From: an uncultured Pseudomonadota bacterium
GTDB lineage: Bacteria; Pseudomonadota; Alphaproteobacteria; Rs-D84
Reading direction: 5' to 3'
Assembly: GCA_949290785.1 (NCBI GenBank)
Contig: CASETE010000004.1
Location: 12,794-76,793, forward strand
DNA length: 64,000 nt
Shown: piece after piece, positions 1 to 64,000 of the stretch
Position numbering within the stretch: position 1 is the first letter of the stretch
How the letters are laid out: the number at the start of each line of letters is the position of its first letter
The notes under the pieces: model-generated
Database searches by the model: none
What the model saw: the letters and a program-made list of their open reading frames with translations, nothing else
Told to the model about the DNA's origin: nothing
Position numbers and translations under genes: made by a program

Positions 1-214
1 CGTTTCCCATACGTTGAACAATATTTCCTTTGACAATAACAGGAACATCATCGCGCATTTCTTTTACTTGATTAACGTTAATGATTGTTTCTGTTCCACC
101 GACAAAACCACCTTTTACGGTTGGTTGTTGAGCATTATTACCGGGCTGGAACCCCGCATTTGCGGTTCCTGCAACCAAAGTACAAACAACTGCCAAAACA
201 TAACTTTTTTTCAT
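1..214 (-). CDS. YgiW/BOF-family periplasmic OB-fold protein, N-terminal part only (gene continues beyond window start)
   Basis: Not in the ORF track because it runs off the edge. Hand translation from ATG 214-212 gives MKKSYVLAVVCTLVAGTANAGFQPGNNAQQPTVKGGFVGGTETIINVNQVKEMRDDVPVIVKGNIVQRMGN. This has a signal peptide plus the RDD..V...GNIV.R core remembered from E. coli YgiW. A GGGGG Shine-Dalgarno lies 7 nt upstream. Confidence 0.6.
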   Translation of the reverse strand, partial: MKKSYVLAVVCTLVAGTANAGFQPGNNAQQPTVKGGFVGGTETIINVNQVKEMRDDVPVIVKGNIVQRMGN

Positions 215-321
215 GGATTTACCCCCTTTTGTTTAATTTTACAGTATTCATTATATCACAAAATTCCCCATAAAAGTCTAGGAATAAAAATGTTTTTTAT
301 CCCCGCTTTCGCGGGGATTCA

Positions 322-2814
322 TTACATAACGATATCTTCACATACAGGCTCCGACACTTCTGTCGTACATTCTGTATTCCGGCTGTTATGGAACCAACTG
401 CTACTACCTGTTGTCTTACAATTTTCTTTTGATATCGTTGTACATATATGGCAAGTTCTTGTATCACGACTAAATATCGCAGTTACTTCTTTAGTCATTC
501 CACCACCACTTAAACTTGAGCCTCCCAAATATCCGCTATTAGAAAACTTTACACCACCCGATTTTACGACTCCTGTTCCGCCTTTTGATAAATCTTCAAT
601 TGACAAACCGGCCCCAACATCATAACTGATAGAATAAGGTGGAGTTAGTGGCGTTGTCGCATCAGTACTTATACCTAAATCACTGCCACCATTTTCTGCA
701 ATCTTTTGACACATATACTGCGCCAAATCCACAGAAGCGTTTTTGGTTGCATCGGCAATCGCCGTATTTAACTTTGCGTTATAATTATCCTGAGCCTGAC
801 GCAATGCAGCAACCGCAATTTGCATTTTTACTTGATTCAATAGATTTGGAAAACGTCCCGTTGTTTTTGCACCGGATTTACCTGTTATTTGCGATAAATC
901 ACGACCGTTTACACAGAATTGAATTTCGGGGTCTTCTTCTATCATCGCAATTGTGCGATTGATTGTTCCTGCGATATTATTCAACTCTTCTTCTATGGAC
1001 GATATGATACCATCTGCATTTGCGACACCGGCGTTTTTCTCGCGGATTTTAGCAATGTATTCTTGGACGCCGATTTCACCCGGTCCCAATGTTACATTTC
1101 CTTCGGCGCCCGCATCAACTGTTTTACCGGAAGAATCGCCCATTTTTATGCTGCCGAAAGAAATCATACCAGTTACACGATATATATTGCCATCCTTTTG
1201 AGAACGTAATGAACCGGTTCCCAATGTATCATCGGCAGCAAACTTGTTACAATCAGTTGTGCTGCCACAAACCTCGGTCATCTTTTGATCAACTAAATTC
1301 TGACACTGTTCAATTGCAGCGTTATCAATATTCAAATACAACCCCATTAACATGCCATCCAAATCATCCATAGAGAAATTTGGATTATTTGCCTTGCAGA
1401 CGACCAAAGAATCTAATGGGCAAATGTCATGGATATAGTCATAGTCCATACCAATGCAATTTTCAAAGTTAGGACCGCAACGTGTATCCGCCGTAAAACA
1501 GTCTTTCACTTCTTGGGTACAGGCATCTACACGCATTGCTGCCAACTTATCTTCAACATATCCCCAAATAAGCGGTTCCATTCTTTCACAAGGGTCTATT
1601 TCAACCTTGCAAAAACTGCGCGCCATATCAGGACGCGATAAACAAGCGTCCATTGTTGCAATGCCCTTGCCTGCGATATCGTCTTTACACGCCTGTTGAA
1701 TACAATTAGAAATGTTGGTCAAACAAGACTGACGGAACTTTGATTCTGCCTGACTTTCGGCAAGCCTAATTGTTGGTGCAGCTTCGCGCAGGAAATTTGG
1801 CCAAACCATATCACGAACTGCAACGCAGTTATCTAACACATTTTCACAGATTACTCGTTTTGAATTTAAAACGTCCATAGTAGAGGCAGTTATGTCATAA
1901 GTTTCAACGCTTTGAACTTTTGTTCCGGCGGTACTTACGGTTTCATTATTTTGCATATTTTCTGACGCGACAATAGAAACACAATTCTCCCAATTTTCAC
2001 CGCATGCATCCGTTGTCAACATACACTTTTTAAACTCTACCATACATTGACCCAGGTCATATTTATTTGCTTCTTCAAAACTTTCTTGCAACGCCTGTCT
2101 GACTGCGGATTCCGCGCTTGCCAATTCGGCTTCGGCTTCGGCTTTCTTTTTAGTCAGCGTATTTTTGAACCCCAAACAATCCGAGGTTATTTGTCTGGAA
2201 TACAACTGTTCTAAGAAAGGTAAATCACCAGAACAAGATTCCGGTAACTGAGCGTTACATAAATCTTTGGCAGCTTTGTATAATGCGTTACCTGTTTTAT
2301 TTGCCAAACTGGTTATGTCGCTTTCTTCCGTTTCTTCATACGAGTTATCTTCAAACAAGGCTAATAAACTTGCACGTTCTTGTGATTTTTTTTCTTCCGC
2401 CGTTATTTCCGTATCGGAAATTATATTTCCATCTGCGTCATATTTGCGCTGACCCGTAAAAACAATATCTGCATTTGCGCCGGCTTTTACACGTTCAACT
2501 TCCACCGTCTTAATACGATTCGCCTCGTTTAACATATCTTGGATATCTGCGAAATCTTTTTCGTACTGAATGCTGTCGTCACTGCAAGTACAACTGCCAC
2601 CATTAGAATTATCTGTTATACAAAACTGATCCATACAACCAAAATAAGCATTATAACAGTCTTGATCATACAAACCGGTTGTTTCTGTACGAGTACGGAC
2701 GGTTGTTCCTTGTTGAATTGCAGATTGTTTCTTGGCAGTCGTTGCCGCATAAACTGCGCCAATAAACATACACATTACACATGATACAGGAACAATCGTT
2801 TTTCTTAGTTTCAT
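322..2814 (-). CDS. Large secreted cysteine-rich protein, family member 1 (about 830 aa), function unknown
   Basis: Long ORF 322..2850. The internal ATG at 2814 (MKLRKTIVPVSCVMCMFIGAVYA, signal peptide) is preceded by a GGGGGA RBS. It has dozens of Cys and the motifs DCYNAYFGCMDQFCITDNSNGGSCTCSD and NKYDLGQCMVEFKKCMLTTDACGENWENC, both shared with paralogs in this window. Confidence 0.85.
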   Translation of the reverse strand: MKLRKTIVPVSCVMCMFIGAVYAATTAKKQSAIQQGTTVRTRTETTGLYDQDCYNAYFGCMDQFCITDNSNGGSCTCSDDSIQYEKDFADIQDMLNEANRIKTVEVERVKAGANADIVFTGQRKYDADGNIISDTEITAEEKKSQERASLLALFEDNSYEETEESDITSLANKTGNALYKAAKDLCNAQLPESCSGDLPFLEQLYSRQITSDCLGFKNTLTKKKAEAEAELASAESAVRQALQESFEEANKYDLGQCMVEFKKCMLTTDACGENWENCVSIVASENMQNNETVSTAGTKVQSVETYDITASTMDVLNSKRVICENVLDNCVAVRDMVWPNFLREAAPTIRLAESQAESKFRQSCLTNISNCIQQACKDDIAGKGIATMDACLSRPDMARSFCKVEIDPCERMEPLIWGYVEDKLAAMRVDACTQEVKDCFTADTRCGPNFENCIGMDYDYIHDICPLDSLVVCKANNPNFSMDDLDGMLMGLYLNIDNAAIEQCQNLVDQKMTEVCGSTTDCNKFAADDTLGTGSLRSQKDGNIYRVTGMISFGSIKMGDSSGKTVDAGAEGNVTLGPGEIGVQEYIAKIREKNAGVANADGIISSIEEELNNIAGTINRTIAMIEEDPEIQFCVNGRDLSQITGKSGAKTTGRFPNLLNQVKMQIAVAALRQAQDNYNAKLNTAIADATKNASVDLAQYMCQKIAENGGSDLGISTDATTPLTPPYSISYDVGAGLSIEDLSKGGTGVVKSGGVKFSNSGYLGGSSLSGGGMTKEVTAIFSRDTRTCHICTTISKENCKTTGSSSWFHNSRNTECTTEVSEPVCEDIVM

Positions 2815-2831
2815 TTTTCCCCCACATACTT

Positions 2832-2850
2832 TTGTACATATGTTGTACAA
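2832..2850. promoter_or_regulatory. Perfect 7-bp inverted repeat TTGTACA-N5-TGTACAA in the 60-bp gap between two Cys-rich genes (operator-like)
   Basis: The plus strand reads ttgtacatatgttgtacaa. It lies 18 nt upstream of the 2814 start codon on the minus strand. Confidence 0.3.
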
Positions 2851-2874
2851 ACAAACATGTAATTCGCTGACGAA

Positions 2875-5037
2875 TTACATGTTAACGTCTTCGCAAGATT
2901 CAATTTCTTGACAGAATTCTTCCTCGCCCGCGGCGCTGCGACCTGCAAAGAAACCGCCAACTGCACCAACCACGCCACCGATTGCAGTTCCCCAACCCGG
3001 CGTAACCATTGTACCAGCCGCCGCACCGGCAGAAAGCCCCCCTGCAAGCCCCTTTAATCCTGCTGTGCCCTTGCTTTCACCGCCAACCTCGCAAACCTGT
3101 TGAACGCGACATACATGACAGTTTCGCAAATCCGGTTCAAAAGAAACGCTTCTTATGTAACTGTAATTACCGCTTTTAGAACTCGGCGTTTCAACTTTAT
3201 ATGTATTAAAGCAATTTCTTTCCGCCTCTTCTAAATCCTGCTGACGTGATAATTCAGCAATTTTTGTTTCCAGTTCACGCATAGCGCGATTTTCTGCATT
3301 TATCTGCGCAATCATTTTTGCGCTATTAAATACAGTACTTCCCAAACTTTTACGGTCGGCTGGTTTTTGACTGTCTTGACAAGCAGCCACTGTTATATCT
3401 TGTTCAAACTGTTTAAAGAACTCGTTTACAGTATTTTCCGTATTTGCACGAACCGTTTCACGCAACTCCGCCAACGCTTGTTCTGTATCTGGAACGGCAA
3501 CCAAAGATACGATTTTTGTATCGGTCGGCAAGCAAGACATATCCGTACCGCAAACAGCACCCAATTGTTCACCAAAATAATTCAAGCACCCCTGCAACAT
3601 CTGATAATCCATCTGCAATAACGCCGCCTGCACAATTATATCAAACTGCGTTTCATTTTTACATGATGGGAACATAGTCTGCGGACATAATTGTGCTATT
3701 TCATTTGCGCTTTTACCGACACATTCTGGCGCTGTGAAGTTTTCACCACACCTGTCGCGTAAACATTGGTCAATATCATTTTGACAAAACTGAGTACGCA
3801 AATATCCCAACTTATCATTTACAACTGATTTTATACCTGGAATCATGGCTTCACATTCATCAATAACCGGGCACACACCAGCCGCAACATTAACATCCGT
3901 TAAGCAAGCCGAATTTGTATCCGTAGAACAACTATCTTCCAAGCAAACTTGTATTCTTGCCAAGCATGTTCCACGCGCATTTTTATCTGCATACTTTGCG
4001 GCATCTGCCAATATACTTTTTGATTCCGCTTCCCAATCTTGTAAAACGTATTCACGTACCGCCATACATTGATCCAAGACATTTTCGCATGCATTTGCAC
4101 GTCTCCCCAGCAAGTCGGCGTCTAAGCAATTTTCAAAATTAACACCGCATCCGCCTTTATCAGCAATACACGCACGATACGCCAACAAACATTCACCACG
4201 GTTATACTTATTAGTCGTATCTAACATTTCAAGACGCGCTTGACGAACTGCGGCTTCGGCCGTACGTTTATTAGATTCCGCTATAGATTTCTGGTCATTT
4301 AAATAAGATTCAAACGCCTTACAATCTTGCACAATTTGACGCGCATACAACATTTCTTCCATTTCAGCAGTACTACCACAAGCCTCTAACTTACTGGCAC
4401 AAAATTCTGCAGCCATAGAATACAAACCGTCACCTATCAAATCATCGGCACCAAGGCTTGCCTCTGTTTCCGTACCGTCATTAATCCAATCAGCAAAACT
4501 TATTCCTGACGCCTTTGAACTTTTTTGCGCCTGCGCACTTTCACCAAATACTAATTTTGCCTGCGCACCAAGTTGCTCGCGCTCTACCCCTTCGGTATAT
4601 AATAAATCAGCCTCTTTTTGCAAATCTTGAATTTCTTGAATCAACGACTTTGACTGACGAATATTATCCGAGCAAGCACATCTACTACCTTCTGACTCAT
4701 CAAGCAAACAAAATTCATCCATACAAGCACGATATGCATCCCTACAACTCGTACTTATTGCCACACCAGAATCGTCTGTATTGTCGTCTGTTGTATTATC
4801 AGTGGCACCACCATTAGAACTTCCACCGCCGCTTGTACCACCGGGTTTAGTAGACATTGTCGGATTAGTCGGCCCAGAATTACTAGAACTGTTTATATTT
4901 GTCGCCATATTAGGCATTCTGGCCCCCGCCTGCGACATACGCGTTACACCAACCCTTACACTGGAATCACTGCGATCTGCACCAAAAGCTAATCCTGGCA
5001 CAGTCATAAGAAACGCTAAAAACAAACCTAATTTCAT
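2875..5037 (-). CDS. Large secreted cysteine-rich protein, family member 2 (720 aa) with C-terminal glycine-zipper segment
   Basis: Signal peptide MKLGLFLAFLMTVPGLAFGA. Motifs SCRDAYRACMDEFCLLDESEGSRCACSD and NKYNRGECLLAYRACIADKGGCGVNFENC. The C-terminus reads GLAGGLSAGAAAGTMVTPGWGTAIGGVVGAVGGFFAG followed by ...CEDVNM. Confidence 0.85.
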   Translation of the reverse strand: MKLGLFLAFLMTVPGLAFGADRSDSSVRVGVTRMSQAGARMPNMATNINSSSNSGPTNPTMSTKPGGTSGGGSSNGGATDNTTDDNTDDSGVAISTSCRDAYRACMDEFCLLDESEGSRCACSDNIRQSKSLIQEIQDLQKEADLLYTEGVEREQLGAQAKLVFGESAQAQKSSKASGISFADWINDGTETEASLGADDLIGDGLYSMAAEFCASKLEACGSTAEMEEMLYARQIVQDCKAFESYLNDQKSIAESNKRTAEAAVRQARLEMLDTTNKYNRGECLLAYRACIADKGGCGVNFENCLDADLLGRRANACENVLDQCMAVREYVLQDWEAESKSILADAAKYADKNARGTCLARIQVCLEDSCSTDTNSACLTDVNVAAGVCPVIDECEAMIPGIKSVVNDKLGYLRTQFCQNDIDQCLRDRCGENFTAPECVGKSANEIAQLCPQTMFPSCKNETQFDIIVQAALLQMDYQMLQGCLNYFGEQLGAVCGTDMSCLPTDTKIVSLVAVPDTEQALAELRETVRANTENTVNEFFKQFEQDITVAACQDSQKPADRKSLGSTVFNSAKMIAQINAENRAMRELETKIAELSRQQDLEEAERNCFNTYKVETPSSKSGNYSYIRSVSFEPDLRNCHVCRVQQVCEVGGESKGTAGLKGLAGGLSAGAAAGTMVTPGWGTAIGGVVGAVGGFFAGRSAAGEEEFCQEIESCEDVNM

Positions 5038-5063
5038 TTTAATCCCACCCTACAATTGATATA

Positions 5064-5092
5064 ATTTTACCAAAATAAGTTCTCTGGCGCAA
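5064..5092 (-). promoter_or_regulatory. Candidate sigma70 promoter for 2875..5037 (TTGCGC-17-TAAAAT, TGG just upstream of -10)
   Basis: Read on the minus strand: GCTTGCGCCAGAGAACTTATTTTGGTAAAATTATATC. Confidence 0.35.
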
Positions 5093-5166
5093 GCAGATAA
5101 AAACAACTTGATTTTTTATGTTTAAAACAGTACCATTCAACGCATAAAATTTGAATAAGGTTACAT

Positions 5167-5418
5167 ATGGCAAAAGACGACGTAATTGTTTTTAGCGGTA
5201 CCGTAGAAGATAAACTGCCAAACACTATGTTTCGCGTAAAATTGGAAAACGGTCATGAAATTTTAGCAACTGTTTGCGGTAAAATGCGCAAGGCGCGCAT
5301 CTGGGTTAACGTTGGCGAAAAAGTTCGCGTTGAAATGACCCCTTATGATTTAGACAAAGGACGTATAACTTTCGTTGAGCGCACCCGTCAAACAGGCGAT
5401 CAAAACCAATCTATGTAA
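5167..5418 (+). CDS. infA: Translation initiation factor IF-1
   Basis: The 83-aa sequence [72 protein letters not shown] is the canonical IF-1 S1-fold sequence. Confidence 0.95.
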
Positions 5419-5443
5419 AGTTGCCGAAGTCGGCGACTTTTTT
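5419..5443 (+). terminator. Intrinsic terminator after infA
   Basis: aagttgccg-aagt-cggcgactt stem-loop followed by TTTTT. Confidence 0.6.
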
Positions 5444-5508
5444 ATTATAATCGGCGCAAATACTTCTTTCATTAAAAAGACATTTTTGATATCATTATTA
5501 AGATAATA

Positions 5509-7962
5509 ATGAAAAAGAATTTACTTTTTATACTTATATGCCTTTTATGCATTGACAACGTCAATGCTGCTGTTCGCAGTGAAACAACCGTCAATCGTAA
5601 CGTTGGTGATAACTCCACAACAAATACGATAGTGGCAAGAACGGCAACAACCCCAACGACAAGAACACAAGCCTCTCAAAGTACGACACGTACATCTACT
5701 CTATCAACCGCACGTAACACAGAAAACACAGTTAACCGCAGTGCAATAACCAGAACAAATTTGCAACAGAACGTGTCGCGCAGTGCCGCCAACCCACGCA
5801 GCGGCTCGAACGCACTATCAACCGCCCGAAGCGCTGCAAACACATCCATAGTACGCAGCGCTACGAACGCCAGAAAAACTATTACGAACACAACCCAGGG
5901 CGTATCCAAGGCATCCGTTGCGCGCGCGGCAACACAATCAACGAATACTTTTGGCACTGGATATAACATTTGTCGTGACGCTTACTTTACATGTATGGAC
6001 CAGTTTTGTGCAACAGCAAATACCACCTATCGCAGATGTGTATGTTCATCGCGTCTAACAGACATACAAGACAAAGAGCGTGCGTTATCCCAAGCAGCCA
6101 ACCAACTGCAAGACTTCAAGGATTTAAATATAGAAGTTATACCGAAAACTGCTGCGGAAGTAAACGCAATGATATCCGCAAGCGAAGGTGAAAGTTCACT
6201 ATCTATGACCAAAAATACAACATCGGAAACATTGGCAGGCATCAGCGAAATATTAAGTTCTAACAAATCTAAATCTTTATCAACGCTTGGGACCCTAGAC
6301 ATAGCGGGCGATATAAATCAAATTTGGGCGACGACAGATTTAGCATCTGGTCAAGCAATATCTAATTTGACCGGCGAATCTTTGTACAACGCCGTTCATG
6401 CGCAATGTTCGGAATTAGTAAAAGCAAACTGTGGCGACAACACGACGTTACAAATGGTTGTATCGGCATATGGAATGTACATAGAAAACGATTGTACAAC
6501 CTTATTAAATTCTCTGGATTCACAGTTACAAAAAGCAAACAGCACGATACGTGAAACCGAACGTGAAATGAATCTAGCAAGGCTGGAAAATTATAATGCG
6601 CACAACTCTACTGCTATAAACGATTGCATCGCACAGGTACGCAAAGACATAACCGCCGATACCGCATGCGGTACGGATTATGTCCACTGCTTGGATATCA
6701 CAGGCAGGTATCTTAACCGTGACACTGGCGAGCCAATTTATTCAAGGGATTTTTATCAATTGCAAAATCAAACTTCTTTGGACGGCGACGTATTGACGAA
6801 TCCGACGAATCGGATGCTGGTAGCAGAATTAAACCGCAAACGTGCGTTTGCAGAAAACGGTCTGTCAACGTGCAGGGACATTGCTGACGAGGTATGGGAC
6901 GAATTCATGCGCCAAGCAATTACAGAAATATACCAAGGGCAACAGGCAAAAATCAGAGACGTCAAAAACGATTGCCTTGATACCGTTAACTTATGCTACG
7001 ACGAACAAAGCGAATCCTTGAAAGACTTTAGTAATATCAAAGAAGAATTATTATTAGGTTCCAGATTGGAATTATCAGAAGAATTGTGCCAAGAAAAATT
7101 ATACGCATGCAGTAATTTATATGGCGACCCCAACGGTGACGGCCTTAATTTGCTTATATCTGCGATGCACGACATAACAGACCAAAAGATTGCAAAAGAA
7201 TGTCGGACATTATTGGAAGAATATGCCCAAGATTTATGTACCGTCCCCAGCAACGACAGCTTACATTCTTATCCTTATGCCTGTCGCGTTTATGCACCTG
7301 GCGACCAAATTTACGCATCAAATTGGTATTGCAATCAATTACAATGGTCTACAAATACAGGTGGCACGACAGACGATTCAATTGGTCCCGCGCCCGCCAA
7401 TGGTTATAACTGTCCAACATTCAAACGGTACAAATCGTGTAATTTTGGATATTACCTTGCCACACTACAAACAGACGGGAATTGGATATACACATCAACG
7501 CCAATGTTTAATAACGCATGTATCAGATGTCCGTCTAACGCGCAATGCGCCGGTGGAACGACGGGCCCCGTATACGGCGATGAAAGCGGTGACGGTTCAG
7601 GTGCACCAGACTGCGGGACAGACTATGCGGGCAGTTTATATCAAAAGGTTGTAAAATACGCAACCCAGGTATGCATACGTCCATCTGAACTAGAAAACAT
7701 AATATCAGGGAAAACACAACTGCCCACAAATATATTAGAAGACGTAAATGTGGTAATGGATTCAATTCGTGTATCCATGTCACAGTCTTTATCGGCAGAA
7801 TGTGACAGGCTTGGTGGCACATGGGTAAACACACCATGGGTAGAGGGCTCAACCGGCGGTACAACGTTATTTAAAGCGTTCTATGATGAAACAGGCGCAA
7901 ATACTAAGTGGGGATATTGTGCGGACCCCAGCAGCATTTCAACATTAAATTCTGGTAACTAG
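5509..7962 (+). CDS. Large secreted cysteine-rich protein, family member 3 (817 aa)
   Basis: Signal peptide MKKNLLFILICLLCIDNVNA, then about 130 aa of R/S/A/T/N low complexity (RSAANPRS, RSAANTSIVRSATNARK), then ICRDAYFTCMDQFCATANTTYRRCVCSS and many further Cys. Confidence 0.85.
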   Translation: MKKNLLFILICLLCIDNVNAAVRSETTVNRNVGDNSTTNTIVARTATTPTTRTQASQSTTRTSTLSTARNTENTVNRSAITRTNLQQNVSRSAANPRSGSNALSTARSAANTSIVRSATNARKTITNTTQGVSKASVARAATQSTNTFGTGYNICRDAYFTCMDQFCATANTTYRRCVCSSRLTDIQDKERALSQAANQLQDFKDLNIEVIPKTAAEVNAMISASEGESSLSMTKNTTSETLAGISEILSSNKSKSLSTLGTLDIAGDINQIWATTDLASGQAISNLTGESLYNAVHAQCSELVKANCGDNTTLQMVVSAYGMYIENDCTTLLNSLDSQLQKANSTIRETEREMNLARLENYNAHNSTAINDCIAQVRKDITADTACGTDYVHCLDITGRYLNRDTGEPIYSRDFYQLQNQTSLDGDVLTNPTNRMLVAELNRKRAFAENGLSTCRDIADEVWDEFMRQAITEIYQGQQAKIRDVKNDCLDTVNLCYDEQSESLKDFSNIKEELLLGSRLELSEELCQEKLYACSNLYGDPNGDGLNLLISAMHDITDQKIAKECRTLLEEYAQDLCTVPSNDSLHSYPYACRVYAPGDQIYASNWYCNQLQWSTNTGGTTDDSIGPAPANGYNCPTFKRYKSCNFGYYLATLQTDGNWIYTSTPMFNNACIRCPSNAQCAGGTTGPVYGDESGDGSGAPDCGTDYAGSLYQKVVKYATQVCIRPSELENIISGKTQLPTNILEDVNVVMDSIRVSMSQSLSAECDRLGGTWVNTPWVEGSTGGTTLFKAFYDETGANTKWGYCADPSSISTLNSGN

Positions 7963-8044
7963 AAAAATTTTTATAAACCGTGATGAAAGGAATCTTGCGA
8001 TAAAAAAAACTTTTTGATACAATACAAATTATAAAGAGTAAAGA

Positions 8045-8749
8045 ATGAGGAAAATTTTTACAGTTTCTTTTATAAGTTTACTTATTGCAAGCCCCGCCGT
8101 TTCCGCAACGCCGTGGTGGCAACAACCGACCGTATGTCGTCTTGACCCGACAAATTGTTATACCAGTATGGGCATCGGGTACGATAGTGAATTGTGGGAT
8201 ACTAACGGCGGTTGTTGGGGTATGAAATTAATCTGTCCCGAAGCATTGATAAGCACATCGGAAAGTCAACCCATACCTATGGGCAAATCAGACATCGCAA
8301 AAAGTAAAAATATAAAACAAGATTTTGATACGAATAAACTAAACGGCGATTGTTTCGGCGTTCGCAAGACTATTTCTGACGGCGCAATGGCGTCCGTTAA
8401 CGGTCAATACGTAAAGGTTTGGTGTAACGGCGTTTTGAATAACCCAGATGAATTCTTACCAAACGGTGAAATAACATTCGGTGAACAACCCAGTTGTTCT
8501 GAATTGGCGGACTATGGTTATGTCGCCGTTGTAGATAATAATTGCTATGGGAAATATTATGACCCTTCAGAATACCGTATTGAATGTGACAGCGATGATG
8601 TATTACCGTCTCGTTTGGTGATATTAAACGGCGCGGATTATTCTACTACATCGGGAAAATTCCCTGCCGACGTATCTGCTGCGAACAAAATATTTGACGC
8701 AATGGAAAACGTATCTGAAAATCAACGTTCAAAATACTATAAAAACTAG
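8045..8749 (+). CDS. Secreted Cys-containing hypothetical protein (234 aa)
   Basis: Signal peptide MRKIFTVSFISLLIASPAVSA. Same strand as, and 82 bp after, the preceding Cys-rich gene. No recognisable domain. Confidence 0.7.
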   Translation: MRKIFTVSFISLLIASPAVSATPWWQQPTVCRLDPTNCYTSMGIGYDSELWDTNGGCWGMKLICPEALISTSESQPIPMGKSDIAKSKNIKQDFDTNKLNGDCFGVRKTISDGAMASVNGQYVKVWCNGVLNNPDEFLPNGEITFGEQPSCSELADYGYVAVVDNNCYGKYYDPSEYRIECDSDDVLPSRLVILNGADYSTTSGKFPADVSAANKIFDAMENVSENQRSKYYKN

Positions 8750-8785
8750 ATAAAAAAACTTATATTTATTTTCATAAAAAATAAT

Positions 8786-8816
8786 AAAAATCCCCCAATT
8801 AAATGGGGGATTTTTT
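8786..8816. terminator. Bidirectional intrinsic terminator between convergent genes
   Basis: aaaaa-tccccc-aattaaat-ggggga-tttttt. Confidence 0.75.
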
Positions 8817-8829
8817 ACACGTTTCGGAT

Positions 8830-11800
8830 TTAGAATTTATATCTGAATTTCAACATACCTGTTTGCGAGGTATAATCTTCGTGCAAATCCAAGTCATAGT
8901 TTACAGATATTTCTAAACCTTTGTATTCTGCGGTTAATCCGATTCCAAATTCACCGCCCAAGCGTGATAGACGATTACCGTTGACCATATAAGAAATATC
9001 ACCCGGCATCATAACTGTCGCAATCGCTTCGTCAGACAAGAAATCGTACGTTGCAGCTGCGCGCAATTCCGGGCGGAATTTCAATGTGGATTCCGTATCA
9101 ATTCCGAAACCGTACTTTATGCCGGCAACGCCTGTTACATAGTCGGTATCACCAACCTTTATATCTGCCAAGCCGTTATTATAATCATCTTGGGAGATAT
9201 GCAAGTATCTGACACCTGCCTCTGGCGTAAATCCGATTGGAAAATCATATCCGCCCATAAACTGACCGCCAAAAGAGGTTACGTCATATTCTGAATCAAT
9301 ACCGATACCAAAAGCGCTTGTTCTTTCAGTATAATCCGCCATTGTGTAATTCAACGCAGCGTTTACATACCACGCAGCAGGTTTGTACTGCGCATAAGCA
9401 AATATACTGTTGCTTTCAATATCTGTATCGCGTGCATTATCTGCATGAACATCTGTTGTGTTATAAGCATATCCAACACCGATTGTATAAGCACGATTAA
9501 TCAATGTATCTGCCCCGACAGCAACACCGCGTGTATAACCATGGAACTGCCCATTTAGTTTAGACTTATTGAATAACCCTTGGGCCCATACACCATAATC
9601 TGCTGTTACTGCATCACCACCGCTGCGCCCCGTCGCGCCACCAGACATACGTCCAGACGCCAAAGATAATACTTGGTTCTGAACCGACGTTGCGACAGAA
9701 TGAGCGACAGGTTTATCATCCGCTTTTAACTTTGCAGATTCGGCTTCAACGTATTCGGTATTACCTTCTGCCAAAGCCTGTTGCGCGTTCAGTGCGGCGA
9801 TACCCATATCATAACTGTCACTGTTTGCCAATCCGGCCAATACACTTGCGGAACCCACAGACAGATTTGTTGCTGCGACAATTTCTTCAACGGCTTTTGT
9901 ATTAACCACGATTTCATTATTTTGGTTGACAGATACATCATATAAAGCATCGTTTGCGTTTATGTTCAAACCGTCAACATCCGCCAAGGCACCATTTGCA
10001 AAGATATCGTATACACCCACGGCACCTATGTTTAACGTCAATGACTTGTCCCCATTTATTTCAACGTTTTCACCTACAATCTTTCCATAAGATTGCGAGT
10101 TTATGATAGACACAGCCAAATTACCGTTTAAATTAATATTACTTTGTTCAACTGTTGCCGTACCTATATCCAAGGTTGCACCGCTATCAAGATTTAAAGT
10201 CCCGGTTCCTGTTATGCCACCGCCAATAGAAGTGGAACCGTCAGAAATTGTCAATGTACCAAGATTATAAATATCGTTACTTACATCACCCGTCATATTA
10301 CCCGAGAACAGGTTTGTACCCTTGAAATTTATGACACCAGATTCATCGTTATAAATTGCACCACCTTTAATACTTACGTCATTTTTTCTGACTGTTGCGG
10401 AATTTCCGATAAATTGCGTATTAGAAATTTCCGAAATGGTGCCCTCGTTCCACAAAGCCCCACCGTTTGTACCCATATTGTTTTGAAACGTAGAGCCTGT
10501 TATTGACGCTATTGTGCCCTGATTTTTTATTGCACCACCTTGTGACGCGATATTCCCGTTAAATACAGAATCAGATATATTGTTTATCTGTCCTGATGCA
10601 TCTGTATTATTAATCGCACCGCCCTGTTGCGAGATATTGTTAAAGAAGTTCATCCCTTGTAAAGAATCTATTGTACCATTGTTATAAATGGCACCCCCAG
10701 CATACCCCGCCCTATTTCCATAGAACGTTAAACCGTCTGCAAGATTCAAGTTTCCAGAATTAAATATCGCGCCCCCGGCGGAACCAGACTCATGTGTATC
10801 ACTTTCCGCAGCGACACTGTTATTAGTAAAGTGCCCGTTTATTGTTGCCGTGCCAGAATTATATAACGCGCCACCATTCGCTGTTCCACCAACAGAAGAA
10901 GCAAAATTATTAATAAAGTTCCCTTCGGCAGAAAAAGTACCCTCGTTATAAACAGCACCGCCAAACGCATCTGTTGCATTTGTCGTTACACCATTACCCC
11001 CAAACATGCCCTTTACATTAACTTCGGCGTTCGTCACACTAGGTGTAGCATTTTTAATGGAAATGGCACCGCCTGTTGAATTTTTTTCGTACGCGACATC
11101 TGCAAACATACTGCTAGAAGCCTTTGCAACCACCCTGTTATTTATAAAGTTACCGTTTATTTGGTCAATGGTTGCATCATATCCTGTCTGTCCTTTTCTG
11201 TCGGCACCACCTTTAAGATATATCGCGCCACCATTTGCATAGGCGTCACCGGTCGCACTGTTACCTATAAAATTACCATTTATTGTTCCAATATTTGCAG
11301 GTCCGCCATTTCCATTATTATATTGACCTTCTATATGAATGGCGCCACCACCAGCAGATACTTGATTTTTATCATCTATATATTTTGAAGTAGAACTATC
11401 TGTACCTACATAAGTAGAAGAAATACTATTATTCGTAAAATCACCATTTATTTCATTTATGTTGGAACCCGCATACAACGCAAACACAGCACCATTTGCA
11501 GTAGCCTTGGACGCTGTTTCAGATGTATTTACTACAGAATTATTACTGAATGTACCGTTTATAGTACCTAAACTGCCTTTACTATAAAGAACAGACCCCT
11601 GTCCAACAACTTCACTGCCTGTTCCATTTTTAGATACGATAATTTTATTACCGTCAACATTACCCGCATCAATTACAACATCTTTATAATCAGAGCCAGA
11701 AATATTTAAAATCCCGCCATAAACAGACTGATTCGCTTCAGGGGTTTCTTTGATGCCACTCCAACTTTGAACGTCTGCAGGATTGGTAGCCGCGGCAAAA

Positions 11801-11874
11801 GAGCCCGTTGAAATCATGCCACACACCGCAAACACAGGCAGTACAGAACATGCTTTAAGTAGTTTATTAGACAT
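8830..11874 (-). CDS. Autotransporter adhesin-like protein with polymorphic-membrane-protein (Pmp) type GGA[ILV]/FxxN repeats
   Basis: Signal peptide. At least 10 GGAI/GGAL/GGAV repeats interleaved with F(S/T/I)(N/G)N (GGAIHIEG, GGAIYLKGG, GGAVYNEGT, GGALYNSGT and others). The C-terminal roughly 280 aa is a beta-barrel-like domain ending MLKFRYKF. Confidence 0.85.
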   Translation of the reverse strand: MSNKLLKACSVLPVFAVCGMISTGSFAAATNPADVQSWSGIKETPEANQSVYGGILNISGSDYKDVVIDAGNVDGNKIIVSKNGTGSEVVGQGSVLYSKGSLGTINGTFSNNSVVNTSETASKATANGAVFALYAGSNINEINGDFTNNSISSTYVGTDSSTSKYIDDKNQVSAGGGAIHIEGQYNNGNGGPANIGTINGNFIGNSATGDAYANGGAIYLKGGADRKGQTGYDATIDQINGNFINNRVVAKASSSMFADVAYEKNSTGGAISIKNATPSVTNAEVNVKGMFGGNGVTTNATDAFGGAVYNEGTFSAEGNFINNFASSVGGTANGGALYNSGTATINGHFTNNSVAAESDTHESGSAGGAIFNSGNLNLADGLTFYGNRAGYAGGAIYNNGTIDSLQGMNFFNNISQQGGAINNTDASGQINNISDSVFNGNIASQGGAIKNQGTIASITGSTFQNNMGTNGGALWNEGTISEISNTQFIGNSATVRKNDVSIKGGAIYNDESGVINFKGTNLFSGNMTGDVSNDIYNLGTLTISDGSTSIGGGITGTGTLNLDSGATLDIGTATVEQSNINLNGNLAVSIINSQSYGKIVGENVEINGDKSLTLNIGAVGVYDIFANGALADVDGLNINANDALYDVSVNQNNEIVVNTKAVEEIVAATNLSVGSASVLAGLANSDSYDMGIAALNAQQALAEGNTEYVEAESAKLKADDKPVAHSVATSVQNQVLSLASGRMSGGATGRSGGDAVTADYGVWAQGLFNKSKLNGQFHGYTRGVAVGADTLINRAYTIGVGYAYNTTDVHADNARDTDIESNSIFAYAQYKPAAWYVNAALNYTMADYTERTSAFGIGIDSEYDVTSFGGQFMGGYDFPIGFTPEAGVRYLHISQDDYNNGLADIKVGDTDYVTGVAGIKYGFGIDTESTLKFRPELRAAATYDFLSDEAIATVMMPGDISYMVNGNRLSRLGGEFGIGLTAEYKGLEISVNYDLDLHEDYTSQTGMLKFRYKF

Positions 11875-11946
11875 ACATTCTCCTTTTATAAATGATACTT
11901 CTTAGTTTTAGCGTATCATAGCAATTAAAAGTTGCAACACAAAAAA

Positions 11947-11975
11947 TAAAAATCCCCCGATTGGGGGATTTTTAT
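11947..11975 (-). terminator. Intrinsic terminator after 11987..15283
   Basis: The atccccc-gatt-gggggat hairpin is followed by a T-run on the minus strand. Its sequence is related to the terminator at 8786. Confidence 0.7.
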
Positions 11976-11986
11976 TTTAGTTATTT

Positions 11987-14900
11987 TTAGAAGTTATATC
12001 TAAACTTCAACATACCTGTATGAGAAGTGTAATCTTCATGCAAGTCTAAGTCATAGTTCAAGGATACTTCTACACCCTTATAAATACCTACCAAACCGAT
12101 ACCGAATTCACCGCCCAAGCGAGACAAGCGATCTGCATCGATTACATAAGATAGATTACCTGGTGCAGTAATTGTTGCGACTGCAGAATCAGACAAGAAG
12201 TCATATGTAGCTGCTGCACGCAATTCTGGGCGTAAACTTAATTCAGAATCTGTTTCGATTTCGAACGCATACTTAACGCCTGCTACACCTGTCAGATAGT
12301 CTGTATCCAACGCGTCAACTTCGCCCAACCAGCTCTGATATGCATCCTGGCTGATGTGCAGGTAACGCATACCAACTTCTGGTGTGAAACCGGATGCAAA
12401 GTCATAACCCGTCATGATTTGACCACCGAACGAATCGACATCATATTCTGTCTTGCGTTTGAATCCATATGGATCCGCAGATTCGTCATAGTTAGCCATT
12501 GTATAATTCAATGCTGCATTGACATACCATTCGTTTGGCTTGTACTGGCCATACAGGAACAAGCTGTTCGATTCGATACCTGTATCACGCGAATTCGAAT
12601 CGACATCAGTGTCATTGTATGCATAACCGATACCCAGAGTATATTTACCGTCAATCAGTGTATCTGCACCGACAGAAATACCCCATGTATCGCCGCTGAA
12701 CTTGCCATTATATTTCGAATGGTTGTACAGACCCTGGACCCACAGGCCATAATCCGCAGATGTTAAATCACCACCACTGCGGCCGACCGATGCACCGGAC
12801 ATACGACCCGCAGCCAGCGACATCACCTGGTTCTGGACAGACGATGCGACCGATTGTGCGACCGGCTTGTCATCTGGGTTCAGTTTTGCCAGTTCTTTTT
12901 CAGCATTGCCAGTCTTGCCCGCGACCAGGTCTTGTTGCGCCATCAGCGAAATCGTATTCAACACATCGTCATTTGTGTTGGCCATGATGCTGACCGCGTT
13001 TGCCGCACCCATCGACAGGTTTGTACCCTGGGCAATTTCTTCCACTGATTTGGTTGCAACAGTGATTTCACCTGTTTCACCGAATGTGGCGTCATAGATT
13101 GCATTGTTATACACAATCTTATCTTCTGGTACTGTCACACCAAAGTTATATGTACCCACAGATCCAAACATCAGGTTCAACAGTCCGTTATCGCCAACGG
13201 TGATATTGCCTGTTTCGACACGACCATACGAACCCTGGTTCAAGATTTGTGCAGTCAGTGTACCTTCCAGTGTAACCTCAGACTGTTTTACGGTTGTTGT
13301 ACCGATATTCAGTGTTGCACCTTCTGCAATATTCAAAGAACCAGTACCTGAGATACCACTGCCGATAATAGTTGTACCAGAAGCGACATCAATTATACCG
13401 TCGTTATGTATATCGTTTGCAACGCCTGCAGCAGTATTACCAGCGAAAACGTTGTTTCCAGCGAATTCCATTTTTGCAACGGATTCATTATAGATAGCAC
13501 CGCCTGAAACACCTGCTGTATTTCCTATAAATACTGCATCTGCAATACTTGTTTTCTCAAAAGTATTATAAATAGCACCACCATAAGTACCCGCTGCATT
13601 GCCAGCGAATTCTACCCTCTTCAGATTCAGTTCCGCTTTTGTATTTGGTTTCAAATAATCTGTAGAAGTATCATATCCTTCTGGGGCACTTCCTTTATCA
13701 TTAATTGTTTTATCTGTTGATGCACTATACCAATCCGCGCGAGTTGAAATGGCTCCACCAGTTACAGTAGAACTATTATTTTTAAACAACGCATTCTCAA
13801 CATCTGTTTTAGAAGCGCTACCAACAAACAAAGCACCACCACCATCTATACTAGTCCGCAAATTATGGTTATCATAACCGTCATCTACAAGTGCACCTGT
13901 AACTTTATTACCGTCAAATATGCTTTGTGAAATATTTATTTCCATATTAGCATAGTTTGCGATGGCACCAGCCCCATAAACCGCCTCATTTCCAGAGAAT
14001 AACGTTCCAGAAATAACCGCAGCACCCTTACCAGTACCATTATCATTATAACCAGAATATAGTGCACCGCCCACAAACTCCGTACTATTATTAACAAAAG
14101 AGGAATCAGTGATACTCATTTGTCCCTTAGAACCGATAGCACCGCCATATCCATAACCTGTACTTTTATTTTCTACAAATGACGCATTTTTAACTGTTAA
14201 ATTCGCATCAACATCGTTGACAATAGCACCGCCATCTAAAACGGCCGTATTATCACTAAATAATCCGCTAACTGTCAGGTCACCTGTATTATAAATAGCA
14301 CCACCATATGCTTTACCAGATTCTGATATCGCTTTATTGGCAATGAAATCACCATTTACTGTCAACGTACCTGCATTATAAATGGCACCACCCAACGCAT
14401 TGGTTGAATTTGTAGAAACATAATTATTTGTAAAATTACCATTAATATTGGCAACTACACTATATTCACCATCTTCTTTAATGGAAATCGCGCCACCAGT
14501 GGAATCTTTTTTATTATCATTTGTACCTGTTGTCGCAACAGCAAAGTTTCCATCAAAATTACCGACAATTTCATCAATTTGTACACCGTACTTATCTACA
14601 CCTTCACGGTCATTTGCACCAGCTTTGATATACAATGCACCACCGTTTGCATAACCGTCACCATGTGCGCTATTACCTGTGAAATTACCTTCAATACGTC
14701 CGATTGTAACAGGTCCTTCACCAAAAGCACCTTGGATATGCATTGCACCACCACCAGCAGAAATTTGATCATCACTTGTGTATGATGTTTCACCTTCACC
14801 AGCATACTTTGCTATTGCCGAGTTTCCTGTGAAATCGCCTGTGATAGAACCGATGTTGGTACCACCATATAAAGCAAAAGCACCACCATTAACGGTTGCT

Positions 14901-15283
14901 TTACCTTTATTTACTGTATCTGATGTATTTACAACAGAGTTATTTTCAAAGGTTCCTGTAATTGCACCAATACTACCATTATTATATAAAACAGAGCCTT
15001 GACCATAAATTTCGCCGCTACTGGATTCAGTTTTAATCAAATTAACTGTATTACCAGAAACTGTACCTGCATTAATTGCATCAATTTCTTTTCCCGATTC
15101 AACTTTTAATACGCCACCATTACGAGATGTATCGTCATCAACATCATATGTATTTTCGATCCAACTTTCTACATCTGTTGGATTACTATACTGAGCATTT
15201 TCAGCCATAGCAGGCATAATTGCCAGTGCTGGCAACACAGAGCAGATTTTTAATAAATCAGCCAAATGTTTGTATGTCGACAT
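11987..15283 (-). CDS. Autotransporter adhesin-like protein with Pmp-type repeats (tandem paralog)
   Basis: 1098 aa with the same GGAI/FxxN repeat architecture. The C-terminal beta domain is collinear with 8830..11874 and ends MLKFRYNF. Confidence 0.85.
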   Translation of the reverse strand: MSTYKHLADLLKICSVLPALAIMPAMAENAQYSNPTDVESWIENTYDVDDDTSRNGGVLKVESGKEIDAINAGTVSGNTVNLIKTESSSGEIYGQGSVLYNNGSIGAITGTFENNSVVNTSDTVNKGKATVNGGAFALYGGTNIGSITGDFTGNSAIAKYAGEGETSYTSDDQISAGGGAMHIQGAFGEGPVTIGRIEGNFTGNSAHGDGYANGGALYIKAGANDREGVDKYGVQIDEIVGNFDGNFAVATTGTNDNKKDSTGGAISIKEDGEYSVVANINGNFTNNYVSTNSTNALGGAIYNAGTLTVNGDFIANKAISESGKAYGGAIYNTGDLTVSGLFSDNTAVLDGGAIVNDVDANLTVKNASFVENKSTGYGYGGAIGSKGQMSITDSSFVNNSTEFVGGALYSGYNDNGTGKGAAVISGTLFSGNEAVYGAGAIANYANMEINISQSIFDGNKVTGALVDDGYDNHNLRTSIDGGGALFVGSASKTDVENALFKNNSSTVTGGAISTRADWYSASTDKTINDKGSAPEGYDTSTDYLKPNTKAELNLKRVEFAGNAAGTYGGAIYNTFEKTSIADAVFIGNTAGVSGGAIYNESVAKMEFAGNNVFAGNTAAGVANDIHNDGIIDVASGTTIIGSGISGTGSLNIAEGATLNIGTTTVKQSEVTLEGTLTAQILNQGSYGRVETGNITVGDNGLLNLMFGSVGTYNFGVTVPEDKIVYNNAIYDATFGETGEITVATKSVEEIAQGTNLSMGAANAVSIMANTNDDVLNTISLMAQQDLVAGKTGNAEKELAKLNPDDKPVAQSVASSVQNQVMSLAAGRMSGASVGRSGGDLTSADYGLWVQGLYNHSKYNGKFSGDTWGISVGADTLIDGKYTLGIGYAYNDTDVDSNSRDTGIESNSLFLYGQYKPNEWYVNAALNYTMANYDESADPYGFKRKTEYDVDSFGGQIMTGYDFASGFTPEVGMRYLHISQDAYQSWLGEVDALDTDYLTGVAGVKYAFEIETDSELSLRPELRAAATYDFLSDSAVATITAPGNLSYVIDADRLSRLGGEFGIGLVGIYKGVEVSLNYDLDLHEDYTSHTGMLKFRYNF

Positions 15284-15383
15284 ACTTTCTCCTTTATTAA
15301 ATTTTATTTTGGACCTTCTGTATAAAAAAGCCTATCATAACTAGGACTATCGTCAACAAAAATATTTTTGATAATAATCCTAT

Positions 15384-15620
15384 AAAAAACCGCCAAGGAA
15401 ATGGCGGTCGGGGAGTTAAGAAAATCACCCAAAAGTATGACCCCGCCAGTTTTCGGGATACCCTATTTTATAACTGACGGCTCCCCGACCTGATACGGGG
15501 TTCAGAGACAATAAATGGCGCAAATCCGCGCCGTGTATCATCCCTACATTTCAGCATAAAAAACTTATGCTGCTTTTGGGTTGGCTTTCTTACGGCCCGA
15601 AGCCACATCCCTGTGGATTC
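15384..15620 (-). ncRNA. Candidate structured RNA / attenuator leader, copy A (unknown class)
   Basis: It is bounded by a near-consensus promoter (15627-15654) and a terminator (ACCGCCA-loop-TGGCGGT plus T6 at 15384-15408). It contains a 10-bp long-range helix (15406-15415 with 15481-15490). That helix is mutually exclusive with hairpin 15483-15500 and overlaps the terminator stem by 3 nt. A paralog lies at 61028-61237. Confidence 0.5.
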
Positions 15621-15626
15621 AAAAAA

Positions 15627-15654
15627 ATTATACGAAAAGCGCATAAAAAGACAA
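15627..15654 (-). promoter_or_regulatory. Sigma70-type promoter TTGTCT-16-TATAAT driving element A
   Basis: The minus strand reads TTGTCTTTTTATGCGCTTTTCGTATAAT. Confidence 0.55.
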
Positions 15655-15667
15655 GAAAATATTTTGA

Positions 15668-15695
15668 TTGCAAATTAGCTAAAATAATATATAAT
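15668..15695 (+). promoter_or_regulatory. Sigma70-type promoter TTGCAA-16-TATAAT for tRNA-Gln
   Basis: The -10 element ends 11 nt before the mature tRNA 5' end. It is divergent from the element A promoter. Confidence 0.5.
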
Positions 15696-15706
15696 AATGC
15701 GCGCAT

Positions 15707-15780
15707 TGGGGCATAGTTTAATGGTAGAACAGCAGACTCTGACTCTGTATATCGCGGTTCGAGTCCGTGTGCCCCAACCA
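15707..15780 (+). tRNA. tRNA-Gln (anticodon CTG)
   Basis: Cloverleaf folded by hand. Acceptor stem TGGGGCA/TGCCCCA (U1-A72, as in bacterial tRNA-Gln), anticodon stem GCAGA/TCTGT with loop CTCTGAC, T-arm GCGGTTCGAGTCCGT, and an encoded CCA. Confidence 0.9.
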
Positions 15781-15787
15781 AGCATTT

Positions 15788-15810
15788 GACCGCCTTTTTG
15801 GCGGTTTAAT
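15788..15810 (+). terminator. Hairpin terminator after tRNA-Gln
   Basis: accgcc-ttttt-ggcggt followed by TTTAATTATTT. Confidence 0.5.
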
Positions 15811-15911
15811 TATTTGTCTGTTGCGCTTACAAAAACGAACAAACTAAACACACAATAATGCTCTTGTTACATAAAATGACATAGCAATTTTGATAAAAAA
15901 CAAACATAAAT

Positions 15912-15940
15912 TTTACTTATCAAATACATTATGCTATAAT
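15912..15940 (+). promoter_or_regulatory. Candidate promoter TTTACT-17-TATAAT with extended -10 TG
   Basis: ttttacttatcaaatacattatgctataat. The -10 element ends 6 nt before ATG 15947. Confidence 0.4.
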
Positions 15941-15946
15941 CACGAT

Positions 15947-16699
15947 ATGAAAAAAACTAAACAAGAGAGAGAACAAATGACACTAAACAAAACACACTAT
16001 ATCATACTTATAGCACTTGGCATAACATTGGCAGGTTTTTTCCCGGGATATTTTTATTATTCATCACATATAAATAACAGAACAGTTACAGTAAAAGGCT
16101 TGGCTGAAAAAGATGTAAAAGCAGACTTGGCGTTTTGGAAAATAAAGTTTAAAACCACAGGCAATGATTTAAATACGGCACAAAAGAAACTTGAATCAGA
16201 CCTAAACCTGATTAAAAGTTTTTTAAGCGAACAGGGTTTTGCAGACACAGAAATTTCTGTTGAAAGAATAAACACAAACGATTTGATGACAGACCCATAT
16301 CGTTCATCGCAACCGATTGATTCCAGATACATTCTTGACCAAACAATTACGGTACGTACGGACAAAGTTGATTTAGTAGAATCTACATTAAGCAAAATTA
16401 GTACACTGGTTTCCCAGGGGGTCATCTTTGATAACCAAAGTTATATGTCACCTGTATCGTACTTATTTACTGGTTTGAATGAAATAAAACCGGCAATGCT
16501 GGAAGAAGCCACACAAAACGCAAAAATCGCGGCTCAACAATTTGCGGAAAGTTCTAACAGCAAGGTTGGTAATATTAAAACAGCAAACCAAGGTGTATTC
16601 TCTGTATTACCGCGCGAACAAATTCCAGGTACAAACGAAAGCGAACAAATAAATAAAACTATTCGTGTGGTTTCTACAGTTGTATACTATCTGAATTAA
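15947..16699 (+). CDS. SIMPL/DUF541-like periplasmic protein (YggE-like)
   Basis: It has an N-terminal TM/signal segment, then TVTVKGLAEKDVKADLAFWKIKF...ITVRTDKVDLVE...AKIAAQQFAESSNSKVG. This resembles the YggE family by eye. The start could be ATG 15947 or ATG 15977. Confidence 0.55.
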   Translation: MKKTKQEREQMTLNKTHYIILIALGITLAGFFPGYFYYSSHINNRTVTVKGLAEKDVKADLAFWKIKFKTTGNDLNTAQKKLESDLNLIKSFLSEQGFADTEISVERINTNDLMTDPYRSSQPIDSRYILDQTITVRTDKVDLVESTLSKISTLVSQGVIFDNQSYMSPVSYLFTGLNEIKPAMLEEATQNAKIAAQQFAESSNSKVGNIKTANQGVFSVLPREQIPGTNESEQINKTIRVVSTVVYYLN

Positions 16700-16701
16700 A
16701 G

Positions 16702-16726
16702 AATCGCCATCTTGGCGATTTTTTAT
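16702..16726 (+). terminator. Intrinsic terminator
   Basis: aatcgcca-tct-tggcgatt plus a T-run. Confidence 0.7.
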
Positions 16727-16790
16727 TTATTCTTTCCTATGGTTTTATTTTCCTTTTCTATCATAATATATTTATAAACAGGAGAGAAGT

Positions 16791-17900
16791 ATGAATATAA
16801 AACCCTACTTTACATCGTTCTTGATAATATCGCTCGCAATTTTGCAATCTGCTGACGCCTGTACGGGAATCACACTGAAAGCAAAAGACGATTCTTTGGT
16901 GGTTGCCAGAACCATTGAATGGGGCGGTTCAGAAATAGACAACCAATATGTAATCGTCCCAAGAAACCATCTGCAAAAATCCTTATTACCTGACGGTACA
17001 AACGAAGGGCTAGAATTTACATCTGTATACGGTTTTGCCGGCTTATCTGTTGTTCAACCTGAATTTGTAGTAGACGGTACAAACGAAGCGGGATTGTCAG
17101 CCGGTTTATTTTACTTCCCAAACTATGGTGAATATCAAAAATTTAATCCGGAAAATAAATCTAACACAATCGCAGATTTACAGGTCGTTTCATGGATGCT
17201 TTCTAACTTTTCCACGATTGACCAAGTAAAAGCCGCGATAAATGACATACAAATTGTACAACTGGATCCCCGCGCGTCTACTGTGCATTGGCGAATAACA
17301 GACAGCACCGGTAAACAGGTTATTTTGGAAATAATTAATGGCAAGCCGACATTTTACGACAGCGAACTGGGGGTTTTAACAAATTCTCCGGGGTATGATT
17401 GGCAGATAAAAAATCTAAATAATTATGTAAACCTTATTCCCGGAACAGCGGGCCCGATAAAGTTTGGCAACATAACATTATCGGCGTTTGGCGCTGGCAG
17501 CGGTTTCTTGGGGTTACCAGGTGATTTTACGCCTCCTTCCCGATTCGTTAGGGCTGCATTCTTCCAAACATATTCTCTGCAACAAAAAACAGGATATGAC
17601 GCGGTAACGGACGCTTTTCATATATTGAATAATTTTGACGTGCCACTGGGTACAGAGTTCCCTGTTGGCAAAGCGCCTGTTAACATGCCTTCTGCTACCC
17701 AATGGACGATTGCTACCGATTTAAAAAGTAAGAAAATTTACTATCACACAATGTATAATCGTACAATTCGTTTAATAGATATGAACGCGATTGATTTTGC
17801 AACCGTAAAATATCAATATTACCCATTGGACAAAACAAAGGCAGAAACGATAATACCAGTTGAAATATCGCAAGAAAAAACGAACGTAACAGAAAGTTAA
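16791..17900 (+). CDS. Choloylglycine hydrolase / linear amide C-N hydrolase family (Ntn hydrolase), secreted
   Basis: The signal peptide ends ...QSADA, immediately followed by CTGITLKAKD. An N-terminal nucleophile Cys is typical of the penicillin V acylase / bile salt hydrolase family, and the length (369 aa) fits. Confidence 0.7.
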   Translation: MNIKPYFTSFLIISLAILQSADACTGITLKAKDDSLVVARTIEWGGSEIDNQYVIVPRNHLQKSLLPDGTNEGLEFTSVYGFAGLSVVQPEFVVDGTNEAGLSAGLFYFPNYGEYQKFNPENKSNTIADLQVVSWMLSNFSTIDQVKAAINDIQIVQLDPRASTVHWRITDSTGKQVILEIINGKPTFYDSELGVLTNSPGYDWQIKNLNNYVNLIPGTAGPIKFGNITLSAFGAGSGFLGLPGDFTPPSRFVRAAFFQTYSLQQKTGYDAVTDAFHILNNFDVPLGTEFPVGKAPVNMPSATQWTIATDLKSKKIYYHTMYNRTIRLIDMNAIDFATVKYQYYPLDKTKAETIIPVEISQEKTNVTES

Positions 17901-17904
17901 TACG

Positions 17905-17928
17905 GCCACCTGTAAAGGTGGCTTTTAT
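17905..17928 (+). terminator. Intrinsic terminator
   Basis: gccacc-tgtaaa-ggtggc-ttttat. Confidence 0.65.
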
Positions 17929-18004
17929 AATATTTTCCGACCTTATAATTTGCCTTTTGAAATCTTTCAGGTATAATTTCTTTTATACAAATAAGGAGCA
18001 AAAT

Positions 18005-19243
18005 ATGAAAATCAAACCTTTTGCCGGCGTTCGTCCACCAAAAGAAATCGCAGACCAAGTCGCTTCACGTCCATATGACGTACTAAACTCCATAGAAGCA
18101 AAAGCGGAAGCGGGTGAAAAATCTCTGTTACATATAATCAAGCCAGAAATTGACTTTGACCCGATTGCCGATGAACATAGTCAACCTGTATACGACAAAG
18201 CGGTTGAAAATTTCAAATTATGGCAAGAACGTGGCTGGTTGGTCCAAGATCCAAAAGAAATGTACTACATATACGCGCAAACGATGGACGGCCGTACACA
18301 ATATGGTTTGGTTGCCGCCGCTAATGTAGAAGACTATATGACCGGGAAAATCAAAAAGCATGAATTGACACGTAAAGATAAAGAAGAAGATCGTATGATT
18401 CATGTCAGAATTCAGAACGCAAACATTGAACCTGTGTTCTTTGCATACCCAGACGTAGAAGAAATGAACAAAATCATTTCCGACTATGTCGCAAACCATG
18501 CACCAGAATATGATTTCGTTGCCCCAGATGGTTTTGGTCATACTTTTTGGAAAATAGATGACGACAAAATAATCAATCGTATAACAGAAATATTCAAAGA
18601 AATTCCTGCATTATATGTGGCAGACGGACATCACAGAACAGCTGCTGCTGCGCTGGTTGGCGAAGAAAAACGTAAAGCAAATCCGAATCATACTGGCACC
18701 GAAGAATATAATTATTTCTTAGCGGTAATATTCCCAGAAAGCCAGTTAAAAGTCATTGATTATAATCGCGTTGTCAAAGATTTAAACGGTTTAACCCCGG
18801 CGGAATTTTTGAACAAATTGTCCGAGTCATTTGACGTTGAAGAAAAAGGCACAGAAATTTACAAACCAACCAAATTACATAACTTTGCAATGTACCTGGG
18901 TGGTAAATGGTATTCTTTGACAGCGAAAGAAGGCACATATAACGACAACGACCCAATAGGCGTCTTAGACGTAACGGTTTTATCAAACTTAGTTTTTGAC
19001 AAGATATTAAATCTGGGCGATTTGCGCACCAGCAAACGAATCGATTTCGTCGGTGGTATTCGCGGTCTTGGCGAATTACAGAAACGCGTAGATTCTGGTG
19101 AAATGGTTGCGGCCTTTGCACTGTACCCAGTGACCATGCGTCAAATTATTGATATTGCAGATACAGGTAATATCATGCCACCAAAGACAACTTGGTTTGA
19201 ACCTAAATTACGTAGCGGTTTGGTTATACATAAATTGTCTTAA
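18005..19243 (+). CDS. DUF1015 family protein
   Basis: ATG at 18005 follows an AAGGAG RBS. MKIKPFAGVRPP..., the conserved ADGHHRTAAA motif and a length of about 412 aa all fit. Confidence 0.7.
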   Translation: MKIKPFAGVRPPKEIADQVASRPYDVLNSIEAKAEAGEKSLLHIIKPEIDFDPIADEHSQPVYDKAVENFKLWQERGWLVQDPKEMYYIYAQTMDGRTQYGLVAAANVEDYMTGKIKKHELTRKDKEEDRMIHVRIQNANIEPVFFAYPDVEEMNKIISDYVANHAPEYDFVAPDGFGHTFWKIDDDKIINRITEIFKEIPALYVADGHHRTAAAALVGEEKRKANPNHTGTEEYNYFLAVIFPESQLKVIDYNRVVKDLNGLTPAEFLNKLSESFDVEEKGTEIYKPTKLHNFAMYLGGKWYSLTAKEGTYNDNDPIGVLDVTVLSNLVFDKILNLGDLRTSKRIDFVGGIRGLGELQKRVDSGEMVAAFALYPVTMRQIIDIADTGNIMPPKTTWFEPKLRSGLVIHKLS

Positions 19244-19245
19244 AA

Positions 19246-19272
19246 AAATCCGCCAAATTGGCGGATTTTTTT
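19246..19272. terminator. Bidirectional terminator
   Basis: aaaaaaa-tccgcc-aaatt-ggcgga-tttttttt between convergent genes. Confidence 0.75.
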
Positions 19273-20684
19273 TATTTTGCAAAGAAACGATTAAAAACTT
19301 TTTCGTTTACTTTCACAGGATATTCACGAATCAAAAATGCATTATAGTCATCCATAATTTCCAATGCCGACATATTTTGCATTTCTTTTTTCAAAGCGGC
19401 TTTTTGTTTTGCATCTTGCTTTGGCGCTATTTCTTTTTCTATATGCAAAACATAAAAAGCATCACTGCCTGGGACAATAGAATTCGTACCAATATCGGAA
19501 TTAAACGCGGCGACCAAGACATCCGTTGGCGCGCCCTTAGTCCGAGATACTGTTGCCGTTTGTTTATTTTTTAGCGTTTCGCCTTTATTAAGGTCAACTA
19601 AAATAGAATTTGCTTTCACATAAGCCTGTTTTCTTTGTTCTTCGCGCTTCCAATCAGATACTAAACTTTGTTTAACCGCTTCAAATTCCGCGTTATGAGA
19701 TGGAATTACTTTATCAACGCGAACAATCACAAATCCCTTTTTTGTTTCAATGATTTCGCTTTCCAACCCTTCGTCCATATTAAAGATGTTTGACATCATA
19801 GCGTCCGTCAATATTGCATCAACAGGTCTATGTTCAGCGTCAAAAGTTCCCAACGATATAAACTTTGCCTTGTTCTTGCTTGCCGCGGCAGACAACGAAT
19901 CGCCAGCAATTATATCATCTTCCACCTTTATTGCTTTTTCATAACCTTCGTCATAACTGTCTGGCTTATCCATATCAGCAGACACCAAGACATAAGAAAC
20001 GGTTCTTTTTTCTGGTACGACATGTGGATTTTTAGCATAAAAATCTTTCAATTGCTCATCCGTTGGATTATCAACAGCAAAATCACTAAATTTTACTGTG
20101 GAATAATCAATCTGACGCTGACCGTATCTTGCGTCATATGCGGCCGTCACAACAAAATCTGGTATATTAAGCGGCACAGACATTGCACCTAAAACATACG
20201 AACGCAAAATTTGACTGCGCAACACGTTTGCAAAGTCTTCTTCTGTATAGCCGGAATTCCTCAAAACCGAATCGAATAAATAAGTAGAAAAACGTCCGTT
20301 TAATTGAAATTCTGGGAAATCACGAATTTCACTGGCGATTCGCGCATCAGTAACAACGAACCCCAAATCGTTTGCACGATTTTCTGCCATCGCCTGCGTA
20401 GTCAATGTACTAAGCACCTTGTCGTTTAACGCCTGCCCTGTTGCAGCATCTGCGTATACAGCCCTTTGCTGCTCGCGGGTCATACTGGCCATCTCACGCG
20501 ATTTTTCTAAATTAAATTGTTGCATCGTAATTTCTTTATCGCCGACCTTGACCAAAGTATTGTCACCTGCAACACCGCCGAAAATCCATTCTGCGACCCC
20601 CCATCCAACGAACGAGAAAGTCAAAATACCTATCAAAATTTTTGCAACCGGTTTATCCGCTGCGTTACGTAAATATTCTAGCAT
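19272..20684 (-). CDS. PpiD-like periplasmic chaperone (SurA N-terminal domain protein)
   Basis: MLEYLRNAADKPVAKILIGILTFSFVGWGVAEWIFGG is the typical PpiD N-terminal anchor, followed by a chaperone-like region. Confidence 0.6.
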   Translation of the reverse strand: MLEYLRNAADKPVAKILIGILTFSFVGWGVAEWIFGGVAGDNTLVKVGDKEITMQQFNLEKSREMASMTREQQRAVYADAATGQALNDKVLSTLTTQAMAENRANDLGFVVTDARIASEIRDFPEFQLNGRFSTYLFDSVLRNSGYTEEDFANVLRSQILRSYVLGAMSVPLNIPDFVVTAAYDARYGQRQIDYSTVKFSDFAVDNPTDEQLKDFYAKNPHVVPEKRTVSYVLVSADMDKPDSYDEGYEKAIKVEDDIIAGDSLSAAASKNKAKFISLGTFDAEHRPVDAILTDAMMSNIFNMDEGLESEIIETKKGFVIVRVDKVIPSHNAEFEAVKQSLVSDWKREEQRKQAYVKANSILVDLNKGETLKNKQTATVSRTKGAPTDVLVAAFNSDIGTNSIVPGSDAFYVLHIEKEIAPKQDAKQKAALKKEMQNMSALEIMDDYNAFLIREYPVKVNEKVFNRFFAK

Positions 20685-20751
20685 TTAATCCCCTTTTGCG
20701 TTACCATAGCAAAACAACACTAATAAAATCAACGAAAAAGGTAAAAAATTC

Positions 20752-21453
20752 ATGAAAATCATAGCAGGAAATTGGAAAATGAACGGTTCTTGCAACCAGT
20801 TGCAGAAAATGGACCAAGCACTACGAGAAGTACAAACACAAAACACAGTGATTTTATGCGTCCCTTTTACATTGCTGAGTTTAAATACCCAAAATATAAG
20901 TCTTGGCGCCCAAGATGTCAGCACACATGATAAAGGTGCTTACACAGGCGAAGTGTCTGCCAAAATGATCGCCGACACAGGTGCCAGATACGTCATCGTC
21001 GGTCACAGCGAACGTCGCCAGTATCACCAAGAAACTAACGAAATCGTTCGCCAAAAGGCGTTACAAGCAATAAGCGCCGGTCTAATTCCTATTGTTTGCA
21101 TTGGTGAAACCATGTCTGAAAAGCAAGCGGGACTGACAACGAAAATAATACAATCAGGGCTGCAAGAATCTGTTCCCAGCGACGCATCAGAAAAAATCAT
21201 TATCGCATATGAGCCAAGATGGGCGATTGGCGCCGGCATAACACCGACCCCCGAAGAAATTACCCAAACCCACCAACTGATTGCGGACACATTAAAAACA
21301 ATGGGAATAGACGCACCGATTTTATATGGTGCCAGTGTTAACGCCGGTAACGCCGCAGATATTATGAACTTACCAAATGTTGACGGTGTATTGGTCGGCG
21401 GTGCGTCCTTGAAAACGGATGATTTCATACCTATAATAACAAGTATAAAATAA
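20752..21453 (+). CDS. tpiA: Triosephosphate isomerase
   Basis: MKIIAGNWKMNGS..., VIVGHSERR, AYEPRWAIGAG, and GGASLK near the C-terminus. Confidence 0.93.
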   Translation: MKIIAGNWKMNGSCNQLQKMDQALREVQTQNTVILCVPFTLLSLNTQNISLGAQDVSTHDKGAYTGEVSAKMIADTGARYVIVGHSERRQYHQETNEIVRQKALQAISAGLIPIVCIGETMSEKQAGLTTKIIQSGLQESVPSDASEKIIIAYEPRWAIGAGITPTPEEITQTHQLIADTLKTMGIDAPILYGASVNAGNAADIMNLPNVDGVLVGGASLKTDDFIPIITSIK

Positions 21454-21516
21454 ATATATAGTTTTACCGGGGGTGAAATCCGCCGCCCCCAAACATAAAA
21501 TAAGCGAGTGTATATC

Positions 21517-22056
21517 ATGGAAGAAAAAGACGTAAAAATAGAAGAAGTATCAATAACAGAAAACGCAAATACACCAAATGGGCCGACATCAAACAAAAAA
21601 ACAGAAACCGACACGACAGAGATAGAAACACTAAACAACCAACTTGCCGAACTGCAAGATAAATATTTGCGTCTGGCGGCGGAACTAGAAAACACGCGTA
21701 GGCGTGCCGCAATTGATGCGGAATCAAGCGCAAAAAACCGTGCAATGTCTGTCGCACAAAAATTCTTACCGGTTATGGACGCAATACAATCAGCATTAAA
21801 TCATAACCCAAACGATGATGGAATAAAGTCAATGGCGTTGGCAATGGAAAACGCCTTTGCACAAATAGGAATTACAAAGATTGAATCGGTTGGTCAGACA
21901 CTTAATCCGAAACTGCATAATGCAATACAAGTTATAGAGTCACCAAATAATGCCAACAAAAAAACACAACCGAATACGATTGTTGAAGAAATGCAAACGG
22001 GATATATGTTTGGTGATACCGTATTACGAACCGCTATGGTTGTTGTCAGTAAATAA
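21517..22056 (+). CDS. grpE: Nucleotide exchange factor GrpE
   Basis: LQDKYLRLAAELENTRRR plus a C-terminal beta domain. ATG 21517 is preferred over GTG 21508. Confidence 0.9.
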   Translation: MEEKDVKIEEVSITENANTPNGPTSNKKTETDTTEIETLNNQLAELQDKYLRLAAELENTRRRAAIDAESSAKNRAMSVAQKFLPVMDAIQSALNHNPNDDGIKSMALAMENAFAQIGITKIESVGQTLNPKLHNAIQVIESPNNANKKTQPNTIVEEMQTGYMFGDTVLRTAMVVVSK

Positions 22057-22057
22057 A

Positions 22058-22082
22058 AAATCGCCATTTTGGCGATTTTTAT
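22058..22082. terminator. Bidirectional terminator
   Basis: aaaaa-atcgcc-atttt-ggcgat-tttt between grpE and the convergent gene. Confidence 0.7.
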
Positions 22083-22480
22083 CTGCTTTTAACATTTTGT
22101 TGCTTAACAACATCTTCTGTGGTTAAAATATTTGCGTTTACTTTTTTGATAAATTCTATACACTCTTTTTTAGTATCAACATCTTTTACCAAAACACGTA
22201 AAACCGTTCTTTTAACCATAAAGAAATTACTTTTATGAACTTTTGGATGTAAACCGTTGCGCTTCATTAATAATTTTGCCCGCTCTATATCATTGACATC
22301 TAATGGACGATAATAATAATACAATTTACCGTTTGATGCGCGAATCTTAGAGATTTTTTCGGCACTTAACACCCACAATTCTTTTGCATCTTTATCTGCA
22401 TTAAATTCAACATCTTGTGTGGCGTTATTAGAAGAACCAAAAAAGTCTTTTATTGTTTGCACATTTTTATATAACTTCAT
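22079..22480 (-). CDS. Hypothetical protein (133 aa)
   Basis: ORF with its own near-consensus promoter and an AAAGGG RBS. No recognisable domain. Confidence 0.55.
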   Translation of the reverse strand: MKLYKNVQTIKDFFGSSNNATQDVEFNADKDAKELWVLSAEKISKIRASNGKLYYYYRPLDVNDIERAKLLMKRNGLHPKVHKSNFFMVKRTVLRVLVKDVDTKKECIEFIKKVNANILTTEDVVKQQNVKSR

Positions 22481-22506
22481 TTATATACCCTTTTTAAACC
22501 TCTTAT

Positions 22507-22534
22507 ATTATAAGCACAAATTTCACTTTGTCAA
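22507..22534 (-). promoter_or_regulatory. Sigma70 promoter TTGACA-16-TATAAT
   Basis: The minus strand reads TTGACAAAGTGAAATTTGTGCTTATAAT. Confidence 0.55.
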
Positions 22535-22564
22535 CATGTACTTAGACAAAAAATTTTTTTGTAA

Positions 22565-22595
22565 ATAATACCCATAATAATCATATGGGTATTAT
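22565..22595 (-). terminator. 12-bp hairpin downstream of 22616..26293
   Basis: ataatacccata-ataatca-tatgggtattat. The downstream T-tract is interrupted. Confidence 0.45.
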
Positions 22596-22615
22596 GCGCC
22601 GGACAAAATTTGGTT

Positions 22616-25600
22616 TTATATGCCTAACCTATGTGTCATTTTCAGCATGAATATGGATTCATTACCAAAATAATCTGTATTATTAGGATTTATGCGATAT
22701 ATAAAACCTATTGCCCCGTCAGTCCACGGTCCAAAATTATGACGATATGCACCAGACAAACGAACTTCGCGATGTTCCGGCGATAAATCAACATCTTTTA
22801 CATAAGCATCGTTTACAACCAAGTCATATTTTCCATCTGCTGTTTCAACGATACCGTAATCGGCATACGCATATTGCAAAGTACCGCGATTGACCGCCAA
22901 CGGTTGCGAGACCGAGAAACTAAAATTACCGGTATCCACCCCAAAAGCAAAAGCATTAGAATATATATCAGACAAACCTAATATAAAATCGCCGCTTGCA
23001 TCAGACGTAGTATACGCAAATGTTGAACGCAATTTAAACTTTATGTTTTCCCAAGGTTCATAGCGCAACTCTGTGTCAACATAGGTTGTATTCCCCTGCC
23101 CTATGCTTAACAAGCCCCCAGTCAAAGCGCCCAGTAAAGTATCTGTTTCTTGCGCGTTACCAACGGCAGACGTGAAACCAAATTTTTCACCGTTCCAAGA
23201 AATGTCAGATTGTGCACCTTGCATAAGTCCTAATCTGGCGGGCATATATTGCGAAGATATAGTTGGATCAGTATCCAGCATTTCTTCATCTGTAATATCA
23301 CCAGAAAAAGCGCGTGCCCCAAATGTCCATCTGCCCATGTTATACGCAACATCAGACACCAAAGCGTTTGACATCATATTTAATACAGGATTAGACAAGC
23401 CATCAAATCTGGACGCCCCATCTGTAAAATGTCTTTGGAAGCCTGCTGACAAAGTCCAATTATCCGACACATAATCAAGTTGCATGTTATCCAAACCATT
23501 TAAATTATCTTCATATGGTTTTTCAGACATAGACATAGAGAAACCGAAATCACCGAATTGGATTTTATTTTCCGATACGTTCCGTGTTTTCAATTCACCT
23601 AATACATCCCCCATATAAAGTCCGCGTTTATCTTGTACCCCCAGCGCAAATTCATTTTTCCAAATACGAGGCAAAGACAATTCACCGTCAAAACTTTCTA
23701 ACCTGTCAAAGAAAGGTGCACTTATTGTAGCGACTCTGGGATTAAATGCCGACGACGACCTAAATATAGTATTACTTGCCGCACGCCAATAAGCATTACC
23801 TGATGCCGATACGATATCTGTACCGTTATAATAATATACGGCATGACCAGGTGTGGTTGCTCTTTCAAGATTTATCAACCCATATCCAAAAACTTCCTTG
23901 AATACATCCAGATAATTCTCTCCGCCGTTTTTCCAACGATACTCATAATCATTTGGCATCTGATACATACTTTGCAAATAAGCTATCAGGCTAGACTCTG
24001 AAAAAGTGTTACCATTTCCATCAGTTCCCAAATAAGCCCCATCCGCAGTCAAAGCCATTAAAGCGAAAAGCTGTTGATTTGTCATGTCCGGGAAAGCAGA
24101 CTTCAATGCCCCAGACGCCCCTGCAGCACTAGCAACAGCCAATTCGTCTGTTACCCCAACAGAAGCAAAACACCACGGGTCAATACCATTTGCACCGTTT
24201 CCGGCAATACCGCAAACGCGCGCTTTAAAGTATGTATCATCGGCCGTAGAATCTGGGGTATTATTTGTATTTTGCCATTGCGCAATGGTATATTTATGTT
24301 GCGGAGTATACCCACTGACACTTTCTGTTCCGCTAGTTCCTGCACCACTTTGTACGACAGCAACGACGGACATAAATAAGTGTTCAAGATTATCAAAAAC
24401 AAGCGGTGCCGAATTTTCAAACGATGCGGTCAAAGTCTTGCCAGACCAAGTACTATCTGTTTCAAAAGCCCCCGTTGAAAATATAACAAGCGGTTTATAC
24501 GTAGACCCTAATCCGTTAAAGAAAGTTGTTGCATTTGTTCCAGGTAATGCATCTGTTGCTCCGTCACCATCTGTTGTATTTTGGTTATAATAATCGTTTA
24601 CAAGCGATGCAAATCCTGTTTGCATAGCATTATTCGCGCTGCCAAAAGCCAACACATCTTCAATAGTCGCCGAATCTACCTGATGTAGCGGTGATATCAC
24701 AGACGCATTTGCCAATATAAAAGGAGTAGAACGACCGCCCGCCAAATCCCCCGAAGGAACGCGACCTGCTGCGTCTAATAACGCCTTATAATTATAATAA
24801 TCCAAAGTTTCTTCTTTCTTTACCAGCGTCAAGTTATTATCTGCTAATTGATACGCTTGATTTATTTTCCCATCGGCTGCGCTATCTATGTACAACAGTC
24901 CATCCGCACCGATATAACCCGTATAAGTAGTATCAGAATCAGAGGCAACAATCTTATTACCGGTTCTTGTTACGGTCAACGTCTTATCAAAAAGGTTAAT
25001 AGTATCCCCAGTATCAAGACTTGTTCCCGCCATAGTATAAGTCCCAGTTGCAGATTGTCCCGTAACTGTAACTAATCCTTTTCCCCCGCCAGTTCTGTAT
25101 ATCAACATCTGACCGTTTGGTATAAATCCCATAAAATCGGCAGAACTATAACCTGCATCATTACCGCCGACAACTTTTGCTAATAAATCATCATCAGATG
25201 TTGCATAAGTATTGTTTACGGCCGTACCGAAACCCGATAAATCGAAATTATTTACCAACGTACCATCTTCTGACGTTGTAGCATTCGCAACTTGATTATC
25301 TTCAGAAGACCCCAAAGTTATGACATTATTATAATATTTACTGGACAACATGCTTACTTCTGCGGGCGAAGGCGTAGCCCCATTCATTTCCGTCCATGCA
25401 ATCAACTTATCATCCAAAGAATTAACACCTGCCGTAGACTCTCCTGCAGGTTTAGATGCCGCATTTATACCATTCGTAGTAATCAAAGCAACACCTACCG
25501 GTCTTCCTCCGCCAACAATCAGCCCGCCAACCGAATAATTTCCCAAAACACTAGAAGGAACTGGCGCCCCGTTATAACGTAACGTTCTTTGCCCCATATA

Positions 25601-26293
25601 ACCACGTGCCAAAGGCGAATAACCATGCATCATCAATAAATAATTTTGCTTATACGTACTTGTCATCAGTGTAAAATTATCTTTCAATATGCCTGCCGTA
25701 GAAGGACTGTAATAATTTAAATTAGAAACATAATTTGCAGCCTCTGACGCACTGTTTGGCATTGCCGGTCCATAAGGAATCTCAAACGCGGCCGTTGCAT
25801 TACCAGAAGTACCGCCGTCACCACCAGGTCTTGTACCGCCGCTGACCGACCCGCTAGAATTATCATTTCCTGGGTCTAACACGTCTGTCAACAAGAACAG
25901 CCCACCTACAACAACGGCGGCACCCGCCGCCGCCAGTGTTATACCGTGGGCGGTAGATAGCCCGCTAAACAACCCGCCACTACTTTGCGGTTTATTTTTA
26001 TTATTATATTGCTTTATTTGTTGATCGCATTTTGATGCATCTGCACCATACATCTGCAATATTTGCGCTGCCTTGATATCATTATTCATCAAAGCAGTAC
26101 AAACAATTGATAAACCCGTGCTATCAACATAATTAATATTTGCACCATTATTTATTAATATCTGTACCTGTTGAATATCACCGTTTTTGGCGGCAGACAA
26201 TAATTGCGCAGCAACGGTAAATTCATTTGTTGCAGCGAACAACGCCCCAGGAATAAAAAATAAAGAAAGGAATAAAATTCTGATGTATTTCAT
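22616..26293 (-). CDS. Ankyrin-repeat plus subtilase(S8)-like passenger with C-terminal beta-barrel-like domain; catalytic residues apparently substituted
   Basis: The start is moved to MKYIRILFLSLFFIPGALFA (ATG 26293). ANK-like segment: AAKNGDIQQVQILINNGANINYVDSTGLSIVCTALMNNDIKAAQILQMYGADAS. A hydrophobic segment follows. S8-like blocks are VIFSTGAFE, CGIAG..PWCFAS, GVTDELAVASAAGASGALKSAFPDMTNQQL...LTAD and FGYGLINLERA. The C-terminal ~350 aa has an alternating beta pattern. Confidence 0.75.
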   Translation of the reverse strand: MKYIRILFLSLFFIPGALFAATNEFTVAAQLLSAAKNGDIQQVQILINNGANINYVDSTGLSIVCTALMNNDIKAAQILQMYGADASKCDQQIKQYNNKNKPQSSGGLFSGLSTAHGITLAAAGAAVVVGGLFLLTDVLDPGNDNSSGSVSGGTRPGGDGGTSGNATAAFEIPYGPAMPNSASEAANYVSNLNYYSPSTAGILKDNFTLMTSTYKQNYLLMMHGYSPLARGYMGQRTLRYNGAPVPSSVLGNYSVGGLIVGGGRPVGVALITTNGINAASKPAGESTAGVNSLDDKLIAWTEMNGATPSPAEVSMLSSKYYNNVITLGSSEDNQVANATTSEDGTLVNNFDLSGFGTAVNNTYATSDDDLLAKVVGGNDAGYSSADFMGFIPNGQMLIYRTGGGKGLVTVTGQSATGTYTMAGTSLDTGDTINLFDKTLTVTRTGNKIVASDSDTTYTGYIGADGLLYIDSAADGKINQAYQLADNNLTLVKKEETLDYYNYKALLDAAGRVPSGDLAGGRSTPFILANASVISPLHQVDSATIEDVLAFGSANNAMQTGFASLVNDYYNQNTTDGDGATDALPGTNATTFFNGLGSTYKPLVIFSTGAFETDSTWSGKTLTASFENSAPLVFDNLEHLFMSVVAVVQSGAGTSGTESVSGYTPQHKYTIAQWQNTNNTPDSTADDTYFKARVCGIAGNGANGIDPWCFASVGVTDELAVASAAGASGALKSAFPDMTNQQLFALMALTADGAYLGTDGNGNTFSESSLIAYLQSMYQMPNDYEYRWKNGGENYLDVFKEVFGYGLINLERATTPGHAVYYYNGTDIVSASGNAYWRAASNTIFRSSSAFNPRVATISAPFFDRLESFDGELSLPRIWKNEFALGVQDKRGLYMGDVLGELKTRNVSENKIQFGDFGFSMSMSEKPYEDNLNGLDNMQLDYVSDNWTLSAGFQRHFTDGASRFDGLSNPVLNMMSNALVSDVAYNMGRWTFGARAFSGDITDEEMLDTDPTISSQYMPARLGLMQGAQSDISWNGEKFGFTSAVGNAQETDTLLGALTGGLLSIGQGNTTYVDTELRYEPWENIKFKLRSTFAYTTSDASGDFILGLSDIYSNAFAFGVDTGNFSFSVSQPLAVNRGTLQYAYADYGIVETADGKYDLVVNDAYVKDVDLSPEHREVRLSGAYRHNFGPWTDGAIGFIYRINPNNTDYFGNESIFMLKMTHRLGI

Positions 26294-26374
26294 GTGCCAT
26301 TCTCTCTTACTCAAAATATCTTAACACACATCAGAATTATATGTCTAGAAAAAACTTTCATAAAACAATAAATA

Positions 26375-26399
26375 AAGGGTTCGTTTAAACACGAACCCC
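26375..26399 (-). terminator. Intrinsic terminator after 26422..27141
   Basis: On the minus strand, GGGTTCGT-GTTTAA-ACGAACCC is followed by TTTATTTATT. Confidence 0.6.
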
Positions 26400-26421
26400 A
26401 TTACTGTGGCATCGCATATAA

Positions 26422-27141
26422 TTAACGCGAGTTCACTTTTTGTTTTGTAACTATGATATAACCATTTATTTCATAAGTTTTACATTTTTTCTTTTTATCT
26501 TTAACCTTTACTTCTACTTTACCGCAATCCGAACAACCGTTGTTAACATATATAGTCCCATTGTTAACAGCGCCCTGCTCCAATGTTATTCTTGTATTAT
26601 TGTTTCCACCGCAAGAATTACCAACAATCACATCGCCATCGTTTTTGGCCTGATTTTTCAGGGTTATTTCTGTATTGCTATTGACATATTTTTGTGCTTT
26701 TGGCTGTACAACGCGACGAGCATTTGAAGTACGTTTTACAGAACGACTTTTATTAACCTTGGAGTTTTCGCAATCTTCTAAACGAGAATTTACATCGTTT
26801 AAAGAATCACGCAACATAAATATTCTTTCTGTCGCCTTCAAACGTTTTTCTTGCAAGTTATCTATTTTACGTATGGCGTCTTTATAAGCGTCACAGTCTT
26901 TATCATTATCTTTCATACAATTACCAACACCTAAACCAACGCCTAAGCCCATCAACAAAATCGCCAATCCCCATACACCATAAGTGATTTTAGCCAACTT
27001 TTTATTACCATTTTTGTTTTCAAAATTTTGCCCCATGTTTTTATCATCATCTATGGGTTCTATGGGTTCTATGGGTTCAAAATTTTGCTCCATGCCTTCA
27101 TCATTTATGTTTATATCTATGTTTTCAAAATCTTTATCCAT
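26422..27141 (-). CDS. Single-pass membrane protein with glycine-zipper TM, coiled coil and Cys-containing C-terminus (hypothetical)
   Basis: ATG 27141 lies 7 nt after an AAGGAG RBS. The protein has an acidic N-terminus with EPIEPIEPI, the TM segment GVWGLAILLMGLGVGLGVGNC, and the C-terminal GNSCGGNNN...NNGCSDCG. Confidence 0.65.
   Translation of the reverse strand: MDKDFENIDININDEGMEQNFEPIEPIEPIDDDKNMGQNFENKNGNKKLAKITYGVWGLAILLMGLGVGLGVGNCMKDNDKDCDAYKDAIRKIDNLQEKRLKATERIFMLRDSLNDVNSRLEDCENSKVNKSRSVKRTSNARRVVQPKAQKYVNSNTEITLKNQAKNDGDVIVGNSCGGNNNTRITLEQGAVNNGTIYVNNGCSDCGKVEVKVKDKKKKCKTYEINGYIIVTKQKVNSR
27051..27077. repeat. 3 x 9-bp perfect tandem repeat (ctatgggtt) inside the CDS, encoding (EPI)3
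   Basis: Read directly from the sequence. It is flanked by the near-duplicate 17-mers caaaattttgccccatg and caaaattttgctccatg. Confidence 0.85.
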
Positions 27142-27282
27142 TTTCATTCTCCTTAAATAGTATTTATGTCTTTCTGAAAAGAATATAATACAAAAATATA
27201 AATTTGTCAAGGGTCTTTTTTATTTTCTTTTTTTACTTTTATGGGCGCGTATTTTTTGATATAGTTACAGATAAAGAGAGAA

Positions 27283-28149
27283 ATGGTAAAAAAAATCGTA
27301 TTTTTAATATCCAGCATATGCTTATGCCCTGGTTTATCGCTTGCCGCGACTTGTTCGCAAGCAAATTTAACGCGTTGCCTTGATTCTGTATGTGCGATAA
27401 ACATATCATCTAATCCTGCGGCTCGTTGCCAATATTGTGGTACGTCCAGTGCCGGCAGTCCAGACACAAAGAACGCTATGCGCAGTTTATCGCTTGGGCA
27501 ATCTGCGAAATATACGCTTAGTGAAAAAGAATTGAAAAATGCCCCCACCGACCCGGGTAAACGTTATATATGGGCAACAGAACAATGTATAAAAAAGATA
27601 GAAGGTTGTACAACCGAAGACGTATCCGACACATATGATAAATTAATAGAACAATCTTGCAAAGCAGCCGGCATAAACGCCCAAATGGCTTCATTACGTG
27701 CCGACGCGAACAAGACGGTCAGCAAAACAACCTGCTCTACGGATATAACGGCGTGCATGGTTGACAGCAAACGTTGCGGGCCCGACTATCGTTCTTGTGA
27801 AAGCGATTCGGAATTTAATAATTTCTTTGCTTATTGTTCTGTAGAGGCCAAGGGTTGCGACGAATACATATCAGATATTCGTTCCGATTTAATGTCTCTT
27901 CGGGACAACACCATCAAAAACGCGGACCTGGCCATAGACAACATTGTGTCTGCATATCAAAATGCACGTACTAAAAAAGTATCAGACGCAAAAAGTGCCT
28001 GTGCCAACAATACCGGACGTGACAGCTGCATTAAGATAGTATGCGAACGCAACATGCCAAACAAATGTGGCGAAGGTTATGAATCAGAAAAAAGCGCAGC
28101 AACACAATTCTGTAAATTTTATGAATTGGCTTGTGATACATTAAAATAA
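27283..28149 (+). CDS. Secreted cysteine-rich protein (288 aa), short family member, first gene of a 3-gene operon
   Basis: Signal peptide MVKKIVFLISSICLCPGLSLA, then CSQANLTRCLDSVCAINISSNPAARCQYCG and many further Cys pairs. Confidence 0.8.
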   Translation: MVKKIVFLISSICLCPGLSLAATCSQANLTRCLDSVCAINISSNPAARCQYCGTSSAGSPDTKNAMRSLSLGQSAKYTLSEKELKNAPTDPGKRYIWATEQCIKKIEGCTTEDVSDTYDKLIEQSCKAAGINAQMASLRADANKTVSKTTCSTDITACMVDSKRCGPDYRSCESDSEFNNFFAYCSVEAKGCDEYISDIRSDLMSLRDNTIKNADLAIDNIVSAYQNARTKKVSDAKSACANNTGRDSCIKIVCERNMPNKCGEGYESEKSAATQFCKFYELACDTLK

Positions 28150-28156
28150 ATAAGAT

Positions 28157-29734
28157 ATGACGACGATACGAAGAAAAATTTTTAACGACAAAAAAACAAT
28201 CGCTTGGTATAAGTCAGGCGGCGTAGTATGTATGGCGGTTATATGCTTATACAGCATGTATGCTAGCGGTGCCTCGGTTGTTCAGCGCGAAGTTGCGGCC
28301 AGACCAACCGTGGCATCCAACCGCCCAAGCACTTCTGCACGCATGCCCACGATGGCGACACAGATATCAGACACAGGAACAGGAACCGAAACAGTAACGA
28401 ACACAAACGATGAAGCAAATTCAGAAACCGTTGATACATCTGACGCGACAGAAGAAGAAATAGTTATAGAAAACAAATCGTCGCAATTTTCTGACGTTCT
28501 TGGCAACGCCAGCGTATCCAGCCAATCTGATACAAGCGACACCGAATTAGCGGAAATGATTCGTCGTCAACGGGCGGCCTTGGACGCAGAATCCGCGGTT
28601 AGCACGGTAACGCAATCAACGCAGGCGTCACTATCTACTGGTCAAAACGCATGCGACGTTGCATTACGTAAATGTATGCAGGGCAAATGCGGTAACGACT
28701 TTTCAAAGTGCAGTGGCGACACGGACACCGCATGGGGCAACAAAATGGATTCTTGCCGTCTTGACACAGAATGCACGGGTACAGAGTACAGCAAATTTGC
28801 ACCGGAAATAAAAGCGGACCGTGACACAAACGCCCAACTGGCACTATATAACTCTATACTTGATTGTGGTAACAGATACAACGATTGCATTGTCACCCAA
28901 TGTGGCACGACATTCAGCAAGTGCCTTGGTAAATCGGCTGGCGACGCTGCAATATCTGCATGTTCAACGATTGCGACTGAATGCAAATCCCAAGACAGTG
29001 GTTTGGCAAGTCGTGCAATGAGTTTATTTGCGACATTACGCGTAGACGCCGAAGAACAAGTAAAACGCGACGAAGAACGTTTATATGCATTGCGCGACAA
29101 GATGGCAGAACAATGCAACATGTTGGGCGCAATGTTTGACGAACGCACGTTTGATTGCGTTTACACGGTTGAATTTTATGCGGGCGACAACAATACTCTG
29201 TTTGCATCAAAGAAGGCATATGCAGGTTCTTCGTTTGACTGCACGCCGAATTGGTTTGGCATAGACATAACGATGTTTAAAGAAAACGCCTATCGTACTA
29301 CGCGCGCGCAGCAATCTGCGACATCTGCCTTGTTAGGTTCTGGTCTTGGTGTTGCGGCGGGTGCAGTAACGTCTGGTGCGATAGATCGTGCGATTGACAG
29401 ACAAAAGGCTGAAAACGCCCTTGACAAAGCAAAAGAAGAATACGAAGAAAATTATGGTGACGGGTCTAAGTCCACAACCACACAGACAACGGTAACGACG
29501 ACTGGCAATCCACAGACAAACCCAACAAAATCAGACACAACAACAAAGGACGAAGACAGAATAACGGCACAAATAGGAAAAACCAAGGTAACAATAAAAA
29601 CGAACACAGAAGCGTTCAATCAAGTAACCGGTACCCAAAATTTCACTGAGAGAGCGGTGAACAATCTTAATAACAACAATTCAAATGGTTTTGCCAGCAA
29701 ATTATCACAAAATCTTGATAAAAACACAAAATGA
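28157..29734 (+). CDS. Secreted/anchored cysteine-rich protein (525 aa) with ARMPTMAT motif and glycine-zipper segment
   Basis: It starts 7 nt after the previous stop. Features are an N-terminal hydrophobic segment, SARMPTMATQI, ACDVALRKCMQGKCGNDFSKC, ALLGSGLGVAAGAVTSGAI, and a T-rich tail. Confidence 0.8.
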   Translation: MTTIRRKIFNDKKTIAWYKSGGVVCMAVICLYSMYASGASVVQREVAARPTVASNRPSTSARMPTMATQISDTGTGTETVTNTNDEANSETVDTSDATEEEIVIENKSSQFSDVLGNASVSSQSDTSDTELAEMIRRQRAALDAESAVSTVTQSTQASLSTGQNACDVALRKCMQGKCGNDFSKCSGDTDTAWGNKMDSCRLDTECTGTEYSKFAPEIKADRDTNAQLALYNSILDCGNRYNDCIVTQCGTTFSKCLGKSAGDAAISACSTIATECKSQDSGLASRAMSLFATLRVDAEEQVKRDEERLYALRDKMAEQCNMLGAMFDERTFDCVYTVEFYAGDNNTLFASKKAYAGSSFDCTPNWFGIDITMFKENAYRTTRAQQSATSALLGSGLGVAAGAVTSGAIDRAIDRQKAENALDKAKEEYEENYGDGSKSTTTQTTVTTTGNPQTNPTKSDTTTKDEDRITAQIGKTKVTIKTNTEAFNQVTGTQNFTERAVNNLNNNNSNGFASKLSQNLDKNTK

Positions 29735-31875
29735 AAAAGATATTAAATATAATTTTTGCGCTATGTATATCGTTCCCCGCCTTCGCGGATTCTCTAAATG
29801 ATGCCGATCAAATGATTACCATTTCCGGGACAGTAACAGATGAACAACAGAAACCTGCTGAATATGTAAACATAGTCGCTCTTAATGCACAAAAAACAGC
29901 AATTCAACAAGGGGTCAGTACTTTGGGTACCAGTACAGATGCTAGCGGACATTTTACATTAGCACTTACACCAGATGCAAAATATTTACAAATTTCTTAT
30001 ATTGGGTATACAACGCAAACGATACCAATTGATGTTAGCAACACAACAAACTATAATATACGACTTAGTCCCAACGAAACAACACTAAATACTGGCATTA
30101 CCATAAATGCAACAAATGATTGTACAGAGGAAGAACTACAAAAACAAGATCCAAAGGCAAAAACTGGAAAATTAAAAACTGAAAATAATATAATTTATTG
30201 TTATATAGATACATGTATTGATAATTTTATTCCAAATGACGACCATACTAAATGTGTCGCAAGTACCCGCAAATGCACAACAGATGAACTGCAAAACATT
30301 CCTCATGCAACTGAAGGCGAAGTAACTGGTGATGGTGCCTGTCATGCAACAAAGTGTGAATATGGATATAATCCCCAAGATGGTGTGTGTGTCGGCACAT
30401 CCGGAGATTGTAATCCAATGCCACAAAACGCCACAAAAGCACATTCAGAATATAATGCAACAACTGACAGCCACACTTGCATTGTTGATGAATGCGAAGA
30501 AGGCTTTACAAGAACGCCTGACAAACTGGCATGCGCAAAAAAAACTCTATCCAAAGAAGACGCAGAAAAGCAAATTGCTGAACTGCAGCAAAACGCCGAC
30601 GCCATGAAAGAAAAAGAACAATCCACAGCAAACAAATTATTAGGGGCCGCGTCTATAGGTGCAATGGGCATCGGCGGAATGCAGGCTTTATCCGCACTAT
30701 CGGAACAAAGCGCAGACGCCGCCGCAGAACAAGATATGACCGCATACTTGGCAACTTTCCGTTGCGATTACGGTCAAGGACAAGATATTCATGGTGGCGA
30801 TACCGACATAATACTGCCCGGCGGTAACGAATTAATATCTTTGTATACTGAATACATTCAACTTGCCTCGGACTTGAAAACAAGAAAAGAATCATTGGGC
30901 ATGTCACCCGGCATAGAATCAGAAATGCTGTTGGATAAAGCAGACACAGGTTTATATGACGACGTAGGAACTGGTATAACCACAGGTACGTTTGCGTCTT
31001 TGGCGCGTGCATTATCTGACCCGAACAGTGCCGATGCTGCTTTATGGGCGCAACAACAGGCAGACACAGCCAGCAAGTTAAAAACCGGTTTAATTACCGC
31101 AGGTGCCGGCGCGGTCATAGGCGTTGCGGGAAATATTGCGATAAATAAAAACGCACCAAAAGAAAACTCGGAACAAATACTTGCCAGTTACGAGTCATTA
31201 AAGAAACTGGAATATGAAATCAGCCAACTGCCAGACCAAACGGCAGGCGCAACCTGCCCAGCAGGCACAACGGGGACTGTTCCAAATTGCAAACCCACAA
31301 ACACGAGAATTGAGTATAATTCAAACACCAATCAAACAGAAGTAGCATCGAACAACGATGACACACCATCACAAAATAATGAAGCAAACCCAACTGAACT
31401 AGAAAAGATAACCACTCTTACAAGCGTAGATAGTATCATATCAGCCATTGCAAATACTGACGCAGAAAATAAAAACGATGAAAATATCGTTTCTTTATCA
31501 GCACGCAATTTGTTTAAGTTAAACGAATATACGTTAGTACCGACATCAAAAACAATAATTGCAACATTCGCAACTCGAATATTAAGCACCAATAAGGACA
31601 ACCCAACATATTGTCTGATTGTTACTGGCAATACTGATAAAACAGGAAACGACCGTATAAATCAGCCATTATCAGAAAAACGTGCAAAAGCCGTTACATC
31701 CCAACTTAGCTTATTCGGAATTCCAGAAGCCAACATACTATCCAAGGGGGCAGGCTCGCAAAACTGTACAGATGCTTTTCGTAAGGAAAAAAATTGCAAC
31801 GGCAATAATTGCGAAGCGTGCAGAAATGTAACAATAGAATACAGACCTTCACCATGTACGCCTTGGACGTTTTAA
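29731..31875 (+). CDS. Multidomain envelope protein: carboxypeptidase-regulatory-like N-domain, three Cys-repeat modules, glycine-zipper segments, C-terminal OmpA-like peptidoglycan-binding domain
   Basis: ATGA start/stop overlap with the upstream gene. ISGTVTDEQQKPAEYVNIVAL...GHFTLAL...ISYIGYTTQTIPI is CarboxypepD_reg-like. The C-terminus F..NEYTL...LIVTGNTDKTGNDRINQPLSEKRAKAVTSQL is the OmpA/MotB C-terminal signature. Confidence 0.8.
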   Translation: MKKILNIIFALCISFPAFADSLNDADQMITISGTVTDEQQKPAEYVNIVALNAQKTAIQQGVSTLGTSTDASGHFTLALTPDAKYLQISYIGYTTQTIPIDVSNTTNYNIRLSPNETTLNTGITINATNDCTEEELQKQDPKAKTGKLKTENNIIYCYIDTCIDNFIPNDDHTKCVASTRKCTTDELQNIPHATEGEVTGDGACHATKCEYGYNPQDGVCVGTSGDCNPMPQNATKAHSEYNATTDSHTCIVDECEEGFTRTPDKLACAKKTLSKEDAEKQIAELQQNADAMKEKEQSTANKLLGAASIGAMGIGGMQALSALSEQSADAAAEQDMTAYLATFRCDYGQGQDIHGGDTDIILPGGNELISLYTEYIQLASDLKTRKESLGMSPGIESEMLLDKADTGLYDDVGTGITTGTFASLARALSDPNSADAALWAQQQADTASKLKTGLITAGAGAVIGVAGNIAINKNAPKENSEQILASYESLKKLEYEISQLPDQTAGATCPAGTTGTVPNCKPTNTRIEYNSNTNQTEVASNNDDTPSQNNEANPTELEKITTLTSVDSIISAIANTDAENKNDENIVSLSARNLFKLNEYTLVPTSKTIIATFATRILSTNKDNPTYCLIVTGNTDKTGNDRINQPLSEKRAKAVTSQLSLFGIPEANILSKGAGSQNCTDAFRKEKNCNGNNCEACRNVTIEYRPSPCTPWTF

Positions 31876-31951
31876 ATACAATAAAATAACGAACACATAT
31901 GCCTAGAAAGATTTCCCAATCAGGCTGTCAAATATATTAAAAATATATCAA

Positions 31952-32103
31952 TTTATATTGGCAAATGCGCCTGTGATATCACCGCTACATCAGGTAGATT
32001 CGGCGACTATTGAAGATGTGTTGAATTTTGGCAGCGCGAATAATGCTATGCAAACAGGATTCGCATCGCTTGTAAACGATTATTATAACCAAAATACAAC
32101 AGA
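31952..32103 (+). pseudogene. Orphan 152-bp fragment copied from the interior of the subtilase-like autotransporter gene (source 24570..24721, opposite strand)
   Basis: Hand alignment gives 4 mismatches over about 151 nt. The fragment encodes ILANAPVISPLHQVDSATIEDVLNFGSANNAMQTGFASLVNDYYNQNTTEL and then stops. There is no in-frame ATG after the upstream TAG at 31904. Confidence 0.8.
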
Positions 32104-32440
32104 ATTATGACATATAACTGCAATCGTTTAGAATAACAGATTTTTCCGAACGCTTATATGATAATACTTTTTATTTAGCATGAACGCCAACCAGATGCAG
32201 TTCTATATAAAAACAATTACATATATGCCCAATTGTCGCAATTAGAATATACAAGTTACGTCCACCACGGACTTCACAACCATTTCATCATATGATATAA
32301 ATCAAAACATATAAATTTACACGTTTAACAACACCGAAATATACCCAGAGCCTTTATATTTACCCTGCCCTTTGATTTAATCATTTATGCACATTTAATA
32401 TCTTTGAATATTAAATCATTTTAGATTTATACATACAACA

Positions 32441-32466
32441 AACAAAAACCGCCCGTTTGGGCGGCT
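32441..32466 (-). terminator. Intrinsic terminator after 32487..34577
   Basis: On the minus strand, CCGCCC-AAAC-GGGCGG is followed by TTTTTGTTTG. Confidence 0.7.
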
Positions 32467-32486
32467 TGTATAAAAAGCCCACAGAT

Positions 32487-34577
32487 TTACTCGCATGCAC
32501 CGTATGATTTTGCCACCGGATAGTTTTCTGTGCATACACTGCCTGCTACTGCGCACGCCGAAGATACCAACGTAGACGTAACTGCACCGGCTGGCTTGTA
32601 ATTAATTTGTGCGCTTTTGCATTGATTCAAATCCGTCAAGGTACCGCAAGTACGACGCCAAGACTCGCAATCTGTTGCCGTTCCTGTTGGTAAAATGTTA
32701 TCTGGCAAACGCAAATTCCACTTTACATAAAAGTCTTTTAACGAACCTATGGAATAAGATTTACCCAATCCAACCTGTGCCAAACCGTCACCAACCCGAC
32801 AGTTAATATTACTGCGTTCTACAAAGGCGGTAATTGCGGTTGCCAATCCACCTGCCCCGGCACCGATACCTGCACCAATGGCGATACTTTGTGCCATATT
32901 AGACTTTTCACCGTTTTGGATTAAGTCTACCAGATTATCGGTATAAATCTCTGCCAAGGCCTTCATATCAGGTTCCAACTGTTCTGGTGTTTTGCATTTT
33001 TGCTCGTCACCTTCACAAAATATCCCAGTACCCGATTTACGTGCCTGATTTATCGCCTTGAATAAACAAGCGGAATCTTTTGCGAGCAACTTATTAACAT
33101 CATCAGAATTAAGCGCTGCCATCAGTTTTTTTTGTATATCGTCTTCCAAGTCTTCAACCTCAACATTTTCTAATTCTACATCCCCTTGTTGAGAAGCATT
33201 TTGCTTCACATTTTGGCAAACTTCTTCGTCTTCTTCTTCCTCACAAACTTCTACAACAGCGTTAAATTTATACACCAATGTTTCAGAGGTTACGCTTGTA
33301 CTACATCTGGCCAATTCTGCCTGTAACTGACTATAAGTATCATACAACGTAACTATTTCTTCGCATTGCGCCTGGGTTATAACTTTATCATTTGCCCCTA
33401 TTGGCGATGACATATATTGACTAATCCGACCAAAATTGCCGTTTGAACGCAATTCTGTCGTCATCATTTCACGATGCTTTTCATTACTACAATCCAACAA
33501 ACGTGAACCATGACCAACAGCCGCGCCGATACCACCACCAACCAAAGTACCACCACCAATTCCAACGACCGCAACCGTGGCAGTATCATTTAATAATGAA
33601 AACCCAAATAAATCTTTGTTACAGGTAAACGTATCACCCGCCAGTTTCCATACCTCTGCCGGTTCATCGTCACCCAAGGCACCAAACAACCAATTATTCG
33701 TAATATGTTCGTCCTTGTTATATGCGGCAACACGTATCCAGCATTCTGCAGTAACCGGATCCCAACGAGAATAATGCCCGCGTTGTCCGTCGACACCATT
33801 ACTGCTGTTTACATTAACGCCTTGGGGTTGCGTTTTAATCAGCGCATTACCGTTTTGGTTGTTATAAGCGCCGACAGAAACGTTGTATTCCGCCGTCACA
33901 GAACCAGAATTAGAAACCGCATTAAACGAAGAACCATAAGTATTTCTGTCTAACAACAAACAAGTATTTTCAGCCTGATTTGGCGTTAAGCCCGTTTTAC
34001 GCAATACGAAATTATAGTATTCCGGTTGAACGATACGCGCATTAAAATCTAACCATACATCAGCCGAACTTCTGTATATATTTCTGCAATCCCTGCGAAC
34101 TTCACTTATACATCTTTCAACCTGTACTGTACACAGCCCCATACCGTTAACAATGGAATTACGTAATTCTTCGCTGAACAAGTCGTTTAATCCGTTTGGC
34201 AAAGCCCCATTATTAACGCAAGCCAAAACATCGTTCATACAATTATCAACAGTATATTCAGAATTTCTTACGCCGCCATCTGGGCAATCTGTTTCTGGTT
34301 TTGGTTCTGGATCAATATCACCGCCACCGCCATTGCCGTCATCACCGCCATCACCGCTTGGTAAATTAGGGGACAAGTTCCCGGTTGCAGAACCCGGTAA
34401 CGTCGGCATAGTCGGCATACGTTGCGTTGACGTATTCTGCATTTCACCAGAACGATTCAAAGAACGTACATTATACGCAGCCCGCCCCGCAGAATCAGCC
34501 GCATAAACGGTACCAATAAACACAAACAATCCTAATCCTGCAACAGAAGCACTGACAACGTTACGCATATTTGGCAT
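32487..34577 (-). CDS. Secreted cysteine-rich protein (696 aa), divergent family member with two glycine-zipper segments
   Basis: Signal peptide, QRMPTMPT motif, a Gly/Asp-rich linker and many Cys. The glycine-zipper segments are VAVVGIGGGTLVGGGIGAAVGHG and IAIGAGIGAGAGGLATAITAFV. There is an acidic EEEEDEE block. Confidence 0.8.
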   Translation of the reverse strand: MPNMRNVVSASVAGLGLFVFIGTVYAADSAGRAAYNVRSLNRSGEMQNTSTQRMPTMPTLPGSATGNLSPNLPSGDGGDDGNGGGGDIDPEPKPETDCPDGGVRNSEYTVDNCMNDVLACVNNGALPNGLNDLFSEELRNSIVNGMGLCTVQVERCISEVRRDCRNIYRSSADVWLDFNARIVQPEYYNFVLRKTGLTPNQAENTCLLLDRNTYGSSFNAVSNSGSVTAEYNVSVGAYNNQNGNALIKTQPQGVNVNSSNGVDGQRGHYSRWDPVTAECWIRVAAYNKDEHITNNWLFGALGDDEPAEVWKLAGDTFTCNKDLFGFSLLNDTATVAVVGIGGGTLVGGGIGAAVGHGSRLLDCSNEKHREMMTTELRSNGNFGRISQYMSSPIGANDKVITQAQCEEIVTLYDTYSQLQAELARCSTSVTSETLVYKFNAVVEVCEEEEDEEVCQNVKQNASQQGDVELENVEVEDLEDDIQKKLMAALNSDDVNKLLAKDSACLFKAINQARKSGTGIFCEGDEQKCKTPEQLEPDMKALAEIYTDNLVDLIQNGEKSNMAQSIAIGAGIGAGAGGLATAITAFVERSNINCRVGDGLAQVGLGKSYSIGSLKDFYVKWNLRLPDNILPTGTATDCESWRRTCGTLTDLNQCKSAQINYKPAGAVTSTLVSSACAVAGSVCTENYPVAKSYGACE

Positions 34578-34677
34578 AAAAACTCCCCCTTGTTTATCTT
34601 TGTAATTATACCTTAAAAATACATTAAAAAAAAGCCTTTTTTGATGAATTTATAATTAAATATACGACACAAAAAAC

Positions 34678-34705
34678 TTGACAAAATATACTTATAGTCT
34701 ATCAT
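34678..34705 (+). promoter_or_regulatory. Sigma70 promoter TTGACA-16-TATCAT, -10 ends 7 nt before the start codon
   Basis: cttgacaaaatatacttatagtctatcatataaatcATG. Confidence 0.5.
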
Positions 34706-34712
34706 ATAAATC

Positions 34713-35750
34713 ATGAGCAAGATTTTTAACCTTATCGCCACGCATAAAAATGCTATCATATGGTCAGCATGCTATGGCGCTGTGATATGGGGAATATTGC
34801 TTTGGCTGTTTAATTTCGACATATTTTCATCAAACGCTTGGGCACAGTTGCCCCAGGCTAACCTAAATAACTTTCCGGGCTTTGTGTTTGTTATATTATT
34901 ACTCGCAGCAATACCTTTGTACATTGCAACAACGACGCTAATAATCAGAACCAAGAAGCCTTTATTTACAATACCGATACCAAAATTTCTGTATCCGGTA
35001 CCAGAAAAAGAAGAAAGTACCGAATCGAAAAAAGAAACCAAAGACAACCCCGAAACAAATCAACCAATCGCAGAGACATTACCTGCGGGCATTCCTGCCG
35101 AGTTACGTACGCCGTTTTTACGCGCCCGCGAACACATTCGCGCCGGCATAACACCCCAAGCGATTAATAAGTACAACGAAATCGCATCTGCAGCGAATAC
35201 GGCTGACTTATCCTCACCCGCGCAGACAACAAGCAACGACAAGCAACCCGACAACAGCACAATTACCGACACAGACAACCCGCTGCCCATTCCTGAGAAT
35301 TTTGACTTTGACGCCCCCGACATAGACGATTCGGAATACGCCGAAGAATCCATGCCGCATTTTTCGCCTGTATTTACAGACATAGACTTTGATGAAAAAG
35401 ACGGGGACAGGGACGATGACACGACGACAGAGTCCCAAGAAACAGTGATAAAATTCTTGCAATCGCGTAAAGAGAGTTTTGAGCAAAAACAAGACATAAT
35501 AATCAGCGACAATTTTGTCATAGGCATTCATTCAGACCCTGATTTTTGGATAGCAGACGAAGAATTATGGTTTGCGTCTGGCAAGCAGAAAGAATCCCCT
35601 ATAAAGAAGATACAAGAAATAGCATCATCCAAGCAAATACAAGGTGTATTATATCTTGCTGAAACGAACATAATGGACCTAGATACCAAGATATCAGAAT
35701 GGTCAGAATCAGGAATAAAAGTGATAACGTCTATATCTGAATTGGAATAA
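34713..35750 (+). CDS. Membrane protein with acidic disordered linker (hypothetical, 345 aa)
   Basis: It has two or three N-terminal hydrophobic helices, a D/E/T-rich middle region and a C-terminal globular part. No recognisable domain. Confidence 0.6.
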   Translation: MSKIFNLIATHKNAIIWSACYGAVIWGILLWLFNFDIFSSNAWAQLPQANLNNFPGFVFVILLLAAIPLYIATTTLIIRTKKPLFTIPIPKFLYPVPEKEESTESKKETKDNPETNQPIAETLPAGIPAELRTPFLRAREHIRAGITPQAINKYNEIASAANTADLSSPAQTTSNDKQPDNSTITDTDNPLPIPENFDFDAPDIDDSEYAEESMPHFSPVFTDIDFDEKDGDRDDDTTTESQETVIKFLQSRKESFEQKQDIIISDNFVIGIHSDPDFWIADEELWFASGKQKESPIKKIQEIASSKQIQGVLYLAETNIMDLDTKISEWSESGIKVITSISELE

Positions 35751-35763
35751 ATCAAACATAAAT

Positions 35764-35788
35764 AAACACCGCCGTTTCGGCGGTGTTT
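35764..35788. terminator. Bidirectional terminator
   Basis: aaacaccgccg-ttt-cggcggtgttt. Confidence 0.75.
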
Positions 35789-35796
35789 ATGTAGCT

Positions 35797-38700
35797 TTAA
35801 TTATTCCATGCTGGTGCTGTAGTTATAGCTTCAGTAGTATTTATTGTATCAATTTTCATAGAATCAAGTCTAGATTCATAATTTGAAGTAGAAGTGCCTG
35901 AATTACTTACAGGACTAGCAGAAGAAGATGAACCCCTATTACCAATATTGCTGATATCGCCTGTACTAATACCAAGCGAAAATCCGCCCCCATTTTTCTC
36001 TGTTACATTACTGACCGAAGATTGATCATTATAATAAGACTGTAAATTACTACGTGTAGTTAAACCAAACGACTGTTGCGACCCAACCGCAAAACTTACC
36101 AACTGCTCGGTAATAACCGGTTCAGCATAAGTACTACAGAAATTCCCCTGATATGTATCCGAGGCTTTGGATTGAGAATATCCGGCACTTCCACCAAAAG
36201 GCCCAACCTGAGCCCCCGCCTCACCACTATAACTTGCAGATTCATAATTATATATCGCTTCAAACCCTGTACATGGATATGTAGTTGTGGTTATCCTGCA
36301 TGTGCTGGTACCTGGCTCATATATACCGGTAATTGTTTGTTTGCCAATCATACGACCACTACTAAATAACCCCTTAGATTCCACTATTACCTTTTCTACC
36401 CCTTTACTTTCCAACAATACATTTAACATTTCATCATCTGTTACACCGTTTATAATAACAGACCAATCATTTGATTCTTTAATTCCACTGTTTTTATTAG
36501 CCAATCTTGTTGAAGCATATTCTTCACCTTGCACCAAAGCATTGCAATATATCTGATTTTTATATTCATCTGCTGTACTGATTGCCTGTGCAAACAAATT
36601 TGCGTATTGTGCATCATAATTTGACTTTGCCGAATCCAAAACGGCATTAGCAATCACATTCGTATAAGAATCCAACAAATGCGGGAAACGCGCAGTTGTT
36701 CTATCTACTACGTTACGCGATGTAACACCGCGAATCTGACTCATATCACGACCGCTAACACACATTGTTATTTCTGGATCTGATGCCAATATATCTATCC
36801 GTCTTTGAATTTCATTCTGAATACCCGTCAAAGCGGTACGGATTCTTTCCTTTGATTCATCGTTAGCATCGGCAATTTGCGACATGTATTTATTAATATC
36901 CAAATTATACTGACCATTTGAATTTTGACCCAAAGTTAAATTGCTATATAAAATAACACCGTCTATAACATAATCACCACTGGAATTTTTATAACTTACC
37001 AAACTGTTTTTTCCTATATTAGCATCCTGAGAAAAAATATCACAACTTGTCAAATCTCCGCACAAGGCCAGCATTTTTTCATTAACTATATTTTGACACT
37101 GTTCTAGCATGGCATTATCTATACCCAAATAAATACCTTGTAACATATAATCAATATCAACCATACTTGTTAATTCACCATTTTGTTGACATGCGACAAG
37201 TTTTTCTAAAGGACACATTTGACGTATTGACGCCAAATCCAATCCGATACATTGTGTATAATCCTTTCCGCATCTATCATCTGCTTGCAGACATTCTTTA
37301 ACAGCAGTCGTACAAGAATCCACTCTCATAGAAGCCAATCTAGCGACAACGAAATCCCAAATCTGAGATTCTTCAGCCTTTGCGACAGAAGAAGCATCAA
37401 TACCGCAAGCATTTAAAGGGACCTTGCACAAATTCAACATAGTCTCTGGTCTTGTTAAACACATGTCATAAGAACCATCAGGGTCATTAGGATCAATGTT
37501 ATCTTTACAAGCCTTTTGGAAGCAATCAGAAATAGATCCGATACAATTTTGTCTTGCATCGTTTTCAGCGATTAATTCTGCGGATTTTATTTGAGGTGCA
37601 ATGTCTTTCAAGAAAGTGTCCCAAACTTTATCGGCGACAGCGACGCAAGACTTCGTAATGCCTTCGCATAAAGGTTTTTTTGCCAGCAAAGTATCATAAG
37701 TAGACGCGTAGATTTCTATACCTGTAACAGTACCTTGAATAGTATAAGTAGCAGGTTTTCTGTTAGCTCTTTGACTGGCATTAGTATTATCAAAAGCGGC
37801 AACAGATGCACATTTTGAAAAATCCTCGCCGCAACCAGCGGTAGTAATCATACAATTTTTAAACTCTACGGCACATTGTCCTAAATCATACTTATTAGCA
37901 GATTGATATTGCTCTAACGCCGCACTCCTTAATGCTTGTTCCGCGGCATATAATTTTTGCGCGCTTGAATTTTTTTGCTGTTTCAGACTATTTTCATATG
38001 CACTGCAATCCGACTTTATTTGTTGTGAATACATCAACTGTAACATTGATAATTCTGATTGACACTCTGGCACTTGTGCGACGCAAATATCATTAGCGGC
38101 ACGATACAACGCATCACCCTCTTTGCCTTCTATAGGATTGACTGACGCATTTTCACCGAATATATCTTCTTCATCTTCTTCAAAACTCATATTCCAAAGC
38201 GACAAATCCAAAGTCCGCTTTTGTTCTTCTTGACCTGCTTTTAATATAGAATCTGCAACAGCATTTGCGTTTGCGATTGCCGCATCGGCGGCATCGCCCA
38301 TTTCTATTCTTTCAACGCCGACCGTGGCCATTTGATAACTTTGCTGGTCCAGTTTTTCTATTTCTGCCAACACCGTATCCAATTCAGCGTTTTTATCACT
38401 GCAAATACAGCGACCACCGTTATCGTTATCCAACATACAGAAAGAATCCATGCACCCCATGTATTTCTGACGACAAGCCTCACTAACGATTACATTTGCC
38501 GTTGCCGAGGCGACTTTGGTTCCCGTAGAAATTACCTTTTGCGTTGTTCCAGCACGCGCAACAACGCCCGTTGTCGCGGGGGCGGTTGACGCCGGCGTCG
38601 CGCTTCTTGAAACGGTTGTTCTGCCCGTGGTTGCCGACCTGGCCGGTGCTGTTGTTCTGGTACTGGTCGCACTGCGCGCAGTTGTTGCACTGCGTGCAGA

Positions 38701-38841
38701 AACAGCATTTGTCCGCGAAGATGTCGCAGCAGTTGTCCCTTCTTCTGCAGCGGCCTGACCGCGCCGTTGCTGTGGTACCGCAGCATTTGCAGACGTAATA
38801 AGCAAACCCAAAAACGCAAAAAATACAACGAAACGTTTCAT
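35797..38841 (-). CDS. Large secreted cysteine-rich protein, family member (1014 aa), closest in layout to 322..2814
   Basis: Signal peptide MKRFVVFFAFLGLLITSANA and RSAT-type low complexity (ARSATTARSATSTRTTAPARSATTGRTTVSRSATPAS). Motifs ACRQKYMGCMDSFCMLDNDNGGRCICSD and NKYDLGQCAVEFKNCMITTAGCGEDFSKC. Collinear blocks are shared with member 1 (DPEI..CV.GRD.SQI). Confidence 0.85.
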   Translation of the reverse strand: MKRFVVFFAFLGLLITSANAAVPQQRRGQAAAEEGTTAATSSRTNAVSARSATTARSATSTRTTAPARSATTGRTTVSRSATPASTAPATTGVVARAGTTQKVISTGTKVASATANVIVSEACRQKYMGCMDSFCMLDNDNGGRCICSDKNAELDTVLAEIEKLDQQSYQMATVGVERIEMGDAADAAIANANAVADSILKAGQEEQKRTLDLSLWNMSFEEDEEDIFGENASVNPIEGKEGDALYRAANDICVAQVPECQSELSMLQLMYSQQIKSDCSAYENSLKQQKNSSAQKLYAAEQALRSAALEQYQSANKYDLGQCAVEFKNCMITTAGCGEDFSKCASVAAFDNTNASQRANRKPATYTIQGTVTGIEIYASTYDTLLAKKPLCEGITKSCVAVADKVWDTFLKDIAPQIKSAELIAENDARQNCIGSISDCFQKACKDNIDPNDPDGSYDMCLTRPETMLNLCKVPLNACGIDASSVAKAEESQIWDFVVARLASMRVDSCTTAVKECLQADDRCGKDYTQCIGLDLASIRQMCPLEKLVACQQNGELTSMVDIDYMLQGIYLGIDNAMLEQCQNIVNEKMLALCGDLTSCDIFSQDANIGKNSLVSYKNSSGDYVIDGVILYSNLTLGQNSNGQYNLDINKYMSQIADANDESKERIRTALTGIQNEIQRRIDILASDPEITMCVSGRDMSQIRGVTSRNVVDRTTARFPHLLDSYTNVIANAVLDSAKSNYDAQYANLFAQAISTADEYKNQIYCNALVQGEEYASTRLANKNSGIKESNDWSVIINGVTDDEMLNVLLESKGVEKVIVESKGLFSSGRMIGKQTITGIYEPGTSTCRITTTTYPCTGFEAIYNYESASYSGEAGAQVGPFGGSAGYSQSKASDTYQGNFCSTYAEPVITEQLVSFAVGSQQSFGLTTRSNLQSYYNDQSSVSNVTEKNGGGFSLGISTGDISNIGNRGSSSSASPVSNSGTSTSNYESRLDSMKIDTINTTEAITTAPAWNN

Positions 38842-38935
38842 AGAAAAGCCCTCAACATTTAATGTATTTTATCATAATTACAAAAATCACACAAGAACCT
38901 TTTAACATAATAATAAAAAATATCCAACAAGCATA

Positions 38936-38963
38936 TTGACAAATATATATATAGTGCTATAAT
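38936..38963 (+). promoter_or_regulatory. Sigma70 promoter TTGACA-16-TATAAT with extended -10 TGC
   Basis: ttgacaaatatatatatagtgctataat, 30 nt upstream of ATG 38993. Confidence 0.6.
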
Positions 38964-38992
38964 AACCATATAACAAAAAAGGAATAACTAAC

Positions 38993-39838
38993 ATGTCTAT
39001 AAAATCTTATGAACCAAATATCAACGTTGCAAAATCCTATTATTTCACATACAAATCTGGATTTCGCAAATATCTAAACCCAAACAAAAAAATGTTTAAC
39101 GAATATTCGCCTGCCTATATAAAGACAAACGAACCGCTTAGAACGATAACAGGTGCAACCGCTTCATTCGCAAAAGATGTTTTAACCACTGCTGCCAGCG
39201 GCGACCATCCTATGTTTTACAAATTAACCCCTGCGGAAAACATTGATACGTTTGACGTATCCTTTTGTGCCAAAGCCATCATGGACATAAAAGTTACAGC
39301 GTTGCAAAACGACCTATCTCTTGACCAATATACATATCTGTTGTCGCGCTTGTACAAAACAAACGACATAAAAAGCATTCCATATATGGAAGATATAATT
39401 AAAAAGCTGCCAAATGATACGAAACAATTCGTTAACGCAATGAATGATTATAACATATTTGGCAACGGGAATAATATTTCTGAGTCTAACAAACACACCC
39501 TGCCAACGAAACAAGAATTTGAAATTATGAAAAAATCTATTACCAAACCGTTTAATTTTATTTGGTCTGATATCATGTCATTGCATACGCACTTAACAAA
39601 GCAATATGATGTAATAAATCTGTCCAATATTCCGGAATATTTAACCGCCGAAAGTCTTTTAAAGTTATTAACAGATTTAAAAAACAATCTTAAAATCAAC
39701 GGTTATTTTGTATCTGATGCGCCTTCATTTGCCGAAGATAACACAAGAAGCAAAATGATAAAGATTTTACCAGAGATTAATTCTTGGGCGATTGCCAGAA
39801 TGCCGAAAGAAATTTTGTTTGTTCAAAAAATACGCTAA
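38993..39838 (+). CDS. Hypothetical protein, possibly DUF3419/BtaA-like SAM-dependent fold
   Basis: VLTTAASGDHPMFYKLTPAENIDTFDVSFCAKAIMDIKVTAL and YDVINLSNIPEYL loosely resemble the DUF3419 pattern as I remember it. The assignment is weak. Confidence 0.35.
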   Translation: MSIKSYEPNINVAKSYYFTYKSGFRKYLNPNKKMFNEYSPAYIKTNEPLRTITGATASFAKDVLTTAASGDHPMFYKLTPAENIDTFDVSFCAKAIMDIKVTALQNDLSLDQYTYLLSRLYKTNDIKSIPYMEDIIKKLPNDTKQFVNAMNDYNIFGNGNNISESNKHTLPTKQEFEIMKKSITKPFNFIWSDIMSLHTHLTKQYDVINLSNIPEYLTAESLLKLLTDLKNNLKINGYFVSDAPSFAEDNTRSKMIKILPEINSWAIARMPKEILFVQKIR

Positions 39839-39840
39839 AT

Positions 39841-39868
39841 AAAAAATGCGCCGTCGGCGCATTTTTTA
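39841..39868. terminator. Bidirectional terminator at the end of the alpha operon
   Basis: aaaaaa-tgcgcc-gtc-ggcgca-tttttt. Confidence 0.75.
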
Positions 39869-40423
39869 TTTACTTTTTGTAGTACGACTTTTTGTAGTTG
39901 TCGCCTTTTTAGCGTCTGTTTTCTTTGTAGCAGTTTTTGCTTCCTTGACATCTTTATCATCGGATGCGTTTGCTTTCTTTGTTACTTTTTCTTTTTTATC
40001 TGCCTTGTCTGCTTTATTTTCTTCTGTTGCTGCGGGCTTTGTGGCTTTCTTTGCGTTTATATCGCGATCAACCAATTCAATAATCGCCATAGGTGCAGCA
40101 TCACCGTAACGGAAGCCAGCCTTTAAAACGCGCGTATAACCACCAGGACGCTTTGCATAACGAGGCCCCAAAACCGTAAATAATTTCTTTACGGTTTCAG
40201 CCGAAGAATTCCCCAATTCACTCGCAATCAAGCGACGATTTGCAACGGTGTCAACTTTTGCGCGCGTAATCAATTTTTCCACTACGCTACGCAAATCTTT
40301 TGCCTTTGGCAAAGTCGTTTTAATTTGTTCTTTTTCAATTAAGTTCTTCGCCAGACCTATAAACAAAGCCTTGCGTGCATTTGTATCGCGATTAAAAGTA
40401 CGACCTGCTTTCATATGTCTCAT
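39866..40423 (-). CDS. rplQ: 50S ribosomal protein L17 with about 65-aa Lys/Ala/Thr-rich C-terminal extension
   Basis: [45 protein letters not shown]. The 185-aa length includes the tail ...[27 protein letters not shown]...[10 protein letters not shown]. Confidence 0.93.
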
Positions 40424-40552
40424 TGATTACTCCTTTATGTTCTTCAGCCTCTACCCGAGGATTCGTTGAGACGCCCTGACCTGAAACTCTTAATTTCAGA
40501 ACCAAGGATTTATTCGTGCCGGTGACAAATGCTTATCACCGACACAGAAACA

Positions 40553-41581
40553 CTATTTATATGGGTCTTCGTATTTTTTTGCTAATTCAGCAATGTTTTC
40601 TGGTGGCCAACCTGGCACGTCCATACCCAAACTTAAACCCATCGCTTCCAATTGAACTTTGATTTCGTTCAAAGACTTGCGACCAAAGTTAGGTGTTTTC
40701 AACATATCAGCCTCTGTCTTTTGGACCAATTCACCCAACCAATTAATCTTATCGTTCTTTAAGCAATTATTTGCACGAACAGACAATTCTAACTCATCCA
40801 CGTGCTTTAATAGCTTTGGATCAAACGGTAAAGCATCTTTTGCTTTTTCTTCTTCGTTCTTGGTGCTGATTTGTGCTGGATCTTCAAAATTAATAAATAC
40901 AACCAGCTGATCAGTCAAAATTCTTGCAGCAAAAGCGATTGCATCTTCTGGCGATACAGAACCATTCGTTTTAACAGTAAGTTCTAATTTGTCATAATCC
41001 GTAGATTGACCTACACGCGTTTCAGAAACATCAAACGCAACGTTTAAAATAGGCGAGAATATAGAATCAACAGGAATAACCCCCAACGGCAAACCATTTG
41101 CATGCGAACTGGCCGGTACATAACCACGACCCGTATCCAAAGTTATTTCCATATCAAAACTTGCGCCGTTATCCAAGGTACAAATTTCAGCATCTTTATT
41201 CATCACTTCAACGCCACCAGAAGTTTCAATCATTCCTGCAGTAACAACCGCTGGGCCTTTAACTTTTATATAAGCCTTATGTTGACCTTCTGTTAAAGCC
41301 TTGAAATAAACACCTTTTAAATTCAAGATAATATCTGTTACATCTTCACGAACGCCAGATATGCTAGAAAATTCATGTTGAACCCCATCAATCTTCACAT
41401 AAACAGGTGCACAACCTTGTAGCGACGACAATAATACGCGACGCAAAGCCGTTCCCAACGTACGACCGAAACCCTTTTCCAAAGGTTCTGCAATTAAAGT
41501 AGCAATATTTGGGTTATGTTCATCAACTTTGATATTTAATTTTTTCGGCTTAATCAAAGTCATCCAATTTTTTTCAATCAT
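40553..41581 (-). CDS. rpoA: DNA-directed RNA polymerase alpha subunit
   Basis: 342 aa with N-terminal [11 protein letters not shown]...[23 protein letters not shown] and C-terminal domain [24 protein letters not shown]. Confidence 0.95.
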
Positions 41582-41797
41582 GAATTTTTCCTTTTGGCTT
41601 AGTTTATCATTTTCACCATTTGGTACGTATAAACCTTTATACGCCCGCGCATTTTATATCACAAACTAAAAAAAGTCAAACATTTATTACAAAAACAACA
41701 ACATATAAAGCCCTAAAAATAGTAAGCACAAAAAACGCATTAAAAGTTGACATTTTATTTTATTGTACTAATATATCAACAAACAAAAGGATAAAAA

Positions 41798-42151
41798 ATG
41801 AAAAAATTATTATCATCTGTTACTTTCTTATTAATTTGTGGTGTTGCATACGCGGGCACATACCGTGAAACAGAAACATACACAGTAAGGGAAAATATAA
41901 CTATTGATACCGTCAGATACAGGGGCGTTTCCAAACCTTCTTGCAATTATCGCAAATGTAACGAATGTAACAAATGCAATCATGTTGCTTCTTCACTTGA
42001 TCTAAGCCGTCCATGCAAAGTATCAAAATGCAATCAACAGCCTGTCAAAGTAAAAACACACACAGAAGTCATAGATCATCATCAAATATACCAACCTGTT
42101 ACTGTTTATAAACCGGCAGGGACATGCACAACTCGTAGAATAATCAAATAA
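41798..42151 (+). CDS. Small secreted Cys-rich protein (117 aa) on the opposite strand inside the alpha operon
   Basis: Signal peptide MKKLLSSVTFLLICGVAYA, then SCNYRKCNECNKCNHV and PCKVSKCNQQP. It has its own bidirectional terminator. Confidence 0.6.
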   Translation: MKKLLSSVTFLLICGVAYAGTYRETETYTVRENITIDTVRYRGVSKPSCNYRKCNECNKCNHVASSLDLSRPCKVSKCNQQPVKVKTHTEVIDHHQIYQPVTVYKPAGTCTTRRIIK

Positions 42152-42165
42152 AAAAAATCAAAAAA

Positions 42166-42196
42166 TAAAAATCCCGTTAAAACGGGATTTTTATTT
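42166..42196. terminator. Bidirectional terminator
   Basis: aaaaa-atcccgt-taaa-acgggat-ttttatttt. Confidence 0.7.
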
Positions 42197-42210
42197 TTCT
42201 AAATCAATCG

Positions 42211-42594
42211 TTATACACGACGAACTTTCTTTGGACGGCAACCGTTGTGTGGGATACGTGTAGTATCAGTAATAGATTGAACAATCAAACCAGCGTTTGC
42301 CAATCCACGTACAGCAGATTCGCGACCTTGCCCAATACCGCGCATCAAAACATCAACTGTTTTCATACCCATTTCAGCAACCTTTTTACCAACGGCATCT
42401 GCAACAACCGTCGCTGCATATGGTGTAGATTTTTTTGCACCTTTAAAATTATTTGCCCCAGCGGTTGCCCATGTCAAAACGGCACCGGACTGGTCTGTGA
42501 TTGTAATACGAGTATTGTTATTAGTCGCAACCACATGAGCAATACCATGTGATACTTTTTTTACGACTTTCTTTTTTGCTTTTGTAACTGCCAT
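42211..42594 (-). CDS. rpsK: 30S ribosomal protein S11
   Basis: ...GIAHVVATNNNTRITITDQSGAVLTWATAG...RIPHNGCRPKKVRRV. Confidence 0.95.
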   Translation of the reverse strand: MAVTKAKKKVVKKVSHGIAHVVATNNNTRITITDQSGAVLTWATAGANNFKGAKKSTPYAATVVADAVGKKVAEMGMKTVDVLMRGIGQGRESAVRGLANAGLIVQSITDTTRIPHNGCRPKKVRRV

Positions 42595-42655
42595 TTTTTT
42601 AATACCTTTTTAGATGTCTTCAATTAACTATCGTGTTAATCTCTACCTGTTAAAA

Positions 42656-43033
42656 TTATTTACCCTTTACAGCGGACCCCGCAACAACAACGCGCTTTCC
42701 CTTACGAGTACGAGCATTTGTTTGCGTACGTTGACCGCGAACCGGCAAACGATTACGATGACGAATACCGCGATAAGTTTTCAAATCTTGCAAACGTTTA
42801 ATATTCATTGCAACTTCACGGCGAACATCGCCTTCTACTTTAAAGTTTTCTTCTATATACTTAGAAATTTTAACAACATCCTCGTCAGTCAAGTCTTTCG
42901 CACGCAATCCATCTTTTAATTTCAAAGCCTTGCAAATTTGCGCGGACTTTGCCGGTCCGATACCATGGATGTACTGCAACGCGATTTCAATGCGCTTTTC
43001 CGTAGGAATGTTAACACCTGCTATACGTGCCAT
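42656..43033 (-). CDS. rpsM: 30S ribosomal protein S13
   Basis: [26 protein letters not shown]. Confidence 0.95.
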
Positions 43034-43134
43034 TTTTCATTTTCCTTTTTATTTATTTCAGTGTACTAAATGCACCCTGATATTTTCTCTGTAAAACCGT
43101 TTTCAGATTTACAAGAGTTTTTATTTGTCGCCTT

Positions 43135-43162
43135 ATTTTATACAATATGCAACAAAAGTCAA
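43135..43162 (-). promoter_or_regulatory. Candidate internal promoter TTGACT-16-TAAAAT upstream of rpsM
   Basis: The minus strand reads TTGACTTTTGTTGCATATTGTATAAAAT, within the 162-nt secY-rpsM spacer. Confidence 0.4.
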
Positions 43163-43195
43163 ACTTTGTTTCCAATAAAAATATACAATATATCT

Positions 43196-44512
43196 TTAAC
43201 GGAAACGACCTTTTTTCTGCGCTGTTTTAATAACGCTTTTATATTTACCTGCAACCAAGTAAGACTGTACTTGATTAACGGTATCTAAAACCACACCTGC
43301 CACGATTAATACACTCGTTCCACCTATGACAAGCGGCATACCCATATGAGTATTTAAAATGATTGGTACGACGCATACAACAACCAGATACATCACACCA
43401 ATTGCGGTTGTACGTGATACGACAGCATCTAAATAATGCATAGTCTGTTCCCCCGGACGAACGCCAGGAACGTACCCACCTGCGTTTTTCAAATTAGTAC
43501 TTGTTTCTTCGGAATTAAAAACAACCGCCGTTTGAAAGTATGCAAAGAAAGCAATTAACACGGTATACGTAATAATATAAGACCAAGTACCATACGTAAA
43601 GAATCCCATGATGTTTTGAACGATTAAATTTTCACTTTGAACGAAACGTTGAATAAATGCTGGTAACATCATGATACTTGCTGCAAATACAGGTCCCATA
43701 ACACCGGACATATTGACCTTAATTGGTAAATACGAAGCGTTTGTATTTGCGACGCCGTTTGCTGTTACTTGTCTTGGATACAATATTTGTATACGGCGTT
43801 GCGCCTGTTCAAACAAAGCGATTAACGCAACAATACCTACAACGAACGCAACAATTAAAGCAATCATAGCAGGTGATATTTGCCCGACCGAACCCAAAGA
43901 GAATAACTTTGCGATTCCTCCTGGGACCTCTGCAATGATACCAGCAAAAATCAACAACGAAGCCCCCTGCCCTATACCGCGTGCGGTAATTTGTTCCGCC
44001 AACCACATGACGAACACGGTTCCGCCTACCAAGGCAATTATTGCGGACAATTCAAACGCAAACCCAGGATTAACAACCGCCGCAACGCCATTAACTGGTG
44101 CCATAGATTCCAGGCCACGAACAACGGCCCAACCTTGAACGACCGCCAAAAATACCGCTAGATATCTCGTATATTGATTTATTTTGATACGTCCTGATTC
44201 ACCTTCTTTGCGCAATTCATTCAAAGATTTACTGGTTGCAGTTAACAATTGCAAAACGATAGATGCAGAAATGTACGGGAATATATTCAAGGCCAATACA
44301 GACATACGAGACAAAGAACCGCCTGCGAACATATCGAACATCCCCATCATTCCGCTACCTTCGCCGCTGAACAAATGCAGCACAGCCGATGCGTTAACAC
44401 CTGGTAATGGAATAAAAGACCCTATACGATAAACAATCAACGCCCCAATAGTAAACAATATACGTTTTTGTAAATCAGATAAGTTTCCAAAAAAATCTTT
44501 CAAGAATTTCAT
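43196..44512 (-). CDS. secY: Preprotein translocase subunit SecY
   Basis: A 438-aa polytopic protein. ...RILFTIGALIVYRIGSFIPLPGVN... is the typical SecY N-terminus. Confidence 0.95.
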   Translation of the reverse strand: MKFLKDFFGNLSDLQKRILFTIGALIVYRIGSFIPLPGVNASAVLHLFSGEGSGMMGMFDMFAGGSLSRMSVLALNIFPYISASIVLQLLTATSKSLNELRKEGESGRIKINQYTRYLAVFLAVVQGWAVVRGLESMAPVNGVAAVVNPGFAFELSAIIALVGGTVFVMWLAEQITARGIGQGASLLIFAGIIAEVPGGIAKLFSLGSVGQISPAMIALIVAFVVGIVALIALFEQAQRRIQILYPRQVTANGVANTNASYLPIKVNMSGVMGPVFAASIMMLPAFIQRFVQSENLIVQNIMGFFTYGTWSYIITYTVLIAFFAYFQTAVVFNSEETSTNLKNAGGYVPGVRPGEQTMHYLDAVVSRTTAIGVMYLVVVCVVPIILNTHMGMPLVIGGTSVLIVAGVVLDTVNQVQSYLVAGKYKSVIKTAQKKGRFR

Positions 44513-44534
44513 GCGAACGAACTTTTATTTATAT

Positions 44535-44562
44535 ATTTGCATCTGGCGCACCAGATGCAAAT
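44535..44562 (-). other. Perfect 12-bp intercistronic hairpin between rplO and secY
   Basis: atttgcatctgg-cgca-ccagatgcaaat. No U-tract follows on the mRNA strand. Confidence 0.6.
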
Positions 44563-44570
44563 ATCAAAGG

Positions 44571-45029
44571 TTATTTGTTTTTGATTGATCCACCAGCTTT
44601 TACAATTGCTTCTTCTGCGGACTTTGACCATTTATCTGCAACAATATTTACAGCAGATTTGATTTCGCCTTTTGCCAAAACTTTTAAACCAGACTTTTTA
44701 CGATTAATAATCTTGGCATTTAACAAAGAATCAATTGTAATTGTTGACTTTGCGTCAATTTTACCAGATGCGATGAATTTTTCAATGTCACCCAAGTTAA
44801 TAGTAACATATTCTTTTGCAAATGGATTATTAAAACCAAATTTTGGGAAGCGACGTAAAATCGGCATTTGACCGCCCTGGAAAGTAGCCTGTTTACGAGA
44901 ACCGCTACGTGCTTTTTGACCTTTATTACCGCGGCCAGAAGTCTTACCCATACCAGAACCGATACCACGACCAACGCGTTTAGCGTTTGCACGAGCACCG
45001 AAATTATCCATCAAAGCATTAAGTTTCAT
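44571..45029 (-). CDS. rplO: 50S ribosomal protein L15
   Basis: Start moved to MKLNALMDNFGARANAKRVGRGIGSGMGKTSGRG (ATG 45029) after an AGGAAAAAGGAAA RBS. Confidence 0.93.
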   Translation of the reverse strand: MKLNALMDNFGARANAKRVGRGIGSGMGKTSGRGNKGQKARSGSRKQATFQGGQMPILRRFPKFGFNNPFAKEYVTINLGDIEKFIASGKIDAKSTITIDSLLNAKIINRKKSGLKVLAKGEIKSAVNIVADKWSKSAEEAIVKAGGSIKNK

Positions 45030-45108
45030 TTTGTTTTCCTTTTTCCTGCGAACTATTTTTAAGTATAGTTCTTTTTTCGCACACAAACAAGTGTACTCGG
45101 TTTAAAAA

Positions 45109-45288
45109 TTATTTTTCAACGATTTCTACTAAATGAGAAACCTTTGCAACCATACCGCGAACGGCAGGCGTATCACCCAATTCTTTTGTTTTACCGATAC
45201 GTCCCAAACCTAGTGCGGCGATAACCTTGCGTTGATCTTCTGGGCGCCCGATAACACTTTTAACCTGTTTAACAATTATCTTTGCCAT
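45109..45288 (-). CDS. rpmD: 50S ribosomal protein L30
   Basis: Not in the ORF track (59 aa). Hand translation gives [59 protein letters not shown]. Confidence 0.9.
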
Positions 45289-45318
45289 GATTCATTACTC
45301 CGTTTTTATTATCAGAAA

Positions 45319-45873
45319 TTATTTATCTTGTGTCTGAGGTTCCAATTTCTTCCCATCACGCCCAGCGATAATTTCTGCAACAGTTTTACCACGACGCGCT
45401 GCAACGGTTTTCGGCGAATTCATTTTTGCAAAAGCCAAGAACGCTGCACGAATCATATTATTAGGATTATTTGACCCTTGCGATTTTACAACCACGTCTT
45501 GAACGCCCAAGCATTCAAACACAGCACGCAAAGCACCACCAGCAATGATACCAGTACCTGGAACCGCGCTACGAACGACCAACTTACTTGCGCCATATTT
45601 TGCTGCGCTATCATGATGCAAGGTGCGACCTTCTTTCAAAGGAACGCGTATCATTTTCGCTTTTGCTGCCTTTGTTGCTTTTTGAACAGCCGCTTGTACT
45701 TCCAAAGCCTTACCTTTACCGAAACCAACCCTACCTGCCTTATCGCCGACCACAACCAAGGCCGAGAAAGACATATTGCGACCACCCTTTACAGTCTTAG
45801 ATACACGATTGATAGAAACTAATTTGTCTACCAAGTTATCTGTCTGTAATTTTTTATCATCAAAACGTGCCAT
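45319..45873 (-). CDS. rpsE: 30S ribosomal protein S5
   Basis: ...[27 protein letters not shown]... Confidence 0.95.
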
Positions 45874-45895
45874 TTATAAACTCCGTATTTCACAA

Positions 45896-46252
45896 TTAAA
45901 TTCTAACGCCACCAGCACGAATTGCTTCGCACAGTGCTTTTACGCGACCATGATAACGATAACCACCACGATCAAAATAACAATTATCAGCAATTTTTGC
46001 CTTAACTGCGCGTTCTGCAAAAGCCTTACCAACTAATTCAGCCCCGGCAACATTCCAGCCCTTACCCTTAAAGTCTTTTTCTTTTGAGGACGCAGCACAA
46101 ACTGTATGACCTTTTACGTCATCAATAGCCTGGATTTCTATATGACGACCAGAACGGAAAACCGACAGACGAATTTTTCCTGGATTTTTTCTTTTTAACG
46201 CAGCGCGATTTGCTAACTTACGTCTTTCTTCAGTAGACAAATGTTTTAACAT
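45896..46252 (-). CDS. rplR: 50S ribosomal protein L18
   Basis: ...[18 protein letters not shown]...[23 protein letters not shown]. Confidence 0.95.
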
Positions 46253-46270
46253 TTCGTTTCCTTTTTTCTA

Positions 46271-46288
46271 TTCCCGTAACAGCGGGAA
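46271..46288 (-). repeat. Intercistronic hairpin, family 1 (TTCCCG-TAACAG-CGGGAA), rplF-rplR spacer
   Basis: It has the same TAACAG loop and a related stem as 48230..48249. Confidence 0.6.
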
Positions 46289-46302
46289 CTAAACCTTATT
46301 TA

Positions 46303-46854
46303 TTATTTCTTTTTACCTTCTTTGCGACGAATTCTTTCGCCCTTAAAGAAAATGCCTTTACCTTTATATGGGTCTGCTTTACGAACTTTGCGGATTTTAT
46401 CAGCGAACTGCCCGACCAAGCACTTATCAATACCCATAACTGTAAATTCTGTTGGTGCATCGCCCATTTTTACGGTTAAACCTTCTGGAATTTCCATTAT
46501 AACGTCATGGGAATAACCGGCAACCAATACCAACTTGTTACCGTTTACAGAAGCCTTATAACCAACGCCGTTCATATACATTGGTTTTGAAAAACCTTCT
46601 GATACCCCCTGAACAGCAGCGCGAATGTTGCGAGCCATTGTTCCCCACATAGTACGTGAAGTCTTTTCTTCTGTGTCTTTTGGAGTAACAATAACATGTT
46701 CTGCATCAATCTTTATATCAACCAAACCAGCATGTTTTGTATCCAAAGATATTTTTATTTCACCTTTTGGGCCTTTAACCGTCAAGACGTCCCCAGCAAT
46801 TGCCGCAGATACGCCTTCTGTTAATTTTATTGGATATTTTCCTGCACGAGACAT
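46303..46854 (-). CDS. rplF: 50S ribosomal protein L6
   Basis: MSRAGKYPIKLTEGVSAAIAGDVLTVKGPKGE. Confidence 0.95.
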   Translation of the reverse strand: MSRAGKYPIKLTEGVSAAIAGDVLTVKGPKGEIKISLDTKHAGLVDIKIDAEHVIVTPKDTEEKTSRTMWGTMARNIRAAVQGVSEGFSKPMYMNGVGYKASVNGNKLVLVAGYSHDVIMEIPEGLTVKMGDAPTEFTVMGIDKCLVGQFADKIRKVRKADPYKGKGIFFKGERIRRKEGKKK

Positions 46855-46873
46855 AACTAAATCCTTACTTTAA

Positions 46874-47272
46874 TTAGATAACCTTGCACAACACTTCGCC
46901 ACCGACATTCATCAAGCGCGCCTTGTGGTCGGTCATAACGCCGTTTGGTGTAGAAACAATCGCAATGCCCAAGCCGTTTAATACTTTCGGCATTTTTGCG
47001 CTGCCAGAATATACACGACGACCTGGCTTTGAAACGACTGAAATTTCTTGGATTGCACCGTTTCCGCCTACATACTTTAATTCAATTACCAAATTAGCGC
47101 GATGTTCGTCAATCTGTTCTTTACGGAAATCAGTGATGAAACCTTCATCTTTCAAAACAGTTAAAACTGCTGCACGCAATTTGCTGTTTGGAACAGTTAC
47201 AAATTCTTTACCGGCATTCTGACCGTTACGAATACGGGTCAGCATATCTCCGATTGGGTGTGATAATGACAT
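46874..47272 (-). CDS. rpsH: 30S ribosomal protein S8
   Basis: MSLSHPIGDMLTRIRNGQNAGK. Confidence 0.95.
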   Translation of the reverse strand: MSLSHPIGDMLTRIRNGQNAGKEFVTVPNSKLRAAVLTVLKDEGFITDFRKEQIDEHRANLVIELKYVGGNGAIQEISVVSKPGRRVYSGSAKMPKVLNGLGIAIVSTPNGVMTDHKARLMNVGGEVLCKVI

Positions 47273-47345
47273 CTTTTACTCCTTCTAAGCGACGATATTT
47301 TCGTCCTTGTTTCCAGCTGCATTGTCCACAACTGGCGTTTAAAAT

Positions 47346-47648
47346 TTACCAACTAGATTTACGTACGCCCGGCAATTTACCTTCAGAAGCCATTGTACGA
47401 ACCTGTTGACGACACAAACCGAACAAACGTGAAAAACCGCGTGCACGACCAGTCACTGAACAACGATTGCGCAACCGTGTTGGATTTGCGTTACGTGGCA
47501 GTTTTGCAGCCTTCAACATTGCTTCCTGACGTTCTTCTGGTTTAGCGTTTCTAGACATTTTTGCTTTATTTGCTTCGCGCTTTTTTGCATATTGCGCGAC
47601 CAACTTTTCGCGTTTTTTCTGTTTATTTATTAATGCTAACTTTGCCAT
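47346..47648 (-). CDS. rpsN: 30S ribosomal protein S14 (long form)
   Basis: MAKLALINKQKKREKLVAQYAKKR...NRCSVTGRARGFSRLFGLCRQQVR...KSSW. Confidence 0.95.
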   Translation of the reverse strand: MAKLALINKQKKREKLVAQYAKKREANKAKMSRNAKPEERQEAMLKAAKLPRNANPTRLRNRCSVTGRARGFSRLFGLCRQQVRTMASEGKLPGVRKSSW

Positions 47649-47663
47649 TTTTATACCTTTTTA

Positions 47664-48209
47664 TTATTTTAAAACCAACGGCAAGCCGATTTTTGTCAGC
47701 AAAGCACGTGCTTCATCGTCTGTTTTTGCGGTTGTTGCAATAACGATATCCATACCACGAATTGAATCAATTTTATCAACCGAGATTTCTGGGAATATCA
47801 AATGTTCTTTAATACCAAAAGCATAGTTACCACGACCGTCAAATTTAGACTTTGATAAACCACGAAAGTCTTTTACACGTGGCAAGGCAACTGTAATTAA
47901 TTTGTCCAAGAAATCATACATTCTTTTACCACGCAATGTAACCTTGGTACCAATGGCTTGACCTTCACGTAAACGATACGTTGCGATTGACTTTCTAGCC
48001 TTTGTTACGACTGGCTTTTGTGCGGCAATAGCGGTCAAATCTGCAACTGCAGAATCCAATTTCTTTTTATCAGATACAGCTTCGCCGACCCCCATGTTCA
48101 AAACAATTTTTGACAATTTAGGAACTGCCAATGGGTTCGTGTACCCGAATTCTTTAATTAATTCAGGAACGATTTCTTTTTCATAAATTTCACGCAATCT
48201 GCTTTGCAT
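47664..48209 (-). CDS. rplE: 50S ribosomal protein L5
   Basis: [32 protein letters not shown]. Confidence 0.95.
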
Positions 48210-48229
48210 TTTTTATTCCTTAACGTTTT

Positions 48230-48249
48230 GTTTCCGTAACAGCGGAAAC
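48230..48249 (-). repeat. Intercistronic hairpin, family 1 (GTTTCCG-TAACAG-CGGAAAC), rplX-rplE spacer
   Basis: Loop TAACAG is identical to 46271..46288. The stem differs by compensatory changes. Confidence 0.6.
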
Positions 48250-48256
48250 CGGTTAT

Positions 48257-48559
48257 TTATAATTCTGCGCCTGACTTTTTAGCAACGCGAACTTTCTTAT
48301 CGCCATCCATTTTGTAACCAACGCGTGTTGCCTTTTTTGTTTTTGGATCAACCAAAGCAACGTTAGAAACATGGATAGGTGCTTCACGGTCAATGATGTG
48401 ACCTGCTTTTTCTTGCGTTGGTTTGATGTGCCATTTATGACGATTAACACCTTCAACAACAACGCGTGATTCGGACGGGCGTGCCTCCAAGACTTTGCCT
48501 TTGACGCCTTTATATTTTCCCGAAATAACTACGACTTCATCGCCTTTTTTAATTTTCAT
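48257..48559 (-). CDS. rplX: 50S ribosomal protein L24
   Basis: [24 protein letters not shown]. Confidence 0.95.
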
Positions 48560-48613
48560 TTCGTAACCTTTTATCTAACTTCTGGACTAAACTTATTGTT
48601 TTCAACCCATTTG

Positions 48614-48988
48614 TTATATTACTTCTGGTGCCAAAGACACGATTTTTTGAACGTCATATTTACGACGAACTTCACGCGCGATTGGTCCAAAGATACGCGT
48701 ACCAATAGGTTCAAAATTATTTTTGTTTATCAGAACAACAGCGTTGTCGTCAAAACGAATGATAGAACCATCTGGACGTTTAACAGGAAACTTTGTACGA
48801 ACGATGATAGCACGTTGTACAGTACCTTTTTGAACTTTACCGCGTGGAATTGCTTCTTTAATTGCAACGACAATCTTGTCGCCAACAGTTGCATAACGAC
48901 GGTGAGACCCACCTAAAACCTTGATGCACATAGCCTTACGCGCACCAGAATTATCAGCAACTGTCATAACTGTTTCATTTTGTATCAT
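48614..48988 (-). CDS. rplN: 50S ribosomal protein L14
   Basis: [27 protein letters not shown]. Confidence 0.95.
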
Positions 48989-49094
48989 AACTTCACCTTT
49001 TTACTGCGAGCTAGGCCATCCCTAACTGCTTTGTTATAGGTTCCGACTGTCTGTCAGTATACGCTGTACCCGACCTCAAAGAACCTGTTGTGAC

Positions 49095-49364
49095 TTAGTC
49101 AACGATTTCAACCGCATCGTCTTTAGAGACACCAACGCGCCCCTTAACAATCCAAGACTTTGTCTTAGAGATTGGACGATGTTCTTCAATGGCAACGATA
49201 TCACCAACTTTATATTCGTTGTTTTCATCGTGTGCCTTGTACTTTTTGTTCTGCTTCACGAACTTACCATACAACGGATGACGGAAACGGCGTTCTACTT
49301 CTACGACGACTGTTTTGTCATTTGCTGTACTTTTAACTGTTCCTTGCAGTATACGTCTTGGCAT
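49095..49364 (-). CDS. rpsQ: 30S ribosomal protein S17
   Basis: ...[32 protein letters not shown]. Confidence 0.95.
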
Positions 49365-49501
49365 AACTATAATCCCTTACATTTTCTTTTTCGTTTTCCG
49401 TTTGTATAGCCATACAAACCGTCAAACGAACACCCTTTTTATCTAAGATTTCGGCATATGATATCTAAAATTTTAGAAATCTCAACAAAAATCTACAATT
49501 T

Positions 49502-49696
49502 TTATTTTTTTGCAGCGTTTAACTTTGTTTTTACGCGTGCAATTTCGCGACGGGTTTGACGCATAACGTGCGTTTTTGGCATCTGCCCCGCAGCATGTTG
49601 AAAGCGCTGATTAAATTGATCTTTCTTCAAATTATCCAGTTTGCTTTGCAATGCTTCCAACGTCAAAGATTCTTTTTCCACTTTCTTTTCTGCCAT
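49502..49696 (-). CDS. rpmC: 50S ribosomal protein L29
   Basis: ...LQSKLDNLKKDQFNQRFQHAAGQMPKTHVMRQTRREIARVKT. Confidence 0.92.
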   Translation of the reverse strand: MAEKKVEKESLTLEALQSKLDNLKKDQFNQRFQHAAGQMPKTHVMRQTRREIARVKTKLNAAKK

Positions 49697-49737
49697 TTTT
49701 TTAACCTTTTTGCCTTGCTCTAGTGTTAAATTATAAC

Positions 49738-50151
49738 TTAGTTAACCTTACGTTCAACAATTTTTGTTTTAACTGGCAATTTTGCTGCTGCCAAAGCAAA
49801 CGCTTCATAAGCAACTTCCGGTTTAACACCGTCTAATTCAAACAAGATACGACCAGGTTTAACACGACAAATCCAGTATTCAACTGCACCTTTACCTTTA
49901 CCCATACGAACTTCGGCAGGTTTCTTTGTAACAGGTACGTCTGGGAATACACGAATCCATAATTTACCCATACGTCTCATATGACGAGTGATTGCACGAC
50001 GCGCGGCTTCTATTTGACGCGCAGTTATACGTTCAGGTGTCATGGCTTTCAAACCAAAAGAACCGAACGCCAATTCGCTACCACCTTTGGCAACGCCATG
50101 AATGCGGCCTTTGTGCTGTTTGCGAAATTTTGTTTTATTTGGCATTAACAT
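49738..50151 (-). CDS. rplP: 50S ribosomal protein L16
   Basis: [24 protein letters not shown]. Confidence 0.95.
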
Positions 50152-50180
50152 AATAACTACCTTTTAATTTTGCTCTTAAT

Positions 50181-50218
50181 TTTTGACGTCCCCGGCACCA
50201 TATAGATGACCGTCAAAA
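50181..50218 (-). repeat. Intercistronic hairpin, family 2 (contains CACCATATAGATGAC), rplP-rpsC spacer
   Basis: Outer stem ttttgacg/cgtcaaaa. The 15-mer at 50196-50210 is identical to the one at 51763-51777. Confidence 0.6.
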
Positions 50219-50220
50219 AA

Positions 50221-50922
50221 TTATTTACCTTTTCTTTCGCTACTGCCGGCGTATTCAGCGGGACGAGCCATTTCAGACGCCAACTTTTCTTTATTTACAA
50301 CGTCACCAGTATAAATCCAAACTTTTACGCCGATAACGCCATAAGTGGTTTTTGCTTGAATTGACGCATAGTCAATATCAGCACGTAATGTATGCAAAGG
50401 AATGCGACCTTCACGAATTTGTTCGCTACGCGCAATTTCAGCACCGTTAAGACGACCAGAGCACATAACCTTGATACCCTGCGCCCCTGCTTTCAAAGCG
50501 TTTTGAACCGCCTTTTTCATTGCACGTTTGAAAGACACACGGCCTTCAATTTGTTGTGCGATGCTCTGCGCGACCAATTGAGCATTCAAATCAGGACGAC
50601 GAACTTCATAAATATTCACAACTACCTGATCGTTTTTAACCAACTTTTTGATATCGTTACGTAACGCTTCAATATCGGCACCGTTCTTACCGATAATCAT
50701 ACCAGGACGAGACGTATGAACTGTTACCACTACTTTTTTTGCAAAGCGTTCAATAACGACCTTGGCCAAGCCCGCTTTTTTAAGTTTCTTTTCAATGAAC
50801 TTGCGAATTTTGATATCTTCCGCCAACAAATTCGCATAGTCTTTTTTACCTGCAATCCAACGTGAATCCGTAACCTTGTTAATAAATTCACGTAATGAAA
50901 TTGGTGATACTTTTTGTCCCAT
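50221..50922 (-). CDS. rpsC: 30S ribosomal protein S3
   Basis: [11 protein letters not shown]..., with KH and C-terminal domains. Confidence 0.95.
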
Positions 50923-51008
50923 TTTCTTACTTCCTTATTTTATCACAAGTGTTCTTGAAACCTTTCGGTTTTATTCAGGATAAAAATCCATACCACTTGT
51001 GTTTTACC

Positions 51009-51431
51009 TTATTTAGCCTTTTCCTTTTTGGCTGCTTTTTCTTTTTTTACGGTTTTCTTAGCAGGCGCCACCCCAGATTCTAAAATGATTGTCAAATTAG
51101 AAAAAGGTTTCAGAATTGGTCTTGCACTGCCACGCGGTCCCGGCATGATACGCTTCATTGTCAACGCCTTGCCACACCAAATTTCTTTGACGAACAAGCT
51201 ATCTGCAGGCAGATTTTTATTATTTTCTGCGTTTGCAACTGCTGACAATAAAGTTTTCAACACCTCACCAGCCACACGTTTCTTTGAAAACTTCAAGACA
51301 TCAATAGCACGTTCTACTGGCAACCCGCGAACAGTGTCGCAAACCAAACCAAGTTTTTGATGGCTGACGCGAATTAATTTATTAAACGCGCGCGCTTGAT
51401 TATCTTTTATTCCATATCTTGTCGTTGTCAT
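51009..51431 (-). CDS. rplV: 50S ribosomal protein L22 (Lys-rich C-terminal tail)
   Basis: ...RVSHQKLGLVCDTVRGLPVERAIDVLKFSKKR..., with tail APAKKTVKKEKAAKKEKAK. Confidence 0.93.
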   Translation of the reverse strand: MTTTRYGIKDNQARAFNKLIRVSHQKLGLVCDTVRGLPVERAIDVLKFSKKRVAGEVLKTLLSAVANAENNKNLPADSLFVKEIWCGKALTMKRIMPGPRGSARPILKPFSNLTIILESGVAPAKKTVKKEKAAKKEKAK

Positions 51432-51447
51432 AACTACTTACCCTATT

Positions 51448-51735
51448 TTATTTTTTGGCGGCCGCAGCTTTTTTGTTTGCTGCATGACCTTTAAATGTAC
51501 GTGTCGGTGCAAATTCACCCAATTTATGTCCAATCATATCTTCTACGATAGAAACAGGAATGAACTTGTTACCATTATGAACTTCAAAAGTCAAACCAAC
51601 CATTGAAGGTACAATCGTGCTACCACGAGACCAAGTTTTTATTGGTTTATGGTCGTTTTTTTCGTTCGCCGCCGCCGCTTTCTTTAAAACGGAAGGATGA
51701 ACATAAGGACCTTTCCATACTGAACGAGACATCAA
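51448..51735 (-). CDS. rpsS: 30S ribosomal protein S19
   Basis: [18 protein letters not shown]...[16 protein letters not shown]. Confidence 0.95.
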
Positions 51736-51757
51736 TTACTCCGTTTTTTCTTTTTTC

Positions 51758-51780
51758 TCCGTCACCATATAGATGACGGA
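51758..51780 (-). repeat. Intercistronic hairpin, family 2 (TCCGTCA-CCATATAGA-TGACGGA), rpsS-rplB spacer
   Basis: It shares the 15-mer CACCATATAGATGAC with 50196-50210. Confidence 0.6.
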
Positions 51781-51787
51781 CTATTTA

Positions 51788-52621
51788 TTATTTTTTCTTT
51801 GCCAAATGTCTGCTGCGAATAATCATCTTTGCAGTACGTTTATTGCTACGGGTACGATATCCCTTGGCTGGAATACCTGTACGTGATACTGGTTCGTGGC
51901 CCTTAGAGTGACCATTACCACCACCCATCGGGTGATCAACCGGGTTCTGCGCCATACCGCGAACAGATGGGCGAATACCCAACCAACGTGCACGACCGGC
52001 TTTACCCAAGTTTACATTACGTTGGTCAGGGTTAGAAACACTACCAACCGTTGCCAAGCAATCGGAATGAACTTTACGCAACTCGCCGCTGTTCATTTTA
52101 ATCTGTGCATAAACGCCGTCTTTACCCATTAATTGTGCATAGCAACCCGCACTACGTGCCAATTGACCGCCTGCACCAGGTTTTAGTTCAACGTTATGTA
52201 CGATTGTACCGATTGGCATATTTTTCAAAGGCATTGCATTACCTGGCTTGATATCTTCACGTTCACCAGATATAACAACATCACCGGCTTTTAAATCGCG
52301 CGGTGCCAATATATAAGAACGCGCACCGTCTGTATATTCAATCAATGCGATAAACGCCGTACGATTTGGGTCATATTCCAAGCGAACGACGGTTGCCGGC
52401 ACGCCCTTTTTCTTACGTGCAAAATCAATCAAACGATATTTGCGCTTATGACCACCGCCCTGATGAGGAACAGTTACATGACCAAAATTATTACGTCCAC
52501 CTTTGGACTTCAAACCAACCGTCAAAGATTTTTCTGGTGCACCACGATGCAATTCGCTGCGATCAACCAAAGTTAAACCACGTGTACCAGCTGTTGTTGG
52601 CTTATAATGTTTCAATGCCAT
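51788..52621 (-). CDS. rplB: 50S ribosomal protein L2
   Basis: [25 protein letters not shown]..., GGGHKRKYR. Confidence 0.95.
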
Positions 52622-52693
52622 TTTTTCTTACCTTTATTTATATTCTGACACTAACATCCCGAAAGCCTCGGATTCTCTGCCAGAATTATTTAA

Positions 52694-53026
52694 CTATATA
52701 TTTGCCGACAAATCCAATTTTGCATCTTTCGGCAAAGATACATACGCTTTTTTAACAGCGCGTTGCGCGCCCTTGCCGCGACCGCGGAAAGATTTTACCT
52801 TTCCTTTTACCACTATAATATTAACCTTGGTTGGTTTTATATTATAGATGGCTTCTACAGCACGAGCAACGTCTTCCTTGGTAGCATTTGCTGCAACTTC
52901 AAAAGCAACACCGTTACTTTCGGACAGCTTTGCCGCCTTTTCTGAGATTATCGGACGACGCAGTATATCATAAATACCAGCAGTCGCAACGATTTTTTTC
53001 TCTGCATTAACTTTCTTTTCTGCCAT
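52694..53026 (-). CDS. rplW: 50S ribosomal protein L23
   Basis: ...YDILRRPIISEKAAKLSE... Confidence 0.93.
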   Translation of the reverse strand: MAEKKVNAEKKIVATAGIYDILRRPIISEKAAKLSESNGVAFEVAANATKEDVARAVEAIYNIKPTKVNIIVVKGKVKSFRGRGKGAQRAVKKAYVSLPKDAKLDLSANI

Positions 53027-53064
53027 TTTTTTACCTTTTCGTCATCACTTAACAAATCATTTAA

Positions 53065-53685
53065 TTATGCCAAGCGTGCTTCAACAGCCTTGACCGCATC
53101 TGCTGTCAAAACTAATTTTTCATGCTTTAAAATATCCAAAACGTTCAACCCAATGGTTGGCAATACATCAATGTTTGGAATATTAGCCGCTGACTTCTTA
53201 AAGTTTCCATCTAACTCGGTCGCCCCGACAAACAAAGCAGAAGAAATACCTAACTTTTTCAACTGTTTTGCAAAAGCCCCTGTTTTAGCAGCGGATAACT
53301 TTTCAGAATCAATCACAACTAAACAGCCGTCTTTAACCTTTGAAGACAAGGCCATTTTCAAACCTAATGCGCGAACTTTCTTTGGCAAGTCAATGGCATG
53401 ATCACGAACGACTGGTCCATGAACTACGCCACCGCCACGCATATGAACATTGTATCTTTCGCCTTGGCGTGCGTTACCTGTTTTCTTTTGCTTAAAGGCT
53501 TTTTTGCCGCTGCCTTCTACATCGGAAACGGTTTTAACAGCATGCGTCCCTGCGCGGGATTTTGCACGTTGCCAAGTAACAACACGATGCAAAATATCTG
53601 CACGTGGATCCAAGCCGAAAATTTGATCAGCCAAATCTACTTTGCCGACCGCTTTACCATCAAAATTTATAATATCTACTTGCAT
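53065..53685 (-). CDS. rplD: 50S ribosomal protein L4
   Basis: Start moved to MQVDIINFDGKAVGKVDL (ATG 53685). Confidence 0.93.
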   Translation of the reverse strand: MQVDIINFDGKAVGKVDLADQIFGLDPRADILHRVVTWQRAKSRAGTHAVKTVSDVEGSGKKAFKQKKTGNARQGERYNVHMRGGGVVHGPVVRDHAIDLPKKVRALGLKMALSSKVKDGCLVVIDSEKLSAAKTGAFAKQLKKLGISSALFVGATELDGNFKKSAANIPNIDVLPTIGLNVLDILKHEKLVLTADAVKAVEARLA

Positions 53686-53716
53686 TTTTTTCACCTTACT
53701 CTTCTGTCGCCTTATA

Positions 53717-54454
53717 TTATTCCGCAACAGTTTCTGTTTCGGTTGTTTCTGTTACTTGTTCCGTACCAGATTCAACTGCAGTTTCAGTAACTTTTGTTGG
53801 AACTGGCAAATCTTTCTGTTCTTTTTTTACCGCATCAAAGACTAATACGAATGTGCCATTTGCACCTGGTACTGCGCCTTCTACGAAAATCAAGTTTTCA
53901 GCTTCATCTGTACCAAATACTTTCAAGTTCTGAACAGTAACTGTTTCATTACCCATCTGACCGGCCATCTTTTTACCCTTCAAAACACGACCTGGCCATT
54001 CACGCATACCCGTACTACCAATAGAACGATGAGCCTTCAAAACACCATGAGATGCTTCCTTACCACCAAAGTTATGACGTTTCATCGCGCCCTGATAGCC
54101 CTTACCTTTACTTGTCGCTTGTACATCGACGAATTGACCGGCAACAAAATGAGACGCAGACAACGCCGTACCCGCCGGGATAACGCAATCGTCAGAAACG
54201 CGGAACTCCACAACCTTACGATACGGCTTAACGCCCGCTTTTTCGGCTGCAACCGCTTGTGGTTTTGCCACGTGTTTTGCCTTTGCTTCGCGCATACCCA
54301 ATATATTCGCGACATAACCATTCTTTTCTTGCGTACGATTTCCAATGACTGTGCAGTCCCCAACAGACAAAACCGTTACAGGATGCGCAACACCGCCATC
54401 ATCATACAAACGCGTCATTCCTATTTTTGTTGTAATTAATCCGCTACGTTTCAT
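53717..54454 (-). CDS. rplC: 50S ribosomal protein L3 (acidic T/E-rich C-terminal tail)
   Basis: MKRSGLITTKIGMTRLYDDGG..., with tail ...TETAVESGTEQVTETTETETVAE. Confidence 0.95.
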   Translation of the reverse strand: MKRSGLITTKIGMTRLYDDGGVAHPVTVLSVGDCTVIGNRTQEKNGYVANILGMREAKAKHVAKPQAVAAEKAGVKPYRKVVEFRVSDDCVIPAGTALSASHFVAGQFVDVQATSKGKGYQGAMKRHNFGGKEASHGVLKAHRSIGSTGMREWPGRVLKGKKMAGQMGNETVTVQNLKVFGTDEAENLIFVEGAVPGANGTFVLVFDAVKKEQKDLPVPTKVTETAVESGTEQVTETTETETVAE

Positions 54455-54525
54455 TTTTTATGCCTTTTTCTTTTGTTAGTAGGTTAGTACCTGTACACAC
54501 TTTTTAGCAGCACTAACACAAACAA

Positions 54526-54837
54526 TTACAATTTAATTTTTACATCAACACCGGACGCCAAATCCAACTTCATCAAGGCATCTACTGTCTGAGGGGTTGG
54601 ATTAACAATATCTACGACCGCCTTATGATTGCGGATTTCGAATTGTTCACGTGACTTTTTATCAACGTGTGGAGAACGATTTACAGTAAATTTCTTAATC
54701 AACGTCGGCAAGCGAACGGGACCGACCACATCAGCGCCTGTGCGCTTTGCGGTTTTAACAATTTCTTCCACTGATTCCATCAAGACTCTGTGGTCAAACG
54801 CAGTCAATTTGATGCGAATTTTAGATGCTGGTACCAT
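54526..54837 (-). CDS. rpsJ: 30S ribosomal protein S10
   Basis: Start moved to [27 protein letters not shown] (ATG 54837) after an AAGGAAAA RBS. Confidence 0.95.
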
Positions 54838-54914
54838 TTGTTCGTTTTCCTTATTGTTACCCGGGCCGGTAATCACTGGCGTTTCATCCAGTTACACCGA
54901 CCCGCTTATTTTCA

Positions 54915-56102
54915 TTATTTAATTATTTTTGATACAACCCCAGCGCCAACTGTGCGTCCGCCTTCACGGATAGCAAAGCGACGACCTTCGTCCATAGCAA
55001 TAGGTGCAATCAATTGCACTGTGATACGAACGTTGTCACCCGGCAAGACCATTTCTTTGTCTGCTGGCAACGTAATTGTACCCGTTACGTCTGTTGTGCT
55101 GAAATAGAACTGTGGACGATAGTTAGAGAAGAACGCTGTATGACGGCCACCTTCTTCTTTCGTCAAGATATAAACTTCAGCTTCAAAGTCTGTGTGTGGT
55201 GTAATAGAACCTGGTTTGCAGATAATCTGACCGCGTTCTACATCTTCTTTCTTTGTACCACGCAACAACAAACCTACGTTATCACCGGCTTCACCCTGAT
55301 CCAACAATTTACGGAACATTTCAACGCCTGTAACTGTTGTTTTCTGAGTTGGGCGCAAACCAACGATTTCGCATTCGTCACCAACCTTGATTGTACCAGA
55401 TTCAATACGACCTGTTACCACTGTACCACGACCTGTGATAGAGAACACGTCTTCAATTGGCATCAAGAATGGTTTATCAACTGGACGTTCTGGCAATGGG
55501 ATGTATTCATCGCAAGCTTTTAACAAAGCGTCAATGGATTCTTTGCCCAAACCGTCTTTCTTGTCTTCCAACGCAGAAACAGCGGAACCACGAATGATAG
55601 GCGCATTGTCACCGTCAAAGTCATTAGCAGACAACAATTCACGGATTTCCATTTCAACCAATTCCAACAATTCTGGGTCGTTCGCTAAATCGCACTTGTT
55701 CAAATAAACAACGATTTTTGGAATACCAACTTGACGTGCCAACAAAATATGTTCGCGTGTCTGTGGCATAGGACCGTCAGTTGCTGCAACGACCAAAATC
55801 GCACCGTCCATCTGTGCAGCACCGGTAATCATGTTTTTAACATAGTCCGCGTGCCCTGGGCAGTCAACGTGAGCATAGTGACGATTTTCTGTTTCATATT
55901 CTACGTGTGCTGTATTAATTGTTATACCACGTGCTTTTTCTTCTGGTGCGTTATCAATCTGATCAACGCCCTTTGCTTGATCGGCACCAACACCATAGTA
56001 GTGAACAATAGCAGCTGTTAACGTTGTTTTACCATGGTCAACGTGACCAATAGTACCGATATTAACATGCGGCTTGGTTCTTACATATTTTTCTTTTGCC
56101 AT
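54915..56102 (-). CDS. tuf: Elongation factor Tu
   Basis: [32 protein letters not shown]..., 395 aa. Confidence 0.97.
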
Positions 56103-56213
56103 AGTTTTCTCCTTAGGCTTGGCTGTTAATTTGATTTCTGAAATCTGACTTCCGATTCATACATCTGCATTCAATCATAAACCAGAAATCAAAAATCACA
56201 ATCTTTTTTTAAT

Positions 56214-58295
56214 TTATTTTGTTAATTTCTTTATAACCTCATCTGCAACGTTCTGTGGAACTTCGTCATAGTGTGACAATTCCATATAAGGATTTGCACG
56301 ACCTTGTGACAAAGAACGCAACGTTTTTACGTAACCAAACAAGTTCGCCAATGGGACAAACGCAGAAATAACCTGATTACCAAACTGAGTTTCAATGCCG
56401 TTTATCTGACCACGACGACTGTTCAAGTCACCGATGATGTCACCGACGTATTCTTCCGGCGTCGTGACCGAAAGTTTCATAATCGGTTCCAGCAATTTCG
56501 GCGATGCTTTTTTCATTGCTTCGCGGAAGCAAGCACGCGCCGCTATTTCAAAGCACAATACATTAGAGTCAACTTCGTGATATTTACCATCTACCAATGT
56601 TGCTTTGAAATCCACTGTTGGATAGCCAATCAGAACGCCCGTCTGTTGCGCTATCTTCAAACCTTTTTCTACGCCGGGGATATATTCTTTTGGAATCGCC
56701 CCACCAACAATCTTGTTTTCAAATTCATAGCCCTTGCCAGGTTCCAAAGGTTCAAATTCAATCTTTACCTGGGCATACTGACCAGAACCACCAGATTGTT
56801 TCTTGTGTGTATATTCTTCTGTGACAGGTTTACGGAACGTTTCACGATATGCAATACGTGGTTCGCCAACATTAACGTCAACCTTGAATTCACGTAACAA
56901 GCGGTCAACCAGAATTTCCAAGTGCAATTCACCAACGCCCGCCAAAATCGTTTGACCGGATTCTTCGTCAACAGATACGCGGAAAGAAGGATCTTCTTTT
57001 GCCAACGCTTGCAAGCCCAAAGACATCTTTTCAATATCCGCCTTGGTTTTCGGTTCAACCGCGATACTGATAACAGGTTCTGGAACGTGTATGTTTTCCA
57101 AGATAATCGGATTCGCTTCGTCACACAAAGTATCACCAGTAATCGTTTCTTTCATACCAACCAAAGTAACGATATCACCAGCAGACGCTTCTTTGATTTC
57201 TTCACGTTGATTAGAATGCATTAACAACATACGACCAACGCGTTCACGTTTGTCACGATTAGAATTGTAAATATAAGAACCAGATGACAGTTTACCAGAA
57301 TAAATACGAATAAACATCAAGTTACCAACAAACGGATCGTTCGCAACCTTAAACGCCAAAGCACTGAAAGGTTCTTTTGGATCTGCATGACGTTCAGCAA
57401 CTGTTTCGCCATCCATTTTGGTACCCTTGATGGCAGGAATATCCAATGGCGATGGCAAGTAATCAACAATTGCATCCAACAACGGCTGAACACCTTTGTT
57501 TTTAAATGCAGTACCACACAAAACAGGATTAAAGTTTTGATTAATGGTACCCTTGCGAATCAATTGTTTGATCGTTGCAACATCAGGTATTTTACCTTCC
57601 ATGTACGCTTCCATAATTTCGTCATCTAATGTAACAACTTCTTCAATCAACTTATTATGCAGTTCTTCTGCTTTTTCTTTTAAGTCTTCTGGAATTTCAA
57701 TAACTTGAGGTTCTTTACCCAAATCATCTTCCCAAACGATACCGCGCATTTCAACAACGTCAACAACACCACGAAAATCGGATTCCGCACCAATTGGGAA
57801 ATTAACCACCAACGGATTTGCCCCCAAACGTTCACGAATCATATCAACGCAACGGAAAAAATTACCCCCGATACGATCCATTTTATTAATAAAACAAATA
57901 CGTGGAACGTTATAACGGTCCGCCTGACGCCATACTGTTTCTGTCTGAGGTTGTACACCAGATACAGACTCAAATACAGCAACCGCACCGTCCAAAACGC
58001 GCAAGGAACGTTCTACTTCCATAGTAAAGTCAACGTGCCCTGGGGTATCAATCAAATTAATACGATGATCGCGCCAAAAACAAGTAGTTGCCGCAGATGT
58101 AATTGTAATACCACGTTCTTGTTCTTGTTCCATCCAGTCCATAGTGGCGCCACCATCGTGAACTTCACCAATCTTATAGGTTTTACCAGTATAGAAAAGA
58201 ATACGTTCTGATGTAGTTGTTTTACCTGCGTCAATATGGGCCATAATACCGATATTGCGATACATATTTAAAGGTGCGGTTTTTCCGACTGACAT
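56214..58295 (-). CDS. fusA: Elongation factor G
   Basis: ...[26 protein letters not shown]..., 693 aa. Confidence 0.97.
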
Positions 58296-58359
58296 GTTAT
58301 TCTTTCCTTATTTTGTTTTTATTGTTCGCCTGTTTGATTTCATATATTCCATTACAATA

Positions 58360-58833
58360 TTACCAACGGAAATGAGCAAATGCTTTATTCGCTTCTGCCA
58401 TTTTATGAGTATCAATTTTCTTTTTGAACGCGCCACCTTGACCATTCAAAGCGTCACGCAATTCACCAAACAATCTATCTTCCATTGAACGTTCGCCACG
58501 TTTACGAGCAAACATAACCAACCAACGCAAAGCCAATGTCTGTTGACGATCTGGTCTTACTTCAACAGGAACCTGATAAGTAGCACCACCAACGCGACGG
58601 CCCTTTACTTCAACAGAAGGCTTTAACGCATCAACAGCTTCCAAGAAAGCGGCCAATTCGTTACCGTCTTTTGCTATCTTTTTCAATTTATCCAATGCAC
58701 CATAAACGATATTTTCGGCAACTTCTTTTTTGCCGTCCCACATAACAACATTAATACATTTTGCAACAACCAGATTATTATACTTGGAATCTGGTAAAAT
58801 TTCACGTTTTGCTGCACTTTTACGTCTTGACAT
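58360..58833 (-). CDS. rpsG: 30S ribosomal protein S7
   Basis: [28 protein letters not shown]... Confidence 0.95.
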
Positions 58834-58916
58834 TTCATTTCCTTTTTTATTTCTTCATCTGGGACATCCCAAATTACTCACACAGAACGAACTGCGTGTT
58901 TATGTTTATACTAAGC

Positions 58917-59288
58917 TTATTTACCAGCCTTTGCACCATACAAAGAACGGCCTTGCTTTCTACTTTCAACACCCTTGGTATCCAATACACCACGAATGAT
59001 GTGATACTTAACACCTGGCAAGTCCTTTACACGACCACCACGAATCATAACAACGCTGTGCTCCTGTAAGTTATGACCTTCGCCCGGAATATAAGCCGTA
59101 ACTTCACGACCATTAGCCAATTTAACACGGGCAACCTTACGTTGCGCAGAGTTAGGTTTCTTAGGCGTGGTTGTGTACACACGCGTGCAAACACCACGTT
59201 TTTGCGGACACGCCACCATATCAGGCGCAGTACTTTTAACAGCGACCTTTTTACGTGGTTTCCGAATCAGTTGATTTACTGTTGGCAT
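58917..59288 (-). CDS. rpsL: 30S ribosomal protein S12
   Basis: [48 protein letters not shown]. Confidence 0.97.
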
Positions 59289-59615
59289 TCAAAATCTCTT
59301 TGTTTTTTTACTACTTTTTGTCTGCACAAGCCCGTCTATCAGACTTATTTCAACGGCATGACCGCGATTATAAATCTGTCAAACAGTGCAGATTTCTGTG
59401 TTTTTTTCTTTCCTTGTTTACACGGAAAGCGAACATACTATAACCACGAACCCCAACATTGTCAAGAAAAATATGGGATTTTTTATCAAATAAATGACTT
59501 GAAAACCTTGCAAATCTGGGAATAAAAACACAACCAATAATGACAACTTTTTTATCAGTACAAAAACCAAACTAGACAAACAAAAAATTCGGACAATACA
59601 GTTTAAACAAACCAA

Positions 59616-60383
59616 TTAAAAGACCACGGAAAATTCGGCGCCTATTTTCCAATAATCATCGGGCTTTATATCATTATGCTCGCTATTTTTAGTTTTAAAG
59701 TGATACTTTAAATACGGATGCACAGATGCATTTTCCGACATATTATATACCAGCCCCAATTTTATATCTCTATCATACAAAGTTACTGGTGCTTGAATTT
59801 CTTTAAAAGCAAAGTTCAATTCTGTTTTCATGGCAAAACTATCCGAGAAATAATACATTCCTTCTAACGTCAAAGAAGCATTCCAAAAATTTTTTGGTTC
59901 TGCGAAAACGAACTGACCTGTTATTTTTGCTGCCCATTGAAACGCATCACCTGCTATACCGTGTATACGAACGCCAGCATCAAAGTTATTATTACCAATT
60001 CGCTCGTCCGTTTGCGCATCTTTGGTCCACGCAATTCCATAATCAGCAGACAAATCTAATTTAAAACCATTATCAGTCAAAACTTTATAACTTAAACCTA
60101 CCTGAGAATCAGAATAATCATTTCCTGTACTAAAAGAAACAGTCCAATCGTTTAAGAAAGTATAATCTAACTCAAAACCCGATTCTTCTATGGTACCAGA
60201 TGAAAAATCATCACGCGCAGTACCTTCTTTATTCATACCAGTTTTAAAAGCCGCACCGAACGTTGCTGAAAATTCACCATCTTCTGTTAAACGACTGACA
60301 TCCGATATTCCCCCTGCCCTGGCGCCACCATGCAAAAAAATCAAAGGAAATACTAATAAGAAGATTAAATTATTTTTTACCAT
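59616..60383 (-). CDS. Putative outer-membrane beta-barrel protein (hypothetical)
   Basis: Signal-like N-terminus, alternating hydrophobic beta pattern, and a C-terminal ...IGAEFSVVF ending in Phe. ATG 60383 is preferred over TTG 60392. Confidence 0.55.
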   Translation of the reverse strand: MVKNNLIFLLVFPLIFLHGGARAGGISDVSRLTEDGEFSATFGAAFKTGMNKEGTARDDFSSGTIEESGFELDYTFLNDWTVSFSTGNDYSDSQVGLSYKVLTDNGFKLDLSADYGIAWTKDAQTDERIGNNNFDAGVRIHGIAGDAFQWAAKITGQFVFAEPKNFWNASLTLEGMYYFSDSFAMKTELNFAFKEIQAPVTLYDRDIKLGLVYNMSENASVHPYLKYHFKTKNSEHNDIKPDDYWKIGAEFSVVF

Positions 60384-60457
60384 ATCCACCAACCGTTTTT
60401 ACACGATATATATTGACATACCAGCGCATAAAAATTCTACAGGAAGCAAATCACAAA

Positions 60458-60991
60458 CTAAAAAAGCGTTCTGAAAGACAGCCTAAAACCATTCGTATCT
60501 GCTGATAAATTTACTTTTGTATCATAAGAATCAACAACGCCCCACGTCACTATTGCGCTTACCGCGGCACCAGCCAGAACGTCATGCCAATAATGCGCCC
60601 TGACATGCACTCTTGTCCAACCCGTCAATACAGCCATAGCATAAGGAACAACGGCAGACCGCCAACCGTACCTTTTATGAACGAACATCGCACTAGAGAA
60701 AGCGCCCGCAGAATGCCCACTGGGGAAAGATAAATCATCACTACCATTTGGTCTTTCTTCACGGATTGTTCTTTTAAGAATTTCTGTAACTCCTTGTGAC
60801 AAGACGACAGATTCTGCAAATTGTACTGTACCAATAAAATCTTTTGCTTGTACCGTCATCCCCAGCGCATATCCAGCCCCCATTGTCATCAATAAGTCCC
60901 CTAATTTATTTGGGTCTGTAAAAGGTCCAGCAACAGCAAATTTTGAACCAAACAATACCGCAATAAACGATATACAAACTTTTTTATTCAT
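60458..60991 (-). CDS. PAP2-family lipid phosphatase (177 aa), secreted/periplasmic
   Basis: Start moved to MNKKVCISFIAVLFGSKFAVAG (ATG 60991). It has the acid-phosphatase motifs KRTIREERPNG, PSGHSAGAF and RVHVRAHYWHDVLAGA. The upstream part of ORF 60458..61216 overlaps RNA element B and is not considered coding. Confidence 0.8.
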   Translation of the reverse strand: MNKKVCISFIAVLFGSKFAVAGPFTDPNKLGDLLMTMGAGYALGMTVQAKDFIGTVQFAESVVLSQGVTEILKRTIREERPNGSDDLSFPSGHSAGAFSSAMFVHKRYGWRSAVVPYAMAVLTGWTRVHVRAHYWHDVLAGAAVSAIVTWGVVDSYDTKVNLSADTNGFRLSFRTLF

Positions 60992-61027
60992 TCTGTTTTT
61001 CCCTTTTTCTGCCAAAAAATGCAGCAA

Positions 61028-61237
61028 GAAAAACCACCAAATAAATTGGTGGTCGGGAGTTGAACAGTCAAATATACGATGACCTTGTTGCCTTCGGAAT
61101 AAGTACCTATTGTATAGCAACAACATCCCGACCAAAATCGGGACATAAGTCAGTTCGTTTAGTATATTCGGGTGTTCAAGCCCTTCCTTACTAACCATTG
61201 TCTTTATAAAGAACATCTAAACCCACATCTAGATGCA
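61028..61237 (-). ncRNA. Candidate structured RNA / attenuator leader, copy B (paralog of 15384..15620)
   Basis: Terminator ACCACCA-loop-TGGTGGT plus T5 at 61028-61053. The long-range helix is 61051-61058 with 61126-61133, and the competing hairpin is 61127-61142. Blocks shared with copy A are GAUGUGG, GUAAG.AAG, GGUCAU and U.AACUCCC.GACC. The 5' end is uncertain (weak TAGACA-17-ATTATA promoter near 61244-61272). Confidence 0.45.
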
Positions 61238-61277
61238 CTTTTATATAATAGCAAGTCAGTAAACTTTGTCTATAAAA

Positions 61278-61305
61278 ATAATCCGACCAAACGGCCGGAT
61301 TATTG
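61278..61305 (-). terminator. Intrinsic terminator after 61327..61911
   Basis: On the minus strand, AATAATCCGGCC-GTTT-GGTCGGATTATT is followed by TTTTATAG. Confidence 0.65.
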
Positions 61306-61326
61306 TCTTTTTTGCTGTCGCATAAC

Positions 61327-61911
61327 TTAGAAGTTATACAAGAACCCAATCTGGAAAGCACCGGTATTGGCAACGTTTGAAGAATCTACGTTAAAGCCAA
61401 AAGACCAGTCTTCTGGTACATCCAAATCTTTGTTTTCAAAGTTATAACCAGCATACACACCCATAAAGTTCAGGTTAGCATACAGTGTAAAAGCTTCTGA
61501 TATATCGTATGTTATCATTGGTACGACAGACGCTGACAAACCAATCGTTGTTTCGCCGTCGCGTACATCTACATCAGAAAACAGTGTTTGGAAGTTTGCA
61601 CCAACCGAGGCTTTTGCCAACAGTTTAAAATCGCCAAACTGTGCTATTTTATAACGCGTGAATCCGTTAACGCCGTAATTAAACACATCATCGTTATGTT
61701 CATCATCATTATAAGTATAACCCAGATTAATACCCATACCAAAATCCCAGTTATCGTTATATTTCCAGCCGACTTCTGGTGCAACATTTACAATATTAGT
61801 ATGTGTATCATCCATTGATAAGCCAGCAGAGCCGCCGACAAAGTAATTTGCCGCTTGGGCACTGGACACAGCAAAAACCGCCAACACAGAAGTTAAAACT
61901 ATTTTTTTCAT
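61327..61911 (-). CDS. Small outer-membrane beta-barrel protein (OmpW/opacity-porin-like, 8-strand class)
   Basis: Signal peptide MKKIVLTSVLAVFAVSSAQA, alternating beta strands, and a C-terminal GAFQIGFLYNF. Confidence 0.65.
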   Translation of the reverse strand: MKKIVLTSVLAVFAVSSAQAANYFVGGSAGLSMDDTHTNIVNVAPEVGWKYNDNWDFGMGINLGYTYNDDEHNDDVFNYGVNGFTRYKIAQFGDFKLLAKASVGANFQTLFSDVDVRDGETTIGLSASVVPMITYDISEAFTLYANLNFMGVYAGYNFENKDLDVPEDWSFGFNVDSSNVANTGAFQIGFLYNF

Positions 61912-62169
61912 TTTCCATCCTTATGGTTTCTTTTTTTCCTAACTAGTTTTTATGCTAGTTATTACTATTTTAATCTGTAAACAAACAGATACGCAAGATT
62001 AAAGATTTTTGCAAAAACGCAAAAAATATGATATGCTATGGCAGTTATCCGAATCGGATACAAATCCTAGCATCTTATTGAAAGCATTGATTTTTCTGAT
62101 ATTCGCGTTTTGACACAAGCGAATCGGCCTTCAAAAAAATTATTATAAAATATAATGAATGTCGTTTTT

Positions 62170-63183
62170 TTATTTTTTATTTCTATTTTTTTTAATTGCG
62201 CGCCAGTCAGCGTGGTTTTTTAAATGTTCTTCATAAGACTTTGCGAAATTATGTCCGCCCTGTCCATCCGCAACAAAAAACAAGTAATTCGTATCTGCGG
62301 GTTGCAATACAGCATATATCGCATCAATGCCAACATTAGCAATGGGTGCCGGCGGCAACCCATAATGTACGTAAGTATTATAAGAGCTGTCTATTTTCAA
62401 ATGTTCGCGCAACAAAGGCGCCCCTTGCATATCACCAAGTTTATCTGTTAAAGCATATACAACCGTCGGGTCTGCTTGCAATCGCATATTTTGACGTAAT
62501 CTATTTAAATATACACTGGCGACGATTGGCATTTCTGATTGCTTTGGCGTTTCTTTTTGTACAATTGAAGCCAAAGTAACGATTTCGTTCCAGTTTTTTA
62601 ACGGCTCTGGCAATATCCGACCCGCTTTTTCCCAGTTTGTATGTATATCGTCCATTTTTTTGCGCATTAAATCCAATACGGCCAAACGCGAAGTACCGCG
62701 CGCAACTCTATAAGTATCGGGGAACAAGTCACCGTCGCGCAAATCGCACACCGGTAAATCGGTTCCTTTACCGCATTCTACTGACCCTCTTAACGTTGCG
62801 GTTTGTAACAATAACTCTTTTATTTGCTTTACCGTTAAACCCTCTGGAATTATGACCGTAACAGTTGCGACATCACCCTTGGACATCATGCGGGCGATTC
62901 GCCAAACACTTGCCCCGGTATGAATGTCATAATTACCGGTTTGTATTTGACCGCCGTTCACCCGTACAGCAATTTTGAATAAAAGACGTGAATTAATCAA
63001 ACCATCTTGTTGCATTTGATTGGCGACCGCGGAAACGGTTTTACCGTTTTGCACATCAAATAATATATCTTCTTTTACGTTTGAACTGATGCCAAAGAAG
63101 TAGACAACAACGCATGCGATAAAAGCGCAAACCAAACACAATACTTGGATTAAACAATGTTTTGAAATTTTTCTTTTTTTCAT
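62170..63183 (-). CDS. mltG: Endolytic murein transglycosylase MltG (YceG family)
   Basis: Start moved to MKKRKISKHCLIQVLCLVCAFIAC (ATG 63183). ...TLASIVQKETPKQSEMPIVASVYLNRL...YNTYVHYGLPPAPIANVG... are the YceG signature blocks. Confidence 0.88.
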   Translation of the reverse strand: MKKRKISKHCLIQVLCLVCAFIACVVVYFFGISSNVKEDILFDVQNGKTVSAVANQMQQDGLINSRLLFKIAVRVNGGQIQTGNYDIHTGASVWRIARMMSKGDVATVTVIIPEGLTVKQIKELLLQTATLRGSVECGKGTDLPVCDLRDGDLFPDTYRVARGTSRLAVLDLMRKKMDDIHTNWEKAGRILPEPLKNWNEIVTLASIVQKETPKQSEMPIVASVYLNRLRQNMRLQADPTVVYALTDKLGDMQGAPLLREHLKIDSSYNTYVHYGLPPAPIANVGIDAIYAVLQPADTNYLFFVADGQGGHNFAKSYEEHLKNHADWRAIKKNRNKK

Positions 63184-63237
63184 AACGGACCCATTATACA
63201 ACGCGAAACGAAACCATACAGCATACACATTTTAACC

Positions 63238-63314
<77 letters not shown>

Positions 63315-63478
63315 ATTTCACACAATAAATCTGGCTTGATTATGCAACCCAGTTAAACAAAAATCAATCACTTTTATTTCATTTTTTAATTTACTTATTA
63401 AAATTATTTGCAATACTTTCCTTTGCAAGTTACAGATAATTTATATTTTATTTATTAATTAGACCAAAGGCACTACAT

Positions 63479-64000
63479 ATGTTTGCACTTAAATTTTTAA
63501 AAAAAGATAAATTTGAAAATTATAATGATTACGTACAGAACGGAAAACCACAGGTACCAGATAACTTTAATTTTTCTTATGATGTAATTGACGTCTTGGC
63601 GAAAGAAACGCCCGACAAAGTCGCATTACTGTGGACAAACGATACCAACGAAAAAAAATCTTTTACTTTTAGTGACCTATCAAGAATGTCAAACGCCGCG
63701 GCAAATTTTTTGACGTCACGTGGCTTACACAAAGGTGATACTGTTCTGTTGTTTTTACGTCGTCGGTGGGAATATTGGATTTTAATGCTGGCAATGCATA
63801 AAATCGGCGTTATACCCATTCCGTCTACTAATCAATTAAAAACCGAAGATATTGAATACAGAATTCAGCAAGCCGACGTAAAAGCAATCATTGCATTTGA
63901 TGACGGACACGTTTTCACCGAAATAAAAAACGCGTTAACGGATAAAGATATACAACTTATTTCTAATGATGATGTTGCGGCCTCGTTAACATCTATGCCC
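63479..64000 (+). CDS. AMP-dependent acyl-CoA synthetase/ligase, N-terminal part (runs off window end)
   Basis: The frame is open from ATG 63479 to the window edge. Hand translation gives MFALKFLKKDKFENYNDYVQNGKPQVPDNFNFSYDVIDVLAKETPDKVALLWTNDTNEKKSFTFSDLSRMSNAAANFLTSRGLHKGDTVLLFL.RRWEYWILMLAMHKIGVIPIPSTNQL. This is the typical N-terminus of medium-chain acyl-CoA synthetases. Confidence 0.7.
   Translation, partial: MFALKFLKKDKFENYNDYVQNGKPQVPDNFNFSYDVIDVLAKETPDKVALLWTNDTNEKKSFTFSDLSRMSNAAANFLTSRGLHKGDTVLLFLRRRWEYWILMLAMHKIGVIPIPSTNQLKTEDIEYRIQQADVKAIIAFDDGHVFTEIKNALTDKDIQLISNDDVAASLTSMP

Follow-up and report, generated by a model that had tools for sequence, protein, structure and literature searches.

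Nine exported cysteine-rich proteins are encoded between positions 322 and 38841 of a 64,000-nucleotide stretch of DNA (the window) whose source is related to Candidatus Enterousia, in the order Rs-D84 (Alphaproteobacteria of the gut with genomes of ~0.75-1 Mb), and we tentatively interpret them as a lineage-specific, disulfide-stapled helical envelope scaffold or module of Rs-D84/Enterousia-type bacteria, a reading that we regard as plausible if somewhat short of probable. Judged by sequence comparison, the nine are one four-member family, two proteins that share a module with this family and three unrelated Cys-rich proteins (Table 1). A gut bacterium with a tiny genome carries a conserved, exported, Cys-rich set for which the searches made here returned no known relatives or fold.

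Table 1. Features of the region, with positions counted from the first nucleotide of the window; conserved mature Cys are those kept in at least 90% of orthologs.
Position	Strand	Length (aa)	Cys	Conserved mature Cys	Family HMM E-value	Feature
322-2814	-	830	36 mature	36/36	1e-176	Helical Cys-rich family, paralog 1
2875-5037	-	720	36 mature	36/36	1e-108	Helical Cys-rich family, paralog 2
5509-7962	+	817	29 mature	25/29	4e-98	Helical Cys-rich family, paralog 3
8045-8749	+	234	9	9/9		Small exported protein, always downstream of 5509-7962
8830-11874	-	1014	2			Pmp-repeat classical autotransporter
11987-15283	-	1098	1			Pmp-repeat classical autotransporter
22616-26293	-	1225	not Cys-rich			Conserved exported protein
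26422-27210	-	262				Single-pass membrane protein, poorly conserved
27283-28149	+	288	20 mature (7.6%)	20/20		Exported; one C-x6-C-x6-CG-x5-C module
28157-29734	+	525	15 mature	15/15		Exported; RMPTMAT leader, two Cys modules
29731-31875	+	714	21 mature	2/21		Exported; Cys repeats and C-terminal OmpA-type peptidoglycan-binding domain
32487-34577	-	696	24	22/24		Exported; RMPTMPT leader, two glycine-zipper-like segments
34713-35750	+	345	1			Conserved membrane protein between two Cys-rich genes
35797-38841	-	1014	34 mature	30/34	2.6e-191	Helical Cys-rich family, paralog 4

Of the 38.5 kb of this region, 27.6 kb (72%) encodes exported proteins; an earlier note on this DNA had recognised their abundance, and every ORF that it claimed is present where it had been placed, but its estimate of 'about half' of the first 39 kb was therefore an understatement. 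The nine proteins comprise the eight that it listed (seven 'paralogs' and an OmpA-domain protein) and 8045-8749, which was absent from its list. Their Cys content is 3.1-7.6%, versus 0-1.3% for the region's other genes, and all nine begin with a Sec-type signal peptide, read directly from the sequence (K/R, then a hydrophobic run and an AxA-like site); Cys-richness is restricted to proteins with signal peptides. Housekeeping genes (tpiA, grpE, a ppiD-like gene, CBAH and DUF1015) are scattered through the region, and the compact core-genome region of the Cys-rich genes adjoins a ribosomal-protein operon. The membrane protein at 34713-35750, which is without a Pfam match, holds the same position in related loci L081-L086 (identity 32-46%, measured in L081-L083), while 26422-27210 has a Gly-rich transmembrane segment with 7 Cys downstream of it, its position in relatives being taken by a gene of 178-249 aa (~32% identity to that of L082).

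Four proteins (322-2814, 2875-5037, 5509-7962 and 35797-38841) proved to be firm paralogs by BLASTP, by a family HMM built on 150 representatives (E 4e-98 to 3e-191) and by HMM-HMM comparison (hhalign probability 98-100%), sharing a core of ~480 residues with ~30 conserved Cys and an N-terminal motif, C-x6-C-x4-C-x9-12-C-x-C, found in exactly these four. The protein at 322-2814 has two copies of a C-x6-C-x6-CG-x5-C module and a beta-rich C-terminus with the end motif CEDIVM; 2875-5037, encoded upstream on the same strand after a 60-nt gap, carries an RMPNMAT leader and closes with CEDVNM, and its C-terminal region contains a glycine-zipper-like hairpin. In 5509-7962 the leader is long and rich in T, S and R and the C-terminal third is divergent, while 35797-38841 (37% identity to 322-2814) combines two Cys modules with a C-terminal tail that is variable and of low complexity.

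The claim of at least seven Cys-rich paralogs thus holds for these four. Two of the others, 27283-28149 and 28157-29734, aligned with the helical family only in a 55-85-residue Cys module (56-85 hhalign columns, probability 86-88%, with 27283-28149 aligning to the C-terminal half of the family at 88%), and the whole-protein HMM reaches only E 0.14 and E 0.57, respectively. This module is internally repeated (hhalign probability 93%), and its pattern, C-x6-C-x4/6-CG-x5/8-C, occurs nine times, in no protein outside the helical family and these two. The seventh, 32487-34577, resembles the family in its N-terminal leader only (hhalign probability 80%). Outside signal peptide or leader, 32487-34577, 8045-8749 and 29731-31875 gave hhalign probabilities of at most 1.5% as family members, the similarity of 8045-8749 being confined to the signal peptide; two of these three unrelated proteins had stood on the earlier list. 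Neither 32487-34577 nor 8045-8749 has a Pfam match. The description of 29731-31875 as a Cys-repeat/OmpA-domain protein was correct: CarboxypepD_reg (1.8e-13) is followed by CPL1-like/EGF-like Cys repeats, of which the CPL1-like type is matched in 7/8 orthologs (best E 3.8e-9), then by a coiled region containing Gly-rich segments and by an OmpA domain (PF00691; E 1.2e-12, scoring 48.5 bits where the cut-off is 27.2) that is present in 8/8 orthologs. Its gene ends a three-gene operon, 27283 > 28157 > 29731, with an 8-nt gap and then a 4-nt overlap, which is kept in L082-L087.

When sequences were compared with Pfam, NCBIfam, PHROGs and the PDB, no characterised toxin, S-layer or other family, the kind of match by which the earlier note held that its idea would fail, corresponded to the Cys-rich members, and the helical proteins were without any match. 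AF2 models of 322-2814 (mean pLDDT 80.5, long helices at 51-527) and 28157-29734 (core 160-350 at pLDDT 82-96) are confidently helical, the Cys lying on helices or in the short loops that link them, and Foldseek matched them to no known fold (in PDB and BFVD for the former, in PDB for the latter).

Gene order is kept in ~88 related loci, with a four-gene order maintained in ~80 species-level genomes and one relative with 54% GC, and the Cys-rich genes diverge about as much as their housekeeping neighbours, in keeping with core-genome status. Conservation of the Cys residues is close to complete. All mature Cys are conserved in five of the nine proteins and most in three others, non-Cys positions having an identity of 0.51-0.72; 36 Cys recur in 78/79 orthologs of 322-2814 and 78/78 of 2875-5037, 9 Cys in 71/71 loci with an ortholog of 8045-8749, and 20 Cys in 13/13 orthologs of 27283-28149. 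The exception is 29731-31875, in which few Cys are conserved because the number of repeats varies. Counted per mature protein, with parity depending on signal-peptide cleavage sites called from sequence, Cys numbers change in twos across orthologs, five proteins staying even and four odd: counts are 15-27 in 28157-29734 (which has 876 homologs and is odd in 112/113 orthologs), 21-49 in 29731-31875 (odd in 7/8), 20-28 in 32487-34577 (even in 9/9) and 34 or 38 in 35797-38841 (even in 5/5). Odd parity in 5509-7962 is kept in 61/73 orthologs (84%) and broken in 12/73 and in L088. The odd-Cys proteins are encoded by two adjacent gene pairs, 5509-7962/8045-8749 and 28157-29734/29731-31875, an arrangement with an estimated chance of ~5/126. 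The near-identical locus L001 has, ~5 kb left of the window edge, a gene whose product is DsbA-like (Pfam DSBA, 6e-20) and contains a CPYC site; such a gene also adjoins the cluster in L087. Disulfide bonding, as hypothesised earlier, is strongly supported, if indirectly, by this Cys conservation, the changes in twos and the nearby DsbA-like oxidoreductase. No DsbB or VKOR was seen in the loci inspected, and published Rs-D84 reconstructions lack respiratory chains (PMC12306168), which poses a difficulty for the re-oxidation of DsbA and so for the reading favoured here.

Uncharged Gly-rich hydrophobic segments were found, among all window ORFs, in only five, all of this region; 2875-5037, 28157-29734 (an invariant glycine-zipper-like segment at 390-410, ahead of a variable T/N/Q-rich tail) and 32487-34577 have G/A-rich hairpins. 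The C-terminus of 2875-5037 aligns to the 46-position Gly-zipper_Omp profile from position 2 to 41 (E 4.9e-4), its 20.4 bits falling short of the Pfam cut-off of 25, and the region's other Gly-rich segments gave no Gly-zipper profile match. Envelope anchoring is suggested by these segments and by the operon partner with its OmpA domain; together with the lack of surface-export machinery nearby (the inspected loci being devoid of lipobox, beta-barrel, two-partner secretion and T2SS genes), they favour a periplasmic or outer-membrane-associated position over a free surface coat.

In the scaffold that we propose, the nine proteins would be exported through Sec, as their signal peptides suggest, and presumably oxidised in the periplasm by the DsbA-type enzyme, whereupon ~110 pairs of conserved Cys would staple long alpha-helices and helix-loop-helix modules (those of the C-x6-C-x4/6-CG-x5/8-C pattern) into rigid, protease-resistant rods. 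The glycine-zipper-like segments and the OmpA-domain protein, probably co-transcribed with two of the Cys-rich proteins, would hold these rods at the outer membrane and peptidoglycan; more speculatively, and with Cys parity as indirect evidence, a single disulfide may link the two members of each odd-Cys pair and so fasten the scaffold to the wall. Neighbouring Pmp-type autotransporters would be separate, faster-evolving adhesins and not obligatory partners. Against such a scaffold, five unrelated protein types might not act together.

Both proteins previously described as Pmp-repeat autotransporters are such: they have signal-peptide-like N-termini, a C-terminal Autotransporter beta-domain (PF03797; E 8.4e-34 for 8830-11874 and 1.5e-32 for 11987-15283, each match spanning the full 255-position profile) and Chlam_PMP matches (28.7 and 37.7 bits, respectively) above the cut-off of 20.6, and they are paralogs (41% identity, BLASTP). 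A terminator-like hairpin lies by 8830-11874 (8786-8815) and a bidirectional terminator by 11987-15283 (11943-11978). Their proposed link to the Cys-rich proteins is weak: an autotransporter adjoins the cluster in only 33/57 related loci, and the autotransporters evolve much faster (conservation of 36-67%, versus 60-80% for the Cys-rich proteins in the same genome pairs). These figures bear on an alternative that we consider rather unlikely, namely that the Cys-rich proteins form, with the Pmp autotransporters, a surface coat or contact apparatus attaching to a partner organism or host mucus, with disulfides guarding against gut proteases as in Giardia VSPs. Dependence on a partner has been inferred for Rs-D84 bacteria, which have many membrane proteins left unexplained (PMC12306168). 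In addition to the adhesins adjacent in 33 loci, the coat would account for the CPL1/EGF-like and ankyrin repeats, which are typical of eukaryote-facing proteins, and for the variable low-complexity tails of 28157-29734, 35797-38841 and 5509-7962; it is at odds with the far better conservation of the Cys-rich proteins, with the missing export genes and with the OmpA-type domain, which binds peptidoglycan and so belongs on the periplasmic side.

The label of pseudo-subtilase autotransporter given to 22616-26293 could not be upheld. After its signal peptide come ankyrin repeats (~28-91), then, at 106-138, a hydrophobic segment that is rich in Gly/Ala and invariant, and a large unassigned remainder; Pfam finds ankyrin repeats only (Ank_4, E 2.4e-5, above cut-off), as does a profile search of PDB sequences, and residues 26-91 also match DARPins (E 9e-24). 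Neither its C-terminal 365 aa nor 16 orthologs matched PF03797 at E ≤10, and comparison with the window's autotransporter beta-domains gave an hhalign probability of 0.2%. Peptidase_S8 was matched by one of 16 orthologs (E 1.3) and not by the window protein, which aligns with subtilisin BPN' over 26 residues, with Glu opposite the catalytic Ser221 (hhalign probability 0.9%). The resemblance of GYGLINLERA to GKGLINVQAA is a motif-level lead only. Orthologs (46-61% identity) occupy the same position.

It seems improbable that there is no functional system at all, the exported proteins being unrelated neighbours by chance in a compact core-genome region and their Cys-richness a general adaptation of the lineage's large exported proteins. 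At least five unrelated sequence types, the interspersed housekeeping genes, the variable autotransporter adjacency and the separation of two Cys-rich gene clusters by 20 kb in the window (though they are contiguous in L087) would fit such an account. However, the other exported proteins of the window are Cys-poor (autotransporters 0.1-0.2%, 22616-26293 and CBAH 0.3%, SIMPL 0.4%), otherwise unrelated members have in common the leader motif, the motif CED[IV]xM at the C-terminus and the Gly-rich segments and are tightly coupled in an operon, and the side-by-side pairing of odd-Cys proteins is hardly expected by chance. Delivery of the proteins as secreted effectors or toxins to a partner cell or host is quite improbable: a predicted parasitic or partner-dependent lifestyle, novel folds and an ankyrin-repeat protein within the cluster would suit it, but there is no nearby secretion system beyond Sec, the proteins carry features for anchoring to membrane and wall, and the genes are strictly single-copy and keep their order in ~80 species, without mobile-element signatures. 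That the conserved Cys instead act as ligands in metal binding or redox chemistry (Fe-S binding, thiol buffering or the storage of metal in the periplasm) is very improbable, for while their invariance and the absence of the respiratory chain that DsbB needs would fit an anaerobe lacking one, Cys numbers change in pairs, i to i+7 helix spacings dominate over rare CxxC and His-containing motifs, a DsbA-like gene is present, and Sec, which moves unfolded chains, is not, as Tat is, the usual route for cofactor-loaded proteins.

Compared with known systems, the scaffold that we favour recalls the chlamydial outer membrane complex, in which Sec-exported Cys-rich envelope proteins likewise accompany Pmp-repeat autotransporters in a Gram-negative bacterium that has a small genome and depends on a host or partner; for both, disulfide cross-links are postulated to confer rigidity. 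Unlike OmcA, OmcB and MOMP, the proteins here are modelled as long alpha-helical rods, the autotransporters are not consistently adjacent, and there is peptidoglycan machinery, represented by mltG and OmpA domains, as the earlier note had stated; it had also seen no resemblance to Omc proteins, and no Cys-rich protein matched the Omc families in Pfam (E ≤0.1) or among PDB sequences. Helicobacter Hcp proteins are Sel1-like repeat proteins with disulfide-bridged helix pairs. They share with the present set export, alpha-helical structure (here predicted), regularly spaced Cys pairs that staple neighbouring helices (here a proposal), and membership of a lineage-specific family that has several paralogs in a bacterium associated with the gut, but the proteins here are 3-5 times larger and built on the C-x6-C-x4/6-CG-x5/8-C module instead of a 36-residue repeat, with no match to Sel1 (PF08238; E ≤0.1) or, by PDB sequence or Foldseek search, to HcpB/HcpC structures. 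The uncharged hairpins resemble the Gly-zipper_Omp, Rick_17kDa_Anti and SlyB/Pcp anchors, from which they differ in lacking a lipobox, in the sub-threshold score of 2875-5037 and in sitting on large Cys-rich domains of a kind that known members of those families lack. Like OmpA/Pal-type proteins, 29731-31875 has a genuine OmpA-like domain at its C-terminus, with many partial NCBIfam OmpA-type matches, none at equivalog cut-offs; unlike them, it carries CarboxypepD_reg, CPL1/EGF-like Cys repeats and Gly-rich segments before this domain. Giardia variant-specific surface proteins and other EGF/furin-like Cys-repeat coats, finally, also combine high Cys content in a gut dweller with repeats akin to the CPL1-like/cEGF repeats of the 29731-31875 family, but such repeats occur here in one of nine proteins, no CXXC-dominated pattern is seen, and the genes, in place of a variable multigene repertoire, are single-copy and conserved.

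Every open reading frame listed in an earlier note was found in the window, and the Cys-richness claimed there for eight exported proteins was borne out, the region's other genes containing 0–1.3% Cys; a ninth Cys-rich protein, absent from that list, was identified at 8045-8749. Direct inspection of the N-terminal sequences showed a basic start, a hydrophobic run and an AxA-type site in all nine. The same note had estimated that about half of the first 39 kb encodes exported proteins; the share is indeed large but was put too low, since the nine Cys-rich genes, the two autotransporters and 22616-26293 together account for 27.6 of 38.5 kb.

Coordinates of the features, with Cys content, mature Cys kept in at least 90% of orthologs, and mature Cys counts among orthologs (count parity rests on our own signal-peptide cleavage calls)
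Position	Feature	% Cys	Cys kept	Cys count among orthologs
14-625 (+)	203-aa ORF antisense to 322-2814, no Pfam family; probably spurious
322-2814	Helical family, first block	4.6	36/36	36 in 78/79
322-342	C-E-D-[IV]-x-M end of 322-2814
2875-5037	Helical family, first block	5.0	36/36	36 in 78/78
2875-2895	C-E-D-[IV]-x-M end of 2875-5037
4900-4920	R-M-P-x-M-x-T, 2875-5037 residues 40-46
5509-7962	Helical family, first block	3.8	25/29	Odd in 61/73; 12 apparently genuine even exceptions; even in L088
8045-8749	Ninth Cys-rich protein, first block	3.8	9/9	9 in 71/71
8786-8815	Hairpin after second autotransporter gene, comparable to 11943-11978
8830-11874 (-)	Pmp-repeat autotransporter
11943-11978	Perfect 16-bp-stem bidirectional terminator-like hairpin (AAAATAAAAATCCCCC...GGGGGATTTTTATTTT) between the autotransporter genes
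11987-15283 (-)	Pmp-repeat autotransporter
16791-17900	Exported choloylglycine-hydrolase-family (CBAH) protein
22616-26293 (-)	Exported ankyrin-repeat protein, second block
26422-27210	Gly-rich segment pick, second block
27283-28149	Module-sharing relative, second block	7.6	20/20	20 in 13/13
28157-29734	Module-sharing relative, second block	3.2	15/15	15, 17, 19, ... 27; odd in 112/113
28340-28360	R-M-P-x-M-x-T, 28157-29734 residues 62-68
29731-31875	OmpA-domain protein, second block	3.1	2/21	21-49; odd in 7/8
32487-34577	Cys-rich protein, second block	3.4	22/24	20-28; even in 9/9
34401-34421	R-M-P-x-M-x-T, 32487-34577 residues 53-59
35797-38841	Helical family, second block	3.4	30/34	34 or 38; even in 5/5
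~39.9 kb	rplQ (ribosomal-protein gene), directly after region 322-38841
59616-60392, 61327-61911	ORFs near mltG, one without Pfam family, the other with a weak FadL/TodX-like match (E 1.5e-4, under cut-off); may be further envelope proteins
62170-63228	mltG

The assertion that at least seven of these proteins are paralogs held for four. BLASTP connected only 322-2814, 35797-38841, 2875-5037 and 5509-7962 (28157-29734 being marginal); an exhaustive profile search returned 856 clusters (50% identity) at E <= 1e-3, 428 of these at E <= 1e-30; an HMM from the 150 best representatives matched these four ORFs of the window (E 4e-98 to 3e-191) and no other convincingly; and HMM-HMM comparison of ortholog alignments gave probabilities of 98–100% among the four. 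Two further proteins, 27283-28149 and 28157-29734, aligned in a module only, namely with the C-terminal half of the core in a deeper family alignment (probability 88% and 86%, 56–85 columns). The common element is a helix-loop-helix module, C-x6-C-x4/6-CG-x5/8-C, which is internally repeated within the helical family (probability 93%) and occurs nine times in a six-frame translation of the whole window, exclusively in 322-2814, 2875-5037, 35797-38841 and these two relatives. The overlap of 32487-34577 with 2875-5037 and 28157-29734 was confined to the leader behind the signal peptide (probability 39–87%), and 8045-8749 and 29731-31875 showed no similarity to the other Cys-rich proteins beyond the signal peptide in HMM-HMM comparison. 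Because of these BLASTP, HMM and HMM-HMM results, the region is taken, at the level of sequence comparison, to comprise a family of four, two relatives that share its module, and three Cys-rich proteins unrelated to these.

Several shorter features accompany these genes. The motif R-M-P-x-M-x-T is conserved within an otherwise low-complexity leader in three proteins whose relationship outside it is distant at best, and could serve as a signal for sorting, processing or docking. The operon mates 322-2814 and 2875-5037 both end in C-E-D-[IV]-x-M-COOH, an end invariant in essentially all 322-2814 orthologs (CEDIPM in the distant locus L088) and kept in 78/80 orthologs of 2875-5037, which may represent a C-terminal recognition signal. 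Stretches of low complexity rich in T/S/N/Q/R occur in 28157-29734 (residues ~435-525), 35797-38841 (~770-1014) and 5509-7962 (~21-150); the length of these tails and leaders differs strongly among orthologs, and members of the 28157-29734 family measure 430–723 aa around an invariant Cys core. For 322-2814, a mechanically called TTG start at 2850 adds 12 codons (2815-2850), and orthologs favour the ATG at 2814.

A match of the Cys-rich proteins to a well-characterised family, which by the earlier note would have refuted its idea, did not emerge from Pfam, NCBIfam, PHROGs or PDB sequences, or from Foldseek on two models. Searches of Pfam (extended to 31 orthologs from four groups), NCBIfam and PHROGs gave nothing beyond CarboxypepD_reg, OmpA and CPL1-like domains, all in 29731-31875; the helical-family profile had no match among PDB sequences at E <= 1; and Foldseek found none at E <= 1e-3 for the 322-2814 model against PDB and BFVD or for the 28157-29734 model against PDB. 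The AlphaFold2 model of 322-2814 (100-sequence alignment; mean pLDDT 80.5, 428 residues at >= 90) combines long helices (residues 51-527) with a mixed region and a C-terminus rich in beta structure (755-829), while that of 28157-29734 has a confident core (residues 160-350, pLDDT 82–96) which is helical with a small sheet. Ten representatives looked up in a protein collection carried no name or "hypothetical protein". The Cys-rich proteins represent an uncharacterised superfamily of 856 clusters, with neither Pfam model nor structural neighbour.

An ortholog of 322-2814 was present in 80/80 retrieved genome loci; 2875-5037 lay beside it in 78 (the two exceptions start at the gene), 5509-7962 adjoined in 76 of 80, and 8045-8749 was found wherever the flank extends to it, bar L078 and L079. 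Identities of first-block orthologs were 41–100% over the 80 loci, and the identical four-gene arrangement recurs in L088, from a distant relative of 54% GC (L088:3033-13706; 43–51% identity), where the 5509-7962 ortholog is enlarged to 1143 aa with 70 Cys. A metagenome scan with 29731-31875 returned one locus only, and second-block context was taken from contigs encoding homologs instead. That block (22616-26293, a small membrane protein, 27283-28149, 28157-29734, the OmpA-domain protein, 32487-34577, a membrane protein and 35797-38841) is collinear in six related loci (L081-L086); in another, L087, its left half, up to the OmpA-domain protein, directly adjoins the first block (L087:9318-21096). 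The succession in L087 is the OmpA operon, BOF, an MscS-type channel and then the 322-2814 and 2875-5037 orthologs, both Cys-rich blocks being contiguous. Identity to L082/L083 was 55–71% for the Cys-rich proteins, comparable to that of a PpiD-like neighbour (66–77%), and their divergence is far below that of the autotransporters (36–67% identity). The Cys-rich set is core-genome equipment, presumably of the envelope, and not an island.

Cysteines are conserved almost completely in eight of the nine proteins, whose mean identity at non-Cys positions is 0.51–0.72; the OmpA-domain protein is the exception, because its repeat number differs among orthologs. Among 100 divergent members of the family, 20 Cys never change and a further 10 almost never do, and counts that differ between orthologs shift in twos, a pattern from which we infer disulfides. 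The odd-count proteins form two adjacent co-directional gene pairs, 5509-7962/8045-8749 and 28157-29734/29731-31875 (the latter overlapping by 4 nt), an arrangement whose chance we estimate at ~5/126 and which suggests one intermolecular disulfide per pair; a strict heterodimer reading of 5509-7962/8045-8749 is weakened by the 12 even-count orthologs and L088. A membrane-anchored DsbA-like thioredoxin-fold protein with a CPYC motif (Pfam DSBA 6e-20, Thioredoxin_4 4e-21) is encoded next to recO at L001:17054-17881, in a locus near-identical to the window and ~5 kb left of its position 1, and a DsbA-like gene also lies beside the cluster in L087 (L087:1-550). Any disulfide model must account for the re-oxidation of DsbA in a lineage reported to lack respiratory chains.

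A scan of the whole window for uncharged Gly-rich hydrophobic segments gave five picks, all inside 322-38841 (2875-5037, 26422-27210, 28157-29734 and, twice, 32487-34577), with looser segments in 29731-31875 and 22616-26293. The segment of 2875-5037 aligned with nearly the entire Gly-zipper_Omp profile (E 4.9e-4, under the Pfam cut-off), and that of 28157-29734 is invariant in 100 homologs. The protein 29731-31875, described previously as a Cys-repeat protein with an OmpA domain, does contain CarboxypepD_reg and OmpA domains, and its Cys repeats are CPL1-like/cEGF-like modules (7/8 orthologs match, best E 3.8e-9). Its OmpA-type domain, co-transcribed with 27283-28149 and 28157-29734, would give a link to peptidoglycan, which the presence of mltG indicates is made, as had been argued.

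The two autotransporters are likewise real (Autotransporter beta-domain E 1e-32 to 1e-34; Chlam_PMP over its cut-off). The hairpins flanking 8830-11874 suggest that each is its own transcription unit; a barrel directly adjoins the first block in 33/57 loci with enough flank, and the autotransporters are optional neighbours of the Cys-rich blocks. The protein 22616-26293, by contrast with its earlier label of a subtilase-like autotransporter, gave negative results in five tests. It is a conserved 1225-aa exported protein with ankyrin repeats at residues ~28-91, an arrangement behind a Sec signal that is unusual in bacteria, and an invariant Gly/Ala-rich hydrophobic stretch at residues 106-138 (GGLFSGLS...LAAAGAAVVVGGLFLLTD) between these repeats and a large unassigned part of the protein. 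Three segments searched against Pfam (E <= 10) matched ankyrin repeats only; 16 orthologs revealed no further Pfam family, with a single Peptidase_S8 match (E 1.3) in 1/16; and a 12-sequence profile against PDB sequences found ankyrin proteins only. Comparison by hhalign gave a probability of 0.9% with subtilisin BPN', where "ELAVASAAGA" lies opposite "SMASPHVAGA" and Glu opposite Ser221 (probably the resemblance first seen), and 0.2% with the barrels of the window and its relatives. The label is thus an unverified motif-level lead.

The best homologs of 322-2814 come from MAGs of gut samples (human, chicken, rabbit, sheep, deer, yak and buffalo) that carry the label "uncultured Rickettsiales", Candidatus Enterousia or "uncultured Alphaproteobacteria". 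The order Rs-D84, of which Enterousia is a member, has never been brought into culture; its bacteria are widespread in the guts of people, livestock and poultry, and their ~0.9 Mb genomes are devoid of most biosynthesis. Enterousia genomes are given as 0.75–1.0 Mb, with neither a TCA cycle nor respiratory chains and without most biosynthesis (PMC12306168). The genome scan also contained a related 958,618-bp chromosome whose record is labelled circular; GC of the window is ~40%. The CBAH protein has a Cys directly after its predicted signal-peptide cleavage site (SADA|CTG), as is typical of an Ntn-hydrolase (bile-salt hydrolase and penicillin V acylase are examples); the protein plausibly reflects adaptation to the gut. 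A literature search found no paper connecting Rs-D84 or Enterousia with Cys-rich proteins.

By the most likely mechanism, the nine proteins would leave the cytoplasm by Sec and would then be oxidised by DsbA; intramolecular disulfides would staple helices into rigid, protease-resistant rods, which Gly-zipper segments and the OmpA-domain partner would hold at the outer membrane and wall, and conserved leftover Cys may couple adjacent gene products covalently. The full proposal is of a new envelope skeleton in Rs-D84/Enterousia, in which disulfide-stapled helical rods of new fold are joined, by single intermolecular disulfides between products of adjacent genes, to the OmpA-domain protein and glycine-zipper anchors, as an independently evolved functional analog of the chlamydial complex that would need an unrecognised periplasmic thiol-oxidation route in a non-respiring anaerobe; we hold it tentatively and consider it rather unlikely in its entirety. 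Retention of ~3% of a reduced genome for nine exported proteins with ~224 conserved cysteines suggests that they are central to survival or attachment, and making ~110 disulfides without a respiratory chain is a biochemical puzzle. If true, the scaffold would be a second, independent disulfide-cross-linked Gram-negative envelope and would provide the lineage with specific surface or envelope markers by which to enrich, image and cultivate it.

The main rival, that the Cys-rich proteins are a surface coat or contact apparatus, accords with a life in dependence on a partner and with the presence of variable tails and of EGF-like and ankyrin repeats; against it, a surface-export route is absent (no locus showed a lipobox or any gene for two-partner secretion or T2SS) and the proteins evolve slowly relative to the autotransporters. 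Alternatively, they could be secreted effectors, their conserved Cys could serve as metal or redox ligands, or the set could be no functional system at all. A phage or mobile origin was rejected because the only PHROG matches fall in Ank or Gly-rich segments and the genes keep their order beside ribosomal and housekeeping genes.

In concept the Rs-D84 set resembles two known systems, the Cys-rich outer membrane complex of chlamydiae and the Hcp proteins of Helicobacter, the latter with disulfides bridging their helix pairs; the sequence and structure tests ruled out membership of either. The set, built on an uncharacterised superfamily with a fold absent from the PDB, is best described as a lineage-specific case of the "disulfide-stabilised envelope protein set" theme.

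Follow-up and report, generated by a model that had tools for sequence, protein, structure and literature searches.

An undescribed family of exported, cysteine-rich helical proteins in Candidatus Enterousia, a genome-reduced gut alphaproteobacterium

What are the large, cysteine-rich exported proteins that a bacterium with a genome of about 1 Mb continues to carry? The question is raised by a 64-kb stretch of DNA (the window) from Candidatus Enterousia, an uncultured gut alphaproteobacterium, in which four paralogs of 720-1014 aa and several Cys-rich partners take up about 14 kb in this window alone. Candidatus Enterousia/Rs-D84 is widespread in human and livestock guts, lacks respiration and has never been cultured (PMC12306168). 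In Rs-D84 genomes (0.75-1.0 Mb) standard transporters are absent and many of the encoded proteins are hypothetical and membrane-bound; a partner-dependent lifestyle has been proposed (PMC12306168). As a tiny genome keeps these 14 kb under strong purifying selection, the proteins, here ORF1-ORF4 and their partners, are leading candidates for a function in the envelope or in contact with a partner.

Two cysteine motifs mark the four paralogs. The strict form of the first, C...Y..CMD.FC, was located four times in the window by regular expression in six-frame translation, at 2620-2658(-) in ORF1, 4708-4746(-) in ORF2, 5971-6009(+) in ORF3 and 38437-38475(-) in ORF4. The second, C-x6-C-x2-6-CG-x-[NDT]-[FYW]-x2-C, occurs eight times by the same approach, twice each in ORF1, ORF4 and the smaller gene at 28157 and once each in ORF2 and the gene at 27283; CGTDYVHC is all that remains of it in ORF3. 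Neither motif was found in 100 mononucleotide shuffles of the window. The six first-module and three second-module strings quoted in an earlier note on this DNA are present in the translations of the ORFs concerned, and the four large ORFs are, as claimed there, true paralogs with both modules in common, the motifs aligning in a multiple alignment. This alignment spans about 500 residues at 20-38% pairwise identity, with more than 20 cysteines common to all four. In a larger set of 114 family members about 33 are conserved, and among the best 150 representatives module 1 is present in 136 and the CG..[FYW]..C core in 145.

ORF1 (322..2814 (-)) encodes 830 aa with 36 cysteines after the signal peptide. 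Its start had been assumed at 2814 (MKLRKT), which is most likely right, as a 100% identical 830-aa protein is on record. A signal peptide is followed by a short Thr/Gln-rich linker, module 1, a charged helix and an acidic loop, and then by two repeat units, a helical region, a Gly-rich linker and a C-terminal Cys-containing beta unit. The AlphaFold model (m64b5ef1c0e0f) is all-alpha, with a mean pLDDT of 80.7 and values above 90 in the core. Module 1 (C53-x6-C60-M-D-x-F-C65-x9-C75-x-C77-S; 2581..2658 (-), by regex) has columns that are 99-100% conserved across the 114 members, and the charged stretch noted earlier behind it appears in the model as a long charged helix (residues 80-120), followed by a low-confidence acidic loop (residues 121-175, pI 4.2). 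Module 2a reads NKYDLGQC257-x6-C264-x6-C271G-x-N-W-x2-C278 (1981..2067 (-), by regex), and module 2b, with a conserved MRVD just before it, C432-x6-C439-x6-C446G-x-N-F-x2-C453 (1456..1521 (-)). The C-terminal unit (residues 773-830; 325..498 (-)) forms four polar beta strands by DSSP of the model, is conserved at Y/F781, C788, C799, Cys column 818, W820 and I828 in the 114 members, and closes on a hydrophobic-x-hydrophobic end (..EDIVM).

Immediately upstream, and probably co-transcribed with ORF1, lies ORF2 (2875..5037 (-); 720 aa, 36 Cys), with module 2 at 4126-4191. A glycine-zipper-like hydrophobic hairpin (GLKGLAGGLSAGAAAGTMVTPGWGTAIGGVVGAVGGFFA; 2944..3060 (-)) is inserted within its C-terminal unit and is, from its sequence, a candidate membrane anchor. 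Residues 652-700 gave sub-threshold Pfam matches to Gly-zipper_YMGG (11 bits vs a threshold of 28.9) and Bacteriocin_IIc, and the AAAGTMVTPGWGT motif of the hairpin is retained in the ortholog L83_757, which is 51% identical. ORF3 (5509..7962 (+); 817 aa, 29 Cys after the signal peptide) is the most divergent paralog, lacking five core cysteines and having a different, Cys-rich C-terminal region; its degenerate module 2 lies at 6667-6690. ORF4 (35797..38841 (-); 1014 aa, 34 Cys; local hmmsearch E 7e-260) has module 2a at 37810-37875 and module 2b at 37249-37314. Its Ala/Ser/Thr/Arg linker is long and basic and contains ARSAT repeats, and its C-terminal tail is of low complexity.

The common layout is a signal peptide, a disordered linker that is either Ser/Thr/Ala/Arg-rich or acidic, and an all-alpha core of about 500 residues, composed of module 1 and two copies of a 100-130 aa helical unit ending in module 2. 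Beyond the core there is a further helical region, after which most members end in a small, polar beta unit that contains cysteine and has a hydrophobic-x-hydrophobic C-terminus. Our working definition of the family asks for a signal peptide, module 1 (C-x6-CMD-x-FC-x9-C-x-C), at least one unit ending C-x6-C-x2-6-CG-x-[ND]-[FYW]-x2-C, and an all-alpha core with about 30 conserved cysteines. ORF1, ORF2 and ORF4 conform to it, as does ORF3 with a degenerate module 2; 27283 and 28157 qualify by the repeat unit only.

Module 2 had been taken for a single module per protein. It is instead the end of the unit of 100-130 aa, which occurs twice within the core: in ORF1, modules 2a and 2b match in hhalign with a probability of 96.7% (E 3e-10), and block 170-330 matches block 331-480 with a probability of 93%. 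Modules 1 and 2 share C-x6-C[ML] and may be copies of one unit, although their profile comparison is non-significant (E 0.004, probability 8%). Two small genes are remote relatives. The first (27283..28149 (+); 288 aa, 20 mature Cys) has one repeat unit, with module 2 at 27733-27798, and matches the family profile in two registers (hhalign E 1.7e-5 and 4.6e-5); its 724 homologs are all without a name, and its ortholog in the relative L081 is 37% identical. The second (28157..29734 (+); 525 aa, 15 mature Cys) has module-2 copies at 28652-28711 and 28865-28924 and a Gly-zipper-like segment further downstream. By hhalign (probability 94%, E 1.4e-7) its core, at residues 143-304, shares homology with residues 233-438 of ORF1, and its L081 ortholog, 41% identical, likewise has 15 cysteines. 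Plain hmmsearch of the window with the family HMM finds the four large ORFs only, and the small relatives need profile-profile comparison. Both had been credited with a degenerate module 1. The module-1 profile is not significant in either (E 0.12 for 27283, 0.24 for 28157), and the string so interpreted in 28157, ACDVALRKCMQGKCGNDFSKC, aligns to module 2. The ORF at 32487-34577 was rejected as a family member, with no hhalign similarity. It has in common with the family only an N-terminal RMPxM motif and C-x6-C spacings.

The earlier interpretation as a whole is thus partly supported: paralogy, the two modules and the lack of a described domain stand, the degenerate module 1 is not established, and the layout of module 2 and the expansion discussed below need correction. 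For neither module was a described domain found. Pfam-A and NCBIfam gave no match for either module in the window proteins; Pfam on 48 diverse long members, in which informative fusions were sought, gave one sub-threshold DUF7631 match only; a sequence profile search of the PDB gave none; and a Foldseek search of PDB and BFVD with the ORF1 model gave none at E<=1e-3 (best in PDB, E 0.85). The Sel1 repeat profile (PF08238) had no match at E<=1 in six window proteins, nor at E<=1e-3 in the 48 members, and the Chlam_OMP3 and Chlam_OMP6 profiles had no Pfam match in the window proteins or the 48 members. Twin-CX9C/CHCH hairpins, in which antiparallel helices bear two CX9C (or CX3C) motifs, were rejected, with C-x6-C dominating (25% of consecutive pairs) and C-x9-C at 4%, as were Duffy-binding-like and other described Cys-rich helical adhesin domains (no Pfam match, no Foldseek match in PDB). 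There was no YadA_anchor match, despite the four C-terminal strands and hydrophobic last residue; a type Vc (trimeric autotransporter) anchor, which has four amphipathic strands and an aromatic last residue, was rejected, as the strands are polar (Thr, Lys, Glu, Cys), without an alternating hydrophobic face.

An exhaustive search of 1.84 billion representatives returned 869 relatives, and all of the named ones are annotated as "hypothetical protein" in MAGs of Enterousia, gut Alphaproteobacteria or 'Rickettsiales'. These proteins are not described in the literature mentioning Enterousia or Rs-D84. ORF1-ORF4 constitute an undescribed protein family, which appears confined to one lineage of uncultured gut alphaproteobacteria with reduced genomes, that around Candidatus Enterousia (order Rs-D84).

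Several members in one window had suggested a strong lineage-specific expansion. The lineage-restricted look is borne out; a recent expansion is not. Relatives with 51-54% GC (vs 40% here) contain a 1:1 ortholog for every one of the four paralogs, at 42-51% identity and with gene order conserved (for ORF3, L83_1143 at 51%; for ORF4, L81_899 at 42%). The ORF2->ORF1 tandem is found in about 78 of 80 species loci and also in the relatives L083 and L084, in both of which the ORF1<-ORF2 / infA->ORF3->8045 arrangement is conserved. The duplications are therefore old. In every genome examined the paralogs are single-copy core genes beside housekeeping genes (infA, MscS, a ribosomal protein cluster). 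ORF1/ORF2 orthologs are about 70% identical between species vs 61% for the adjacent MscS-like channel, with dN/dS of 0.06-0.07 at dS 0.36-0.40, no 60-codon window above 0.16, and residues 330-540 as the most conserved stretch. Positive selection, for which a check among the paralogs had been suggested, and hypervariability are excluded for ORF1 and ORF2 by dN/dS and conservation; the two are under purifying selection instead. A mobile or foreign origin was also rejected on the uniform GC of the window and the conserved synteny with housekeeping genes. All four paralogs are old orthogroups (1:1) that purifying selection constrains strongly.

The predicted signal peptides of ORF1-ORF4 are of the Sec/SPase-I type and contain neither a twin-arginine motif nor a lipobox; the N-termini (MKLRKTIVPV.., MKLGLFLAF.., MKKNLLFIL.., MKRFVVFFA..) lack an RR motif. 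Cysteine content is 3.2-7.5% in ten exported ORFs vs 0-1.2% in the window's housekeeping and Pmp genes. The number of cysteines after residue 30 is even in 96 of 114 members and exactly 36 in distant orthologs of the ORF1 and ORF2 types, and C364 and C409 are lost jointly in five sequences. C-x6-C makes up 25% of consecutive Cys spacings vs 3.3% after shuffling, and its cysteines are located in predicted helices. Odd counts are seen in some partners: nine in 106 of 111 8045-family proteins, 15 in both 28157 orthologs, and 21 and 19 in the OmpA-like orthologs, the argument from odd counts drawing on two genomes for the last two. It fails in the ORF3 class, with eight odd and six even counts.

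The gene neighbours, judged by sequence, suggest a cell-envelope role. Located 3' of ORF3, 8045 (8045..8749 (+)) encodes an exported beta-rich protein of 234 aa with exactly nine cysteines, all invariant, that is not a family member; none of its 205 homologs has a Pfam domain, and its confident, beta-rich model (pLDDT 80), searched for a lectin/adhesin fold, had no PDB fold match. The best PDB matches of this model, TNFR-like Cys-rich domains, are non-significant (E 0.79). The start of 29731 (29731..31875 (+)) overlaps the 28157 stop by 4 nt, and the gene encodes an OmpA-family peptidoglycan-binding protein (Pfam OmpA E 1.2e-12, CarboxypepD_reg E 1.8e-13, with NCBIfam matches), with a CarboxypepD_reg-like N-terminal domain and a Cys-rich middle region; the order 27283-28157-OmpA-like is kept in L081 (51% GC). 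Adjoining ORF4 is a multi-pass membrane protein without a Pfam match (34713..35750 (+)), whose ortholog (32% identical) adjoins the ORF4 ortholog in L081. Two Pmp-type autotransporters (8830-15283) and an ankyrin-repeat exported protein lie in the same window. An Rfam scan found nothing in the region, and promoter and terminator scans of 1-9000 gave counts equal to those of shuffles.

We tentatively propose, with somewhat less than even confidence, that ORF1-ORF4 are exported by Sec and, as helical components stapled by disulfides, belong to an envelope or surface assembly tethered to peptidoglycan. After export, the cysteines would pair into about 17-18 intramolecular disulfides, stapling adjacent helices into rigid, protease- and bile-resistant rods. 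Paralogs and partners would assemble into a hetero-oligomeric envelope or surface structure, in which glycine-zipper segments (ORF2, 28157, 29731) would provide the hold on the outer membrane and the OmpA domain that on peptidoglycan, and the odd-Cys partners (8045; 28157 with the OmpA-like protein) may contribute intermolecular disulfides. A tiny, probably partner-dependent cell would gain a mechanically reinforced coat, possibly its contact face. The envelope link draws on the conserved gene order with the OmpA-like gene, the 34713 membrane protein and 8045, on the Pfam OmpA domain, on the conserved Gly-zipper motif of ORF2 and on the odd Cys counts of the partners; as a sign of physical association, the gene neighbourhood is circumstantial. 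No route across the outer membrane was identified, and the C-terminal beta unit is too polar for a transmembrane anchor, so that a periplasmic location, rather than one at the surface, is possible. As a proxy for expression, codon adaptation to ribosomal genes is mid-range and uninformative, and does not bear out the very high levels that a coat protein would be expected to reach. The lumen of the gut is a reducing environment, which counts against disulfides, and disulfide formation usually takes a quinone-dependent DsbB or VKOR route. As respiratory chains are reportedly absent in Rs-D84, this route may be missing (PMC12306168).

A main role in binding rather than structure is a possible, if rather doubtful, reading that overlaps with the envelope assembly: stapled rods on disordered linkers would project from the surface, bind a partner cell, protist or host mucus, and mediate the attachment and metabolite scavenging needed by a 0.9 Mb genome without standard transporters. 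The proposed partner-dependent lifestyle of Rs-D84, with a part for hypothetical membrane proteins in cell interactions, is in its favour (PMC12306168), as is co-location with the Pmp-type autotransporters and the ankyrin-repeat protein. The proteins are also large, acidic and exported, with variable low-confidence loops (121-175, 294-302, 560-600, 711-769), and the ORF4-like subfamily makes up 94 of the best 150 representative clusters, in a ranking biased by score. However, strong and uniform purifying selection (dN/dS about 0.06), with conservation above that of the neighbouring channel, is unlike most host- or partner-facing adhesins, and any ligand of the best-conserved surface (residues 330-540) would itself have to be highly conserved. 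The 48 diverse members contain no recognisable lectin, Ig or adhesin domain, and that no export route across the outer membrane was identified counts against adhesins too.

The cysteines might instead not be disulfide-bonded, serving as metal-binding or redox-active thiols, for instance to store or buffer metal in the periplasm or as a thiol redox relay, in a strictly anaerobic cell unable to run quinone-dependent Dsb. The reported absence of respiratory chains and the reducing habitat speak for this (PMC12306168), and a metal-binding seam could be formed by cysteines that lie at heptad spacing along one face of a helix. We consider it distinctly unlikely: the cysteine number is strictly even (36, 36 and 34-38 in distant orthologs), which, like the joint loss of C364 and C409, fits pairwise bonding, the cysteines have no conserved His, Asp or Glu partners beside them and form no CxxC motifs, and AlphaFold packs the helices confidently without ligands. 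Cofactor-loaded proteins are usually exported via Tat, whereas the signal peptides here are Sec-type without a twin-arginine motif; a Tat-exported cofactor protein was rejected because the S/T-R-R-x-F-L-K motif is absent before the hydrophobic core. Secreted toxins, bacteriocins or effectors against competitors or host cells, with disulfides for stability outside the cell, would also be exported, Cys-rich and stable-looking, and ORF2 has a weak, sub-threshold Bacteriocin_IIc-like Gly-rich segment (E 0.13). This is very improbable for single-copy core genes held in conserved order next to housekeeping genes in every genome examined, with the GC of the rest of the window, strong purifying selection, and no immunity, transporter or mobile-element genes adjacent; no toxin domain was found by Pfam and NCBIfam on the window proteins or by Pfam on the 48 members.

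In its boldest form, which we regard as unlikely, the envelope proposal would make the paralogs, 8045, 27283, 28157, the OmpA-like 29731 and 34713 a new bacterial envelope organelle: a helical lattice or attachment apparatus, covalently linked by disulfides, tethered to peptidoglycan, specific to the genome-reduced Rs-D84 alphaproteobacteria, assembled by oxidative folding without a respiratory quinone pool in a strict anaerobe, and underlying episymbiotic life in the animal gut. 

For a bacterium, an all-alpha fold in which about 17 putative disulfides are set at heptad spacing is unusual. The family has no Pfam, NCBIfam or PDB relative, and raises the question of how an anaerobe without a quinone pool would oxidise so many cysteines. 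Structural work would have a well-defined target in it, and it can serve directly as a marker of the lineage. Exported families specific to one lineage are frequent in metagenomic 'dark matter', and the finding is accordingly solid rather than, as yet, transformative.

Several known systems resemble parts of this one. Glycine-zipper outer-membrane proteins (Gly-zipper_YMGG, Gly-zipper_Omp: SlyB, Pcp, the rickettsial 17-kDa antigen) have membrane-embedded zippers, and the likeness is limited to the C-terminal segment of ORF2, with its conserved Gly/Ala-rich hydrophobic hairpin (AAAGTMVTPGWGTAIGG...). Unlike them, ORF2 is far under the Pfam threshold and without a lipobox, and its segment is an insertion in a Cys-containing beta unit of a 720-aa protein. 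The Cys-rich helical adhesin domains of eukaryotic parasites (Duffy-binding-like) are large, extracellular and all-helical, with many conserved disulfides and paralog families. The family here likewise has large all-helical domains, many conserved cysteines and paralogs; it differs in consisting of bacterial, Sec-exported single-copy orthogroups under purifying selection, not variant multigene families.

In the cysteine-rich outer-membrane complex of chlamydiae, OmcA and OmcB occur with MOMP, plus Pmp autotransporters, and are thought to be disulfide cross-linked. Both systems belong to small-genome, host-associated Gram-negative bacteria with exported Cys-rich proteins and Pmp-type autotransporters encoded alongside, but OmcB is beta-rich, the family here is all-alpha, and there is no Pfam match to chlamydial Cys-rich OMPs. 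Rs-D84 retains RodA, MreB and MrdA (PMC12306168), so peptidoglycan is present and the proteins are not obviously a wall replacement. Cross-linking, thought to occur in chlamydiae, is for the present family a proposal from sequence and model.

Helicobacter cysteine-rich proteins (HcpA-H, with Sel1-like repeats and structures for HcpB and HcpC) consist of helix pairs stapled by disulfides. Like them, the proteins here are exported and all-alpha, with repeated helix units and regularly spaced Cys pairs, the disulfides being putative, and make up a family of several paralogs that is apparently limited to a single host-associated, small-genome lineage of proteobacteria. Unlike them, they have no Sel1 (PF08238) signal and no fold match in the PDB, which includes the Hcp structures, and they are 3-5 times larger, with about 33 cysteines, a repeat unit of 100-130 aa, and extra linker and beta modules. 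An Hcp Cys pair bridges both helices of one 36-aa repeat, whereas C-x6-C lies within single helices here, so that the putative bonds must reach other helices.

The four large cysteine-rich genes ORF1 (322-2814, minus strand), ORF2 (2875-5037, minus), ORF3 (5509-7962, plus) and ORF4 (35797-38841, minus) encode proteins of one family. Their translations contain exactly the strings quoted in the earlier note, and the grouping proposed there holds in a proper alignment, in which the motifs coincide, more than 20 cysteines are invariant and identity is 20-38% across the entire cores. A regular-expression scan of all six frames of the window, where GC content is 40% throughout, found the module 1 motif C...Y..CMD.FC four times, once in each of ORF1-ORF4, and the module 2 motif C-x6-C-x2-6-CG-x-[NDT][FYW]-x2-C eight times; both were absent from 100 shuffles of the window. 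The sharing of motifs is real and far above chance.

The AlphaFold model of ORF1 has a mean pLDDT of 80.7 and a pTM of 0.53, with nearly all of the core (residues 50-710) above 90. After a signal peptide and a disordered linker, the model places module 1 on helices 51-65 and 73-77, followed by a charged helix (80-120), an acidic low-confidence loop (121-175), a long all-helical region reaching residue 530, a small beta insertion (537-576), additional helices (583-707), a Gly-rich disordered stretch (711-769) and a four-strand beta unit (773-829). Module 2 ends a unit that is present twice (module 2a against 2b, probability 96.7%, E 3e-10), and ORF1 block 170-330 likewise matches block 331-480 (probability 93%, E 2.8e-7). 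Both modules start with C-x6-C[ML], and their relatedness to each other was not significant. Conserved positions of the C-terminal unit are Y/F781, C788, C799, a cysteine column at 818, W820 and I828, and the last residue is Met, Phe or Leu. The unit resembles a small, soluble, disulfide-bonded domain whose C-terminus has the pattern hydrophobic-x-hydrophobic, and it is polar, unlike a membrane anchor. The corresponding unit of ORF2 contains a conserved glycine-zipper-like hydrophobic hairpin.

The linkers vary among the paralogues. Those of ORF3 and ORF4 are strongly basic (pI 12) and contain [AS]R[SA]A[TA] repeats; those of ORF2 and the gene at 28157 are acidic. The motif R-M-P-[TN]-M-[AP]-T occurs 20-50 residues past the signal peptide in three exported cysteine-rich proteins, encoded at 2875-5037 (minus), 28157-29734 (plus) and 32487-34577 (minus), as GARMPNMATN, SARMPTMATQ and TQRMPTMPTL; ORF3 and ORF4 have several copies of [AS]R[SA]A[TA] in its place. 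Sorting, tethering or processing are possible roles for it.

In an alignment of ORF1 with 113 relatives, 33 cysteines each reach at least 81% conservation, and the complete set is present in 80 of the 114 sequences. Consecutive cysteines are most often separated by six residues (25% of spacings vs 3.3% after shuffling), which puts cysteine pairs two turns apart on the same helix face. Ten exported ORFs in the window contain 3.2-7.5% cysteine, compared with 0-1.2% in housekeeping and Pmp genes. With the signal peptide removed, the number of cysteines is even in 88 of 100 ORF1-, ORF2- and ORF4-type proteins; ORF1 and its 46%-identity orthologues have 36 each, as do ORF2 and its 51% orthologue, and C364 and C409 are lost jointly in five sequences. 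The signal peptides, judged by eye, are Sec-type and lack a twin-arginine motif. We infer that the cysteines pair into disulfides, and the individual pairings are likewise putative.

Smaller relatives of the family are encoded in the same window. Residues 143-304, the core of 28157-29734, are homologous to ORF1 233-438 (probability 94%, E 1.4e-7), and the string there that had been taken for a degenerate module 1 is therefore module 2. A second supposed degenerate copy, in 27283-28149, fared little better: the N-terminal CSQANLTRCLDSVC shows the module 1 cysteine pattern with an insignificant match (E 0.12). When 121 of its own homologues were used, this protein could be aligned to the family profile in either of two registers (E 1.7e-5 and 4.6e-5), which is how a lone repeat unit should behave against a duplicated one. 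Plain hmmsearch detected neither protein. The exported 696-residue protein of 32487-34577 (minus) has 24 cysteines, five C-x6-C spacings and two glycine-zipper-like segments; hhalign found no relation to the family, Pfam and NCBIfam gave no match, and an orthologue is absent from the related loci L081, L083 and L084.

The gene at 8045-8749 (plus), always downstream of an ORF3 orthologue, encodes an exported protein of 234 residues with exactly 9 invariant cysteines. It has 205 homologues, none annotated, and its beta-rich AlphaFold model (pLDDT 80) has no fold match in the PDB. The OmpA-like proteins of 29731-31875 (plus) and of L081 (16734-18539) carry in their middle region short C-x2-[GN]-[YF]-x4-6-C hairpins (KCEYGYNPQDGVC, DECEEGFTRTPDKLAC); similar motifs, EGF-like in pattern only, are present towards the C-terminus of ORF3 and in protein P0144. 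Odd cysteine numbers are conserved among the partners: 106 of 111 members of the 8045 family have 9, both 28157 orthologues have 15, and the OmpA-like pair have 21 and 19. Speculatively, such partners may contribute intermolecular disulfides.

Gene order is conserved between species. In L083 (54% GC), as in the window, the ORF2 orthologue (51%) precedes the ORF1 orthologue (46%) on one side of infA, and on the other infA is followed by the orthologues of ORF3 (51%) and 8045 (43%). L084, from another Enterousia species, has the identical order and then a Pmp gene. In L081 (51% GC) six orthologues lie inside 13 kb, namely those of 34713, ORF4 (42%), 27283 (37%), 28157 (41%), the OmpA-like 29731 (29%) and ORF1 (46%). 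In this distant relative, HTH, ORF6N and HigB-like toxin-antitoxin genes (12743-16718) interrupt the 27283/28157/OmpA cluster, which suggests mobile insertions in an otherwise conserved arrangement. About 78 of 80 species loci have the ORF2-ORF1 tandem.

In the window, infA (IF-1, 83 aa; 5167-5418, plus) lies between the divergent ORF2 and ORF3, a placement shared with L083 and L084, and is followed by a terminator-like hairpin (5417-5440). A 13-bp stem-loop (2854-2883, minus) overlaps the ORF2 stop codon within the 60-nt gap ahead of ORF1 and may serve in intercistronic processing or attenuation; the promoter and terminator scan overall showed no enrichment over shuffles. Tandem autotransporters with Chlamydia-type Pmp repeats (8830-11874 and 11987-15283, both minus; cysteine only 0.1-0.3%) directly adjoin the cysteine-rich genes, and a Pmp gene of L084 has the same position.

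The earlier note had seen in these paralogues a strong lineage-specific expansion and had suggested a check for positive selection. The duplications are instead old, with orthologues in conserved order in L081, L083 and L084, and selection on ORF1 and ORF2 is purifying (dN/dS 0.059 and 0.071 against the closest orthologue, at dS 0.36-0.40), with no 60-codon window of either gene above 0.16. In 30 loci the copies of both are about 70% identical to those of locus L003, vs 61% for the adjacent MscS-like channel. Segment 330-540 is the most conserved, and the acidic loop and Gly-rich stretch are the most variable. The paralogues are core genes of the lineage, neither recently expanded nor antigenically variable.

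Among the matches listed, the nearest relatives of ORF1 are gut-metagenome proteins with 74-100% identity, one of them named 'hypothetical protein [Candidatus Enterousia intestinigallinarum]'. In species-representative genomes, 355 stretches were confirmed. The best 80 are all gut MAG sequences, from humans, chickens, sheep, deer, yak, buffalo, rabbit and mouse, and apart from two that are obviously mis-binned their labels read Enterousia, Alphaproteobacteria or 'Rickettsiales'. Family genes are carried by contigs filed under 'Bacteroides fragilis', 'Muribaculaceae' and 'Lachnospiraceae bacterium' (L023, L055 and P0465), which are almost certainly Enterousia contigs binned into other genomes. 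Members of order Rs-D84, to which Enterousia belongs, are rods that have peptidoglycan and a genome of 0.75-1.0 Mb; they lack the TCA cycle, respiratory chain and standard transporters, and a partner-dependent way of life has been proposed for them (PMC12306168). The remaining gene content fits this assignment, and includes rpoA with a ribosomal-protein cluster, EF-Tu, EF-G, SurA, a bile-salt-hydrolase-type CBAH and two Pmp-type autotransporters. The choloylglycine (bile salt) hydrolase family gene (16791-17900, plus), which has a counterpart near the L084 cluster, fits a gut-adapted organism. Elsewhere, 22616-26314 (minus) encodes an exported protein of 1232 aa whose N-terminal ankyrin repeats are followed by a long, uncharacterised part, and the C-terminal region looks beta-rich from the sequence; an Rfam Alpha_RBS alpha-operon leader (43001-43085, minus), barely over the gathering score, lies upstream of ribosomal protein genes, and tRNAs lie at 15707-15777 (plus) and 63241-63314 (minus).

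An exhaustive HMMER search of 1.84 billion cluster representatives with the core profile (483 positions) returned 869 proteins at E<=1e-3 and 436 at E<=1e-30. The architecture is common to the best 150 of the 869, with module 1 in 136 and the CG..[FYW]..C core in 145; among the matches listed, the few that bear names are annotated as hypothetical proteins from MAGs of a 'Rickettsiales bacterium' or 'Proteobacteria bacterium'. The best 120-150 matches of each large search were examined, and the outer taxonomic boundary of the family may lie beyond these. The novelty claimed for both modules stands: Pfam-A and NCBIfam gave nothing above noise for any of the proteins, Pfam revealed no domain fusion among 48 diverse long members, a profile search of all PDB sequences gave no match, and Foldseek of the ORF1 model found none at E<=1e-3 (best PDB 0.85, best BFVD 0.028). 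Papers on Enterousia and Rs-D84 make no mention of these proteins. This is a clearly delimited, undescribed family, and no solved structure is related to its predicted fold. We are highly confident that it is a new, lineage-restricted, exported family of cysteine-stapled helical repeats. Its novelty is that of an unannotated protein family rather than of a mechanism.

The proteins have export signals and an internal duplication, and their conserved cysteines are even in number, heptad-spaced and located on helices predicted with confidence. Their genes are ancient paralogues under purifying selection. Their linkage is conserved with an OmpA-family peptidoglycan-binding protein, small one-unit relatives, the 9-cysteine beta protein and a membrane protein of no assigned role. 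Tentatively, we read the family as an envelope scaffold. Oxidation after Sec export would produce rigid helical rods with about 17-18 disulfides, which would join one another and their partners in an envelope or surface structure, anchored to the outer membrane by glycine-zipper segments and to peptidoglycan by the OmpA domain. A primarily adhesive or contact role would suit the Rs-D84 lifestyle but sits awkwardly beside uniform purifying selection, and we consider it rather unlikely. The disulfide model is weakest where the absent respiratory chain is concerned, and this prompts the alternative of thiol or metal chemistry in place of disulfides, which we judge improbable. That the proteins are secreted toxins or effectors seems very improbable indeed.

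The putative disulfide density of the family is unusual for a bacterium, and the family could prove central to how a widespread, uncultured gut lineage lives. The defining features of trimeric autotransporters, CHCH, DBL and Tat-cofactor proteins were looked for and are absent. Helicobacter cysteine-rich Sel1-repeat proteins are exported and made of disulfide-stapled helix pairs, and the chlamydial cysteine-rich outer-membrane complex coexists with Pmp autotransporters. The family lacks the profile matches and the fold that define either group. In how it would work, its closest analogue is the Helicobacter proteins, and in cell biology it is the chlamydial complex.

What the first reader, a model, noticed from the sequence alone, without database searches (positions are those of the whole stretch)
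15384..15654. Stand-alone promoter-to-terminator unit encoding a ~237-nt structured RNA upstream of an autotransporter gene (element A)
On the minus strand a TTGTCT-16-TATAAT promoter is followed by an RNA that ends in a canonical terminator (ACCGCCA/UGGCGGU plus U6), about 100 nt before the start of 11987..15283.

Within it three structures are mutually exclusive:
- Hairpin CCCCG-UAUCAGGU-CGGGG.
- A 10-bp long-range helix GGUCGGGGAG...(65 nt)...CUCCCCGACC, which reuses the CGGGG strand.
- The terminator, whose 5' strand overlaps the helix by 3 nt.

This is the anti-antiterminator / antiterminator / terminator logic of riboswitches and attenuators. I could not match the sequence to TPP, c-di-GMP, ZTP, fluoride, T-box or other classes I can recall. 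It may equally be an independent sRNA.
Basis: seen in the sequence. Interest (0 to 1): 0.62.

Follow-up and report, generated by a model that had tools for sequence, protein, structure and literature searches.

The report
Pseudoknotted terminator-switch leader RNA family
A 237-base folded RNA with its own promoter and built-in terminator sits before a surface-adhesin gene; it belongs to a large, uncatalogued family of leaders that probably gates surface-protein genes in tiny-genome gut bacteria, by an unknown trigger.

Summary
The promoter, the three competing helices and the terminator all lie at the stated coordinates on the minus strand.

It is not a one-off:
- My covariance model finds 8 strong copies in this ~1 Mb genome, including a second one in this window.
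- It finds copies in 187 of 200 genomes of the order and in about 10% of other sampled Alphaproteobacteria.
- In 127 of 133 loci a same-strand gene with a ribosome-binding site starts a median 21 nt after the U-run. These are mostly exported or envelope proteins.

Covariation supports:
- a three-way junction (P1/P2/P3);
- four 5' hairpins;
- the upstream decoy hairpin (b:c);
- two hypervariable long-range pseudoknot helices, where the cognate partner ranks first in 78 of 86 loci.

The strands with more than one possible partner (a, b, c, d, Pa, terminator) are the sequence-conserved ones, which fits a two-state switch.

The only Rfam match is sRNA-Xcc1, below threshold (42.5 vs 53 bits). It shares the junction core.

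My best reading is a cis-acting transcription-attenuator leader whose trigger is unknown. I tested c4/IsrK-type antisense targeting, a MITE and a NusG-paralog mechanism. None was supported.

The parts
15649..15654 (-). -35 box TTGTCT
   Evidence: A TTG at this spacing is conserved in the 130-sequence family alignment.
15627..15632 (-). -10 box TATAAT. Predicted transcription start is G15620.
   Evidence: TAtAaT is conserved 7-8 nt upstream of the GAAUCC start of Pa across the family.
15599..15620 (-). Pa hairpin GAAUCCACA-GGGA-UGUGGCUUC with a GNRA-type loop. Its loop and 3' strand are complementary to the terminator loop and 5' strand.
   Evidence: All 8 stem pairs show compensatory changes and 92% of cells are paired. 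Pa versus terminator, cognate against non-cognate, is -14.4 vs -12.1 kcal/mol, p = 1e-9. Loop-to-loop complementarity has p = 4e-4.
15596..15600 (-). Strand 'a' (UCGGG), a c-like G-rich strand that can pair with d (CCCGA). It is also the 5' side of hairpin Pb.
   Evidence: a:d is paired in 96.5% of 86 sequences, with GC-to-AU compensation in 12. It pairs with d in the minimum-free-energy fold of this copy.
15586..15592 (-). PK1 5' strand (Pb loop, UAAGAAA), which pairs with 15423-15417.
   Evidence: Hypervariable and locus-specific. The cognate partner ranks first in 78 of 86 loci.
15573..15580 (-). PK2 5' strand (linker, CCCAAAAG), which pairs with the P3 loop at 15435-15428.
15503..15573 (-). 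Variable central hairpins, the Pc/Pd equivalents. GCAGCAU..AUGCUG is at 15573-15552. The long hairpin at 15546-15503 has GGCGCG/UGCGCC at its tip (15532-15517).
   Evidence: fold. Family helices Pc and Pd covary.
15496..15500 (-). Strand b (CCCCG), a weakened upstream copy of d that pairs with c to give the decoy hairpin.
   Evidence: b:c is 89.8% paired, with 15 CG-to-UA compensations. Across the class, cognate against non-cognate is -14.35 vs -11.0 kcal/mol, p = 9e-7.
15481..15490 (-). Strand c (GGUCGGGGAG), the 5' strand of P1. It pairs with b or with d.
15443..15480 (-). P2 (CCGUCAGU/ACUGGCGG) with the conserved internal loop UAUAAAAUA / GAAA and tip hairpin P2a (GGG-UAU-CCC).
   Evidence: All 8 P2 pairs and all 3 P2a pairs show compensatory changes. 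The loop aligns with the AUACAA / GAA of Rfam sRNA-Xcc1.
15423..15442 (-). P3 hairpin (GGUCA...UGAUU). Its loop at 15435-15428 is the PK2 3' strand.
15417..15423 (-). J3/1 (UUUCUUA), the PK1 3' strand.
15406..15415 (-). Strand d (CUCCCCGACC), the 3' strand of P1. Its last 3 nt are shared with the terminator.
15384..15408 (-). Intrinsic terminator ACCGCCA-UUUCCU-UGGCGGU plus U6.
   Evidence: The hairpin is -13.3 kcal/mol. The family terminator helix is 95% paired and all 5 pairs covary.
11987..15283 (-). Downstream gene: a 1098-aa autotransporter with a Pmp repeat. This is the presumed regulated gene.
   Evidence: Pfam Autotransporter 1.5e-32 and Chlam_PMP 1.4e-9. No minus-strand promoter-like site lies in the 100-nt spacer.

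Best explanation
The element is the 5' leader of the autotransporter gene. It is a cis-acting, conditional transcription attenuator, and a member of a large, unrecorded family of ~200-260-nt pseudoknotted leader RNAs.

Shown:
- Transcription is predicted to start at a conserved sigma-70 promoter.
- The RNA contains a 5' domain (Pa, Pb, Pc, Pd) and a 3' three-way junction (P1 = c:d, P2, P3).
- Two covarying long-range helices clamp the two domains together: Pb loop with J3/1, and linker with P3 loop.
- The RNA ends in an intrinsic terminator.
- The next gene normally follows too closely to have its own promoter.

Inferred:
- Four short strands form a strand-exchange switch. a and c are G-rich; b and d are C-rich.
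- In the 'terminate' fold, Pa and Pb are local hairpins, c pairs with d to close the junction, and the terminator forms. This yields the ~237-nt RNA.
- In the 'read-through' fold, b holds c. Strand a, brought next to d by PK1, takes d. The pairing then extends from the Pa loop and 3' strand over the terminator's 5' strand and loop before the terminator's 3' strand has been made, so polymerase runs into the gene.

Unknown:
- What biases the choice. The most likely site for a small molecule or protein is the conserved unpaired core of the junction, the P2 internal loop UAUA(C/A)AAYA / GAAA. That core is shared with sRNA-Xcc1.
For: Family and distribution:
- 8 copies of 74-115 bits in this genome.
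- 187 of 200 genomes of the order have a match.
- 40 of about 398 other Alphaproteobacteria genomes have a match.
- The exact-motif pattern found 0 hits for its reversed control.

Gene linkage:
- 127 of 133 loci have a same-strand ORF with a ribosome-binding site, a median 21 nt after the U-run.
- In this genome the downstream genes are an autotransporter, two PAP2 genes, an outer-membrane beta-barrel, a bPH_2 membrane protein, a Cys-rich secreted protein and a lipoprotein.

Structure:
- 3' domain: 95.7% paired, 20 of 29 pairs compensatory, 0 of 500 shuffles as good, 35-46% paired in slid controls.
- 5' helices plus b:c, on a sequence-only alignment: 87% paired against 33-48% slid.
- b:c and c:d co-vary across the class, p = 9e-7 and 6e-7.
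- a:d is 96.5% paired.
- PK1/PK2: -16.05 vs -5.01 kcal/mol, p = 6e-54.
- 5' segment against d plus terminator: -25.5 vs -22.6 kcal/mol, p = 8e-12.

Other support:
- Helices with one partner are hypervariable, while strands with alternative partners are sequence-conserved class-wide.
- For this copy, the closed fold with b:c is -100 to -103 kcal/mol, against -86 to -89 for Pa + junction + terminator.
- Metatranscriptome contigs cover the RNA.
Against: - There is no experimental 5' or 3' end and no read-through measurement. The RNA-seq data are unstranded contigs from related strains.
- No ligand or protein is identified.
- The evidence for the Pa-to-terminator pairing is weaker. It shows a 2-3 kcal/mol cognate advantage, and only 46 of 85 loci have at least 3 nt of loop complementarity.
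- This copy has a 100-nt spacer, so an unrecognised promoter for the autotransporter cannot be ruled out here.
- The terminated RNA could also act in trans. sRNA-Xcc1 and Bartonella Brt1 are described that way in PMC2996969 and PMC5387305.
Confidence: 0.62

Rival explanations
1. It is an independent trans-acting small RNA, one of a set of sibling sRNAs of the sRNA-Xcc1 kind. The terminator is constitutive, the position upstream of genes is incidental, and targets are bound elsewhere by base pairing.
For: - It has its own promoter and a strong terminator.
- The 3' domain resembles sRNA-Xcc1, which its discoverers call a trans-acting sRNA (PMC2996969; reference).
- Brt1 of Bartonella is proposed to act in trans as well (PMC5387305).
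- The full-length RNA folds into a closed, presumably stable form.
Against: - 127 of 133 loci have a same-strand ORF with a ribosome-binding site a median 21 nt after the U-run, which leaves no room for a promoter.
- 8 to more than 16 copies per ~1 Mb genome is far more than known sibling sRNA sets.
- The variable single-stranded loops are used for intramolecular pairing.
- The conserved b/c/d competition has no role in a simple sRNA.
Confidence: 0.13
2. It is a phage-type antisense 'immunity' RNA of the P1 c4, P4 CI or IsrK kind. The junction RNA is processed or terminated out of the leader and pairs with repeats in its own operon transcript, to terminate transcription or to unlock or block translation of the downstream gene.
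For: - The layout of upstream repeat b, internal c and downstream repeat d mirrors seqA-seqB-seqC of P4, as summarised in PMC4825925.
- IsrK shows that a short terminated isoform can act on its own read-through isoform.
- Xcc1-type relatives sit before XRE, antirepressor-like (ORF6N/Bro) and symE genes in mobile elements.
- RCCA-like bases often follow P1, which could fit RNase P processing.
Against: - No Rfam C4 (RF01695) match at E <= 1 on 20 family loci.
- No locus-specific complementarity between the P3 loop/J3-1, the Pb loop/linker or P2 and the 75 nt after the terminator (p = 0.35-0.64). The internal pairing, used as positive control, gives p = 2.5e-53.
- Strand c is buried in P1 of the folded junction.
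- RCCA is present in only about 40% of loci.
Confidence: 0.1
3. It is a miniature mobile repeat (a MITE, similar to Correia or RPE elements). Its terminal inverted repeats mimic RNA helices, and it merely happens to carry promoter-like and terminator-like sequences.
For: - It is multi-copy and intergenic.
- The 5' and 3' ends are complementary.
- Strain-level contigs diverge just after the element.
Against: - Copies within one genome are only about 61% identical, and their differences are compensatory.
- 127 of 133 have the same orientation and spacing relative to the next gene.
- The promoter, ribosome-binding-site distance and internal unpaired motifs are conserved across an order and beyond.
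Confidence: 0.02

Closest known systems
sRNA-Xcc1 (Rfam RF02221; Xanthomonas integron cassettes, plasmids, prophages)
   Same: - A three-way junction closed by a G-rich/C-rich P1. The sequences are nearly the same: GGCCGGGGGG vs GGUCGGGGAG.
- P2 carries an AUACAA / GAA internal loop and a tip hairpin.
- P3 is a hairpin and J3/1 is U-rich (alignment).
- It lies upstream of a gene: symE, or an ORF6N-domain gene.
- Class-level relatives bridge the two. One genome has three copies above the Rfam cut-off.
   Different: - This copy scores 42.5 bits against a gathering score of 53.
- The Rfam model covers only the junction.
- This family adds a ~130-nt conserved 5' domain, the decoy strand b, strand a, two pseudoknots and an overlapping intrinsic terminator.
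- It sits before chromosomal envelope and surface genes in 5 to more than 16 copies per genome.
Bartonella regulatory transcripts Brt1-9 with downstream trp (XRE) genes (PMC5387305)
   Same: - Alphaproteobacterial, multi-copy, ~200-nt, highly structured RNAs.
- Each has its own promoter and a 3' terminator immediately upstream of a poorly read-through gene.
- They are proposed to be a riboswitch-like attenuator, and are linked to an autotransporter adhesin (badA).
- Relatives of this family in Rhizobiales and in gut 'Azospirillum' do precede XRE genes.
   Different: - Here the autotransporter itself is the downstream gene, not an XRE regulator.
- Sequence homology to the Brt RNAs could not be tested because no Brt sequence was available.
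- The Brt RNAs were reported as Bartonella-specific.
P4 CI RNA (seqA/seqB/seqC), P1 c4 and Gifsy-1 IsrK (PMC4825925)
   Same: - The leader-encoded structured RNA has an internal sequence complementary to one repeat upstream and one downstream.
- The outcome is premature termination or read-through.
- Short and long isoforms arise from one promoter.
   Different: - There is no detectable homology to Rfam C4.
- Pairing here is intramolecular.
- The RNA's loops do not match the downstream ribosome-binding site.
Transcriptional riboswitches with pseudoknotted multi-helix aptamers and three-part expression platforms
   Same: - The position in a 5' leader.
- Covarying helices around conserved unpaired nucleotides.
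- GNRA loops and pseudoknots.
- Mutually exclusive helices coupled to an intrinsic terminator.
- Many copies per genome forming a regulon.
   Different: - No ligand is known.
- The switching strands are unusually sequence-conserved.
- The downstream genes are surface or secreted proteins, not a metabolic pathway that would point to a ligand.

Membership tests
sRNA-Xcc1 (RF02221) | Score at or above Rfam's gathering threshold (53 bits) | tested here: not met
   42.5 bits, E = 3e-6, at 15398-15490(-). The other copies in this genome score 27-42 bits. 26 copies in G122 all score below 41 bits.
sRNA-Xcc1 (RF02221) | Three-way junction with a G/C-rich P1, a P2 with the AUACAA/GAA internal loop, and a P3 hairpin | tested here: met
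   Full-length alignment to the model over positions 1-87. The helices covary in 101 homologues.
Riboswitch | Conserved structured domain in a 5' leader, supported by covariation | tested here: met
   Linkage to the downstream ORF is shown.
Riboswitch | Expression platform with mutually exclusive helices that include a terminator | tested here: inconclusive
   b:c versus c:d is clear. The terminator overlaps c:d by only 3 nt. The 5':3' pairing that would cover the terminator has weaker support.
Riboswitch | Direct, specific binding of a small-molecule ligand | not testable with these tools
   This needs in-line probing, ITC or transcription assays.
Intrinsic (Rho-independent) terminator | G+C-rich hairpin directly followed by a U-run | tested here: met
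   The hairpin is -13.3 kcal/mol and is followed by U6. Across the family it is 95% paired and all 5 pairs covary.
c4 / P4 CI / IsrK antisense immunity RNAs | Match to the Rfam C4 model | tested here: not met
   No hit at E <= 1 on 20 loci of the family, and none at E <= 10 on the window region.
c4 / P4 CI / IsrK antisense immunity RNAs | RNA loops complementary to a target at or near the downstream gene's ribosome-binding site | tested here: not met
   Cognate against non-cognate is -8.33 vs -8.13 kcal/mol, p = 0.35. The positive control gives p = 2.5e-53.
c4 / P4 CI / IsrK antisense immunity RNAs | Repeats upstream and downstream that are complementary to an internal sequence | tested here: met
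   b and d are both complementary to c, and both track changes in c.
Bartonella Brt | Sequence homology to Brt1-9 | not tested
   No Brt sequence or named Bartonella genome was available. The paper gives no sequence in its text.
Bartonella Brt | XRE (Trp) gene immediately downstream | tested here: not met
   An autotransporter lies downstream here. Relatives elsewhere do precede XRE genes.
MITE / palindromic repeat | Near-identical copies, in either orientation, with terminal inverted repeats and no structural covariation | tested here: not met
   61% mean identity among this genome's copies, compensatory changes, and fixed orientation in 127 of 133 loci.
RfaH/LoaP-type leader (NusG-paralog antitermination) | A specialised NusG paralog encoded in the genome | tested here: not met
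   The genome has a single NusG-N match.

The most novel reading that the evidence does not exclude
The Xcc1-type three-way junction is the sensor of a new, widespread riboswitch class, or the binding site of a dedicated protein. On this reading:
- In Enterousia-like gut Alphaproteobacteria it has been wired, through a four-strand exchange and a double pseudoknot, into the master ON/OFF switch for 1-3% of all genes. These include adhesins, outer-membrane proteins, secreted Cys-rich proteins and envelope-modifying enzymes.
- The same sensor underlies sRNA-Xcc1 in integrons and prophages.
- It probably also underlies the Bartonella Brt/Trp circuit, giving one mechanism for RNAs so far described as unrelated 'sRNAs'.
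Probability: 0.25. Interest if true: 0.88.

Novelty: new variant of a known kind. Interest (0 to 1): 0.72.

Why it matters
- Bacteria of this order have ~1 Mb genomes, few protein regulators and no culture system.
- A single RNA device repeated 5 to more than 16 times per genome in front of adhesin, outer-membrane, secreted and envelope genes would be their main known handle on surface-protein expression.
- The family gives sRNA-Xcc1 a structural and genomic context. That RNA is catalogued but mechanistically unexplained.
- It also offers a testable link to the Brt/Trp adhesin circuit of Bartonella.
- Its anatomy is unusual among attenuators: sequence-frozen switching strands combined with freely covarying clamps. 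It is directly testable with reporter fusions and in-vitro transcription.
- If a ligand exists, this would be an orphan riboswitch class with hundreds of representatives.

Tried and rejected
- **Rfam.** At gathering thresholds nothing matches at the element. In E-value mode only sRNA-Xcc1 matches; ncS54 and CncR1 are noise. There is no C4 or other family on 20 loci.
- **RNA-seq.** Only Logan contigs were available, unstranded and from related strains. They show the region is present in metatranscriptomes but give no transcript ends.
- **Alignment tool.** mafft-qinsi is not installed, so I used L-INS-i alignments and Infernal-fitted alignments.
- **First b:c test.** A test with mononucleotide shuffles was uninformative because any pyrimidine run pairs with G-rich c. 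I replaced it with cognate against non-cognate tests and column counts.
- **First downstream-target test.** It failed its own positive control because the segments were badly placed. I redid it on alignment columns.
- **RCCA tail after P1, as an RNase P-like substrate.** It is present in about 40% of loci only, so I did not pursue it.
- **CsrA-type GGA hairpin reading of Pa.** Rejected because the loop varies between GGGA and GAGA in the manner of a GNRA loop.
- **NusG-paralog antitermination.** Rejected because there is one NusG only.
- **MITE reading.** Rejected; see the rival explanations.
- **Naming G234, G333 and G478 as Bartonella.** This could not be done.

Full report
**Observation**

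On the minus strand the scan finds TTGTCT-16-TATAAT (15654-15627). It also finds a terminator hairpin at 15409-15388 followed by a U-run ending at 15384.
- The predicted start, G15620, is the first base of a hairpin that is conserved in the family. The RNA is therefore 237 nt long.
  - CCCCG (15500-15496) with CGGGG;
  - GGUCGGGGAG (15490-15481) with CUCCCCGACC (15415-15406), 65 nt apart;
  - the terminator, which shares ACC with the latter.
- The sequence folds far better than shuffles: -103 kcal/mol, z = -6.9.
- The autotransporter gene has Pfam Autotransporter and Chlam_PMP matches. It starts 100 nt after the U-run.
- No minus-strand promoter-like site lies in that spacer.

**It is a family, not a single locus**

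BLAST and the Rfam model first showed paralogues in the same ~1 Mb, 40% G+C genome. Earlier notes of this scan place this genome in Candidatus Enterousia, order Rs-D84. The collection scan also returns records titled Candidatus Enterousia.
- A motif pattern for the long-range helix hit 100 of 151 genomes of the family. One genome had up to 32 copies. The reversed control had zero hits.
- I built covariance model R1 from 63 diverse 3' domains. It finds 8 strong copies in this genome (74-115 bits). One is a second copy in this window, at about 61240-61022(-).
- R1 also finds five weaker matches (31-37 bits). They belong to the sister family that earlier agents called 'Brt-like'.
- It matches 40 of about 398 other Alphaproteobacteria genomes, with E-values down to 1e-20.
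- An exact-pattern scan of one genome per species found the same P1 sequence in:
  - Sphingomonas, Rhizobium, Microvirga, Cereibacter, Hyphomicrobium and Micavibrio;
  - gut 'Azospirillum' and Rickettsiales MAGs;
  - a few non-alphaproteobacterial MAGs.

**It is a leader**

In 127 of 133 non-redundant loci a same-strand ORF with a Shine-Dalgarno sequence begins a median 21 nt after the U-run, with an interquartile range of 17-26.5 nt. That leaves no room for a separate promoter.
- At least 71 of these ORFs have signal-peptide-like or transmembrane-like N-termini.
- In this genome the eight downstream genes are:
  - the Pmp-type autotransporter;
  - two PAP2 phosphatases;
  - an outer-membrane beta-barrel protein;
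  - a bPH_2 membrane protein;
  - a Cys-rich secreted protein;
  - a small lipoprotein;
  - a glycosyltransferase fragment with a HAD-like operon.
- The promoter (TTG...TATAAT) is conserved at a fixed distance from the first hairpin.
- The window copy is atypical only in its 100-nt spacer.

**Anatomy and covariation of the 3' domain**

On 101 sequences aligned with Infernal:
- The 3' domain is 95.7% paired, and 20 of 29 pairs show compensatory changes.
- 0 of 500 column shuffles reach that level, and slid controls are 35-46% paired.
- All pairs of P2, P2a and the terminator covary.
- P1 is almost invariant in sequence, apart from one GC-to-AU swap.

**Anatomy and covariation of the 5' domain**

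On a sequence-only MAFFT alignment of 86 full-length RNAs:
- The 5' hairpins are supported: Pa (with a GNRA loop), Pb, Pc and Pd. So is the b:c hairpin.
- Together they are 87% paired, against 33-48% when slid.

**The b strand is a decoy for d**

- b is always a weakened copy of d.
- Across class-level homologues in which c differs, both b and d track c.
- Cognate against non-cognate energies are:
  - b:c, -14.35 vs -11.0 kcal/mol (p = 9e-7);
  - c:d, -18.9 vs -14.8 kcal/mol (p = 6e-7).

- The Pb loop pairs with J3/1 (PK1). In the window this is 15592-15586 with 15423-15417.
- The linker after Pb pairs with the P3 loop (PK2). In the window this is 15580-15573 with 15435-15428.
- These helices are hypervariable but always complementary within a locus:
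  - cognate -16.05 against non-cognate -5.01 kcal/mol;
  - the true partner ranks first of 86 in 78 loci;
  - p = 6e-54.

**The switch**

- A fourth strand, 'a' (UCGGGG, just 5' of PK1), resembles c and can pair with d. It is 96.5% paired, with a GC-to-AU compensation that follows the c/d variant.
- Because PK1 places a next to d, a:d would be a coaxial extension of PK1.
- Beyond a:d, the Pa loop and 3' strand are complementary to the terminator's 5' strand and loop.
  - Cognate pairs are more stable than non-cognate ones: -25.5 vs -22.6 kcal/mol for the whole segments (p = 8e-12), and -14.4 vs -12.1 for Pa against the terminator alone (p = 1e-9).
  - Unusual Pa loops have matching terminator loops, p = 4e-4.
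- For the window copy:
  - the fold with 5':3' closure plus b:c is -100 to -103 kcal/mol;
  - Pa + junction + terminator is -86 to -89 kcal/mol;
  - the terminator can coexist with a P1 shortened by 3 bp.
- A general pattern supports alternative pairing:
  - helices with one partner (P2, P2a, PK1, PK2, Pc, Pd) drift freely;
  - strands with several possible partners (a, b, c, d, Pa, terminator) are frozen in sequence even across the class.
- I therefore read the device as two global folds:
  - 'terminate': Pa, Pb, c:d junction and terminator;
  - 'read-through': b:c, a:d and Pa-3' with terminator-5'.
- The polarity is an inference.

**What it is related to**

- Rfam gives only sRNA-Xcc1: 42.5 bits against a gathering score of 53. 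All family copies tested are also below threshold.
- The resemblance is specific. P1 has the same sequence type, P2 has the same AUACAA/GAA internal loop, and the P3 and J3/1 layout is the same.
- Class-level relatives bridge the gap. One genome has three tandem copies at 55.8-57.9 bits, each in front of a small gene and an antirepressor-like gene.
- Published context for sRNA-Xcc1 is likewise 'upstream of a gene': symE in integron cassettes and an ORF6N gene in APSE phage.
- In free-living Alphaproteobacteria the same junction, with a b strand, precedes XRE-type regulators and ~95-aa proteins.
- That arrangement recalls the Bartonella Brt/Trp pairs, which are ~200-nt RNAs ending in a terminator just before XRE genes and which affect the BadA adhesin (PMC5387305). 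I could not test homology to Brt for lack of sequence.

**Rivals tested**

- **c4 / P4-CI / IsrK-type antisense RNA** (raised by an earlier agent; mechanism summarised in PMC4825925).
  - The b-c-d layout matches seqA-seqB-seqC.
  - No C4 model match exists.
  - The RNA's variable loops show no locus-specific complementarity to the 75 nt after the terminator (p = 0.35-0.64). The internal control gives p = 2.5e-53.
- **Free-standing sRNA.** The tight, oriented coupling to the next ORF argues against this.
- **MITE.** The evidence against is:
  - 61% identity between copies in this genome;
  - compensatory changes;
  - fixed orientation.
- **NusG-paralog (RfaH/LoaP) leader.** The genome has a single NusG.

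**Expression**

- Metatranscriptome assemblies from chicken and other guts contain contigs of related strains that cover the RNA.
  - One 200-nt contig lies wholly inside it, at 15401-15598.
  - Another runs through the terminator into a different downstream sequence.
- These contigs are unstranded and give no ends. They show presence only.

**Verdict**

- The element is a member of a very large, apparently undescribed family of pseudoknotted leader RNAs. Its core is of the sRNA-Xcc1 type.
- It most likely acts in cis as a conditional terminator in front of surface and envelope genes.
- The trigger and the polarity of the switch remain open.

Noticed in passing
window ~61022-61240 (-), with the downstream gene at 60458-60991 (-): This is a second copy of the same RNA family in the window (R1 87.9 bits at C4:73818-73950). 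It has the alternative 'type II' 5' domain (GGUUAGUA...). It lies 33 nt upstream of a 177-aa PAP2 phosphatase, which is followed by a 255-aa outer-membrane-like protein. A paralogous PAP2 gene on contig C13 carries its own copy.
   Followed up: partly
window 15668-15806 (+): tRNA-Gln(CUG) is at 15707-15780. Its promoter-like site (15668-15695) lies back-to-back with the leader's promoter, and its terminator is at 15788-15806. The two divergent promoters share a ~30-bp A+T-rich spacer.
   Followed up: no
own genome C2:63777-63892(-), C11:36256-36855(+) x3, C18:1689-1807(-): The sister 'Brt-like' family (P1 GUUGGAGG/CCUCCAAC, loop GAAUAUAUUGAAUAA) is hit by model R1 at 31-37 bits. It has the same layout of b, c, d and terminator. 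Family-A variants in genome G037 that lack hairpin P2a have a P2 loop, UAUAUAUUGAAG, that nearly matches the sister family's loop. The two therefore look like branches of one superfamily.
   Followed up: partly
L198 (G234:C1:749745-751817): Three tandem 994-bp units lie here. Each carries an sRNA-Xcc1-type RNA above Rfam's cut-off (55.8-57.9 bits), followed by a 104-aa ORF and a 136-147-aa ORF. The N-terminus of the second ORF looks like phage antirepressor or ORF6N-type proteins. There is no b strand and no obvious terminator.
   Followed up: partly
L204, L206, L265, L279 and others (Sphingomonas, Thermomonas, Cereibacter, Hyphomicrobium): In free-living bacteria the junction RNA is followed by a conserved GC-rich hairpin, GCGGGGGCGCACCGC. 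After it comes a ~95-aa protein (MRVPVELDPDVDDEAP...) or an XRE regulator carrying the motif QQIQKYE.G.NRISASRL. This is probably a module of integrative elements.
   Followed up: no
L016 (own genome C2:46299-48409), ORF 719-874 (-): The copy on contig C2 at 47295-47434(-) is followed by only a 51-aa fragment of a family-2 glycosyltransferase (MPKVSVLTPIYNTKPEYLKDCIESI...). A HAD-like gene comes next. This looks like a decayed first gene of the regulated operon.
   Followed up: no
window 15314 and 15402 (strain variation): Related strains in metatranscriptome and metagenome contigs keep the leader but diverge right after it. One contig switches to unrelated sequence at 15314. Others carry a different, 12-bp palindromic terminator from 15402 onward. 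This suggests recombination at the leader-gene boundary.
   Followed up: no
window 43001-43085 (-) and 63241-63314 (-): The Rfam Alpha_RBS leader matches just over its threshold (39 vs 38 bits). A second tRNA lies at 63241-63314. Both are ordinary features and unrelated to the finding.
   Followed up: no
L025, L030, L047, L048 (relatives): In the GGGAAG/CUUCCC sub-branch the terminator's 3' strand contains the Shine-Dalgarno sequence of the next gene (..AAUAGGAGUUUUAUAUG). The same hairpin would therefore block both transcription and translation.
   Followed up: no
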